Origin: a bacterium
GTDB lineage: Bacteria > SAR324 > NAC60-12
Assembly (NCBI GenBank): GCA_965233585.1
Contig: CBDDTI010000477.1
Coordinates: forward strand, 1-33,071
Direction of reading: 5' to 3'
DNA: 33,071 nt
Shown here: one piece after another, positions 1-33,071 of the stretch
Layout: each line of letters begins with the position of its first letter
Numbering within the stretch: position 1 is the first letter of the stretch
Notes under the pieces: generated by a model
The model's input: the letters and a program-made list of their open reading frames with translations, nothing else
Databases searched by the model: none
What the model was told of the DNA's origin: nothing
Made by a program: the position numbers and the translations under genes

Positions 1-330
1 TTAGATAGAAAAAATTCATCCAAAAAAAACCTTAAAAAAGAGTCAGTAAGGTAAATTAGGTAGGGAAAGCATTCATCAGGGAAAGAGTTAGTCAAAGAAA
101 GAATTCGTCAGGAAAGTTTTAGTCAAAGAAGGGTTTGTTAAGGAGAGAGTTAGTTAGGGAAAGAGTTCATCAGGAAAATAATTAGTCAAAGAAAGAGTTA
201 GTGAGGGAGAGAGTTAGGGGCAGAATTTTTTTGTCACTTTTAGATTGTCAGGAAAGAGAGCTAGTCAAAAGAAGAAACAAAATAAATTGCAACTTTTAGA
301 ATGTCAGGAAAGACGTAGTCAAAAAAAGAG
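1..330. repeat. Degenerate purine-rich ~19-bp tandem repeat (GAGTTAGTCAGGAAAGA-like)
   Basis: Recurring variants such as agagttagtcaaagaa, gagttagttagggaaa and gttcatcaggaaa from the window start to ~330. Confidence 0.75.
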
Positions 331-341
331 TGAGAATGGCT

Positions 342-810
342 TTGCAAGTGGTGCTGGTGGAGGAGTTGCCAATGGAGTCTTGATGGAAGTCTCGCACGAA
401 ATCCGTTTTTCAGAGATAGAAGATGCACCGTATTTTTTCCATAGACAGTCCGTCCCCGAACCTCACTGATCTACCTTTGTGGTGCGACGGTTGCGAGACA
501 GCTTTGTGTGTGGTCGGATCATGGTCGGATCGGTTCCGCACCTGTTTTCGTGCACGTTCGGTCCACAGAATTCCATCGTGATTTGATCACTCCTGCAATG
601 TAAATGGGATTGCAAGTGGTGCTGGTGGATGAGTTCCCGATGGAATTTGACTGTGCTTTTGTTTGTCCTTTTAGGATCCAGGTGGTATTAGTGGAGGAGT
701 TGCCAATGGAGTTTTGAAGAATGTCTTCCATGAAATGCGTTTTTGAGAGATGGCAGATGAATGAAAACCTATGTTTTCCACACAAAGTGCGTCCCGAACC
801 CAATGATCTA
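342..810 (+). repeat. Diverged direct repeat GTGGTGCTGGTGGAGGAGTTGCCAATGGAG...CCGAACC..TGATCTA
   Basis: Copies at ~342-472 and ~682-810, plus a partial copy at ~611-648. Confidence 0.7.
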
Positions 811-1109
811 CACGCCGAAATAGAAAATATATCCTAAAAAATAACTTTCGCCACATTCATGCAGCGATTCCAGTATGATCTAGGAAGTCCAGCCACAGCA
901 CGAAGCAACCTGGACGCAGCCATTCACTTGCATTTTATTGGCAATGCCATTTGCATTGGGGGAACGATCCTACAGTTGCAAATCACAATGGACTTCTGTC
1001 GACCGCACATGTATCAAAAAAAGTTGAAACCCCAGTCACAATGCGGAACCGATCCGACCGTTAACCGATGGAACGAAAGTGTCCCGCGTGTTTTGTGTCT
1101 AAAAATCCT

Positions 1110-2225
1110 TTGAAGGGTGATTCAAAATTATTTTTTCGCGCTTGCTTTGAAATAGATCCGCTTTTGGACCAATCGCCGTTGCGCGTACTTCTATTGTGTT
1201 TTTTGCAACCCAGTCTCTGCAGATCGCTAGGCAATGGCCCCGTCAATGTTTCTTCGTGCTTTTTCTGCATTCGTAAAAACTATTGTCTTTTGCATGTGGG
1301 CTTCGTGAATGAAATTGGGTTGTTGCTTGATATCTGCCACAGTGATTTGTCAGCAGATGTTTTCCATTGAGACGCTAGTGATTTTCCTTGAAAAATTCTT
1401 TTAAAAAGCGGTTCAAAATCGTCTTTCTTTCGCTAATGCGTCGAGATCCGTTTTGGAGCTACGATTTCCGACGCCTTTGCGCGTAGTGCTTTGTGTTTGC
1501 AACATAATTTCCCCCGATCGCATGATAATGGCTACGTCAAGGTTGCTTCATGCTGTGGCTTCATTCGTAATACTATTATGTTTTGCAGCTTGACTTCGAC
1601 AAAAATTTTATGTGTTGGAGTGCGTGCAGAAAGCTGCGACAATGATTCAAAATATTTCCCCTTTTGGCGCTTGTTATTTTTCTTTCAAACTCTTTCCAAA
1701 ATTGCTTCACTATTGTCCTTTTCCCCTTGCGTTGAAATCCAGTTTTGGTGCTACAGTTTCCGACACCGTTGCCCAGTTGCTTCGTTCTGTGGCTGCATTG
1801 GTAATATTATTTTCTTTTGCAGCTGGAACTCCTACATCGTATTTGAGTGGCTGGATGAAGGCTGCGACATTGCTTTGTTGCCATATATTTTCCATTTTGC
1901 CGCTAGTGATTTCAAATTCTTTGGAACAATGCTTCAAAATGGCTTCTTTTCGCTCTCGCGTCAAGATCCGTCCGGTTTTGGAGCCACGATTTTCATCGCC
2001 GTTGCGCGTAGTTCTACTGTGTTTTGCGATTCAATCTCTGCTGATCCCATTGTCGTGGCTGCGTCGAGGTTGCTTGGTGCTGTGGCTGCATTCGTAATAT
2101 TATTTTTTTGCAGCTTGATCTCGTACATTGTCTTGGCGTTGCTGCATGAAGGCTGCGAAATGGATTTGTTAGAAAATTTTGTTTATTTGGCACTAGTATT
2201 TTTTTTTGTTTCACGTAGGTTTTAG
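1110..2225. repeat. Old diverged tandem repeat, ~230-290 bp period, about 4 units
   Basis: Anchor gatccg..ttttggagctacgattt at ~1154, 1445, 1736 and 1964; anchor gcattcgtaata..att at ~1268, 1562, 1795 and 2088. Confidence 0.65.
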
Positions 2226-2239
2226 AGCATTGTGAAGTC

Positions 2240-2885
2240 TAAGGCCTAAGAGCGCAGCGTGAAGTGTGTGAAGTGTGGAGGAAGAAATGGGAAGTGTGAA
2301 GTGTGGAGTGTGAAATGCGGAGTGTGAAGTTTAAGTTTGGAGTGCGTAGAGGGCAGTGTGAAGTGTGCAGTGTGAGGCTCGGAGTGTGGAGGAAGCAAGC
2401 AGTGAGAATTGAGAAGTTTGAAGTGTTGCGTTTGAAATGTGGAGTGTGAAGTTCAAGTTTGGAGTGCGAAGAGCCCAGTGTGAAGTGTGAAGTATGAGGT
2501 GTTGAGTGTGAAGGAAGCAGTGCGGAGTGAGAAGTGTGGAGTGTCAAGTTTGAAGTTTGGAGTGCAAAGAGTGCAGTGTGAGGTCTGCAGTTTGAGGTTT
2601 CGAGTGTGAAGGAAGCAGTGAAAAGTTTGAAGTTTGGAGTGTAGAATGTGGAGTGTGAAGTTCAAGTTCGGGGTGCGAAGAGCCGTGTGTGAAGTATGAA
2701 GTATGAGGTTTGAAGTGTGAGAGGAGAGAAGCAGTGCGGAGTGAAAAGTGTGGATTGTCAAGTTTGAAGTTTGGTGTGCGAAGAGTGCAGTGTGGAGGGA
2801 AGGACAAGGCCCGGACAGGTTGTTTTTGAACTATAGGTCATTTATTTTTGGGAAACTTTTGCCACTTGCTTGACGCGTCTATGTT
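2240..2885 (+). repeat. GTGTGAA/GTGTGGA heptamer-based low-complexity array ending in a fixed terminal motif
   Basis: Heptamer variants from 2255 to 2795 with a higher-order period of ~120 bp. It ends ...gggaaacttttgccacttgcttgacgcgtctatg, which resembles the terminus at 25220-25255 read on the minus strand (gaaacttccgccatcgccttgtgcggtactactgg). Confidence 0.75.
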
Positions 2886-3002
2886 TGTTGTATGTTTATT
2901 TATATATTTTGGGTATGGGAGTGGTATGCGCGTATTTTATGAGTAGATATTAATTGTAAAAATGAAATCTGATTAAGTTATTTGCGCAAAAATAATTGTA
3001 TA

Positions 3003-3083
3003 AGTCGCCGGCCAGAGGACGCAGCAGGAAGCAAGCGGGAATACACAATCCAAAGCCCGAACCCCGCACAAAGATAGAGGGAA
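3003..3083 (-). mobile_element. Conserved element terminus (..CAAAGCCCGAACCCCGCACAAAGATAGAGGGAA), probable 5' end of a minus-strand element
   Basis: Near-identical motif at 5436-5513, AT-eroded copy at 27025-27103, related inverted copy at 11891-11957. Confidence 0.65.
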
Positions 3084-3109
3084 TTACACAAGTAGCAATG
3101 ATAAAAAGC

Positions 3110-4147
3110 ACAAATAAGATATCATGGAATTCAAATCACTGACAGAATAAGTAAGTCAAACAAAGATGTTCATTGCAGAAGACGCTTGGAAAAATTTTGA
3201 AAAAAACAACTAACTTTTTTTTGGAAAACACCATGCTCTCAAAAGATTTTCATCTTAGAAGACGCTTGGAAGTTAAATAGAAAAGCTTGGACAAAATTAT
3301 CGTTTTTCAAAACGCCACCCTCTTACAGGAGTCTCATCTTAGGAGAGGCTTGAAACAATTTTGATGGAAAAAATGGAAGAAAATCAATGTTTCTCAAAAC
3401 ACCATGCTTTCAAAAAAATCTTGTCCTAGATGTCGCTTGGAACAGTATTGACGGAAAAATTGGGAGACAAATACCGTTTTTTTTCCAAACACAAAAAAAT
3501 CATCTTAGATTTTTTTGGATTTTTCTGATAAGAAAACCTTGAGAAAACCACCTTTTTTTTCGATTCCTTTTGTTCTTCAAAATTCTCAACTTAAAAGCGT
3601 CTTGGAACAATTCTGATCGAAAAATTTGGAGGACATCACAATTTTTCAAAACACCATGCTCTGAAACGATTCTCATCTTAGAAACGCCTCGGCACAGTTC
3701 TGATGGAAAGATTGGGGGTAAATCGCCGATTTTTCAATATACCAGGCCCCTCAAAGATTCCCATCTTAGAAGTTTCTTGCAACTTTTTTTGCGACAAAAA
3801 CGATGCTCTGAAAGGATTCTTTCTCATCAAAGAAATAACTTGGAACAATTGTGATAGAAAAATTGGGATGCCATCACCGTTTTTCCAACCGTCATGTTCT
3901 TAACAGATTCTCACTTTAAAAGAAAGCAGAACATCGACACTTCAGCCTGTGTTGCAGTTGGCTCTCTTAAGAAGACTAGTTACTTATTTCCTAAGAAAAT
4001 ATAAGTTTTCGAAGCAGTGTTGATCGAAAAACTGGGAGAAAATCCTTTGATACAAGAAAAATGGGGTCAACCATCTTTTTCTTGCCGTTTACAAGATGAA
4101 GAGTTTCATGGTTTATCAAGACGCCATGTTCTTAAAAAGTTCTCATC
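3110..4147 (+). repeat. ~86-bp AT-rich satellite array (copy 1) with unique leader
   Basis: Unit tcttggaacaattttgatagaaaaattgggagaaaatcaccgtttttcaaaacaccatgctctcaaaagattctcatcttagaa; collinear with 10019-11025. Confidence 0.85.
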
Positions 4148-4149
4148 TA

Positions 4150-4825
4150 TACCTACCAACCTACGTAGGTACATACATACCACACCCAACCCACCCCACA
4201 GGGGGGCTGGGCAGCATGTGTACACCTTGCGTGATAGCTGGATTCCAGGGAGGTAGTACACCCAATCCCAGGAACCATCCCCATCGCATACATACATACG
4301 TACGTAACATACATACACATATAAATATATACAAACATACATGAACCTACGTAAGTACATACATACTACACCCAACCCACCCCACAGGGCGGGGGCGGGG
4401 AACAAAAGGTACCTTGCATGATAGTTGGATTCCAGGGAGGTAGTACACCTAATCCTAGGAAAAGCCCCGTCGCATTTATACATACATACGCACGTACGTA
4501 ACATTCATACACATATACATGCATACATACATACATAAACCTACTTAGGTACATACATACTACACCCAACCCACCCCATAGTTGGATTCCAGGAGGTAGT
4601 ACACCCAATCCGAGGAACCACCCCCCATCGAATACATACATACATACATACGTACGTAACATGCATAAAGATATGAACACATAGATACATAAATAAACCT
4701 ACGTGGTTACATACATACTACACCCAACCCATCCCATAGTTGGATTCCAGGGAAGTAGTACACCCAATCCTAGGAACGATCCCCATCGTGGGGATGAGAG
4801 GGGGTTGCAGGCCTGTACCATATTT
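4150..4825 (+). repeat. Four-unit ~160-190 bp tandem repeat with (TACA)n tracts, inserted into or truncating the satellite
   Basis: aacctacgtaggtacatacatac.acacccaacc at ~4158, 4344, 4538 and 4696; ends at the hairpin ccccatcgtgggg followed by ..gcaggcctgtaccatat. Confidence 0.85.
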
Positions 4826-4914
4826 ATATGTATATATTTTAAAAAAACATACGGAAAACATATTATGTTTAAAAACCAAAAATGCTTATATATATATATA
4901 TTTTTCAAATTTAT

Positions 4915-5513
4915 AAACACCATACCTGCCACATAATATAGAAGTCAATATTACCAAATAACATATATTCCAAATAGAACATATATTTATACTACCAAAG
5001 TCAAGATTTATCCCACCAAATAACACTAAATGTCATCAAATACCATACCTTCCATACAATTACCCGCGACGACCATGGCGCCAAACAAAACCCAAGCCGC
5101 TATCACACAAAATCAAGATCAATGCCACCAAGTAATACATAAGGTATAATAATTAACGTATTATATATAGGGTATGCGTGAGTAAATATGGGGTGGTGTG
5201 TGAATGAGTTGTGGGTAAGCATGTTGTGCGTGAGTAAATTATGTACTAGTTCTATGCGAGTAAGTTGTGTGTGTACGTGTTGCGTGTGAATGTTATGTGT
5301 GTGTATATTGTGTGCGATGGTTAAAAATATAAGTAATATCCGTGTGGGTGACAGTTGCGTGTAAGTAAGTTGTATGTATGTGAAAATTGTGCCCAAGGTG
5401 TTTGATTAATTTGAATATAAGCGTTATTTGTATAAGTCGCTGGCCAGAGGACGCAGCAGGAAGCAACCGGGAACACACAATCAAAAGCACGAACCCCGCA
5501 CAAAGATAGGGGC
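4915..5513 (-). mobile_element. Non-coding dispersed element with TG-rich core and conserved terminus
   Basis: The whole ~600 bp block is paralogous to 26510-27103; its terminus matches 3003-3083. Confidence 0.6.
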
Positions 5514-5689
5514 AAGTAGCAATTAAAAACTAGACGACGGATGGCCCAAGAGCGTAGAGGAGCAGGGTCTTCTTTTGTTAGTATGGAGACACAATTTTAC
5601 AAACAATATATGAAAGATGTGTTATAGGCAGTCGAGAAGAGGAGTAGCAAGACAAAATAGTGAGAAGTGCAAAACAATAGTTTGCATCG

Positions 5690-6225
5690 CAAACACTTTT
5701 ACACACAGACGCTTTTACACACAAAAGCTTTTTTTTACACACAGAAGCTTTTACACACAGAAGCTTTTACACAGAGACTATTACACACAAAGCTTTTACC
5801 CACAGAAGCTTTTACATATAGACGCTTTTACACACAGATGTTTTTACACACAGACGCTTTTTACACGGACACTTTTACACACACACACACACGTTTACAC
5901 ACAGACACTTTTACACACAGACCTTTTTACACACAGGAGCTGCTTTTACACACAAACGCTTTGACACACAGAAGCTTTTACACATAGACGCTTTTACACA
6001 CAGGCACTTTTACACACAAACACTTTTACATACAAACACTTTTACACACAAACACTTTTACACACAGATGCTTTTACACGCAGACGCTTGTACACACAGA
6101 AGCTTTTACACACAAACACTTTTACGCAGAAACACTTTACACACAGACGCTTTTACACACAGACGGCTTTACACACAAGCGCTTTTACACACAATCACTT
6201 GTACACACAGACGCTTTTACACAGA
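5690..6225 (+). repeat. ~19-bp minisatellite (TTTTACACACAGACGC-like)
   Basis: Dozens of ttttacacacagac/aagc units; source of the spurious THR/YTQ ORFs. Confidence 0.9.
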
Positions 6226-6291
6226 GGCCTGCCAATGTACTCACAGCGAAGTCATCGTTGTCGTGGCGACCTCAGCAATCGGACGGGGTGG

Positions 6292-7843
6292 TGTGGCGAA
6301 GTCCTATTTCCATGTGCCTCGGAACCAGCATGTATAAACATGTCATGCAAGCTATGTGCTTTGTGGCCCCCCAACCAAGGTGGTTTGCCATCTCTTGAAA
6401 AAAAGTATAAACGGGCGGACCTGGCAGGCGGTGACCGTTTCTGGGCTGGGACACGCACAGTATTACAATATGATATATGTTGTTCTTTATGGGTTTAGGG
6501 TCCTGACTCCTGACTGTGACTGGAATTGAAACTCTTATCTTAACACTCATACATCCATCTCTATATTTTAACACTCATACATCCATCTCTATATCATATC
6601 TCTAGCTCTATCTCAATAAAAAAATATATCGATGTGTCTCTTTGTGGTAGCAGCTTATCCAGGTAATCCATCCCATCCCGGGGCCCTGACTCGATGCAAA
6701 CCTAGCTGCACAGACAAACAATGCGGACACGCAAAGCATTCAAGGACTATGATTAATGACTGTGACAGATCACATTCAGCGATGTCACGGCACAACTATA
6801 TGCGCAAAAGGAATGGGCAGCTTTATTGCTCTTCTATGGAGTCTCAGACCGTTCTGCTTGACTCACGCCGATACACTATGGTGAGACAGGATGCACTATG
6901 GTGAAACTGAATGTCTCAAGCAAAGATGCGTGCATCAGCAAGTCTCAGACAGTTCTGGTTGAGCCAAAAATTATCATAGATTCAATTGGGGGGAGGTAAC
7001 AATAGATGTACCATGGCTCATGGCAAGGCCATGGTTCACCATCACCTCCATTGAAAATTATACGACCTGAGGAGGAGCCTGGACACGTATACCTTATATC
7101 GTGTGTGCATGTGTCGATGATGGCGTGGCGAAGTCCCATTTCCATGTGAACCGGAAGAAAAAGGAAATGATGTGACTCGAAACCAGCATGTATAAAGATG
7201 TCATGAGGGCTGTGTGCTTTGGGCCCCCCAACCAAGGTGGTTTGCCATCTCCCCAAAAAGAAGTATAAACCGGCGGACCTGGCAGGCCGCGAACGTTTCT
7301 GGGCTGGGACAAGCACAGTATTACAATATGATATAATGGGATGGCCCTTGTGCCCCTTTCCATGTGCTTTTTGGGTTTAGGGTCCTGACTCCTGACTGTG
7401 ACTTCAATTGAAACTCTTATCTTAACACTCATACATCCATCTCTATATATTAACACTCATACATCCAACTCTATATCATATCTCTAGCTCTATCCCAATA
7501 TAAAATATATCGATTTGTGTCTTTGTGGTAGCAGCTTATCCAGGTAATCCATCCCATCCCGGGGCCCTGACTCGATGCAAACCTAGCTGCGCAGACAAAC
7601 AATGCGGACCTGCAAAGCATTCAAGGACTATGACTAATAACTGTGACAGATCACATTCAGTGATATCCCGGCACAACTATATGCGAAAAAAGAAATGACA
7701 GGTTTATTGATCTTCGATGGAGTCTCAGACCGTTCTGTTTGACTCACGCCGATGCACTATGGTGAGACAGGATGCACTATGGTGAAACTGAATGTCTCAA
7801 GCAAAGATGCGTGCATCAAAAAATCTCAGACAGTTCTGGTTGA
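6292..7843 (+). repeat. Tandem duplication of a ~670-720 bp complex segment
   Basis: Copy 1 ~6292-6962 and copy 2 ~7125-7843, both running from gtggcgaagtcc.atttccatgtg to tctcagacagttctggttga, separated by ~160 bp of unique sequence. Confidence 0.9.
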
Positions 7844-8214
7844 CTCATGCTGATACACATCTCATTTTCAAATCGTCTTTGCGCCAAAATGATTACATGT
7901 ATGCAAATGCTTGTGCCACCGGTGAGAGGTAAACGGAAATGCTTGCGGTCACGTTTGCTCGGACAGTTCCGGTAGCAAACAAACAAACGTTCGTGCCAAC
8001 CTCAGCAAGGAAATATTATGCTAATATGTTACCCACAAACTCCACAATCCAAAAATCAGTGAATCCCAATGTAACTTCATTAATCCATTCATATTTCTTT
8101 CAGGGTACAAGTAAGCATGCCTACTGAACATGCCAAGCAAACAAGTCAGGACTGCGTCAAACGGATGACCGGAAAACAAACATGCCAAAGAAAACAAAAC
8201 ATGTAAGCAAGGCT

Positions 8215-8830
8215 GCTTTCACACACACATTGCCGCTGTCACACAGAAACACCTTTTACACAGAAACCCTTCTGCACACACACCATTTTATACAGAGACG
8301 CTTTAAGACACAAACCTTTTACACACAGACACTTTTACACACAAAAGCTTTCACACACAGAGACTTCTACACAGATGTACTTCTACACACAAATACTTTT
8401 ACACACAAACATCTTTACACAGAAACACTCTTACACACAAACCCTTTTACACAGATACACTTTCACACACAAAAGCGTTGACGCACAAACACTTTTACAC
8501 AGTTGCACTTGTACACACGAACACTTTTACACGCAAACATCTTTACACCGAAACACTCCGACACACAAACACGTTTACACACAAACACTTCTACACACAG
8601 AAGCTTTTACACACAAACACGTTTAAACAGATGCAATTTTACATACAATCACTTTTACACACAAACATCTTTACACAGAAACACTCGTACACACAAACCC
8701 GTTTACACAAAAAGACTTTTACACACAGAAGGTTTTGCACACAAGACTTCTGCACAGATGCACTTGTACACACACAAACAATTTTACACACAAACATCTT
8801 TACACAGAAACGCTCGTACACACAAACCCC
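8215..8830 (+). repeat. ~19-bp minisatellite, second block
   Basis: Same ttttacacacaaac/acagaaac unit family as 5690-6225. Confidence 0.9.
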
Positions 8831-8837
8831 TTTTCCT

Positions 8838-9210
8838 GCGAAAGGATTACTCCAGCACACGAAAAATTGCAATTTTACCTCAGTTTTTGCCGATCGACCC
8901 TCATTTCGTGCGAAAAGGTTGCTCCGGCACACGAAAAATCGCAATTTTACCTCAGTTTTTGCCGATCGACCCTCATTTCGTGCGAAACGGTTGCTTCGGC
9001 ACACGAAAAATCGCAATTTTACCTCAGTTTTTGCCGATCGACCCTCATTTCGTGCGAAAGGGTTGCTCCAGGACAAGTAAAATCGCAACTTTACCTCAGT
9101 TTTTGCTGATCGACCCTCATTTCGTGCGAAAGGGTTGCTCCAGGACAAGTAAAATCGCAATTTTACCTCAGTTTTTGCTGATCGACCCTCATTTCGTGCG
9201 AAAGGGTTGC
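8838..9210 (+). repeat. 72-bp tandem repeat, about 5 units
   Basis: aaaatcgcaattttacctcagtttttgc.gatcgaccctcatttcgtgcgaaagggttgc at ~8863, 8935, 9007, 9079 and 9151. Confidence 0.92.
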
Positions 9211-9270
9211 GTTTCGTGCCGTCTCGTTTGCACTGCCCCTGCCCCCGCCTTCAGAAGAGAAATAGAAAAG

Positions 9271-9963
9271 AAGGAGAGAGCAAGAGGGCAAGAGGGCAAG
9301 AGGAGAAGATGTGAAGATGTGAGGATGTGAAGATGAGAAGATGTGAAGATGAGAAGATGTGAAAATGTGAAGATGTGAGGATGTGAAGATGAGAAGATGT
9401 GAGAAGATGTGAGAAGATGTGAGAAGATGAGAAGATGTGAAGATGAGAAGATGTGAAGATGTGAGGATGTGAAGATGAGAAGATGTGAAGATGAGAAGAT
9501 GTGAAGAAAGGAGAGAGCAAGAGGGCAAGAGGGCAAGAGGAGAAGATGTGAAGATGTGAGGATGTGAAGATGGGAAGATGTGAAGATGAGAAGATGTGAA
9601 GATGAGAAGATGTGAAGATGTGAGGATGTGAAGATGAGAAGATGTGAGAAGATGTGAGAAGATGTGAGAAGATGAGAAGATGTGAAGATGAGAAGATGTG
9701 AAGATGTGAGGATGTGAAGATGAGAAGATGTGAAGATGAGAAGATGTGAAGATGCGAAGATGTGAAGATGAGAAGATGTGAGAAGATGTGAGAAGATGTG
9801 AAGATGAGAAGATGAGAAGAAGATGGGAGGATGAGAAGATGTGAAGTTGAGAAAATGTGAAGATGTGAAGATGAGATGTGAAGAGGAGAAGATGTGAAGA
9901 TGAGAGGATGTGAAGATGAGATGTGAAGATGAGAAGAAGATGAGATGTGAAGATGAGAAGATG
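9271..9963 (+). repeat. AAGATGTG/AAGATGAG octamer array with a 237-bp higher-order duplication
   Basis: The header aaggagagagcaagagggcaagagggcaagaggagaag occurs at 9271 and 9508. Confidence 0.92.
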
Positions 9964-10018
9964 TTTTACAGACCCCTACTATTGGAAGAACCCTGCGCTC
10001 AGACGCTCTCGGGAAAAA

Positions 10019-11425
10019 CACAAATAACATATCATGGAAATCAAATCACTGATCGAATAAGTCAGACAAATATTTTCATTGTAGAAGACGCTTGGAACAG
10101 TTTTGAAAAAAATTGGGAGAAAGCAACCGTTTTTCAAAACACCATGCTCTCAAAAGATTCTCATCTTAGAAGACGCTTGGAACAGTTTTGATAGAAAAGC
10201 TTGGACAAAATTATCGTTTTTCAAAAACACCACGCTCTTACAGGAATCTCATCTTAGGAGAGGCTTGGAACAATTTTGATGGAAAAATGGAAGAAAATCA
10301 ATGTTTCTCAAAACACCATGCTCTCAAAAAAGTCTTGTCCTAGATGTCTCTTGGAACAATCTTGACGGAAAAATTGGGAGACAAATACCGGTTTTTTTCC
10401 AAACACCAAAAAATCATCTTAGATTTTTTTTAATTTTTCTGATAAGAAAACCTTGGGGAAAACAATTCTTTTTTTTCGATTCCTTCTGTTCGTCAAAATT
10501 CTCAACTTAAAAGTGTCTTGGAACAATTCTGATCGAAAAATTTGGAGGACATCACAATTTTTCAAAAACACCATGCTCTGAAACGATTCTCATCTTAGAA
10601 ACGCCTTGGCACAGTTCTGATAGAAAAATTGGGGGTAAGTCACCGATTTTTCAATACACCATGCCCCTCAAAGATTCCCATCTTAGAAGTTTCTTACAAC
10701 AATTTTTGCGACAAAAATTTGGGAGAAGATCACCTTTCTTCAAAACACCATTGCTCTGAAAGGATTCTCATCATAGAAATTTCTTGGAACAATTGTGACA
10801 GAAAAATTGGGAGACCATCACCGTTTTTCCAAACATCATGCTCTTAAGATTCTCATTTTAAAAGTTTTCGAAGCAATTTTGATCGAAAAATTGGGAGAAA
10901 ACCACCGTTTTTCAATTCAGAATGCTCTGATAGAAGAAAATGGGGTCAGCCATCGTTTTTTTGCTGTTAAAAGATGATGAGTTTCATCTTTTATCAAGAC
11001 ACCATGTTCTTAAAAGATTCTCATCTTTGAAATTCTTGGGTCAATTTTGATAGAAAAATTGGAAGAAAAATACCGTTTGTCAAAACCATTCTTTTAAACA
11101 CCATGCTCTTAAAAGATTCTTATCTTACAGCTTCCTTGGACCAATTTTGATAGAAAAATTGCGAAAACATCACCGTTTTTCAAAACACAATGTTCTTGAA
11201 AGATTTTTTATCTAACAGGTATTGCTCTGAAAAAATTCTCAATTTTGAAATGTTTTGAAACAATTTTGATAAAAACAAATTGGGAGAAAATCACCGTTTT
11301 TCAAAACGCCATGCTCTTAAAAGATTCTTATCCTTGAAATGTCTTGGAACAATTTTGATAGAAAAATTGGGAGAAAATCATCGTTTTTCAAAACATAATG
11401 TGCTTAAGAGATTCTCCCAATTTTT
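10019..11425 (+). repeat. ~86-bp satellite array (copy 2) with the same leader as copy 1
   Basis: cttggaac anchors at 10091, 10176, 10264, 10350 and onward; leader caaataacatatcatggaaatcaaatcactga matches ~3111-3142. Confidence 0.88.
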
Positions 11426-11454
11426 CTTTTAAAAATTAGAAATTTCTGAGGTGG

Positions 11455-11890
11455 ACAAGCATGGCAAGAAATTCCATGCGTTCCAAGACGCTTTTGAGAT
11501 CAGAAATTTTTGAAGGCATGGTATTTTGAAAAATGTTCCCAGGGCATGCTGTTTTGAAAAACACTGATTTTCACCAAGTTTTTCCATCAAAATTTTCCCA
11601 AGGCACTTCTAAGATGTAAGAGCATGGTGTTTTGAGCAACAATAATTTTCTTCCAGGTTTGCTATCCAAGAGACTTCTAAGATGAGATTTTGTGAAGAGA
11701 AGGGTGTTTTGAAAAAAATGATTTGTCGATTTGTCCCAAATTTTTCTTTCTATCATATCTGTCCAAGAGACTTCAAAGATGGGAATCTTTGAAGAGCATG
11801 GTGATTTGAAAAAGGGTGGTTTCTCCCAGTTTTTTTCAATACTGTTCCAAGCGTCTTCTACAATGAAAATATTTCTCTGACTTATTCGAT
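11455..11890 (-). repeat. Inverted copy of the ~86-bp satellite including part of its leader
   Basis: The reverse complement of 11845-11892 is gatcgaataagtcagagaaatattttcattgtagaagacgcttggaac, matching 10051-10098. Confidence 0.85.
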
Positions 11891-14023
11891 CTTTGTGTGG
11901 GGTTCTTGTTTTTGATTCTGTATCCCGGGCTCCTCCGCCTTCCGCCTCCTCCCGCCGATACTCACATACCAGAACTTCACACACACTCACACACACAAAT
12001 TTAACATACAATAACTTCACACACACATACCATAACTTCGCACACACAAATTTAACATACTATAAATTCACACACACTCAGACAAACACACAACTTTGTC
12101 ACATACCATAACTTCACACACAAATTTAACATACAATAACTTCACACACACACACAGTCCCGTAGGTACGTTTGCACGGGTCCCGGGGAGGTGTCTTCGT
12201 TGGTCACCGACCCCCCCCGGGACCCCGGTGACCCCCTGCAAAATAAGAAGTTTTACATCTATTCAGATTGTACACACACACGCCCCACCGCGGCGGGGCA
12301 GATGAAATGAAAATGAAAGTGAGGTGACAATGAAAATGAAATGAACATTTCCTAACCAGGACGCGAAGAAGGGAACGCAAAAGAAGAGGGACAGAGAGAA
12401 CACCAACACGACACACCTGGCCCGGAACGGGCAAACCCTGAAAAGGCAAGGGAAAAGAAAAGCTGAGGCCGACGGGCAACGGAACAAGACTAGCGGAGGG
12501 GGGGAAGGACGGAAGCGCCTGAACCAACCTAACACGGCGAAAACCCACGCCTACCTCGGCACGCGCAGGACCCAACCTACCTAAAGAGAGGGGAACGCAG
12601 AAACACATGAGAAAGGGGGCCCATGGGGGACAGGTTAATAAAATGATGCAACCACAACGCATGCAAAAATCTTGATAAGGCTGAAAGGCCCTCGGTATTC
12701 ATTTCACAACCCTCTGGACAGCTTATGGGTTCAACCCCTGAATTACGTGCACAATTGAACCTCACCAACGACCATAAAAAGAAAGAATCACCACACCTGC
12801 AGGAATGTCCTGAAGCCTTCATGTCATGGTGAAATTGTCGAGCCCCGTACTCTCTTGGGCATCATTGAAAAAAAGGATGTTGTCGCGGCTTTCAGTAGGC
12901 TACTCTGGAAATGCAGTCACTCTGAAAAGGTGAGTCCCTGGTACAGCGGGCAGCTGTTGCAACACAACGACATCAACGAGTGAGACCAGGAAAGAAGGCC
13001 AGCAGTTCACATTACTCAGACGAATTACTAATTCAAAAGTAAATTCAGACATCGTTTTACTGTCCAGTGTTAGCCTAGAAAGGCTTTCCCTGAAAGGTTC
13101 CTGCCAACTTGACGTATGCAGCAGGAAAGACACACTTGCTCAAAAATATCTTATCGAATTACTGATGTGGAATACATCGGACGTGCAAAGAAAACTCAGT
13201 TAAACCTAACAGGAGAAATGAATATATATAAGGAACTTCCACAAAAGTTGGTGTTTTCAACATGTTTGGTGTTTTCAGATATTCCTGTAGCACGTGGGCA
13301 TGCGGCAACATGATCTTTTTAGCTGCAACAGGGACAAGTGTTCCAGATGTGTGATGGCGTTGAAAGTGTTCGAATGGGCTCATACTTTTACAGAAACTAT
13401 AGCATGTTGTGTGCTTTGAATTTTGAACATGTGTCAGTTGTAAGTTGTACTTAGACTTCAGAAAATTAAGCAACTCAAAGGAAATAGCGCAGAGATATGG
13501 CTTATCTGCGCAGAATATGAAGCACATTCAAACACATTCCTGTCGTTTCATTCCCGTCCGCAAAGAACCATCACTCCTCTATTAACAAGACAGTTGAACG
13601 TTACGCACTTTAAATATCTTAAACACTCTTGTGCTGTAATATGATTGTCCTTTTCCCTCCACAAATACTAGATCACTAACCCCTGCTGCTGCTGCTGCTG
13701 CCGCCGCTGCTGCTAAACTCAATTTGCTTTCATCCTGACATTCTTCCTTTCCAGAGGGGTTTTAACCAACCACTTCTTGGCCTCAACACCTTGCCCTGAA
13801 AAAAAATCCACCTTGCCAAGGTGCTAAACCTGATGTCTTTCTTGTTTTGAAGCTTGAATCTTCTCTCCCTTTCCCACATAATTTGATATTATATACTACA
13901 TCTGTCTACTCCAACTGGGTGACGCTGAAAAGGCACCGTCCAGAATAAGGACTTGAAGTGAGACATCATGACATCGTAGGAACAATATCTCTCCACTTTG
14001 TGGAATATCATTTAGTCCTCAAA

Positions 14024-14294
14024 GTGGAGAGCTCTTCCTAGAAGAGCTCTCCACCAGTACTTCAAAACATTCAAAGCCAGTACCAAATATCCCTAGCTTC
14101 GGTGATCCCAACCAACTTTGCACAGTAGCAACCAATGCTGCTGGAAAGGAAGGTGGAGAGCTCTTCCAAGAAGAGCTCTCCGCTTTGCAACCAACAGCAG
14201 GCATTCCAAAGTGGAGAGGGATTGGTCAACCGTGGCCAAAATCAAACTTGACACGGGGTAGGGGTGGAGAGCTCTTCCAGGAAGAGCTCGCCGT
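14024..14294. repeat. Three spaced ~31-bp palindromes GTGGAGAGCTCTTC-NNN-GAAGAGCTCTCC
   Basis: Copies at 14024-14054, 14153-14183 and 14264-14294, with different intervening sequences. Confidence 0.85.
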
Positions 14295-14304
14295 CCCCCC
14301 GAAA

Positions 14305-14458
14305 GGAATTTCTCGCCGCCCTCCAAACAACCGGAATACCTCGCCGCCCCCCTGTTGAAAATTCCTCGCCGCCCCCCGAACAACCGGAATACCTCGCCGC
14401 CCCCCTGTTGGAAATTCCTCGCCGCCCCCGAAACAACCGGAATTCCTCGCCGCCCCCT
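14305..14458 (+). repeat. Six-unit GC-rich tandem repeat (AATTCCTCGCCGCCCCCC) with two alternating linkers
   Basis: ctcgccgccc occurs six times, alternating with ..aacaaccgg.. and ..tgttg.. linkers. Confidence 0.85.
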
Positions 14459-15148
14459 TCTCAGAAAAAAATGCGGAAAACCCCGATGGCTTACCCTTGG
14501 AATCCTTTAGTGGCCCTTCGTATGGGAGAAGCTAACTGATGGCAGCCAAGTGCCCCTAATAGTCACTTTTGGACAGTTCGCAATTTCGCAAGAGTAAATA
14601 CTGACTATGCTTAGTTTATTCTTAAATAAGTGGCTATATTCCCTGACTACTGGAAGTCTAGCATTCTCTTGGCCTAGTAAGGTTTGGAACAATTGTCATT
14701 AAAATTCAAAATGCGCAAAAGATTTCGCACTGCTGCTGCAACACCCGGCCAAAACTGAAAACACAAAAGCTTTGAACATGGAGCCCCCTAAGAACTTCTT
14801 GCCATCGATCAGAATCATATAATCAACACATTCATGGTGGCACTACTTCCATGTTGGTTTTCAACAAAAATCATATCCTAAGCCAACCAATACCGAAAAC
14901 ACCAAAAGTGTTGAAAACACTAACTTTTGTGAAAGTTCCTTATATATATATATATAAATAAATATATATATATGGGACTATGGTGGCCACCAGCTGCGAT
15001 TTAAATGCGCCCAGGTGCACCACCACAGTCCCCGCAGGTACGTTTGCACGGGTCCCGGGGAGGTGTCTTCGTTGGTCACCGATCCCCCCTGGACCCCCGG
15101 TGACCACCTGCAAAAATAGAAGTTTTACATCTATTCAGATGGTAACAG

Positions 15149-16945
15149 TTTTGCATGGCAGGCATGGCCCAATCTCACATCCACTTTCGTTTTGCATGGC
15201 AGGCGTGGCACAATCTCACAGCTGCCTTCGTTTTGCGTGGCAGGCGTGGCGCTCATGGGCCTGGGTGGCGCGCTTGGGCCGGTTTTGTCACGGATGACGC
15301 CGCGGCACTTTGCGTGGCAGGTGTGGCAAAAATCTCAAACTTAACTGTTTTGCATGGCAGGCGTGGCGCAAGCTCACATCCACCTTCGTTTTACATGGCA
15401 GACGTGGCACAATCTCACATCCGCCTTCGTTTTCGCGGCAGGCGGCGTGCCGCTCATGGGACTGGGTGGCGCGCTTGGGCCGGTTTGGTCGCGGATGACG
15501 CCGCGGCACTTTGCGTGGAAGGCGTGGCGCACATCCACCTTCGTTCTGCATGGCAGGCGTGGCACAATCTCACATCCGCCTTTGTTTTGCGTGGCAGGCG
15601 TGCCACTCATGGGACTGGGTGGCGCGCTTGGGCCGGTTTGGTCGCGGATGACGCCGGTACTTTGCGTGGCAGGCGTGGCGCACTCTCACATCCACCGTCA
15701 TTTGCATGGCAGGCGTGGCGCAATCTCACATCCGCCGTCGTTTTGCATGGCAGGCCTGGCGCAATTTCACATCCGCCTTCGTTTTGCGTGGCCGGCGTGC
15801 CGCTCATGGGGCTGGGCGGCGCGCTTGGGCCGGTTTGGTCGCGGATGACGCCGCGGCACTTTGCGTGGCAGGCATGGCACAATCTCCCATCCACCGTCGT
15901 TGTGCAGGCGTGGCGCAATCTCACATCTGCCTTCGTTTTGCGTGGCAGGCGTGGCGCTGATGGGACTGGGTGGCGCGCTTGACTCTTTGTGGCACACTCT
16001 CACATCCACCTTCGTTTTGCATGGCCGGCGTGCACAATCTCACATCCGCCTTCGTTGTGCGTGGCAGGCGTGGCACTCATGGGACTGGGTGGCGCGCTTG
16101 GGCCGGTTTGGTCGCGGATGGCACCGCGGCACTTTGCGTGGCAGGCGTGGCGCACATCCACCTTCGTTTTGCATGGCAGGCGTGGCGCAATCTCACATCT
16201 GCCTTCGTTTTGCGTGGCAGGCGTGCCACTCATGGGACTGGGTGGCGCGCTTGGGCCGGTTTGGTCGCGGATGACGCCGAGGCATTTTGCGTGGCATGCG
16301 TGGCAGGCGTGGCGCAATCTCACATCCACCTTCGTTTCACCTGGCAGGTGTGGCGCAATCTCACGACCTTCGTTTTGCGTGGCAGGCGTGGCACTCATGG
16401 GACTTGGGCCGGTTTGGTCGTGGATGACGCCGCGGCACTTTGCGTGGCAGGCGTGGCACAATCTCACATCCACCTTCGTTTTGCGTGGCAGGCGTGGCGC
16501 AATCTCACATTCACCTTCGTTTTGCGTGGCACGCGTGGCACTCATGGGACTGGGTGGCGCGCTTGGGCCGGTTTGGTCGCGGATGACGCCGCGGCACTTT
16601 GCGTGGCAGGCGTGGCGCAATCTCACATCCACCTTCGTTTCACGTGGCAGGCGTGGCGCAATCTCACGTCCGTCTTCGTTTTGCCTGGCAGCCGGTTTGG
16701 TCGTGAGTGACGCCGCGGCACTTTGCGTGGCAGGCGTGGCACCATCTCACATCCACCTTCGTTTTGCGTGGCAAACATGGCGCAATCTTTCATCCACCTT
16801 CGTTTTACGTGCAGGGGTGGCACTCATGGGACTGGGCGGCGCACTTAGACTGGTTTGGTCGCGAATGACGCCGCGGCACTTTGCGTGGCAGGCGTGACGC
16901 AATCTCACATCCACCTTCGTTTTGCGTGGCAGGTGTGGCACTTAT
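15149..16945 (+). repeat. GC-rich composite minisatellite (TTGCGTGGCAGGCGTGGCGCAATCTCACATCCACCTTCG with a GGGACTGGGTGGCGCGCTTGGGCCGG subunit)
   Basis: Many copies of a ~40-45 bp subunit interleaved with a ~85 bp subunit; explains the AWQAW/RGRRG/VAGVA ORFs in all frames. Confidence 0.92.
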
Positions 16946-16957
16946 GGGGCGTGCTTG

Positions 16958-17040
16958 GCTCGCCTCCCGCCTCGTCTCCCGCCTCGCCCCCGCCTCGCCT
17001 CCCGCCTCGCCTCCCGCCTCGCCTCCCGCCTCGCGCCTCC
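16958..17040 (+). repeat. CCCGCCTCGCCT dodecamer repeat (G-rich on the minus strand)
   Basis: Direct reading of 16958-17040. Confidence 0.8.
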
Positions 17041-17239
17041 TTCCGCCCACCTTCACACTCTTTGACAACACACATTTTCTCAACACACACTTTGTCAACA
17101 CACACACATAAATGAATACATGCATCCATACTATCTTAAACACACAATTTTGTCACTCAGACTTCGTGTGCAGACAATGATCGTGTCGTTCTGTTTTGGT
17201 TGCTTTGGCTCAAGTAAAAAATTGCAGAAGATAGTGCGA

Positions 17240-18070
17240 CCTTGCTGGCATATTTCCTTGGACATGTTCTGGCTTTCGGCATGTTAACCTACTGGTGTCG
17301 TCGCCATGTTTTATGTTCTGGTACGTTTATTCCTTCGGCATGTATGGGGGTGTTTCAATATGTTCTGGTACGTTTATTCCTTCGGCATGTATGGGGGTGT
17401 TTCAATTTCTGCATGTTTGTTTCTATTCACATGTGCGGCCTTGCTGGCATGTTTAATTGGGTATGCTCTCTCTTCCGGAATGGTGTTGTCTTCGGGCATA
17501 TTAACCTACTGGTGTCGTCGCCATATTTAATGTTTCAGCAAATTTATTCCAACTACATATTTGGGCATCTTTGAATTTCTGGCATGTTTATTTCTATTCA
17601 CATTTGCGGTTTTGCTGGCATGTTTAAGTGGGCATGTTCTCTTTTCCGGAATGATACTGTCTTCTGGCATGTTAACCTACTGGTGTTGTCGCCGTCTTGG
17701 ATGTTCCGATTAATTTCTTCCTTCGGCATGTTTGGGCATGTTTGAATTTCTGGCATGATTATTTTCTTTTCATATTTGCGACCTTGCTGGCATGTTGAAT
17801 TGGGCATGTTCTCTCTTCCGGCATGGTACTGTCTTCCGGCATGTCAGTTTATTCCAACTGCATGTTTGGGCATCTTTGAATTTCTGACATGTTTATTTCT
17901 ATTCAGATTTGTGGCCTTACTGGCATGTTTAATTGGGCATGTTGTGTCTTCCGGCATGTTAACCTACTGGTGTCATCGCCATGTTTGATATTTCGGCGCA
18001 TTTATTCCTTCGGCATGTTTGGGCATGTTTGATTTTCTGGCATGTTTATCAGCTGTCATTTCTATGCACA
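17240..18070 (+). repeat. Diverged ~170-bp tandem repeat rich in GGCATGTT
   Basis: ccttgctggcatgtttaattggg variants at ~17439, 17610, 17782 and 17915; ttaacctactggtgt at ~17284, 17501, 17672 and 17959. Confidence 0.8.
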
Positions 18071-19377
18071 TTTGCGGCCAGGTGCTTCTCATTGTCTTTG
18101 TGGTCGCTACGACAGGCAGGGCCGAAGTGCTTTGGAGCAGCGCTGTGCAGCGCAGACGTGGCAACGCGTTGAAGCTTTTGGCGTGCAAACTATGATCATG
18201 CTGGTCAATTGTCCTGGCAGTGGCCCAACCAGGAATTGCTGACAACAACTGTAGCATGCATGGTAAATCAAAAACGGAGTTATCAGATTATCTTATTGCT
18301 GCTCTGGTTGCTTTGGCCCAACGTGGAAAGAAAAGACCGGGGCAGCGTAATTCTCCTTTGGTGACCTTCGCAATTCTCCTTTGGTGAGCTTCGCCCAAAG
18401 TGGAAAGAGGCCACCGAAGCAGACATTGCAGAGGACAGTTTCGCCACCACTATTGTTTCGTGAAGCTATGGCTGTGCAAAAACTTGCTAATGGTCCGGGG
18501 GTGCACGACATCTTGTGTAACGTTGTGTGGCACAGAACAAGCTTCTTGCGTGGAGAGTATCATGATATTCGTCAGTTTTGGTCGTGGTGGCCCGAATATT
18601 CTTTCGGCCTGCTTCTTTCCTGTCACAAATGCGGCCAGGTGCTGGTCTTGGTTGTGGGCCCTACCGCAGGGAGGGTCCAACTGCGCTTAAGAAACGCCGT
18701 GCAGCGCAGACATTGAGCAGACATTGAGATATCAGCATGCAGACTCTCATCACGTGGTTTTTTGGTCGCTTTTGGCTCAACTAGACGTGGCGGACAACAG
18801 CTCTAGCACGCATACCTACGCAATGACTGTTATAGGCAGTCAAGTTCATACCATTACAACCACAACTACAACTAGTCAGTCAAGTTAGATTGGCCAATTG
18901 CAAAGAAGTCATCGGATCATCTATTCCTGCTCTGGTCGTTTAGGAGGCCACAGGCGCGCGTTCTGTGGCGAATGTTGCCAAGCATGGTGCCGGTTGGCGT
19001 GCTCATTTAAAGGGTGCCGAAGTAGTAAACGGCCCTACCAGGCCATCCAAGGCAGCTGCAGATGTCAATGCCAGTGGACTTCAGGGTGCGCTGCAGATTT
19101 CTGCCAAAAGAGCTACAGTCTGTTGCTCAGCGGCTGCAGCAGGAGGCTGCTGATGTAGTCGCAAGAAGTAGCCGCGAAGCTCGGTGCTTTGGGATTACAG
19201 CGACAGCAGAAGAGGGCCAGACTGCGTGCGAAAAATGTCGCGGATGATTTCTGACCCTGAGCTGGCCCCGAAGCGTGTGCAGCTTTTGGTCTTTGCTTTT
19301 CAGGATGTGGAAGCATTAGCACCGCGCAGCCAAGGGTGCGTGGATGGTGGATTTGGGCTTTCACACTCGACTAGATT

Positions 19378-20030
19378 ATGGCTCTCGGCCCGCATGGACA
19401 AGCGGCTTGGAGCGCGGCACGGCATGTTGGCTTGAAGAATTTAGGGAACAGCTGCTGGCCCAATGCGGTGTTGCAATGTATTCGGTGGACTCGCTTGCTG
19501 TACAATGCTTCACGACTCCGTTGATGAAATGGGAAGAATCGATTCTGGGATCGTTGGTGCAAGATGTTTTACAGAAACGTGCAAGCGACGACAGGGATTA
19601 TGTTGCACCATTTGCTGTTCTCAATCAACTGTATGCAACCTACCAAGGAAAATTTCGACCTGGTGAGAGCGCAGATGCAGCAGAAGCTTGTCGCTTGTTG
19701 ATAGACCGGTGTGTCAACGGCAGTGATAATGTTCATTTACTGCCAACGATGTGAAGGCGCACCCATTTCAAAGGCATCAGCGGTGGCCACAAAAGCGGCG
19801 TCATTTCCTATGTCCACTGCTGCAGCGGAATCTCCGTCTGAACAGCGTCGTAAGAAGACGTCGTGACAGCATTGCACGGGAGAAGATTTTTTTCTGTAAT
19901 TATGATACACATCTTTCTGTACATATCATGAAATGGTTTGACGCAATGTGCAAAGAACCGTTTGATGCTGAGCAAAATTGGTTGTGTGTTTCTGAATATA
20001 AGGTGTGAAGAATCATTCTGGCCCGGAAAG
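19378..20030 (+). pseudogene. Frameshifted ubiquitin-specific protease (USP, peptidase C19) catalytic-domain fragment
   Basis: 19426-19479 translates as VGLKNLGNSCWPNAVLQC (USP Cys box). After a frameshift, the 19344 ORF frame gives ..FRPGESADAAEACRLLIDRC (QxDAxE-like box) at a typical distance. The 19751 ORF frame gives HLSVHI..EPFDAEQNWLC (finger-like). No His box seen. Confidence 0.75.
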
Positions 20031-21064
20031 CAACATTTCTTGATCCGCAATGAGTTAGGAGTAGCTTCCAGTAAGATTTCATTGGCTGCCCCACTCATGT
20101 TGTAGCAAAATCGCACGCATGAAGCCTCTTTGTGTTTGCTACTAGCTCAGGTGCCCATCCAGTGAGCTTCTTGGACGGAGGAAAGGCGCGTGTCGCATGG
20201 CCCGACAATGAGTCCACGAGTCTATGTCCTCAGGAGCAAGAGCTTTGACCCAATGTGGGAAAAAGCGTATGCAGATTCATCGCGAACCGACACCTATTTG
20301 AATGTCTATGATGCCTGTGTGTTTCTAAAATTTGTGGTTGGTTGACATATTTTGTCAGGTAATTTTTTGTATGTCATCATCGTCGGATTCCTGGCTGTAG
20401 GAAAGGCGTGGTTGTCACGTAGCACATCTCGTAGCACAGAAGATAATGGAATACCTCATTCAGCCGATTCCAGATCCGCAGTGCTCCCGGATGGAGAGCA
20501 GGTGACATTGCAGCGCTGGCCAAAAAAATGGTCTGCACTGTCGCGCACACAAATCATCTTTCATACGCCGCATCTTTCACACGCAACTTACATACATACA
20601 TACATGCATACATGCATACAAACAAAACGAAAAACCCCACAGGATGGCTCTCCTAGTAACGCCGGAAGATTAGCAGTTGATCCTGTCTATATGCCAGGTA
20701 TGATTACCAGCCACAGGGTATGCAGAAAGAGTTCGCAAAATTCGCGGCTGCGCCCGAAAGAGTGCAGAACATTACCTTGGTCAGCGGAAGTATGGTGAGC
20801 AGACCATCGCTTTGATAGCAGAGCCTGGTGGAACTCGAAGCAAGCGGAGCAACTTACTCACAAACAACCTACTCACAAACAACTTACTCTACATACAGAC
20901 ATACATACATAGATACATACATACATTACTATCTTTTCACACACTTTCTTGCTTTGTCACACACCCTCTTTCACATTCTACTTTAACACACACAACTGTT
21001 TTAACTTCTTTGAAGCTCATTATTGGAAGAAGTTGACTTGTGGGGTTATCCGTTCCTTTAATTT

Positions 21065-23760
21065 ATCAAAACGGTTCCAAGAGATTTCTAAGATAAGAAT
21101 CCTTTAAGGACATGGTTGTTTTGAAAAACGTTGATTTTCAACCACTGACTTCTGAAAAGAGAATTTTTCAAGTGCATGGTGGTTCTAGCAACAGTAATTT
21201 CCTATCAATTTTTCTATGAAAATTGTTCCAAGAAACTTTTAAGATGAGAATATTTTGAGAGCACGGTGTTTGAAAAAACGGTGATTTGCTCGCTTTTTTC
21301 CATCAAAAAAATATTCCAAGATATTTCTAAAATATTTTTTTTTAAAGTACGGGATTTTGAAAAACGATGATTTTCACCCAATTTTTCTATCAAAATTGTT
21401 CCAAAAAAATTCGACGATGAATATTTAATAAGAACATGGCCTTTTGAAAACGAATAATTTTTCCCTATTTTTTGCAAAATTGTTCCACGAAACTTCAAAA
21501 ATGAGAAAGAATTTTTTGAGAGCATGGTGTTTTGAAAAACGGTGGTTTCCGCCAATTTTTTTGAAAATTGTTCCGAAATATCTAAAGTGAGCATTTTTGA
21601 GGAGCACGGTGTTTTGAAAAACGGTGATTTTCGCCTAATTTTTCTTCCATTTTTTTGCGAGACATTTCTAAGAAATTGCTAAGATGATTTTTTTTTCAAA
21701 ATATGATAATTGAAAAACGATGCTTTTCTCGCAATTTTTAAACCAAAAATGTTCCAAAAGATTTCTAAGATAAGAATCTTTTAAGGGTATGATATTTTGA
21801 AAAATACGGATTTTCTATTTTTTTCCATAAAAATTATGTCAAAAAAATTCTAAGATATTTTTTTTTTAAAATCCATGATAATTTGAAAAATTAGGAGAGG
21901 AGAATTATCAATTTTCAAAATATCATAATCTTAAAAAATTCTTATTCGTCAAATTTATAAATAATTTTCATTTTTCAAAATACCATTTTCTCAATAAATT
22001 TAAATCTTTGAAATTTCTTGGAATAATTTTGATGGAAAAATTGGGAGAAAATCGTCATTTTTCAAAATTTCATGTTCTTAAAAAATTCTTATCTTAGAAT
22101 TGTCTCGGAAAAAAATTGTTGGAAAAATAGGTAGAAAATGATCGTTTTTCAAAATATAATGTTCTGAAAAAAATTGATCTTAGAAATTTGATATTTTTTT
22201 TGCAAAAAAATGGGGGTGAGGCCCATCTATTTTCATAAATTCGTATCTGAGAAATTTCTTAGAATTCTTTATATAAAAATTAGATAAAAATTATTATTTT
22301 TCAAAATGCCACGGCCTTAAAAAATTATTATAGAAATTTTTAAAAATAATTTTGAAATTTTTCAAAATATTATGCATTTAAAATATTCTTATCTCGGATT
22401 TTTTTTTGCAATAATCTGAATAGAAAAATTAAAATAAAACTATTATTTTTCAAAAAATCATGCTTTTTAAAAAAATACCTCAAAAATTTCTCGGCAGAAT
22501 TTTAATCAATAAATTAAAAATTATTATTTTTCAAAATACCATGCTATTAATAGATTTTCATCGTGGAAATTTCTTGGAATAATTTTAATATAAAATATTG
22601 GGAAACAATTATTATTTTTCAAATTATTATGTCCCTCAAAAATTCTTAGCTTAGAAATTTCTTGTAACAATTTTTCAAAAAAAATTGGGAGGAATTTACC
22701 ATTTTTTTACTTATCATATTTTTAAAATAAATTCATCTTAGAAATTTCTTCGAACAATTTAATTAAAAAAAATTAGGTTAAAATCATTATTTTTCAAAAT
22801 ACCATGCTCTTAAAAAATTCTTATTTTAGAAATATTTTGGAAGGATTTTGAAAGAAAAATTGGACGAAAAATACGAATTTCAAAATATTATATTCTTAAA
22901 TGATTTTTATCTTAGAAATATTTTGGAATAAATTTAATTTAAAAAAATGGGAAAAATTACCATTGATCGAAATATAATGCTCTTAAAAAATCCTTATCCT
23001 AGAAATTTCTTGCATAATTTTGATAAAAAAAATTAATCAAAATTATTCTTTTTCAAAACATCATGATATCATCTTAAAATACATTTGGAATAATTTTAAT
23101 AAAAAATAAAAATCAATTTAAAAAATTGGATTTTTTTTTTCAAAATATTATGCTTAAAAAAAATCTGGCTCTCCAATTATTGTCATCTTTGAAATTTCTT
23201 GGAAAAAAACTATTAGAAAAAAATAATCAAAATTATTAAATTTTTAAAATATTTAATTCAAATAAATTTATTCCCGAAATTTCTTGGAAAAAAAAAACCT
23301 TAATATTTCTTATTTTAGAAATATCTTCGAATTCGAATCTTTTTAATAATAAAATTTGGAGAAAATTATTTTTTTAAATTTACATGCTCTTAAAAAAAAT
23401 ATAGATATTTTTTGGAACAATTTTGACAAAAAAATATCGGAACCATTTTTAATAAAAAAAAATGCGGACGGAACAAAATTGAATTCAATATTATTTTGGA
23501 AATATTTTAATAATTTTAATAAAAATATCGGAGAAAAACATAATTAAAAATTATATTTTTTAATAATTGTTATTTTCGAATTTTTTCTTTAACTTTTAAT
23601 TTTTTAAAAAAAAATATATGATTCTTTTTCAAAGCTCCATTGTCTTGAAAATTTTGATTCTAAAATTATCTTGGAAAAAAATTAATACAATAATAAGGAA
23701 GAAATCACCGTTTCTCAAATTATTATGTTTTTTAAATATTTTTATCTTAGGAATACAAAG
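21065..23760. repeat. ~86-bp satellite, minus orientation to ~21880 then plus orientation, progressively AT-eroded
   Basis: aaattgttccaagaa..agcatggtgttttgaaaaacggtg units first, then tttcttggaataattttgatggaaaaattgggagaaaatc units from ~22015 with increasing loss of G and C. Confidence 0.8.
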
Positions 23761-23819
23761 TGGAAAATACAAAGAATATCGATGTCAATTTTTCTGCAAA
23801 TATCCCTGTCAGGAATTCA

Positions 23820-24237
23820 ATGTATAAAATAATTAATTTTATTCCTCCCAATAATTTACAACCAAAAAAAATCATTAATAATTTTTTTCCATAAATAATA
23901 TTTTTATATTTAAATTAATATAATTCAAATATTTTATTTAAATTAATTACTTAATAATTTTTATTAAAAAAATATTAATATATTTATATTATTCCCAAAT
24001 TTCATATAATCAAAATTTCCAATCGAAAACTTAATAATTACCAATATATTATTTTTTTCCAATAAATAAAAATAATATATATAAAAATTTAGATAAATTA
24101 TATAAAACTAATATAATATAAAAAATATATATAATATATATAAAAAAATATATTTAAAAAAATAATATATTAAAATTATATAAAAAATATTATTTAAATA
24201 AATTAAATATAATTATATTAAATTAAATTTATATATA
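23820..24237. other. Near-pure A/T tract
   Basis: Very few G or C; abrupt return to normal composition at ~24238. Confidence 0.85.
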
Positions 24238-24279
24238 TGAGTTGTGTTTTAAATGTCTTGCATGGCGGCACCAAACAAG

Positions 24280-25180
24280 GAAAAATTTACGCTGCTGCTT
24301 ACGCATTGCTTAAGCGCACACAAGTTTTACTTACGCACGTTATAGTACCTTGCGCAGACCTCACGCGGACAATTTTTAGCACGTCACCACAGTTTCGACT
24401 TATGCGCAGCAACTTTTACATGCAAGAATCGAGGCAGTGATTGGCAAAATCAAGCAGTGGACGATGAAGATGTGGAAGAAGAGGAAGAAGATGATGAAGA
24501 AGTACCACCAGCAGAAGCTCGCCAAGCACGAAGCTGACGACGTTTTTTGACAGCACCCTTGCTGAGAGCACGGGCATGACTGGAAAGTTTCTCTTTGGGC
24601 GGCATGGGCAACTACTGACAAAAGCACCTTTGGCTTACGCGCAGCTTACGCGACACTTACGCGGTCCTTATGCGGATGTCAGGAAACAACTACGCAAAAC
24701 ACCCACTGAAGATAACCAATGTTCCTTCAAGAAAAGGCATTCCAATGCATAGGTTGCCTGTCACTCTCTGCATCTGCCCCTTTCTGATATGCTGAATTCT
24801 TAAGTACATGTAGGTCCCTGTAAACCTTGAACAACGAATTTTTTCAATTTATAAATTGTCCATATCGACAGAAATGGGGAAAACCATCCATACTCTATAA
24901 GACCAGGTAACCTGAAATTGATACCAAAGCCATACAGGTGTGTTGAACTGAAAAACAGGAGGGCTACCGTGGCCCTAGGAAAATCAAAAACCCGTCCGGT
25001 TATGTCAGGTTAGGATACATCATATATACCACTACTTAAAACTTCATATTAAAACCGTTGAAAATGAGCTTACGCCATCCTTACGCCAGCAATATTGGTA
25101 AAAAAAATGCTTACGCAAGCTTACGCGCATCAGTATTTTGCTTACATAACAGGCCCTTACAAGGATCCCAATACTAAATA
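24280..25180. repeat. Element with clustered CTTACGC motifs at both ends and the centre
   Basis: ttacgc clusters at 24287-24410, 24634-24695 and 25068-25160. Confidence 0.55.
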
Positions 25181-25419
25181 TAAACACGGAAGTTTAAAAC
25201 ACGGCTCATATCATAATTACCAGTAGTACCGCACAAGGCGATGGCGGAAGTTTCAAAAATAGGAAACCTATAGGAGAAGTTGGTTGTTGTGAATCAGGGA
25301 TGGCAGAGCGAAGCCACTGATTGACCGAAAGGTGGTTGGAATTGTGTTTGCCGGAATGGTTGCAATGGTTGCAGTGGTCACCTCACCCAGAACTGCTGGA
25401 TGTAGTGTGATGTATTGCA

Positions 25420-25755
25420 ACTGGAGTTGTAGTTGTAGCGTAGTGGAGTTGTATGTGGTGTAATGTAATTAGTGTAGTGTAGTTGCAGTTATATAGTTGT
25501 AGTTGTAGTTGTTTTGTAGTTGTTGTAGTTGTAGTTGTTGTGTGGTTGTAGTTGTTGTGTAGTGTAATTGTAGTAGTAGTAGTTGTTGTTGTTGTAGTTG
25601 TAGTTGTTGTTGTTGCTGTTGTTGTAGTTGTAGTTATAGTTGTTGTTGTTGCTGTTGTTGTTGTAGCTGTAGTTGTTGTAGTTGTAGTTCTAGTTGTAGT
25701 TGTTGTGTAGTTGTAGTTGTTGTTGCTGTTGTTGTTGTTGCTGTTGTTGTTGTCG
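25420..25755. repeat. Compound (GTT/GTA/GCT)n microsatellite
   Basis: Direct reading. Confidence 0.92.
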
Positions 25756-25844
25756 TCGAAGTTAGGGTAGTTAAGTTAGTGAAGTTAGTTAAGTTAATTA
25801 ATGTCTACTTTTTCGACATCTTCACGTCAAAAAAGGCTCAAAAC

Positions 25845-26262
25845 CCTCAGTTTTTTACACTTTTGACTTCGAAATGTGCTTCGCGCCACAACGGCGTGCA
25901 CTTTTTCGACATCTGAACCTCCAAAAGTAGTCCGAGACCGTCAGTTTTTAATACTTTTGACTTGGAAACGTGCTTCGCGCCACAACGGCGTGAACTTTTT
26001 CGATATCTAAACCTCCAAAAGTAGTCCGACATTGGTGTGTTTTGTACATTTTGACTTCAAAATATGCTTCGTGCCACAACGGCGTACGCTTTTTCGACAT
26101 CGCAACTTCCAAAAGTGGTCCGACCATGGTGTATTTTGTACATTTTAACTTCAAAATATGCTTCGCGCCACAACGGCGTATACTTTTTCGACATCTCAAC
26201 TTCCAAAAGTAGTCCGCTCCTCTAGTGTTTTGTTCATTTTAACTTGGAAATGTGCTTCGACG
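25845..26262. repeat. ~94-bp tandem repeat, about 4.5 units
   Basis: tttt(g/a)actt.(g/a)aa..tgcttcgcgccacaacggcgt at ~25861, 25956, 26049, 26143 and 26237 (last unit partial). Confidence 0.9.
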
Positions 26263-26499
26263 TACACTTTTCATGTCTCATCTAGCCAGCTAGCTCCGCA
26301 CCCGCCGCTTTAACGAGCCTACTTTTCGACCCTCCGGAGTTACAAATCATTGGAAAAACACAGTACATCACAACGTTCCTATTTTTTCGCGCACCCACCT
26401 CTTCTTTCTTCTAATCTTATCTCTTCTAACTCTTCTCATCTCTGCTTTTCAACTATCCATATTGTCGAAAATTTCACTTCTAAACTTCTTTCAATTATT

Positions 26500-27185
26500 T
26501 AAAAAAATATTAATATCACCAAAAATAATATTTTTTAAATATAATAAATATTTATATTACCAAATTCAAAATTATTTCACCAAACAACACTAAATCTCAT
26601 CAAATACCATACCTCCCATACAATTACCCGCGACATTCATAGCGCCAAACCAAAACTATCCCACAAAATCAAAATTAATACCATCAAAAAATATATAATA
26701 TACAAAATATAAATTACATATAAATAAATATAAATTATGTAAATATATAATTAAAAATAAATAAATTATATATATAATATATGTTTATATATTATGTTTA
26801 TATATTATGTAAAATAAATAAATTCTATAAATAAAATATATATAGGTATATTATACCTAAATATATTATATTTAAATATAATATACCTATATATTATATT
26901 TAAATAAATTATATATAAGTCTTATATTATGTATAATAGTTATATATATATATATATATAAATAAATATTTTATAAAAAAAATATTTATACATATATTAT
27001 ATATATACAAATAATTATATAAATTGTCGATCAAAAGACGCAATAGGAAACAAGCGAAAATATACAATCAAAAAGAATAACCCCCGCACAAATATATAAG
27101 GAATTAAATATAAGTATCAATCAAAAAAGAAACACAAATAATAAAACATCCTGGAATCCAAATCACTGCTCCAATAAATCAGACC
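26500..27185. repeat. AT-eroded paralogue of 4915-5530 plus the satellite leader
   Basis: caccaaacaacactaaatctcatcaaataccatacctcccatacaattacccgcgac (26578-26633) aligns to 5014-5070; 27025-27183 aligns to 3003-3160. Confidence 0.85.
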
Positions 27186-27762
27186 ACAGGGTTTCTGCAT
27201 CCGTCCGCAATCCGGGCCACTGCCCCAACAGTGGGGTGAATGTTGTCAGCACCGTCCAACAGTTACACAACAGCAGGCAAATGGTACACACAAAGTTTCT
27301 GCTCTACGCAACTGCCCTATGCTGTCCAGGTCACTGTTCCACCACTTGGAACCATGTTTTGTGTGGAGTTGTTGTGGCTGCTCCAACAGGTGGACCAATG
27401 CTGTAAAGCAGGCATCTGGTGCGCTTAAAGCTTCCGCAGTCCAGGCCATTGCTCCCACAGTTGGACCAATGTTGTCAGCAGGCAACCGATGCATACATAC
27501 CTTCGAAGAAGGGGGGGAAGAAGCCAGCGGAATATTAGCAGGCTCTTAGAAATTCTTTTCTGATAGTTCTCATCCTGCTTTGCTCTTCAAAACGATACTG
27601 GGAATGCGACGAAACAATTTTCATACATTTATTGATACTTTTTTCCGGGATTTCTGCGCGTGCCATTTTCAAAGACTAATTAAATGAATTGCTCTTGCAG
27701 GGACAAATCTTGAACATCTGCAAACCCGTGAGCTGGCCAGTGGCAACTACTAGTCATCACGC

Positions 27763-30700
27763 TCAATCATCGTCGTCGTCGTCGTCATAGCCGCACACCT
27801 GAAACCAAGATGCGGCGCGATAACGATGGGATCCAAGGTGCTCCAAGATCTATTAGAACGTCCGAGAAACTGCAAGTTTGTAGTCCCCTGACGCAGATGA
27901 ATCAGACTCCTGATCATCAGGCGTCGGACCGCACCAGGTAGCCAAAAAATTGCGCCAACATGGGCTCCAGATAGCAAAAGATATTTTTTGGCAGACTTCT
28001 CGCGGCCACCCCCTGCAGCGACACCAGCATACAAGCTTCATAGCGCACACCGCACTCTGAGAGCAGCACCCTGTAGCAGCACCCAAGTTGACCTCCACAG
28101 CGCATATGCCACTGTAAGCATCACTCTGTTGCAGCGGCACCCGCATGCCCGCTCCAAAGCATACACAGCAGCACCATCCAGCAGCGCCCTGCACTGGCAC
28201 CAGCATGCCCGTTCCAATACGTTGCGCCACTCTGACAGCAGCACCCTCAAGCAGCACCGCGCAGTGCACCAGCATACCCCAAAGCGCAAACACTACTCTG
28301 AGAGCAGCGCCCTCCTGCAGCGGCGTGCACCGCTCTAGCAGCAGCACCCTTAAGCAGCACCCTGCAGCGGTACCGTGCCGCGGCACACCAACGCGCGCGG
28401 ACAGCACTTGGAGAGCAGGGCAACTTGCAAAGCAGCACCTGTCAGTGGCAGCAGCACCTTCACGCAGCTTGCAGCGGCCTTCCTGCAGTGGTGCCAGCAT
28501 GCTGCAACGCGCGCACACCACTTTGACAGCAGCACCCTCAAGCAGCACCTTGCAGCTGCACCTCGCAGCGGCACCAGCATGCCTGCTCCAAAGCGCATAC
28601 ACCTCTGATAGCAGCACCCTCAAGCAGCACCCTGCAGCGGGTACCCTGCAGCGGCACCAGCATGCCCGCCCCCAAACACAGACATGCAACTCCTCCTATA
28701 CTTGAAGTAAGAAACACCAATAACTTCGCTATCTAGAGAACCAGGGCTGGATTTGCTGTGCCTGACGCCAACGCTTTAGCGAAGCAAAAAGATTTTCCCT
28801 GAACTTCAATTGGGTGAAAAAGTGTGCTGGTGATCGTGTTTTCGTGATTCCGCGGCTCCTCCAGTTCCTCTTGGCTGATGATCTTGCCGAAAGTCGTGTT
28901 CATGTCGACTTTCATGCGAGTTTCCACCTGAAATGCGCCACCAAAGAGCCACAACACAGGCACAGCGCAGGAACATGAGAATACGATAGAGAACATTACG
29001 ACCATGGGCTGAGTCTTCAAGCTGGAGGTGCTTCGGGAAGGAACACGACGGTCAACATCAGCAGCATGAACCTGCACAAGCTGAAAACGATAGAAATATC
29101 TAGCTCCACAAAAGAAAACTTGCTGACAACTGCTTTTGTCTGGTGTGTCTCGTGCCCAATGCTTGACAGCCACCATCCATAATCCAAATATGCGACCACA
29201 GGCCATGGAATTGGTGGGTGCGGATATTCGTAGCCTCAGACCGAAGATCGGCTTTGAGCCAACGGTGTCACTTGCAGGCCCATCTGTTCCATTTCAGCGC
29301 AAACCGCCTTTGCTGCACAGAGAACTTTTGTCTGTGATTGCCAGTAAATGACTCCGAACATTGGTGATCCATTTCGATAGAAAACTAAGATTTCTTGTGA
29401 ACTTCCCATCACCGAAGTCACGGAACACAAACTGTCACTCCGCCTCTCTGTGGCCTTCGAACTCTGATATCTAAAAGCTCTGCAATGAATGCAACTGATG
29501 TGCGGATGGAAGGAATCTGGTCCGGTGTCAACTCCTCGGACCCCAAAACACCGGCGTTGCCGGAAAGCTTGAAGAAAACGCAGCGTTGAATTAACGGCGT
29601 GGTTCCGGACATGTTTGGGCGAATTTGTTCCGAGCTGCTGGATGGAAACTCAAAACGTCAATTGTTCCGACCACTGGCAGCATGAATGTGTGAAATGTGA
29701 AGAGCCCAAACCAGACTTTCGTCCCAAACCTCAGTTCAGCTCCGCTGACAGTGTTCGTGACAATTCCATTGCTTGCTGACCTAAAAATCACACACTGTCT
29801 CACTTGGACCAGACAGAGATTCTTGCAACAGAGTAGCTCCAACTCAGGTGCTTCAATGACGTTGCCAGCCAGCATCATCCACATGATGAACCTGAGAGCT
29901 TCAGCCAAATACAACATCAGCATTGTGAAACACAACGCCTCTGCTGGGTCCTTTTTGCAGCAACAATTGCGTTGAGTGGCAGAGTCGCCATGAAAAGGAA
30001 GAGGTGGATCTGCACAGCGGAGCACGCTTCAACAGACTTCAAAACTTGAGGCCCAGGGGTAAGTGACGAAAGCTAGCTTGGCAGGGGGCTTGGCATGAAA
30101 ACACCGAGTAGCCTCACAAACTCATCTGTATCAAAGGATATTATGTCCAAGACCAGGCTTTGAATGTCTTGGTTTGGGATGAACGGGACACATTGAAGGT
30201 GGATCAATGTCACATAAAGAGAGCAAAATTTTGTATCACACGTGTACATAATGAGGAAACTCCCGCTCAGTAGTGTGGTGGTCACTAAAGAGGAAGAAGA
30301 TTCAAGGGTCCACCTTCAGCATCGGAGTGGACCTTGAAAGGCTTAGAGGCTTAGAAGTTGCAAGAAAAGAAGAGGTTGAAAGCGTGGCTAGGTAGATGTC
30401 ATGAGGGCAAAAAGAGGAAGCATGCCTGTGCAATTGCTCCGGAAGATCTTTGCAAACTCACCTGCATGAAGGAATACTATGTCCAAGAAAAGCTTGCCAT
30501 TGTGAGAACTAGCCCTAAACTACATGACAGATGTCAAAGACCTAATTAAAATTTGGAATACTCATGTTTGGATCATACAATTCTGCAGGACGGCCTCTTG
30601 GAAATTGCTATGGTTTTACTGGGTTACCTCGTCGTGTCCGATGCTGGATTTAAATGAACAAATCTTGATGCTCAGAAATATGTGCGGAGCATCTGGAAAG

Positions 30701-31465
30701 GCCATAGGAATATTTAAATTCTGCAGAAGAGCGGCCGCATTGGGGTAAATTTATTTCAGAGTGTTGCGCTGCAGTTTGTCGATTTTCTAACATTTGTTTC
30801 GGTAAGGGTTTTGCAGCCTTGCATTGCGCTTGCGCTGTGGCTCCTTGGGGGCTTTAGCTGTTGTGTGCTCATGGGGCGAGCACATCTCACTGACAGTATG
30901 CTTTTTGTGCGCCTTTGTGCTTTGCCACTTCGGTGAGATTGCGGGAAGCATCTCGCAGGCCGTTTGGCAGCTTGAATGAAGGTGGAAAGCATCTTACAAG
31001 CACTTTGCTCTTGCACTTGCGTATGGGAGTTACAGCGTGAAAAGCATCTCAGGAATCCTCAATGTAGTTTTCACATCGGAGCATCACAGCCTCGTCCTAT
31101 GTCCATTCACAAAACTAATCTTGAAACCAGTCTCTAGCTTGCCTAGCCATAGACATGCATTTTTGGTTATGGTTCGTTTATCGTTCCGGTTTTTGTTCCG
31201 GGCCACGACCAAGAAACAGAAAGTGCACGTACCAAAGAGAAGCCTTCTCTTGCTGTGTGTGGCTGGCTCCAAGTGACAACGCGCTAGCCAAGAATGATTT
31301 CCACAATTGCAGTTTTGCTGCGAGCGCGGGCATTCAAATAAAGGGATCAACCAAGACCATCTCAGAGCAAAAGGTTTCTGCTATCTTTGAATGGCAGGGT
31401 CAAAGAAAATACCTCAGCGGAAGGTTTCCGCCCGTAGCTCCATACACAGATTCAACCGACGGCAT
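27763..31465 (-). CDS. Probable multi-exon host gene(s) of unknown function with short exons and introns; exon structure not resolved
   Basis: Non-repetitive sequence of moderate GC with short protein-like segments on the minus strand next to splice-like sites: MPSVESVYGATGGNLPLR|gtattt (~31410-31462), DIQSLVLDIISFDTDEF (~30117-30168), VETRMKVDMNTTFGKIISQEELEEPRNHENTITSTLF (~28816-28928, after cag|G) and terminal ag|VCGYDDDDDDD* (27763-27798). Confidence 0.4.
27934..28690 (-). mobile_element. GCAGCACC-rich repeat element with a CTRR-type end
   Basis: Degenerate agcagcaccctcaagcagcacc / gcagcggcaccagcatgcc units. Minus-strand end ..agcccatgttggcgcaattttttggctacCTGG|T at 27934. Confidence 0.6.
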
Positions 31466-32029
31466 ATCTTGGGTAGAAGGTTGTTATCGTTCTATCAAAA
31501 TTGTTGACGAAAAGTATATCTCCATAGACGGTTTCTATTATCGTTCGCTGTGCAGAGCAATTCAAAATTGAAAAGCACGCACTTAATCAGCCGCAGTTTG
31601 TTGCAGGATGGCTTCTTAAGATAAAGGCTAAAAAAGCCATGGGGACAGCAATGTTTCAAAAGCCTGAATAAATGCAAATCCGTGTTTTTGACGGAGCTCA
31701 CATGTGAAGGTCTAAAATGAAAATGAAGCTAGCCTTTAATTTAAGGCTAGCCATGAACATGCCAATAGTGAGAGAGGCTGCACCAGTGACTTGAAGCATG
31801 CGGTGTTGACCACGCCAATGATGCTGAGGATGCGGATGCTGCCAGTTTGGCGACATGCCGACGGTGTCTCCAGCAGGGGTCGAGGCACGGCCAAACTGCT
31901 TGTGAACCAGCCAGGGCGGGGTAGTTGGCCCATCGCACGCAACAGCCCGTGGGTTTTACCGCGTTTTTCGCTGCTTTTTGAAGATGATGCAGCGTTGGTG
32001 GAGGTTGCGGTGATGACAGCACACTGACA

Positions 32030-33071
32030 GGGAGGGGTGATGGGGTGGGCGGGTGTGTTAACGTTCCTGACACTTCGCCTTGAAGATGATGTTACGCTAC
32101 GGCACGTTGTCTTGGAAGTTGCGTCATGTCATGATGGGGTCAGGGTTGGGCGGGTGTGTTAACGTTCCTGACACTTCGCCTTGAAAATGATGTTACGCTA
32201 CGGCACATTGTCTTGGAAGTTGCGTCATGTCATGATGGGGTCAGGGTTGGGCGGGTGTGTTGACGTTCGTTTGTTGACGTTCCTGACACTTGCATCTTAA
32301 AGATGATGCTACGTTACGGCACGTTGTCTTGGAAGTTGCGTCATGTCATGATGGGGTCAGGGTTGGGCGGGTGTGTTGACGTTCGTTTGTTAACGTTCCT
32401 GACACTTGCGTCTTGAAGATGATGTTACGCTACGGCACATCGTCTTGGAAGTTGCGTCATGTCATGATGGGGTCAGGGTTGGGCGGGTGTGTTGACGTTC
32501 CTGACACTTGCGTCTTGAAGATGATGCTACACTAAGGCACATTGTCTTGGAAGTTGCGTCATGTCATGATGGGTTCAGGGTTGGGCGAGTGTGTTGACGT
32601 TCGTTTGTTGACGTTCCTGACACTTGCATCTTGAAGATGATGCTACGTTACGGCACGTTGTCTTGGAAGTTGCGTCATGTCATGATGGGGTCAGGGTTGG
32701 GCGGGTGTGTTGACGTTCGTTTGTTGACGTTCCTGACACTTGCATCTTGAAGATGATGCTACGTTACGGCACGTTGTCTTGGAAGTTGCGTCATGTCATG
32801 ATGGGGTCAGGGTTGGGCGGGTGTGTTGATGTTCGTGACACTTGCGTCTTGAAGATGATGCTACGTTACGGCACGTTGTCTTGGAAGTTGCGTCATGTCA
32901 TGATGGGTTCAGGGTTGGGCGGGTGTGAGGACGTTCCTGACACTTGCGTCTTGAAGATGATGCTACGTTACAGCACGTTGTCTTGGAAGTTGCGTCATGT
33001 CATGGTGGGGTCAGGGTTGAGCGGGTGTGTTGCCGTTCCTGACACTTGCGTCTTGAAGATGATGCTACGTT
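32030..33071. repeat. Young tandem repeat, 101-102 bp and 116 bp unit variants, about 10 units, runs off the window
   Basis: ggcgggtgtg anchors (allowing single mismatches) at ~32048, 32149, 32250, 32366, 32482, 32584, 32700, 32816, 32918 and 33020; long units carry a 14-bp internal duplication (gacgttcgtttgtt). Confidence 0.95.

Follow-up and report, generated by a model that had tools for sequence, protein, structure and literature searches.

Modular organization of the block

The window, by which we mean the whole 33,071-nucleotide stretch of contig CBDDTI010000477.1 that was analysed (assembly GCA_965233585.1, filed under the bacterial group SAR324), carries on the minus strand, at positions 5530–10014, a single 4.5 kb copy, non-coding, of a family of mobile elements of the Helitron2/Helentron type, whose non-coding forms are called HINE or DINE-1-like. 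All its modules lie on the minus strand and are given in plus-strand coordinates. The copy starts with a 5' terminal module (LTS, 9964–10014; the T at 10014 is the first base), positions 0–47 of which are 85–100% conserved in 119 copies among the matches listed. Three satellites follow: an 8/16/24-bp satellite of the AAGATGAG type on the plus strand (9298–9963, 81.8 copies of 8 bp), a 72-bp satellite (8832–9210, 5.3 copies) and a 16-bp satellite in two parts, B (8241–8827, 36.6 copies) and A (5696–6223, 32.6 copies), which are 72–77% identical and similarly oriented. The 3' terminal module (RTS, 5530–5695) contains the 3' arm of an inverted repeat (5545–5572, core 5545–5555) and a 15-nt tail, CCATCCGTCGTCTAG (5530–5544).

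A reading made from the sequence alone (the sequence-only reading) had taken the three minisatellites for parts of one element, and the other copies with paired ends bear this out by having the same order: LTS, 8-bp, 72-bp and 16-bp satellites, RTS. The 8-bp array directly follows the LTS in 7 of the 8 paired copies; the 72-bp array, always behind the 8-bp array, and the 16-bp array are present in all 8, and the long RTS module in 7. The window RTS is 96.8% identical over 188 nt to that of the copy on contig C352, and the last ~25 nt are common to all 16 genuine 3' ends. In this family a 50-nt left and a ~165-nt right module enclose the three satellites as a fixed cassette, and the seemingly unrelated minisatellites always occur together because they are modules of one element family.

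The 16-bp array is unbroken in the 7 other paired copies, whereas in the window it is split by a ~2 kb insert (6224–8240) that is absent from those copies. The insert is private to the window copy; only its region X (7850–8214) recurs, in the array on C230 described below. It also contains a duplication (6312–6962 and 7170–7843, offset ~881 bp, 89% identical). No Pfam match was obtained for three ORFs (136, 123 and 120 aa) lying wholly or mostly in the insert, and no Rfam family or tRNA was found in it.

The element is one copy of a dispersed family, not a lone block: its termini recur elsewhere in the same assembly, and the 5' 19-mer is present at at least 120 metagenome loci. Among the matches listed, many metagenome contigs stop ~100 nt inside the element; short-read assemblies break there because of this family. 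A different arrangement is found on C230, a 29 kb array with 22 exact 5' ends and 21 units of 1338–1398 bp, each unit beginning at an exact 5' end, with no 3' end found in the array. Rolling-circle read-through may have produced it, or else unequal crossing-over of nested copies; the sequence fits either.

The DNA is that of a coral animal, mis-binned into a SAR324 bacterial genome. The assembly has 41 7tm_1 matches, the best Atlas cluster is Cnidaria, and the runs (20, from 8 studies) are labelled coral metagenome or have coded organism names. As a matter of database hygiene, animal DNA makes up about two thirds of this genome, which serves as representative of a bacterial species, while its marker-based contamination is given as 2.09%.

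Ends, insertion target and inverted repeat

The 5' end of the element reads TCCCGAGAGCG... and the 3' end ...GGGCCATCCGTCGTCTAG, and both are sharp. On the minus strand of the window, tttt stands directly before TCCCGAGAGCGTCTGAGCGCAGGGTTCTTC at 10014 and ttttt directly after ...GAAGACCCTGCTCCTCTACGCTCTTGGGCCATCCGTCGTCTAG at 5530, so that the TC and CTAG ends lie where the sequence-only reading had placed them; the terminal 30-mer occurs once in the window, with matches in 0 of 100 shuffles. The termini pair in orientation as 11 pairs, 1,287–7,175 bp long. TC...CTAG ends are found across the copies and agree with the CTRR motif of the canonical Helitron (HLE1). Among the matches listed, T precedes the 5' end in 120 of 120 cases of the metagenome scan, and in 119 distinct flanks T occupies positions −4, −3, −2 and −1 in 97, 92, 83 and 100% and position −5 in 39%. 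The sharp boundary that had been claimed is seen in these flanks as a fall of conservation from 97–100% to background at position −5, and no two of the 119 upstream flanks are alike. At the 3' end, the +1 base is T in all 17 matches, of which 16 are genuine.

Insertion takes place directly behind a TTTT run, without target-site duplication (TSD). In the window, this run (aaaa on the plus strand, 10015–10018) lies just upstream of the 5' end and is target, not element. The flanks of the 11 oriented pairs have only runs of 1–5 T in common, in line with the earlier claim that there is no TSD; the 6-mer aaaaac (5525–5530 and 10014–10019), which, as had been pointed out, could be read as a 6-bp TSD, is present in 1 of the 11 pairs, the window's own.

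Uninterrupted paralogues were found for the copy on C581, at C581:19598 (98% flank identity), C322:4918 (91.5%) and C657 (85%). The filled site reads ctttt[E]tgcta, where [E] is the element, and the empty one cttttgcta; apart from the element itself, the two differ by a single T. What is inserted is 5'-TC...CTAG-3' with one additional T, assignable to either end, the exact T count being that of this one high-identity empty site. Accordingly, the TC...CTAG boundaries of the sequence-only reading stand, but the inserted DNA is one T longer; in the window this is the T after CTAG (5529, minus strand), which travels with the element or, equivalently, is one T of the 10015–10018 run. At all 12 insertion sites compared, the uninterrupted look-alikes keep the T run, as the proposed target between Ts implies, and at 6 of the 12 the run is followed there by G or A. 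Aligned to the in-window empty site, the flanks of the window copy (200 nt each) adjoined at 3105/3107; identity was 82% across 206 nt and 85% across 115 nt. The 39-mer quoted for this paralogue is present on the minus strand at 3089–3127, its start one base off the 3088 given earlier, and the paralogue is too diverged within the T run to decide the T count. The second, eroded paralogue at 27111–27155 is present as described.

The two ends are connected by an asymmetric inverted repeat. Its 11-nt core, CCCGAGAGCGT, lies at 10003–10013 in the 5' arm (minus strand), which extends to 9985. All 8 paired copies have the repeat, with scores reached by 0–12 of 2000 shuffles (2 of 2000 for the window copy). 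In 6 of these 8 the core begins at nt 2, the best alignment of the other 2 beginning at nt 4; the distance from the 3' arm to the 3' end is 15 nt in 6 copies and 13 and 17 nt in the remaining two. The description of one repeat as terminal and its partner as ~15 nt inside is therefore accurate. The 15-nt tail is below the 20–60 nt of published elements.

Folding predicts that the family lacks the 5' and 3' hairpins of its own that are usually listed for Helitron2/Helentron elements. No 5' hairpin involving the 5' arm was found (first 60 nt, z = +1.13 against shuffles), and the stretch from the 3' arm to the 3' end likewise gave no stem-loop or palindrome (last 81 nt, z = −0.28; last 46 nt, z = +1.36). 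Joined ends behave otherwise: a natural near-tandem junction (L122:5205–5290) has a predicted fold of −26.8 kcal/mol (z = −6.4) whose loop contains both ends, and the computed joined-end junction beats shuffles in 7 of 8 copies (z ≤ −2.67), that of L058 being no better than shuffles (z = +0.46).

Assignment, rival explanations and proposed mechanism

The block, read from 10014 to 5530 on the minus strand, is very probably a non-autonomous rolling-circle transposon of the Helitron-like-element-2 (HLE2) group in a coral nuclear genome. Several features listed for the group are present: a T-run target (between T and T), no TSD, and an asymmetric inverted repeat of 8–18 nt with its 5' arm 0–4 nt from the end and its 3' arm further inside; central tandem repeats, a frequent though not obligatory feature, are present as three arrays. 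The sequence-only reading, a rolling-circle Helitron2/Helentron element, had itself named the observations that would speak against it, and on each of them the result favoured it.

That the block is a non-autonomous canonical Helitron (HLE1) is suggested by the 5' TC and 3' CTAG of all copies. HLE1 elements insert between A and T, however, and here the base before the element is T, not once A, in all 120 cases among the matches listed, and the base after it is T in 17 of 17. According to the available part of the literature, canonical Helitrons lack inverted repeats and have a 16–20 nt palindrome ~11 nt before the 3' end (PMC4067079), whereas here folding gave no 3' hairpin and all 8 paired copies have the asymmetric inverted repeat; we consider an HLE1 element quite improbable. 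A cut-and-paste transposon or MITE with a 6-bp duplication would explain why aaaaac spans both window boundaries and why the ends are inverted repeats, but it can be given next to no weight: the 6-mer recurs in none of the other 10 pairs, whose flanks repeat 1–5 Ts only, the C581 empty site has no duplication beyond one T, and the ends are not symmetrical because the 3' arm lies 15 nt inside.

An immobile composite satellite block, its edges spread by segmental duplication or recombination, would fit the high repetition of every part in coral runs, where summed contig depth is ~4e3 to 9e6 inside the block versus ~20–500 in most flank bins, and the family does make a pure tandem array on C230. 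Against this stand the 119 distinct upstream flanks among the matches listed, with their conservation break at one position, the existence of filled/empty paralogue pairs and the uniform target rule, which make such a block very improbable. Read on the opposite strand, the element could also be a SINE-like retroposon ending in ...CTCTCGGGA and a short A tail, as AAAA follows the element end on the plus strand in most copies among the matches listed. The T/A run is target and not tail, however, because look-alikes without the element already have it at all 12 sites; moreover, run length is fixed at ~4, there are no variable-length duplications and no 5'-truncated series, and both ends are sharp, so that a retroposon is scarcely credible.

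As an HLE2 element, the family would depend on a HUH/Y2 Rep-helicase supplied in trans by an autonomous HLE2 element. The enzyme would nick between T and TC and peel off one strand, stopping at CTAG(T), and the single strand would be joined into a circle, in which the two repeat arms could pair as an 11-bp stem whose ~17-nt loop offers the joined ends to the enzyme; the circle would then insert again at a run of TTTT. Head-to-tail arrays without a 3' end, as on C230, might result from missed termination or from recombination of nested copies, and slippage would shift array lengths; copy sizes of 1.3–7.2 kb could be explained by such drift. It is possible, though we think it unlikely, that the family is an HLE2 subtype without terminal hairpins of its own, in which the arm stem across the joined ends is the sole recognition structure, with the cleavage sites in its loop, and that the same family is a seed of major coral satellites, as the 29 kb C230 array and the 16-bp repeat, with its very high read depth, suggest. 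Circovirus and geminivirus origins likewise have a stem with cleavage in the loop. The joined-end hairpin offers a concrete idea of how a transposase may recognize these ends.

In the data searched, none of the copies with these ends was seen to enclose a Rep-helicase ORF. For Helitron_like_N there was no match in the assembly (G000), in the Endozoicomonas MAG holding L122 or in 63 related genomes; these are weak negatives because control genomes gave no matches either. Sixty ORFs from five loci with >3 kb downstream of the 5' end included no Rep or helicase, and tblastn of bacterial PIF1 against the loci gave no match. With four full-length HLE2 proteins as queries against G000 and the loci, tblastn returned only relics, in C1 and C542. 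Of such a gene, the assembly has no more than a DUF6570 relic, at G000:C1 (E = 4e-19). Its database relatives, 84–99% identical, are full-length Rep-helicases with DUF6570 and Helitron_like_N, some also with PIF1 or OTU; the precomputed Pfam lists of the best 120 hits to the relic contain no endonuclease domain. The host thus probably encodes HLE2 transposases, judging by these protein matches, and no link of this transposase family to the present termini was seen.

Comparison with known elements

The kind of element is well known, and the novelty lies in a member from a host for which no description of such elements was found in the literature, judged mainly from titles and abstract openings. 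For coral annotation, it supplies a curated family together with its exact ends, its target rule and a map of its modules, and it extends to a reef-building cnidarian the link between satellites and Helentrons worked out in flies and oysters. The comparisons below draw on the accessible parts of the cited papers.

HINEs have subterminal repeats, central tandem repeats, T-rich targets, variable Ts belonging to the element and no TSD (PMC4067079; PMC7492417). Arthropod HINEs, or DINE-1-like Helentrons (Thomas, Vadnagara and Pritham, 2014, PMC4067079), share with the coral family a non-coding nature, high copy number, a short inverted repeat (near-terminal on the 5' side, subterminal on the 3' side), micro- or minisatellites in the centre, T-rich insertion without TSD and boundary Ts assignable to element or target. 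They differ in having a 5–10 bp palindrome after the 3' arm and an inverted repeat beside the 5' arm, both absent from the coral family, and the coral TC...CTAG ends are a further difference; in mite HINEs the 3' arm lies 38–60 nt from the end, compared with 15 nt here (PMC4067079). Helentrons proper are also defined by an AP endonuclease domain (PMC4067079), encoded together with the Rep-helicase by an autonomous element with the same termini; none with the coral termini was found in the data searched.

Oyster Cg_HINE elements (Vojvoda Zeljko et al., 2020, PMC7492417) similarly have satellite-like arrays between left and right modules, subterminal inverted repeats, T-rich or TT sites without TSD, empty sites among paralogues and, in the accessible text, no linked autonomous partner. 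Their repeats come from one or, exceptionally, two clusters, in contrast to the three arrays in fixed order in coral, and their 3' palindrome can form a stem-loop, which the coral family lacks (PMC7492417).

The non-autonomous Helitron2 elements Helitron-1N1_CRe as well as Helitron-1N2_CRe of Chlamydomonas (Bao and Jurka, 2013, PMC3627910) have asymmetric terminal inverted repeats and a 5' T in common with the coral family, and their 5' arm is 0–2 bp from the end, another likeness. Chlamydomonas Helitron2 inserts between TTTT and T/C without TSD, and the coral target rule matches this target (PMC3627910). As defined in the same account, Helitron2 forms hairpins at both ends, with its 3' arm 20–30 bp from the end; the coral family has neither hairpin. 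The Chlamydomonas elements are ~660 bp long, and the available part of the paper mentions no internal tandem repeats (PMC3627910).

The FoHeli elements of Fusarium and relatives (Chellapan et al., 2016, PMC5148889) are also HLE2 elements with asymmetric inverted repeats and a start that can be read as TC or TTC; like the coral family, FoHeli3–5 have no 3' hairpin and the Chaetomium group no 5' hairpin, as far as the accessible text describes them. They differ in being autonomous and 5–11 kb long, with other terminal sequences, a TNAT target and no satellites mentioned in that text. Joined FoHeli ends were detected experimentally, which fits a circular intermediate (PMC5148889). Lastly, tandem arrays of 3'-truncated Helitrons are cited in the available portions of PMC7492417 and PMC5148889, and the C230 units are alike in keeping the 5' end and missing the 3' end.

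Coral DNA in an assembly filed as bacterial

To which genome the element belongs was judged from the assembly as a whole (GCA_965233585.1; 12.0 Mb, 747 contigs), which is filed as a bacterium and of which the window is one entire contig, CBDDTI010000477.1. Prokaryote-like ORF density was observed in only 42 contigs (3.9 Mb); the remaining 705 of the 747 (~8.1 of 12.0 Mb), window included, are ORF-poor and repeat-rich. Rhodopsin-type receptors (7tm_1) gave 41 matches over small contigs of the assembly and none in 14 control prokaryotes, and for one of these matches the closest Atlas cluster is mostly cnidarian. An Atlas look-up of one ORF of the window returned no usable match. Of the words sampled from window positions 4600-10900, between one third and one half were recovered in 20 public runs from 8 studies, labelled coral metagenome or carrying coded organism names. 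Taken together, the ORF density, the receptor matches, the cnidarian cluster and the coral-labelled runs demonstrate that the host of the element is a coral genome, not a bacterium. The ORF-poor fraction and the receptor matches also mean that the assembly is mostly animal DNA despite its marker-based figures (92.49% complete, 2.09% contaminated). As a practical side result, a bacterial species representative consists mostly of coral DNA.

Several other satellites were observed in the window. Extreme AT-richness (G+C 0.16-0.28) marks positions 21000-24500 and 26500-27100, where the 87/88-bp satellite flanking the insertion (10082-11416) recurs in decayed form, as though stripped wholesale of G and C. 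The composite satellite at 15148-16821, which has periods of 41 bp and 153 bp, is G+C-rich (0.61-0.64) and contrasts sharply with its surroundings, and a 102/116/334-bp satellite (32056-33071) runs off the contig end. The unit of a 94-bp satellite at 25807-26259 resembles, by eye, the repeat hosting the element copy at locus L004; that repeat has uninterrupted paralogues on contigs C646, C636, C547 and C51 and at locus L068.

Ends, insertion site and inverted repeat

The block described by the sequence-only reading, beginning at 10014 and stopping at 5530 on the minus strand, has the sequence stated for it. On that strand the 5' end reads tttt/TCCCGAGAGCGTCTGAGCGCAGGGTTCTTC and the 3' end ...GAAGACCCTGCTCCTCTACGCTCTTGGGCCATCCGTCGTCTAG/ttttt (slashes mark boundaries). 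Both flanks adjoin in an uninterrupted paralogue at 3105/3107 (82% and 85% identity); the 39-mer that had been quoted as an empty site sits at 3089-3127, and its eroded copy is present at 27111-27155. The host repeat surrounding the insertion is, within the assembly, confined to this contig. Across the contigs of four runs, nearly all bins within the element have a summed depth of ~4e3 to 9e6 (an interior bin of run X2 is low), against ~20-500 for most bins of the flanks, where the outermost bin on the left goes up to ~3,000; such depth reflects high repetition, not copy number. None of these contigs bridges either boundary, and no joint skipping exactly 5530-10014 was found among the 15 listed of more than 1000, too few to speak to polymorphism. 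A 488-nt contig of run X16 (record 12) aligns to 10015-10422 (92%), starting at the first base past the element, with 82 unaligned letters ahead of 10015; it may represent an empty allele or a paralogue.

Both termini were found again elsewhere in the assembly, and the family ends, written across the boundaries, are T/TCCCGAGAGCG... and ...CGCTCTCGGGCCAnCCGTCGTCTAG/T. Metagenome contigs scanned with the 5' 19-mer yielded at least 120 loci. Among the matches listed, T precedes the 5' end in 120 of 120, and the 119 copies that have sufficient flank all differ in their upstream sequence. In these 119 listed copies T stays at background (32-45%) up to position -5 and then stands at 97, 92, 83 and 100% at -4 to -1, and conservation is 85-100% over the element's first 48 nt. 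The 3' end has 17 matches in the DNA searched (one, on contig C155, doubtful), with T after every one; its last ~25 nt are the sole 3' stretch common to all subfamilies. Eleven oriented end pairs, spanning 1,287 to 7,175 bp, were recovered, and with conservation jumping at -4 the proposed check for co-occurring termini with sharp boundaries came out in favor of the element. Scanning genome contigs with the 3' 18-mer gave one real match, locus L122. Outside coral-derived DNA this 18-mer matched once, at L123 in the viral contig scan; the match fell by chance in DNA rich in GC and dense in ORFs, has G after it and no repeat arm, and was used as a negative control.

For 12 insertion sites an uninterrupted look-alike was located elsewhere, and since the T run is kept in all 12, the TTTT ahead of the element is target, not element. 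Directly after the run, six look-alikes (those of C581, L004, L030, L037, L055 and L121) have G or A and the other six T. The best case is the copy on contig C581, for which both flanks are known: the filled site reads ...gggtttctttt[TC...CTAG]tgctaaa..., against ...gggtttcttttgctaaa... in the empty paralogues (98% and 91.5% identical). From this comparison the inserted DNA is TC...CTAG plus one T, which can be read equivalently as TC...CTAGT put after TTTT or as T-TC...CTAG put between T and T; the same ambiguity of T assignment is described in passages on Helentrons and Fusarium elements (PMC4067079, PMC5148889). The aaaaac motif at the borders of the window copy had been considered as a rival 6-bp target duplication. 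It recurs in the window copy alone among the 11 pairs, in which no target duplication was found and the flanks share 1-5 Ts only. Together with the T run of the look-alikes, this upholds insertion at a T run with no duplication. The rule "after TTTT, no duplication" has been reported, in the relevant part of PMC3627910, for non-autonomous Helitron2 of Chlamydomonas, and the coral element family follows the same target rule.

The inverted repeat has an 11-nt core (CCCGAGAGCGT / ACGCTCTCGGG) that starts at nt 2, and its partner stops 15 nt short of the 3' end. The repeat was detected in 8/8 paired copies tested, its score being reached by 0-12 of 2000 shuffles. The first 60 nt, last 81 nt and last 46 nt fold no more stably than shuffles (z = +1.13, -0.28 and +1.36, respectively), and thus neither the two hairpins of Helitron2 nor the HINE 3' palindrome was seen on folding the element ends. 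Published HLE2 groups vary in the presence of terminal hairpins, according to sections of PMC5148889. For the near-tandem junction that occurs naturally in L122 (CTAG, 7 nt, TCCC), the folding energy is -26.8 kcal/mol (z = -6.4, with no shuffle as stable), and the computed joined-end junction is more stable than shuffles in seven of eight copies; in the joined-end fold the arms pair and both element ends lie in the loop. These folds suggest a recognition step in which the 3' and 5' ends would be brought together and the repeat arms would pair into a stem, in agreement with the suggestion of Bao and Jurka, made in a passage of PMC3627910, that pairing of two arms marks the replication end point.

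Internal arrays, private insert and tandem array

Read on the minus strand, the window copy contains an 8/16/24-bp array (9963-9298), a 72-bp array (9210-8832) and a 16-bp array in two stretches (8827-8241, resumed at 6223-5696) divided by ~2 kb of non-satellite sequence (8240-6224), followed by the 166-nt right module at the element's 3' end. Order and orientation (left module, 8-bp, 72-bp and 16-bp arrays, right module) are constant across paired copies, bearing out the proposal that the three minisatellites are one element, and copy length tracks array length. All 8 paired copies have the 72-bp and 16-bp arrays, and 7/8 have the 8-bp array and 7/8 the long right module; the copy at locus L072 has another right module, of which only the last ~25 nt are common. 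A second subfamily, on contigs C652 (18505-22422) and C548, departs from this in both modules, the left one being a variant (TCCCGAGAGCGCCTGCGAAGGGTTCTTC...), and keeps just the 10-nt repeat core, with different neighbors, and the final ~25 nt.

The 16-bp array is split in the window copy only. The 2 kb insert comprises a 365-nt region X (7850-8214) and a duplication (offset ~881 bp, 89% identical). Save for X in contig C230, it had no other match in the 8 Mb + 0.56 Mb of coral DNA compared, and Pfam, Rfam and tRNA searches gave no match to it. It may be filler that was captured, a nested repeat or a core specific to a subfamily. C230 (1-29245, 29 kb) consists wholly of 21 head-to-tail units of 1338-1398 bp, each with the exact element 5' end, an 8-bp array, a 72-bp array and X in triplicate. 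No 3' end occurs in this contig, and adjacent units are 93.8-99.8% identical. Helitron tandem arrays whose inner copies have no 3' end are ascribed to rolling-circle read-through in parts of PMC7492417 and PMC5148889; unequal crossing-over after nested insertion at a T-rich site would give the same picture.

Transposase relics and comparison with known elements

ORF and Pfam scans of the loci detected no protein-coding copy with element ends. Downstream of 5' ends, ORF scans at 13 loci turned up no frames other than those running open through satellites, and Pfam analysis of 60 ORFs from the five loci with >3 kb downstream returned DUF4116 and a weak DUF7158 only. Helitron_like_N was not detected in the assembly, in the genome of L122 or in 63 genomes of that family, a weak negative, as the controls were also silent; the sequence-only reading had proposed looking for the same ends around a Rep-helicase ORF, and none was found in these searches, which had no positive control. 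A PIF1 search of the assembly hit a bacterial gene on contig C747 and no other, and tblastn of bacterial PIF1 against 560 kb of loci gave no match, nor did a viral contig scan with the full-length HLE2 protein P0002. A 674-aa ORF of L122, considered as a partner gene, is a phage terminase, which identifies L122 as a chimeric contig. This contig (1-5339; recorded as MAG: Endozoicomonas sp. isolate Pac_F2a) carries phage terminase and portal genes to ~5030, and beyond them the final ~210 nt of one coral element, 7 nt of spacer rich in T and a second copy's 5' end.

A tblastn search of the assembly and the loci, with four full-length HLE2 proteins as queries, found relics in contigs C1 and C542 only. 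The C1 relic contains DUF6570, an N-terminal domain (E = 4e-19, one stop inside) used as an HLE2 transposase marker in a recent survey, as stated in a passage of PMC11417382. It is a rearranged HLE2 transposase relic (7362-8438), with the DUF6570 region on the plus strand and, next to it but on the minus strand, a fragment that matches P0002 over its first 196 residues. Its full-length relatives in the protein database are P0002, P0014, P0041 and P0017. Recorded proteins 84-99% identical to the relic reach 1651 residues and combine DUF6570 with Helitron_like_N; some relatives also have PIF1 helicase or OTU domains, and one is from an octocoral. No endonuclease family appeared in the precomputed Pfam lists of the best 120 hits. 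The relic and its database relatives establish that the host lineage has HLE2 transposases, and we infer that these are tied to the element family, which may be of either the Helentron or the Helitron2 type.

The element behaves as a non-autonomous HLE2 of the HINE type and, by five of seven tested features, is one; the original observation is confirmed and its Helitron2/Helentron reading supported. Helitron-like elements are known from cnidarians (parts of PMC11934779 and PMC11417382), and our literature search found no description of coral HINEs or of this family. The literature documents HINE-type elements well from flies, mites, mosquitoes, oysters, algae and fungi. Compared with that kind, the coral element has no terminal hairpins of its own and a short, 15-nt tail, its ends are Helitron1-like (TC/CTAG), and it carries three arrays in constant order.

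Follow-up and report, generated by a model that had tools for sequence, protein, structure and literature searches.

A non-coding, array-carrying mobile element with Helitron2-like ends in the repeat-dense DNA of a probable dinoflagellate

Canonical Helitrons (HLE1) insert between a host A and T, start with 5'-TC and end in CTRR followed by T, with a GC-rich hairpin ∼10-12 nt from the 3' end. Elements of the Helitron2 type (HLE2), as portrayed in the portions of the literature available to us, carry short, often asymmetric terminal inverted repeats and variable T strings, and use a T/T target (here and below, a slash marks the junction) with no target duplication (PMC11417382, PMC4067079, PMC5148889). 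Both HLE2 and HINE elements are described in these sources with a 3' stem-loop, and HINEs contain a microsatellite together with central tandem repeats (PMC7492417). That such elements generate and disperse satellites, as proposed in an earlier sequence-only reading of the present DNA, is already published for animals, namely Drosophila DINE-1, mite and mosquito HINEs and oyster Cg_HINE (PMC4067079, PMC7492417); in dinoflagellates, a Helitron2-like Rep-helicase element is reported in Symbiodinium microadriaticum (PMC8788227), and our literature search found no dinoflagellate description of satellite-carrying elements of this type.

Here we analyze a stretch of 33,071 nucleotides (the window), which is gene-poor, tandem-repeat-dense eukaryotic DNA made of nested composite repeats. 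The host is probably a Symbiodiniaceae-type dinoflagellate, as suggested by one named match with 70% identity. Within the window lies M1, a non-coding composite element on the minus strand (5530-10013), recognized by alignment to two empty copies of its target, self-BLAST and a family-wide 5' boundary. M1 is a 4484-bp insert that splits one copy of the 'head' of a repeated unit U into 5425-5529 and 10014-10070. The same head aligns uninterrupted at 2990-3150 (copy 1, plus strand) and, in an AT-decayed copy 3, at 27009-27184, and is found inverted at 11886-11965. Self-BLAST pairs 2993-3107 with 5425-5529, and 3104-3922 with 10014-10864. Because the window holds two uninterrupted head copies, the ends of M1 are fixed at 5530 and 10014, give or take an A5 run present on both sides. 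The ends placed there by the sequence-only reading are therefore real, and its literal minus-strand strings, CTAG/T at 5530 and T/TCCC at 10014, are confirmed. Among the modules proposed, M1 is the sole proven insertion.

The empty target sites (3103-3107 in head copy 1 and 27123-27128 in copy 3) have a single A5 or A6, whereas at the filled site an A5 lies to either side of M1. The A5 abutting the 5' end of M1 (10014-10018; oligo-T on the minus strand) is the host target run, as the same A-run is present in both empty sites. The second one (5525-5529), which follows the 3' end, is a T-string brought in by the element or else a 5-bp target duplication; since the target is a homopolymer, the two are inseparable at the filled site. 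The 3' end is defined by one copy, that of the window itself.

Read along the minus strand, M1 opens with a 5' arm, passes through tandem arrays with periods of 8, 72 and 16 bp into a 2-kb core, and closes with another 16-bp array, a 3' arm, a spacer of 15 nt and a T-run. The 5' inverted-repeat arm (9974-10013) is terminal, beginning CCCGAGAGCGT right after the T-run, while the 3' arm (5545-5586) is subterminal, lying 15 nt inside the 3' boundary, which makes the inverted repeat asymmetric. Local alignment of the two arms gives a score of 16 that none of 2000 shuffles reaches, with 10 of the first 11 nt identical. T-runs are present at both ends of the element, the bases adjoining the two arms are no duplicates of each other, and the two ends are not complementary at their outermost bases. 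The 15-nt terminal spacer (5530-5544), delimited by the empty-site boundary, ends in CTAG on the minus strand and has no hairpin: the minus-strand fold of 5525-5600 reaches -1.7 kcal/mol (z +1.05), a value equalled or bettered by 170 of 200 shuffles.

Tandem Repeats Finder places the 8-bp, microsatellite-like array beside the 5' arm (9298-9963; period 8, 81.8 copies), beginning ∼50 nt from the 5' end, followed by the 72-bp minisatellite (8832-9210; 5.3 copies, 94% match) and the proximal 16-bp array (8241-8827), which in self-BLAST is 73-77% identical to the distal 16-bp array (5696-6223). The central non-array segment (6230-8240) is itself a multi-copy DNA repeat and contains a tandem duplication (6312-6962 and 7170-7843, 89% identical). 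The minus-strand translation of 6948-7376 has 36 database matches in which the alignment shifts among three reading frames, indicating that the core is a non-coding DNA repeat. Among the window's 388 ORFs with a length of 45 aa or more, the 284 that were scanned showed no domain of a transposase, a reverse transcriptase or a Rep/helicase.

A query of 40 residues, translated from the sequence spanning 10014, matched 367 predicted proteins (E ≤ 0.01), 120 of them listed; these may stem from several related assemblies, and the counts are not per genome. The anchor motif, in which the arm reads (F)FPRASERRVLPIVGVCKT, is kept in 117 of the 120 listed matches, and in 117 similarity starts sharply at the T-run/CCCGAG junction. 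Upstream of it, the 117 anchored listed matches show 89 distinct 12-residue flanks, and all but one of them (116/117) have F immediately before P. When one listed match is taken per distinct flank (n = 90), the F-run has length 0 in 1, 1 in 19, 2 in 65, 3 in 4 and 4 in 1, implying a T-run of ∼4-5 at the 5' ends of the family in 84 of the 90 distinct flanks; runs of 3-4 residues occur in 7/117 of the anchored listed matches. The 8-bp and 72-bp arrays of M1 continue in 75 of the 120 listed family matches, peptides of the 72-bp repeat in any of its three frames being present in 75/120. The distance from arm to 72-bp repeat ranges over 279-705 nt among listed matches (median 492), and the length of the 8-bp array differs from copy to copy. 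At another locus (P0073), a family copy lies immediately behind the T-run of a 94-bp unit; this run does not exceed the host's own in length. By comparison, a 91-aa ORF spanning the 3' end had 0 matches among 1.84 billion representatives, and none of its 7-mers was present in the fetched family proteins. The sharp 5' end, varied flanks and arrays shared by family copies support the view that M1 is a non-coding mobile element of a high-copy dispersed family, carrying and spreading its own micro- and minisatellites, and for M1 they bear out the earlier idea of an element that spreads minisatellites.

The sequence-only reading had further proposed that unrelated modules of the window share a single end rule, CTRR/T preceded by a short subterminal repeat or hairpin. 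The remaining strings it quoted are also in place (minus-strand CTGG/T at 25220 and 27934, and T/TCCC at 3082), but the rule fails, as CTRR/T occurs at chance frequency and the hairpins are absent. The two strands together contain 145 CTRR/T sites, ∼1 per 228 nt. Such a site lies within 100 nt of 7 of 40 array edges, versus 7.8 for random placements, and within 200 nt of 18 of 40, versus 13.6 ± 3.0 (a count matched in 201 of 2000 placements). At 5530, 25220 and 27934, the last 36-76 nt of DNA fold no more stably than shuffled sequence (z +1.05/+0.75, -0.97/-0.82 and -1.17/+0.57); for the first value of each pair, 170, 28 and 22 of 200 shuffles, respectively, fold at least as well. Any one end has a 4/256 chance of reading CTRR, and at the 3' boundary of M1, where CTAG followed by T5 is read in one copy, the motif may be a coincidence. 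Position 3082 is not an element start, given that the head runs straight through it in all three direct copies; the sole discontinuity nearby is at 3075-3078, against the inverted head copy. No second copy of the flanks at 25220 or 27934 exists within the window. The motifs said to recur at module ends are present as strings, though they carry little weight: TGTGGGGTT, found at 11896 and 21039 and once as its reverse complement at 20633, shows no similarity beyond its nine letters (1123 of 2000 shuffles do as well), and GAAGTTT at 25247 with AAACTTC at 26482 is a pair expected by chance, since the plus strand has 11 occurrences of GAAGTTT and the minus strand 3. A string grammar of TC and CTRR thus has no discriminating power in this window, and boundaries need empty sites and many copies.

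Two other array-bearing modules have putative ends. M2 (25220-26488) combines two arrays taken from the tandem-repeat calls, a (GTT)n/6-bp array (25425-25753) and a 94-bp array (25807-26259). Around its GAAGTTT and AAACTTC pair there is weak, gapped inverted similarity between 25247-25338 and 26392-26488 (25 of 1000 shuffles), and its 94-bp unit lies beside M1-family copies at other loci in 4 of the 120 listed matches. M3 (27935-28764), recognized by array self-similarity, contains a degenerate array with a period of ∼80-110 bp (28011-28684) and is bracketed by a short inverted repeat, 27965-27985 versus 28719-28738 (reached by 17 of 2000 shuffles), which extends to arms at 27935-27985 and 28719-28764 (8 of 1000 shuffles). 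The segment 13222-14949 has classical terminal inverted repeats, with arms of 55-62 nt that are 93% identical (0 of 2000 shuffles) and internal repeats, and the 88-bp arrays at 10051-11891 are inverted arms built from tandem units. The suggestion that most of the window consists of nested non-autonomous rolling-circle elements is accordingly supported for the ends of M1 and not shown for the rest, because 13222-14949 is a classical terminal-inverted-repeat element and the 88-bp arrays are a foldback or inverted duplication.

The end features of M1 fit the rolling-circle superfamily, and within it the Helitron2/Helentron group (HINE-like) in place of the canonical CTRR Helitrons, on account of the oligo-T target, the asymmetric inverted repeat, the T-runs at both ends and the lack of coding capacity. 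Our preferred reading, to which we give about an even chance, is that M1 is a non-autonomous element moved by a Helitron2/Helentron-type (HLE2) Rep-helicase encoded elsewhere and inserted at oligo-T. The partner enzyme would mobilize M1 as single-stranded DNA, insertion at oligo-T would proceed without a true target duplication, and the arrays would travel inside the element and then grow or shrink via slippage or unequal exchange; the rolling-circle chemistry, the partner and the assignment of the 3' T5 to M1 are what we infer from the features above. Counting against this reading are the lack of a 3' stem-loop, an inverted repeat that exceeds the 11-16 nt quoted for HLE2 and is less perfect, the AAAAA on both sides at the single filled site, which is compatible with a 5-bp target duplication, and the absence of a Rep-helicase from the window (284/388 ORFs scanned). 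The significant inverted repeat, the A5 on each side of M1 compared with one A5 or A6 in the empty sites, and the presence of a classical terminal-inverted-repeat element with internal repeats in the same window (13222-14949) would also suit a cut-and-paste, MITE-like transposon with an oligo-T/A target and a 5-bp target duplication, which we regard as rather improbable: the left arm begins 15 nt inside the boundary set by the empty sites, the direct flanks of the arms are no duplicates, and the outermost bases of the ends are not complementary. LINE endonuclease sites are A-rich, similar to the target of M1. Seen from the plus strand, a conserved end followed by an A-run in 116/117 anchored listed copies, with a few longer runs (F-run of 3-4 residues in 7/117 listed), could likewise belong to a composite, SVA-like non-autonomous retroposon with a short A-tail, integrated by LINE endonuclease at an A-rich site with target duplication. 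This origin is very unlikely, as the A-run is no longer than the host's at both sites with known pre-insertion sequence (the window and P0073) and is held narrowly to ∼4-5 in 84/90 distinct flanks among listed matches, the ends form a significant inverted repeat, and no reverse-transcriptase remnant was found in the 284/388 ORFs scanned.

That most modules are instead canonical, Helitron1-type non-autonomous Helitrons that begin with TC, end in CTRR ahead of a T and have a GC-rich subterminal hairpin or repeat, is extremely improbable. The literal motifs are present, M1 has CTAG/T at its 3' boundary and a 5' junction that can be read as T/TC, and the three modules singled out in the sequence-only reading are those with inverted-repeat signals (0/2000, 25/1000 and 8/1000 shuffles). 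Against this, the 5' end of M1 is flanked by T instead of A, in the window as well as in 116/117 anchored listed copies, none of the three proposed 3' ends has a hairpin, CTRR/T is at chance density with no enrichment at array edges, and 25220, 27934 and 3082 lack boundary evidence. The TC and CTRR signals are, according to the part of a published account available to us, widespread and prone to many false positives (PMC11417382). It is also conceivable, though unlikely, that the window, M1 and the terminal-inverted-repeat element excepted, is no nest of transposons but satellite-type DNA that arose through unequal exchange, inverted duplication and decay. Unit U recurs head-to-tail (2990-5424, then 5425 onward) and also forms a large inverted duplication with arms at 10051-10133 and 11809-11891 (93% identity), inverted repeats are missing from 5 of the 8 array-flank pairs tested (matched by 640 to 1000 of 1000 shuffles), and AT-decayed copies at 21040-24240 and 26490-27180 speak for long residence. 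Such an origin is harder to reconcile with a head that is followed by different arrays in different copies, with the dispersal of the 94-bp unit of M2 to other loci, and with the weak inverted repeats that bracket M2 and M3.

Dinoflagellate genomes are huge and their repeats mostly unclassified, and M1, as a sharply bounded, high-copy element with four tandem arrays and Helitron2-like ends, offers a concrete, testable origin for some of this repeat content. Transposon-seeded satellites, known from flies, mites and oysters, would thereby extend to alveolates, where a Helitron2-like transposase has already been reported (PMC8788227). As a bolder proposal, which we consider quite unlikely, the large tandem-repeat fraction termed 'unclassified' in Symbiodiniaceae genomes may owe its existence mainly to diverse hairpin-less Helitron2-like non-autonomous elements, each family with its own asymmetric inverted repeat and micro- or minisatellite cargo, with M1, M2, M3 and U all nested members. 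If so, rolling-circle transposition would be the main process that generates and disperses satellite DNA on dinoflagellate chromosomes.

Compared with canonical Helitrons (HLE1), M1 is similar in being non-autonomous, in its literal CTAG then T and in having no clear target duplication, and differs in its oligo-T rather than A|T target, its lack of a 3' hairpin and its inverted repeats. Foldback elements and tandem-repeat MITEs resemble 10051-11891 and 13222-14949 rather than M1, a likeness of sequence layout alone. The Symbiodinium microadriaticum element places an HLE2-lineage transposase in the probable family of organisms of the window (PMC8788227).

Parallels in end structure are provided by the Helitron2-type elements FoHeli1-5 of Fusarium, which, in the available text of their description, have a terminal 5' arm and a 3' arm upstream of the 3' terminus, as in M1; FoHeli1 and FoHeli2 share the T-run at the end ('ATTTT'), and the FoHeli3-5 group shares the absence of a 3' hairpin (PMC5148889). 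Unlike M1, these elements are autonomous; they have arms of 12-16 bp, a 3' arm 20-50 bp from the end (M1: 15 nt, or 20 nt with T5 included) and other target preferences, and that text does not describe internal satellite arrays for them (PMC5148889). Close counterparts are also the HINEs (DINE-1, the mite and mosquito HINEs and Cg_HINE). M1 differs from them, as they appear in the excerpts available, in having no 3' palindrome or stem-loop, in its longer (∼40 nt), imperfect arms, and in its four arrays and 2-kb core, 4.5 kb in total, in a host that is probably a dinoflagellate. By the same excerpts, HINEs and M1 are alike in being non-coding and high in copy number, with an oligo-T/TT site and variable T strings at the boundary, and in having inverted repeats near both ends and, ahead of central tandem repeats, a 5' module with a microsatellite-like tract; in both, related flanks can carry arrays, dispersing satellite-like DNA (PMC4067079, PMC7492417).

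Self-comparison and an alignment of the head copies (A1) reveal a repeated composite unit, unit U, built from four parts: AT-rich sequence, a tract of GT-rich heptamers, a ~160-nt head and an array of 88-bp units. In this alignment the head is intact at 2990-3150, intact but AT-decayed at 27009-27184, inverted at 11886-11965, and split by 4484 bp of foreign sequence at 5425-5529 and 10014-10070. The split head reads A5, insert, A5 where the intact heads carry a single A-run (A5 at 3103-3107, A6 at 27123-27128), and therefore two of the ends proposed in the sequence-only reading, the minus-strand CTAG|T at 5530 and the T|TCCC at 10014, are true insertion boundaries, within homopolymer ambiguity. 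All of the motifs quoted in that reading are present where it placed them. The second proposed T|TCCC end, at 3082, lacks boundary support: each of the three direct copies of the head passes through this position uninterrupted, and the only discontinuity nearby, 4-7 nt away, is visible against the inverted copy. Boundaries at the remaining proposed 3' ends, 25220 and 27934, would have to be read against paralogues, and self-comparison revealed none within the window. The three direct head copies also share a segment of ~66 nt (about 3076-3147; 5508-5529 plus 10014-10050; 27096-27170) that is missing from the inverted copy at 11886-11894; the short direct repeat bordering it reads GAT(A/C)GA, and the insert lies within the segment. 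In addition, the 88-bp array of copy 1 has ~80 additional nt (3923-3999) compared with copy 2, with which it is collinear apart from this stretch (junction near 10864).

The insert, M1 (5530-10013), has its sense on the minus strand. Read in that direction, a host-side T5 precedes the 5' arm (9974-10013), which begins CCCGAGAGCGT and is followed by 82 copies of an 8-bp repeat (9298-9963), a spacer, 5.3 copies of a 72-bp repeat (8832-9210) and the first of two 16-bp arrays (8241-8827). A core of 2 kb that contains a tandem duplication (6230-8240) separates this array from the other one (5696-6223), after which come the 3' arm (5545-5586), a 15-nt stretch with CTAG as its last bases (5530-5544) and a T5 (5525-5529). 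The arms form a significant inverted repeat (alignment score 16, reached by 0 of 2000 shuffles) in which 10 of the first 11 nt are identical. The repeat is asymmetric, with one arm terminal and the other 15 nt inside the element. DNA folds gave no terminal hairpin at either end, and M1 has no coding capacity.

Predicted 'proteins' served as a proxy for further genomic copies of M1. A 40-residue translation spanning its 5' end (flank, T5, 5' arm and part of the 8-bp array) matched 367 entries at E <= 0.01, 120 of which were listed. Similarity starts abruptly at (F)FPRASERR..., corresponding to the T-run|CCCGAG junction, in 117 of the 120 listed matches, and the sequence preceding the junction is unrelated between matches (the 117 carry 89 different 12-residue flanks). 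The P is immediately preceded by F in 116 of the 117. Among the listed matches the F-run per distinct flank (n=90) has a length of 1 in 19, 2 in 65, 3-4 in 5 and 0 in 1, from which it follows that the T-run of the family is narrowly ~4-5. Downstream of the arm the order is conserved: the 8-bp array, the same spacer and the 72-bp repeat (found, in one of three frames, in 75 of the 120 listed matches), with the 16-bp array reached in the longest matches. In the listed matches, 279-705 nt (median 492) separate the arm from the first 72-bp unit, compared with ~795 nt in the window copy, so array length differs between copies. The core is likewise multi-copy, with 36 matches whose alignments switch among three reading frames, which reads as the signature of a non-coding DNA repeat. 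These matches mark M1 as a member of a high-copy family.

One listed match, P0073, contains a family copy directly behind the T-run of a 94-bp unit like that at 25807-26259, and the T-run at the junction is no longer than the unit's own; this junction is a second independent oligo-T target. The 94-bp unit adjoins family copies in 4 of the 120 listed matches (P0073, P0112, P0143 and P0153), and its occurrence beside them at other loci indicates that it is a dispersed repeat. For the 3' end of M1, a phmmer search with the 91-aa ORF at 5324-5596 (minus strand) gave no matches among 1.84 billion representatives, and the 163 retrieved proteins contain none of the 7-mers from the 3' region. Within the window, 26382-26445 (plus strand) comprises T6, a GC-rich 12-mer and a degenerate (CTTCTCAT)-like tract resembling the M1 8-bp array (82% identity over 44 nt, aligned to 9473-9515), and may represent the 5' terminus of a related element oriented rightwards into the AT-rich block.

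The wider proposal, that modules with unrelated arrays share a 3' CTRR|T end accompanied by a hairpin or short subterminal repeat, did not hold. CTRR|T occurs at 145 sites on both strands of the window and is not enriched at array edges: of 40 edges, 7 have an outward-facing site no more than 100 nt away, versus 7.8 for random placements, and 18 have one no more than 200 nt away, versus 13.6 +/- 3.0, a count reached in 201 of 2000 random placements. PMC11417382 describes TC and CTRR signals as widespread, with many false positives. The three proposed ends fold no better than shuffles (z of +1.05, -0.97 and -1.17). As for the motifs said to recur at both ends of a module, GAAGTTT occurs 14 times across the window, while TGTGGGGTT recurs as a bare 9-mer only, one copy of which merely belongs to the inverted head. 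An unbiased scan for ends (a T-run, an 11-nt arm, its reverse complement with at most 1 mismatch, and a T-run within 50 nt) finds M1 but is uninformative for the window, as inverted 88-bp arrays swamp its output and composition shuffles yield 7-30 matches each.

Two further modules give suggestive signals. M2 (25220-26488, with arrays at 25425-25753 and 25807-26259) shows a weak long inverted similarity starting at the GAAGTTT/AAACTTC pair (25 of 1000 shuffles), and the array of M3 (28011-28684, in the module 27935-28764) is bracketed by a short inverted repeat (17 of 2000 and 8 of 1000 shuffles), the extended left arm of which starts at 27935, one base off the proposed site. Neither signal is significant after ~14 such tests, and five other array-flank pairs gave no inverted repeat. 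The region 13222-14949 has terminal inverted repeats of 55-62 nt (93% identical, 0 of 2000 shuffles) with TA-runs outside and, internally, three copies of a ~30-nt palindrome (14020-14055, 14150-14187 and 14263-14293) and a 28/53-bp array (14305-14457), and its sequence marks it as a classical terminal-inverted-repeat element, a second and different array-carrying kind. It lies in a region bracketed by a 120-bp direct repeat (12153-12272 and 15024-15144, 92% identical), the second copy of which adjoins a GC-rich 41/153-bp array (15148-16960). The direct repeat was considered as a Helitron 3' end and rejected: it has a GC-rich hairpin (z of -2.17, 5 of 200 shuffles) and no terminal CTRR. The 88-bp arrays at 10051-11891 (more widely 5170-12150) form a head-to-head foldback or inverted duplication, with the outer 83 nt 93% complementary (I14) and the inner units only ~70-75% alike; the symmetry extends into the flanking heads and GT/CA tracts, and a second inverted junction of such arrays lies near 21900.

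The blocks of 16-27% GC at 21040-24240 and 26490-27180 are decayed copies of unit U (88-bp arrays, AT segment, GT tract and head), with abrupt transitions to GC-normal sequence at about 24240, 26490 and 27180. Relative to GC-normal copies, their arrays show 124 C>T plus G>A changes and 26 in reverse, and 21 of 33 substitutions in the decayed head are C>T or G>A. These copies are old. Classical RIP was rejected as the cause, since the preference for CpA or CpG is absent (34% for CA, 38% for CC, 45% for CG and 39% for CT). The terminal-inverted-repeat element, the foldback, the direct repeat and the AT-decayed copies indicate that other mechanisms are at work, and the suggestion that most of the window consists of rolling-circle elements is therefore unproven.

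Tandem arrays dominate the window, with 87 Tandem Repeats Finder rows representing some twenty different arrays (periods of 3-334 bp), and GC per kilobase ranges from 16% to 63%. ARAGORN found no tRNAs, and no Rfam family matched at its gathering score. Of the 388 stop-to-stop ORFs of 45 aa or more, 284 were scanned (all except the 104 of 45-56 aa), and none yielded a convincing protein domain. The one stretch resembling a gene, at 18175-19748 (plus strand), is a frame-shifted ubiquitin carboxyl-terminal hydrolase copy (UCH, PF00443), which aligns to database proteins across frames 1, 2 and 3 and whose relatives fall in multi-member clusters (up to 56 members). As its best named relative is a protein of Cladocopium goreaui (70% identity), the window is treated as probably Symbiodiniaceae (dinoflagellate) DNA on the basis of this single named relative. 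A DNA scan of bacterial and archaeal genome contigs with 22 nt from the 88-bp unit and with 25 nt from the head gave no matches. Translations of the arrays at 8642-9250 (minus strand) and 15146-16707 (plus strand) gave YqfI-like and SprT-like hits, rejected as artefacts that exceed the Pfam cutoff only through summed repeat units, no single stretch passing; they call for caution in automatic annotation of the source genome. Three long overlapping ORFs in different frames (186, 137 and 145 aa) at 28733-30028 (minus strand) are possibly a decayed gene, and one has a weak sub-threshold Pfam match (Autophagy_act_C, E of 0.0074, 16.7 bits versus a cutoff of 24.4). ESM Atlas gave only low-complexity leads, below threshold, for the ORF at 28733-29293 (minus strand) and for the M1 5' ORF.

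Several modes of transposition can be weighed for M1. The A5/A5 flanks are compatible with a cut-and-paste element that duplicates 5 bp, and the 15-nt offset of one arm speaks against it. Read on the plus strand, M1 would also fit a poly-A retroposon, given the constant A-run next to the family's end; against this, the run comes from the host, without extension, at the two sites that allow a judgement; it also varies little in length, and the ends form an inverted repeat. The canonical Helitron (HLE1) of the sequence-only reading fails, as the 5' flank is T and not A, the target does not fit and there is no hairpin.

The Helitron2/Helentron type (HLE2) and its non-autonomous Helentrons (HINEs) are described in PMC11417382, PMC5148889, PMC4067079 and PMC7492417 as inserting at oligo-T, with T strings at their boundaries, and as combining an asymmetric inverted repeat, high copy number and non-coding sequence in which a 5' microsatellite precedes central tandem repeats. 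A Helitron2-like Rep-helicase element is reported from Symbiodinium microadriaticum (PMC8788227). This report, together with the match in features, favours mobilization in trans by a Helitron2-like Rep-helicase as the most likely route: M1 would travel as a single-stranded intermediate and integrate at oligo-T, with the arrays riding as cargo and being resized later by slippage.

A full-text literature search found no description of HINE-like or satellite-carrying Helitrons in dinoflagellates; on Helitrons in this group, the accessible text yielded the Rep-helicase report (PMC8788227) and, beyond that, mentions at RepeatMasker level only (PMC9087856). In its fold M1 lacks the 3' stem-loop described as typical of HLE2/HINE elements, and for this reason we stop short of calling it a proven member of the type. 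We nevertheless think that it works like one, sharing the oligo-T target, the T strings at the boundaries, the asymmetric inverted repeat, the absence of coding capacity, the 5' microsatellite ahead of central tandem repeats, and the high copy number. The carriage and spread of satellite-like arrays by non-autonomous Helentrons is established in Drosophila, mites, mosquitoes and oysters (PMC4067079, PMC7492417); what we rate as new in M1 is the hairpin-less form, the long arms, the carriage of several arrays and the probable host lineage.

Follow-up and report, generated by a model that had tools for sequence, protein, structure and literature searches.

The window analyzed here, a stretch of 33,071 nt, contains a real Cys box of the USP type (peptidase C19). 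This Cys box is probably part of a dead, truncated copy from a multi-copy gene family of Symbiodiniaceae dinoflagellates, in other words an ordinary decayed pseudogene, and its nearest named relative comes from Cladocopium goreaui. In the window we observed homology to this family, lesions in the copy, a junction with another repeat, spliced-leader relics in the leaders, and no transposon genes. A dead copy of this kind is ordinary because Symbiodiniaceae genomes abound in pseudogenes; according to PMC8045281, the putative ones number 183,516 and 48,427 in two Symbiodinium genomes. The features referred to below are:

Window 10082-11416, 11420-11877 and 21054-23034: 88-bp satellite, in one orientation until ~11416 and reversed from ~11420, continuing beyond a 9.2-kb interruption.
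Window 17169-17216, plus strand: leader copy 0, where the family 5′ leader begins; a DinoSL-like relic (CTTTGGCTCAAG) occupies 17203-17214.
Window 17218-18076, plus strand: 171-bp 'GGCATGTTT' tandem repeats, upstream of the leaders (TRF 17373-17844, period 171).
Window 18067-18495, plus strand: leader copy 1, a leader that runs into the opening nine codons of the family ORF (MAVQKLANG, 18469-18495) before a break.
Window 18624-18943, plus strand: leader copy 2, with the best DinoSL relic at 18767-18781, ending inside a second relic-like stretch.
Window 18944-19748, plus strand: USP-like gene remnant, comprising the last N-terminal repeat, a linker, the Cys box and the GESADAAEAC box, and ending in ...HLLPT.
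Window 19733-20081, plus strand: module X, a copy from a different repeat family, unrelated and without Pfam domains; it holds an 'NWLC' motif and meets the USP remnant at 19745-19748.

The Cys box lies at 19423-19479, with the catalytic-Cys codon at 19453-19455, in a 49-aa frame (19375-19524) that reads IMALGPHGQAAWSAARHVGLKNLGNSCWPNAVLQCIRWTR... and contains ...HVGLKNLGNSCWPNAVLQC.... The near-canonical USP Cys box described in the first-pass annotation was borne out by profile comparison, as this frame, the only one of six local frames scanned to do so, matched Pfam UCH (PF00443) with an E-value of 1e-4 over profile positions 1-24. Its score of 22.5 bits is slightly below the cut-off of 23.9, as expected given that the match spans just 24 residues. 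The ADAAE motif noted previously belongs to the family as well, in the form of a GESADAAEAC box (19662-19691) that is conserved among family members and shares its reading frame with the stop-to-stop ORF 19320-19754. The 91-aa frame at 19479-19751 is 73-86% identical to seven proteins (seven at E ≤ 0.01 among 108 candidates), all of which carry PF00443 and one of which is named 'ubiquitinyl hydrolase 1, Cladocopium goreaui', after a coral-symbiont dinoflagellate.

We aligned the remnant with a custom-written frameshift-aware procedure, using the 536-aa relative P0001 as the reference. Window positions 18944-19748 aligned to P0001 residues 192-470 at 85% identity (226 of 266). The reading frame moves forward by one near each of 19106, 19182-19185, 19252, 19334 and 19422, and back by one near 19507; three of these six changes are located at short homopolymer runs, as read by eye. 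The alignment also contains one 11-aa deletion and no stops on its path, and its seven segments are consistent with the ORF list. Taken together with the close relatives, this alignment upholds the initial identification of a decayed USP (peptidase C19) remnant, and it confirms that the motifs are separated by true frameshifts with no room for introns. The ATG at 19378, which had been proposed to open the frame, does not mark the true start. Relatives translate the sequence leading into the Cys box in a different frame, as AWMV.LGFHTRLDYGSRPAWTSGLERGTA, which leaves the MALGPHGQAAWSAAR stretch, and the ATG with it, out of frame.

A predicted protein from elsewhere, P0008 (136 aa), is 97% identical (132/136) to window frame 19344-19751. 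The match takes in the out-of-frame segment that two of the shifts enclose, as well as the odd ...HLLPTM end, so that both shifts and the 3′ junction are present in a second sequence. With six frame changes, an 11-aa deletion and truncation at both ends, the remnant has no protein-coding open frame of a USP/UBP peptidase C19; it encodes nothing and is a non-functional truncated copy. The three frameshifts sited at homopolymers could be assembly errors, and the gene would not be rescued even so.

Coding homology to the USP family ends at 19748 (...HLLPT), where it overlaps with homology to module X over positions 19745-19748. Eleven proteins at E ≤ 0.1, among 13 candidates, were 56-79% identical to frame 19730-20005, none of them with a Pfam domain, and tblastn traced module X across 19733-20081 in two frames, unlike constrained coding sequence. 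The ...HLLPTM terminus of P0008 is a USP/module X junction identical to that of the window. This 3′ junction shows recombination with another repeat, and the protein sequences suggest that both parents may have shared a CCAACG microhomology at 19745-19748. The 'E..NWLC' that had been read as a USP motif sits in the module X frame 19730-20005 and does not belong to the USP. Since module X relatives read DAVAKVVVCVSEY (VAKVVVC) at the place where the window has DAEQNWLCVSEY, 'NWLC' is a chance product.

The initial observation that no His box is visible also held, as tblastn with the C-terminal parts of six relatives against 19701-21100 found nothing better than E 0.09 beyond 19748. The stretch at 20358-20480 (NFLYVIIVGFLAVG, RRGCHVAHLVAQ, ADSRSAV) appeared His-box-like by eye and resembled the C-termini of P0002 and P0020; it was rejected on a tblastn E-value of 3.3, obtained in a sensitive search against 1.4 kb only. 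A His box seen by eye in P0020 was also rejected, as it falls in a C-terminal piece without a UCH match, modeled there with a pLDDT below 50.

We then considered the sequence upstream of the remnant. Predicted proteins P0004, P0005, P0035, P0045 and P0046 start with translated leader sequence that recurs in the window. Leader copy 0 aligns to 18738-18783 with a score of 36, reached by none of 300 shuffles, and a tblastn match with P0005 residues 11-25 (E 0.24) is weak alone. In copy 1, tblastn placed P0004 residues 29-103 at 18175-18372 and residues 114-167 at 18372-18494, and two direct repeats, D19 and D20, link 18067-18157 to 18624-18711, in copy 2. Mean column identity between copies 1 and 2 is 71%, in an alignment that is good over about the first 230 columns only. 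Copy 2, part of which P0004 and P0005 translate as VAL(V/A)QL(D/E)VADNS.STH, runs into the coding part near codon 190, with three of the four N-terminal repeats absent. The 171-bp repeats that precede the leaders correspond to repeat families D6, D8, D10 and D13. Residues 8-53 of P0043 match these repeats at 17936-18076 (E 0.003), and P0004 opens with a translation of a 171-bp-type repeat ahead of its leader and USP part, as judged by eye with no tool match.

The leaders contain relics of the dinoflagellate spliced leader, for which the DinoSL reference sequence was taken from PMC5585692. At 18767-18781, 12 of 15 bases match the DinoSL 15-mer, and the 11-mer TTTTGGCTCAA occurs exactly at 18770-18780, 164 nt upstream of 18944, and with one mismatch at 17203-17213. 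By the 9-mer rule of PMC5585692, the exact occurrence counts as a relict DinoSL, the mark of a dinoflagellate retrogene being such a relict of at least 9 nt with zero mismatch at most 500 bp upstream of the coding part. Across the window, the 11-mer with one mismatch allowed gave 4 matches versus 2.0 expected, a count that is not above chance (12 of 100 shuffles reached 4); similarly, the 15-mer with three mismatches gave 4 versus 1.87 expected (10 of 100 shuffles reached 4), and the full 21-nt DinoSL with up to 3 mismatches had no matches in the window. As the counts are not above chance, the relics draw their weight from where they sit and from the homologous leaders of relatives. On the minus strand, the 11-mer has a second exact occurrence, at 6959-6969. 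There it precedes CCAGAAC, in a context similar to that of leader copy 1, and it may be another leader fragment on the opposite strand.

Because the 5′ leaders carry spliced-leader relics, we propose that the family spread at least partly through reverse transcription of its own mRNA and reinsertion, which would be the dinoflagellate retrogene route. This DinoSL-marked route is known in dinoflagellates, as described in PMC5585692 and PMC12014239. The relics would nonetheless record the history of the family, not retroposition of this copy itself, and the shared upstream 171-bp repeats suggest copying of the locus at the DNA level. The three same-orientation leaders among 171-bp repeats would then represent an eroded tandem or segmental array, in which the first and second copies may have lost almost everything. 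The third copy would have lost ~190 codons between leader and body, afterwards acquired six frameshifts and the 11-codon deletion, and been cut off past ...HLLPT by the junction with another repeat family. The 3′ end of the copy has been replaced by module X at 19745-19748, so that there is no 3′ poly(A) to read.

To place the remnant in its family, we examined the relatives. In a search of 1.84 billion representatives with no length limit, 27 proteins were found at E ≤ 1e-3, the longest of 465 aa, and a further search with P0006 yielded 18 proteins at E ≤ 1e-5. The longest relative found overall has 630 aa, in a search for longer members that reached 2000 aa. The PF00443 cut-off was passed by 13 of 14 relatives in one scan and by 4 of 18 proteins in a second, with passing close relatives scoring 33-53 bits. 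The match always stops at ~106 of the 254 profile positions, and the C-terminal half of PF00443, which holds the His box and the catalytic Asp/Asn, has no counterpart in the relatives examined. When a profile of 24 family members was used as the query, it found solved USP structures (USP21, USP15, USP2, USP4 and others; best E 3e-12); 92 sequences were found at E ≤ 0.01, and all 60 among the matches listed are USPs. A fold search with the model of P0020 placed USP14, USP4, USP7 and Ubp6 on top, yet gave no matches at E ≤ 0.001, a weak result from a model with a mean pLDDT of 62.

Intact-looking family members share an architecture in which two to four N-terminal repeats (GWRARxK...GPxR...A.xDA) are followed by a linker and then by the N-terminal, Cys-box half of the USP domain. 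It was seen in P0001-P0007, P0012, P0015, P0018, P0029 and P0049-P0053, none of which has a detectable His box. In the model of P0047 (mean pLDDT 72), each N-terminal repeat forms three strands and a long helix, and in this predicted form the repeats look like a nucleic-acid-binding module. Their beta3-alpha topology resembles that of AP2/ERF-type DNA-binding domains, in which a three-stranded sheet packs on a helix. AP2 identity gained no support from Pfam, with no AP2 match even at E 10, or from a fold search, which gave no matches at all at E ≤ 0.001 and placed the AP2 tandem of Plasmodium PfSIP2 only at rank 14 (E 0.37). A search of the ESM Atlas with one repeat returned only unnamed clusters, with scores under 0.9. 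The family is multi-copy, with 90%-identity clusters of 56, 31, 23, 14 and fewer members; it includes frameshifted translations (P0045, P0048 and P0055), and so far it has been seen only in a Symbiodiniaceae-type lineage. Its members may be active deubiquitinases, pseudo-enzymes or artefacts of incomplete gene models.

The window as a whole is repeat-dense eukaryotic DNA, with 87 tandem-repeat rows, a local G+C content that ranges from 16% to 63%, and no families found in an Rfam scan. Past 21.9 kb, the 88-bp satellite region is far more AT-rich (G+C 16-27%). Tandem arrays at 8832-9210 (72 bp, 5.3 copies, 94% matches) and 32056-33071 (116/334-bp units, 87-93%) are well kept, and the translation of the former yields a spurious Pfam 'YqfI-like' match. 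A GC-rich tandem array with periods of 41 and 153 occupies 15147-16945; its translation makes up the N-termini of the database 'proteins' P0036-P0038, which run on into module X and are probably gene-prediction artefacts. A pair of 55-nt inverted repeats (13222-13276 and 14895-14949; 93% complementary, spacing 1618 nt), with TA-rich sequence outside and short palindromes within (14020-14292), looks like a small terminal-inverted-repeat element. It is flanked by 114-nt direct repeats at 12159-12272 and 15031-15144, which are 92% identical and 2872 nt apart.

The first-pass annotation placed the Cys box within a composite element at 11891-21062 and regarded it as captured cargo or as a transposon-encoded USP. 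The bounds of this ~9.2-kb block stand in so far as they roughly coincide with the interruption of the 88-bp satellite. They do not stand as the ends of an element, since the satellite phase is broken across the block, stopping at unit position ~88 on the left and restarting at ~37 on the right, and no terminal structure was found. Capture and transposon encoding both failed to gain support: there are no transposon domains, no hairpin and no clean insertion.

It is nevertheless conceivable, if unlikely, that the fragment is cargo, taken from a host USP-like gene by a Helitron or another DNA transposon, and that the 11.9-21.06 kb block is a non-autonomous composite element. The block does interrupt the satellite and is a mosaic of unrelated modules, and its USP/module X junction recurs in P0008. 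Its modules are also recombined in other gene models, such as P0035 (leader and module X), P0043 (171-bp repeat and module X), P0036-P0038 (GC-rich repeat and module X) and, likewise, P0004. As P0035, P0043, P0036-P0038 and P0008 combine the same modules, the composite or parts of it are repeated in the genome. Taken together, these observations fit a unit copied in its entirety, and the composite may itself be such a repeated unit; a mobile element would account for this too. However, the satellite phase is not resumed, and therefore the exact ends of such an element cannot be named. The nested 55-nt inverted pair and 114-nt direct repeats further indicate that the block need not be one element. 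According to PMC4067079, Helitrons are marked by a 5′ TC, a 3′ CTRR, a palindrome of 16-20 nt ~11 bp from the 3′ end and insertion between A and T. At the proposed edges we found neither a 3′ palindrome nor defined TC...CTRR ends, and there was no inverted repeat of at least 7 nt within 20 nt at 20940-21075 or 11860-11960. Rep/HUH and helicase are absent throughout the window, although a non-autonomous element would lack these anyway.

The coding content of the window gives the same picture. Among 129 stop-to-stop ORFs of 75 aa or more, none encodes a Rep/HUH, helicase, transposase, integrase or reverse transcriptase. Nine of the 129 have any Pfam match at E ≤ 0.01, and the only families above cut-off, YqfI (one ORF) and SprT-like (two ORFs), reflect tandem repeats in translation, where no individual stretch reaches the cut-off. 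The same transposon domains were absent from all 32 related predicted proteins scanned, so that the neighboring domains expected of a transposon-encoded protease (Rep/HUH, PIF1-type helicase, transposase) were found neither in the ORFs of the window nor in the relatives.

A broader possibility, which we regard as improbable, is that the 171-bp repeats, leader, USP-like gene and module X together form a repeated, possibly mobile Symbiodiniaceae unit. Its lineage-specific protein, in which nucleic-acid-binding-like beta3-alpha repeats are fused to half of a USP domain, would then serve the unit's own spread or its escape from silencing. If true, this would be the first transposon-type element with a C19 protease. 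Literature searches listed nothing about a transposon that carries a USP, or about this family. We give a little less credence still to a decayed autonomous transposon that encoded the USP-like protein to serve itself, by analogy with the OTU proteases of Helentrons. The family is multi-copy, many copies are broken, it has been seen in one lineage only so far, and its modeled N-terminal repeats, with three strands and a helix, look as though they could bind nucleic acid. Against this, none of the 32 related proteins has a transposon domain, and the relatives are short, the longest being 630 aa despite a search to 2000 aa and 465 aa in the unlimited representative search. High copy number and many pseudogenes are, moreover, normal for dinoflagellate genes, as described in PMC8045281 and PMC5585692. 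The transposon reading, examined here in the window and in predicted proteins, is unsupported, not refuted, and the addition of a spliced leader would not separate a host gene from a transposon gene. Finally, a live gene that appears broken through assembly errors is scarcely credible. In its favor are the three frame changes at short homopolymers; against it stand the ~190 codons absent between leader and body, the 11-codon deletion, the end of homology at 19748 in a junction with another repeat, and the two shifts and junction shared with P0008.

A dead copy of a lineage-restricted family thus remains our preferred reading. The remnant itself would be one of the tens to hundreds of thousands of pseudogene fragments of Symbiodiniaceae, going by the counts in PMC8045281. 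The repeat mosaic around it has been deposited as public 'proteins', including frameshifted USP copies, translations of tandem repeats and module X, which inflates gene counts. The parent family is lineage-restricted and uncharacterised, and joins unclassified beta3-alpha repeats to the Cys-box half of the USP domain only.

Among known systems, the OTU-carrying Helentrons and the Helitron captures described in PMC4067079 share with the window a fragment of a ubiquitin-pathway cysteine protease in a mosaic repeat block. They differ in that here the protease is of a different clan, and Rep/helicase, a 3′ hairpin and defined TC...CTRR ends are lacking. The remnant resembles the USP/UBP peptidases of family C19 (PF00443; USP21, USP15, USP2, USP4, USP14) in its Cys box with the catalytic Cys codon and in the thumb region that follows, up to the family GESADA box. 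We take this box to be the equivalent of the QQDA box of USPs. In contrast to these enzymes, the profile match of every relative is confined to positions 1 to ~106 of 254, a His box was detected neither in the window nor in the family, and the N-terminal repeats are not known from USPs. The third comparison is with dinoflagellate retrogenes, which Slamovits and Keeling reportedly recognized in 2008 as marked by a relict DinoSL. The likeness to the DinoSL retrogenes and pseudogenes described in PMC5585692 (Song et al. 2017) lies in 5′ leaders that each hold more than one relict spliced leader, and in a multi-copy family with many decayed copies. Unlike those retrogenes, the copy described here is truncated at both ends. 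The upstream repeats that it has in common with a paralogue do not look transcribed, and suggest that this locus was duplicated at the DNA level.

Follow-up and report, generated by a model that had tools for sequence, protein, structure and literature searches.

Localised C>T and G>A hypermutation in copies of repeats on a stony coral contig binned into a bacterial assembly

What process has turned roughly half or more of the C and G letters into T and A in two stretches of a single contig, and in whose genome did it act? The window analysed here, 33,071 nucleotides long, is the entire contig C477 of an assembly filed as a bacterium of the SAR324 lineage; in its composition it is a mosaic of satellites and other repeats, and no protein family or domain was recognised among its 22 open frames. 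A first-pass annotation of this DNA had described G>A and C>T changes in a repeat copy between 26000 and 27185, likened them to the RIP of fungi, and proposed a localised, repeat-directed deamination or defence process in an apparently non-fungal genome.

The assembly (12.0 Mb in 747 contigs) contains bacterial 16S genes and has the completeness score of a 92% complete bacterium, and three of its contigs measure 0.6-1.1 Mb, while most of the remaining ones are short, with few long open frames. Contigs under the open-frame cut-off used make up 6.5 Mb, and about half of the 12-Mb bin is host DNA. The short contigs carry TPR-CHAT genes as well as genes of Gypsy and BEL/Pao retrotransposons, the latter not known outside animals. 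Furthermore, positions 20500-28500 of the window are partly matched by 20 public sequencing runs from seven studies, 14 of the runs being labelled coral metagenome, and the nearest named relatives of a deaminase gene of the assembly are those of the stony coral Stylophora pistillata (59-61% identity). On the strength of the retroelements, the coral metagenome runs and the deaminase homologues, the host is a stony coral, the repeat contigs of which were binned into a bacterial assembly, and the idea of a non-fungal genome is borne out.

The stretch in which the changes had been noticed, from 26507 to 27183 (patch 2), derives from a composite repeat unit that the contig also holds in GC-normal form at 4944-5530, 2990-3141 and 9990-10075. 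The patch and the normal sequences against which the damage can be read are the following:

2990-5530, plus strand: GC-normal reference copy of the whole composite unit, consisting of a header, an 87-bp array, 194/158-bp repeats, an AT-leaning stretch, a TG core and a header.
10050-11890, unstranded: second GC-normal 87-bp array, a foldback whose ends form an inverted repeat (10051-10133 with 11809-11891, 93% complementary; also seen in unit orientation).
26507-26722, plus strand: part of patch 2, mutated copy of 4944-5169 (BLAST 77% over 223 nt, E 4e-42; G>A 9/16, C>T 11/49).
26723-27020, plus strand: core of patch 2, TA-rich and of low complexity, counterpart of the TG-rich 5170-5430 (MAFFT G>A 58/83, C>T 12/18, the alignment being uncertain).
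27009-27183, plus strand: part of patch 2, mutated copy of the header found at 2990-3141, 5425-5529 and 9990-10075 (four-way alignment; G>A 13/27, C>T 8/26).

Ordinary BLAST is sufficient to detect the homology, in the 223 nt listed above and in a further match of 160 nt at 74% (E 9e-19). When 4940-5535 is aligned by MAFFT with 26505-27175 and direction is counted from the GC-normal copy to the A+T copy, 80 of 126 G have become A and 31 of 93 C have become T, as against one of 205 A changed to G and nine of 159 T changed to C. Leaving out the low-complexity core gives G>A 22/43, C>T 19/75, A>G 0/129 and T>C 5/55; transversions are fewer (21 G>T and 9 C>A), many of them within the uncertain core alignment. 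This comparison of paralogues with directional counts, which the first-pass annotation had proposed as a check, yields substitutions that are neither symmetric nor restricted to CpG, and it upholds the description of a difference made up mostly of G>A and C>T. The two strings quoted in that description are present, the second at 3004-3050, although the first occupies 27026-27069 and does not reach 27103. Likewise, the reported conversion of the TG-rich core at 5170-5430 into nearly pure TA is found, with only 7 C and 6 G per 200 bases at 26801-27000, the low-complexity alignment being the less certain part of it.

The abrupt stop noticed near 27185 is real as a GC step from about 0.25 to 0.53, but it coincides with a breakpoint of homology: in the four-way alignment, the similarity to the repeat unit and the hypermutation end together at 27183, beyond which the sequence is unrelated, where the normal copies continue into the 87-bp array. 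The edge may therefore not be a property of the mutational process. The sequence from 27186 onward has no relatives elsewhere in the assembly except for one 91-nt match at its far end.

A second and larger patch, absent from the first-pass annotation, occupies 21050-24240 (patch 1), with GC down to 0.15. As far as 23750 it is a decayed array of the 87-bp satellite, GC-normal arrays of which are found at 3140-3930 and 10080-11860; units were located with an nhmmer profile built from normal units, and each was compared with the consensus of 25 GC-normal units. Patch 1 and the DNA between the two patches are divided as follows:

21050-21850, minus strand: outer part of patch 1, inverted 87-bp units with mild mutation, GC about 0.29 (nhmmer; nine units, C>T 16/93, G>A 14/92).
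21880-23750, plus strand: main part of patch 1, direct 87-bp units with strong mutation, GC 0.15-0.25 (11 units, C>T 48/114, G>A 42/119).
23751-24240, unstranded: extreme A+T end of patch 1, GC 0.03-0.15 (by composition).
24241-25206, unstranded: GC-normal element X, of which 24241-24366 and 25109-25200 match 23676-23882 of contig C260.
25207-26506, plus strand: multi-copy mobile element TE-94, made up of a GTT/AGTTGT microsatellite, the 94-bp array (25807-26259) and a tail that stops sharply at 26506.

The 25 normal units differ from their consensus by C>T at 27 of 296 and by G>A at 28 of 279 positions. The excess in the 11 main units of patch 1 is one of transitions, the 48 C>T and 42 G>A standing against 5 C>A, 11 G>T, 5 C>G and 5 G>C. 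A and T match the consensus equally well in patch and normal units (0.88-0.90), whereas the match of C and G falls from 0.87 and 0.83 in normal units to 0.49 and 0.51 in those of the patch. Since A and T are equally well kept, this is a specific excess of C/G transitions on both strands, in units of no greater overall age.

The DNA between the patches tells when, and with respect to what, the mutation occurred. A 2.27-kb element is inserted at 24241-26506, beginning exactly where patch 1 ends. Both abrupt edges, at 24240 (start of the insertion) and at 27183 (end of homology), fall on structural breakpoints. The first 126 bases of the insertion show symmetric changes, and for X as compared with C260 these amount to C>T 5/33, G>A 7/26, T>C 6/41 and A>G 5/25. 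X continues into TE-94, which occurs 26 times in the assembly and over 100 times in the metagenome loci that were fetched; all copies diverge after ...CTTCCTTCG, and the flank beyond this end differs in each of them. A classification of TE-94 as a Helitron was considered and rejected: Helitrons begin with TC, preceded by an A of the host, and end in CTRR; one end of TE-94 would satisfy the first rule, whereas the opposite end departs from CTRR.

In the window, G>A and C>T are in excess over the last 450 or so bases of TE-94. Compared with the consensus of 11 other copies, 25880-26439 has 21 G>A and 13 C>T as against 1 A>G and 10 T>C, that is 34 GC>AT transitions against 11 AT>GC, whereas in ordinary copies the two directions almost balance (314 and 269). 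Because 11 independent copies carry the G/C state and ordinary copies are nearly symmetric, the A+T state is derived, at least at this margin. The fraction of consensus G/C sites changed per 80-bp bin is 5-17% from 25880 to 26359 and 36% (12/33) in 26360-26439; the erosion of the 94-bp array, said to increase unit by unit, is thus confirmed as a modest excess, but one that rises late and not as a steady gradient. Across the junction between TE-94 and its flank the density of mutation is similar, 12/33 in 26360-26439 and 21/68 in 26509-26705, reaching about 60% in the core and header of patch 2. This continuity implies that the process acted after the insertion and followed position: part of the mutation is later than the transposon insertion, and mutation tracks position rather than the identity of the repeat or element. 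That a boundary between unrelated elements is ignored argues both against an edited transposition intermediate and against strict repeat-by-repeat targeting.

The two patches flank the insertion and may formerly have been one island. If so, heavy mutation preceded the insertion and more followed it, as the mutated transposon tail indicates, which would point to a lasting local cause. Homology lends the split island no support, a transition-tolerant local alignment of the end of patch 1 with 3900-4950, upstream of the 4944 at which the similarity of patch 2 begins, being no better than shuffles (z -0.1).

The phenomenon is not limited to this contig. In the assembly, 72 merged stretches of at least 400 bases, about 63 kb in total, consist of 200-base windows all below 22% GC. 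For 49 of them ordinary BLAST found no GC-normal partner. This survey is noisy and, as it requires a GC-richer partner, the direction of its counts is partly built in; with this proviso, four of the contigs compare with their partners as follows:

C422: C>T and G>A 25 + 85; T>C and A>G 4 + 7.
C114: C>T and G>A 26 + 61; T>C and A>G 3 + 7.
C547: C>T and G>A 17 + 51; T>C and A>G 4 + 5.
C616: C>T and G>A 57 + 105; T>C and A>G 19 + 20.

The two patches with the most changes, both on C615, were rejected as hypermutated, being an intrinsically A+T-rich 21-bp satellite with copies 96% alike. MAFFT alignments inspected by eye show the same signature in C422 as compared with C108, over a 12-bp satellite and its non-repetitive flank, and in C451, where a complex inverted-repeat pair is mutated in one arm only. 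Among the 26 copies of TE-94, four or five carry the excess and about 21 are untouched. Progenitors differing by transitions only were also sought by recoding all DNA into purines and pyrimidines. This gave GC-richer partners for 53 of the 72 patches, in 31 cases over at least 200 nt; since a control with reversed, non-complemented queries matched nearly as often (46/72, 29 at 200 nt or more), low-complexity periodic matches dominate, and the genome-wide counts were discarded, together with pairs of the type "C>T 87/93", a pooled context table and 13/16 matches in a second assembly. Pairs from this search were kept only when supported by ordinary alignment or free of reversed hits of at least 200 nt.

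It might be objected that the A+T versions are absent from the animal and were produced by sequencing, base-calling, polishing or assembly. The contig does come from a mis-binned metagenome assembly, and a 32-mer of the mutated header is absent, as an exact pattern, from the two public contig collections scanned, one of metagenomes and one of genomes; the normal header likewise has no exact-pattern match in the genome contigs. The patches, however, lie inside a contig with normal flanks, and their graded edges, joint C>T and G>A changes and context bias fit no known error mode. Furthermore, three runs of one study contain 0.57-0.68 of the words sampled from 20500-28500, a region about half occupied by the patches, although the study in question may itself represent the source sample, and the matched words are not assignable to patch or flank. 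A+T-rich stretches also lie beside the same transposon end in a second, independent assembly, where GC is at most 0.22 over the first 100 bases in 11 of 79 flanks past the end of TE-94; by their composition, which is the evidence here, these flanks more likely reflect a preference of the element for A+T-rich targets. An artefact is in our judgement very improbable: the hypermutation, directional and local as first described, is real in this assembly and wider than had been reported.

The neighbours of the mutated sites were counted in a pooled set taken from ordinary alignments, comprising the 87-bp satellite, patch 2 outside its core, and two copies of TE-94 that are mutated. CpG sites have changed at 34/130 and other sites at 195/648 (Fisher p 0.40), so that the changes are, as had been noted, not confined to CpG; most windows in the patches have an observed/expected CpG of at least 1.3. 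Some surviving CpGs had, conversely, hinted at sparing. This does not generalise, as it appears on C451 (1/12 CpG against 39/75 others) and on C114 only, the latter case coming from a pair found by the search that failed its control, while in the satellite alone 17 of 37 CpG are changed. CpG is neither a target nor consistently spared, and sparing is local at most.

The base on the 5' side, instead, matters. In the pooled set the changes following A, G, T and C are 69/162, 38/137, 79/285 and 30/157, respectively (p 6e-5), with no effect of the base on the 3' side (p 0.44). In five pairs chosen for having no reversed-query match of at least 200 nt, the values are 79/107 after A, 124/205 after T, 69/125 after G and 44/122 after C (chi-square about 35, 3 df), A exceeding C in each of the five; the two data sets overlap, as the window's own pairs are two of these five and also belong to the pooled set. 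The bias towards a 5' A rests on few independent sites, the consensus of the satellite having no more than 25 C/G positions. In 88 ordinary TE-94 tails, the background C>T is ordered differently (after T 5.3%, C 3.8%, A 2.9%, G 2.0%; before G 4.4%), and in the two TE-94 copies the class followed by A is enriched (24/65 against 0.13-0.17 in the others, p 0.003). Target choice is thus biased by the 5' neighbour, with A the most and C the least favoured. At position -2 there is no clear rule and no preference for A or T of the kind that forms part of the AID motif. Single APOBEC events usually leave strand-coordinated runs; here, the C>T and G>A changes are intermingled along the patches, and in a permutation test none of 20 pairs, mostly supplied by the search with the failed control, switched strand less often than expected at P <0.05, although some patches are strand-biased overall (in C422, C>T 12/53 and G>A 68/86).

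This context also bears on polarity. The A+T copies could be thought ancestral, the others having gained G and C through such processes as biased gene conversion or A-to-I editing at the stage of an RNA intermediate, and for the patch cores, where two or three GC-normal copies face one A+T copy, parsimony alone is indecisive. At the margin of TE-94 the 11 independent copies speak against this, a GC content of 3-15% that is graded at its edges has the look of a derived state, and the strongest neighbour effect would become a 3' T beside the edited A, which is not the known preference of ADAR. We attach next to no probability to a reversed polarity.

A true RIP-like defence, directed by homology and mutating duplicated DNA, would account for C>T and G>A on both strands, for verified targets that are all repeats, many of them tandem, and for the end of patch 2 at the end of homology. 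The 3' neighbour sets the preference of RIP, and in Neurospora CpA lies far above the other dinucleotides; the thresholds are TpA/ApT of at least 0.89 and (CpA+TpG)/(ApC+GpT) of at most 1.03. Patch 1 has 0.73 and 2.66, and patch 2 has 0.93 and 1.22. The second index rises from 1.5-1.7 in normal arrays to its value in patch 1, whereas RIP would lower it; the rise fits the depletion of ApC and GpT. Judged by the defining tests of RIP, the hypermutation is not RIP. With the flat 3' side, the 5' effect, the rising index, the GC-normal paralogues and most members of a family of more than 26 copies left untouched, the RIP-like mechanism proposed earlier is not supported, and homology-directed defence of any such kind is improbable, the more so as mutation enters an unrelated element, a single arm of C451 is affected and the host is an animal, RID-type enzymes not being known outside fungi.

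We lean towards another explanation, to which we would give slightly less than an even chance: chromosomal repeat copies have been deaminated in place, in a stony coral, by an AID/APOBEC-type polynucleotide cytidine deaminase. On each strand the majority of cytosines would be converted to U and read as T, A and T being left alone. The agent, both as an enzyme and as a member of this family, is suggested by the restriction to C and G, the 5'-neighbour rule, the positional spread, the same signature on other contigs and the presence of deaminase genes in the assembly. Its substrate would be DNA frequently exposed as single strands, surrounding a core of TA/TG low-complexity sequence or tandem repeats that unwinds readily, and its repeated action over evolutionary time would make the damage heaviest at the core and let it fade over 0.5-3 kb; the changes would be heritable and not artefactual.

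The AID/APOBEC family is expanded in corals. In the same assembly, two open frames of 457 and 423 aa lie in tandem on the 7.7-kb contig C574. They match APOBEC4_like (PF18774) with E 7e-18 and 2e-25, are both intact in their HxE and PC...C motifs, have a long insert between the cysteines, and have 179 relatives at E of 1e-10 or less. Such a long inter-cysteine insert is described for a cnidarian-algal clade in a paper that also reports AID/APOBEC-like genes in cnidarians (PMC5889660); between them, two papers extend such genes to sea urchins and brachiopods (PMC5889660, PMC5956068), and for the sea-urchin and brachiopod members of the wider family cytidine deaminase activity has been reported (PMC5956068). 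The coral's own APOBEC-like deaminases may be responsible, the C574 genes being candidates.

The main rival is spontaneous decay of easily unwound DNA, a non-enzymatic process in which TA-rich or tandem-repeat DNA breathes, forms hairpins or lies in late-replicating heterochromatin, so that its cytosines are lost to spontaneous deamination at a much higher rate and the island spreads outward with its increasing A+T content. The patches are indeed centred on low-complexity or tandem cores and fade with distance, both strands are mutated without strand-coordinated runs, and mutation seemingly both before and after the insertion at 24241-26506 suggests a lasting local property. However, helix stability predicts that both neighbours matter, and only the 5' side does; a conversion of 50-65% or more of C/G without extra change of A/T needs a very large excess of rate; and GC-normal arrays of the same 87-bp satellite are untouched, even though one of them is also a foldback. 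We consider regional decay unlikely, and for the sake of argument proceed with enzymatic deamination in place.

On that assumption a broader claim can be framed, which we put forward tentatively, as possible rather than probable: corals would turn their expanded AID/APOBEC-like deaminases on their own chromosomal DNA, heritably and repeatedly making A+T-rich islands of certain selected repeats and satellites. If true, this would be an independent animal counterpart of fungal RIP with a different chemistry of target choice, and the first genomic footprint of invertebrate DNA editing. At the level of titles and abstracts, we found no paper on RIP-like or deaminase-type hypermutation in corals; the consulted portions of PMC5889660 and PMC5956068 describe no genomic target of cnidarian AID/APOBEC-like enzymes, and one survey, as far as its consulted portion goes, found 19 invertebrate genomes devoid of such editing (PMC4866542). 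If C>T changes in coral repeats form a local footprint that is saturating and depends on the 5' neighbour, the coral deaminases would gain a testable substrate, and the footprint would point to a mutational genome defence, or a heterochromatin route, in animals. A+T islands of this sort would also confuse repeat annotation and the metagenome binning of coral samples.

Among known systems, the decay of 5-methylcytosine at CpG in animal repeats resembles the coral patches in the build-up of C>T and G>A in silenced repeats, but differs from them in that the patches have no CpG excess and that CpG on C451 is largely spared. RIP, which in Neurospora crassa and other fungi depends on RID and DIM-2, is closer: it too leaves dense C>T and G>A on both strands and A+T-rich relics of repeats, its damage fades into adjacent DNA, and the changes are concentrated in duplicated DNA, as every verified target here is a repeat. 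RIP operates during the sexual cycle of fungi that have a homologue of the RID/Masc1-type cytosine methyltransferase, and it mutates every copy of a duplication that exceeds certain thresholds of length and identity. Unlike in RIP, the coral patches have no CpA preference, the copies of a duplication are not all mutated (the partners at 2990-5530 and 10050-11890 are GC-normal, and one C451 arm and most TE-94 copies are untouched), the host is not a fungus, and mutation follows position and not element identity. AID somatic hypermutation and the APOBEC editing or kataegis of vertebrates differ in other respects, as the coral footprint is fixed in an assembled cnidarian genome and near saturation, lies in satellites and transposon junctions as opposed to immune genes, retroelement cDNA or tumour DNA, and shows neither the A/T preference at -2 nor strand-coordinated runs. 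On the other hand, they share with it the clustered deamination of cytosines over about 1-3 kb, with C>T and G>A changes and A and T untouched. In both, moreover, the 5' neighbour governs: the coral patches, on a small evidence base, favour a purine (A) at -1, then G and T, with C lowest, which resembles the WRC and SYC rule of AID; and genes related by sequence to these enzymes, the two APOBEC4_like frames, are found in the same organism.

The assembly to which the window belongs (GCA_965233585.1, filed as a SAR324 bacterium) is rated as bacterial, with a completeness of 92% and a contamination of 2%, and about half of its 12 Mb (6.5 Mb) consists of contigs with few long open frames. Coral repeats, that is, retrotransposons, satellites and TPR-CHAT genes, make up many of these contigs, and this coral DNA escapes marker-based contamination scores. 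The following features lie in the window and in other contigs of the assembly.

Window 25207-26506; also contigs C636, C524, C547 and others, and metagenome loci L007-L128: TE-94, a multi-copy element of ~1.3-1.5 kb
Window 15148-16940: GC-rich tandem-repeat block, GC 0.59-0.64, with 41-bp and 153-bp repeats (GCAGGCGTGGCGCAATCTCACATCC...)
C451:5964-6268 versus 8005-8309: inverted-repeat pair of complex sequence, hypermutated in one arm only
C615:6742-8022 and 14331-15720: A+T-rich satellite in two blocks, 21-bp period, GC ~0.18
C574:3654-5024 and 6409-7677 (loci L131 and L130), minus strand: two APOBEC4-like/invertebrate AID-APOBEC deaminase frames with HxE and PC...C motifs

TE-94 contains a GTT microsatellite and a 94-bp array and has a sharp end (...CTTCCTTCG), and its adjoining flank is frequently TA-rich, with a GC of at most 0.22 over the first 100 bases in 11 of 79 flanks. 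These TA-rich immediate flanks suggest that the element inserts into A+T-rich targets.

In the window, the GC-normal 87-bp satellite array at 10050-11890 has a foldback layout, direct units being followed by inverted ones, and its ends (10051-10133 versus 11809-11891) are 93% complementary; the mirror arrangement is seen in the hypermutated array of the first A+T island. The GC-rich block stands in sharp contrast of composition to the A+T islands 5 kb away.

In the C451 pair, the mutated arm keeps nearly all of its CpG, with changes at 1 of 12 CpG versus 39 of 75 other sites. The C615 satellite, whose blocks are 96% alike and nearly devoid of CpG, was rejected as a hypermutated patch and is an intrinsic A+T satellite.

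The deaminase-like frames on C574 are arranged in tandem and are both intact (457 and 423 aa); their APOBEC4-like family has 179 relatives, the closest named ones being from Stylophora pistillata.
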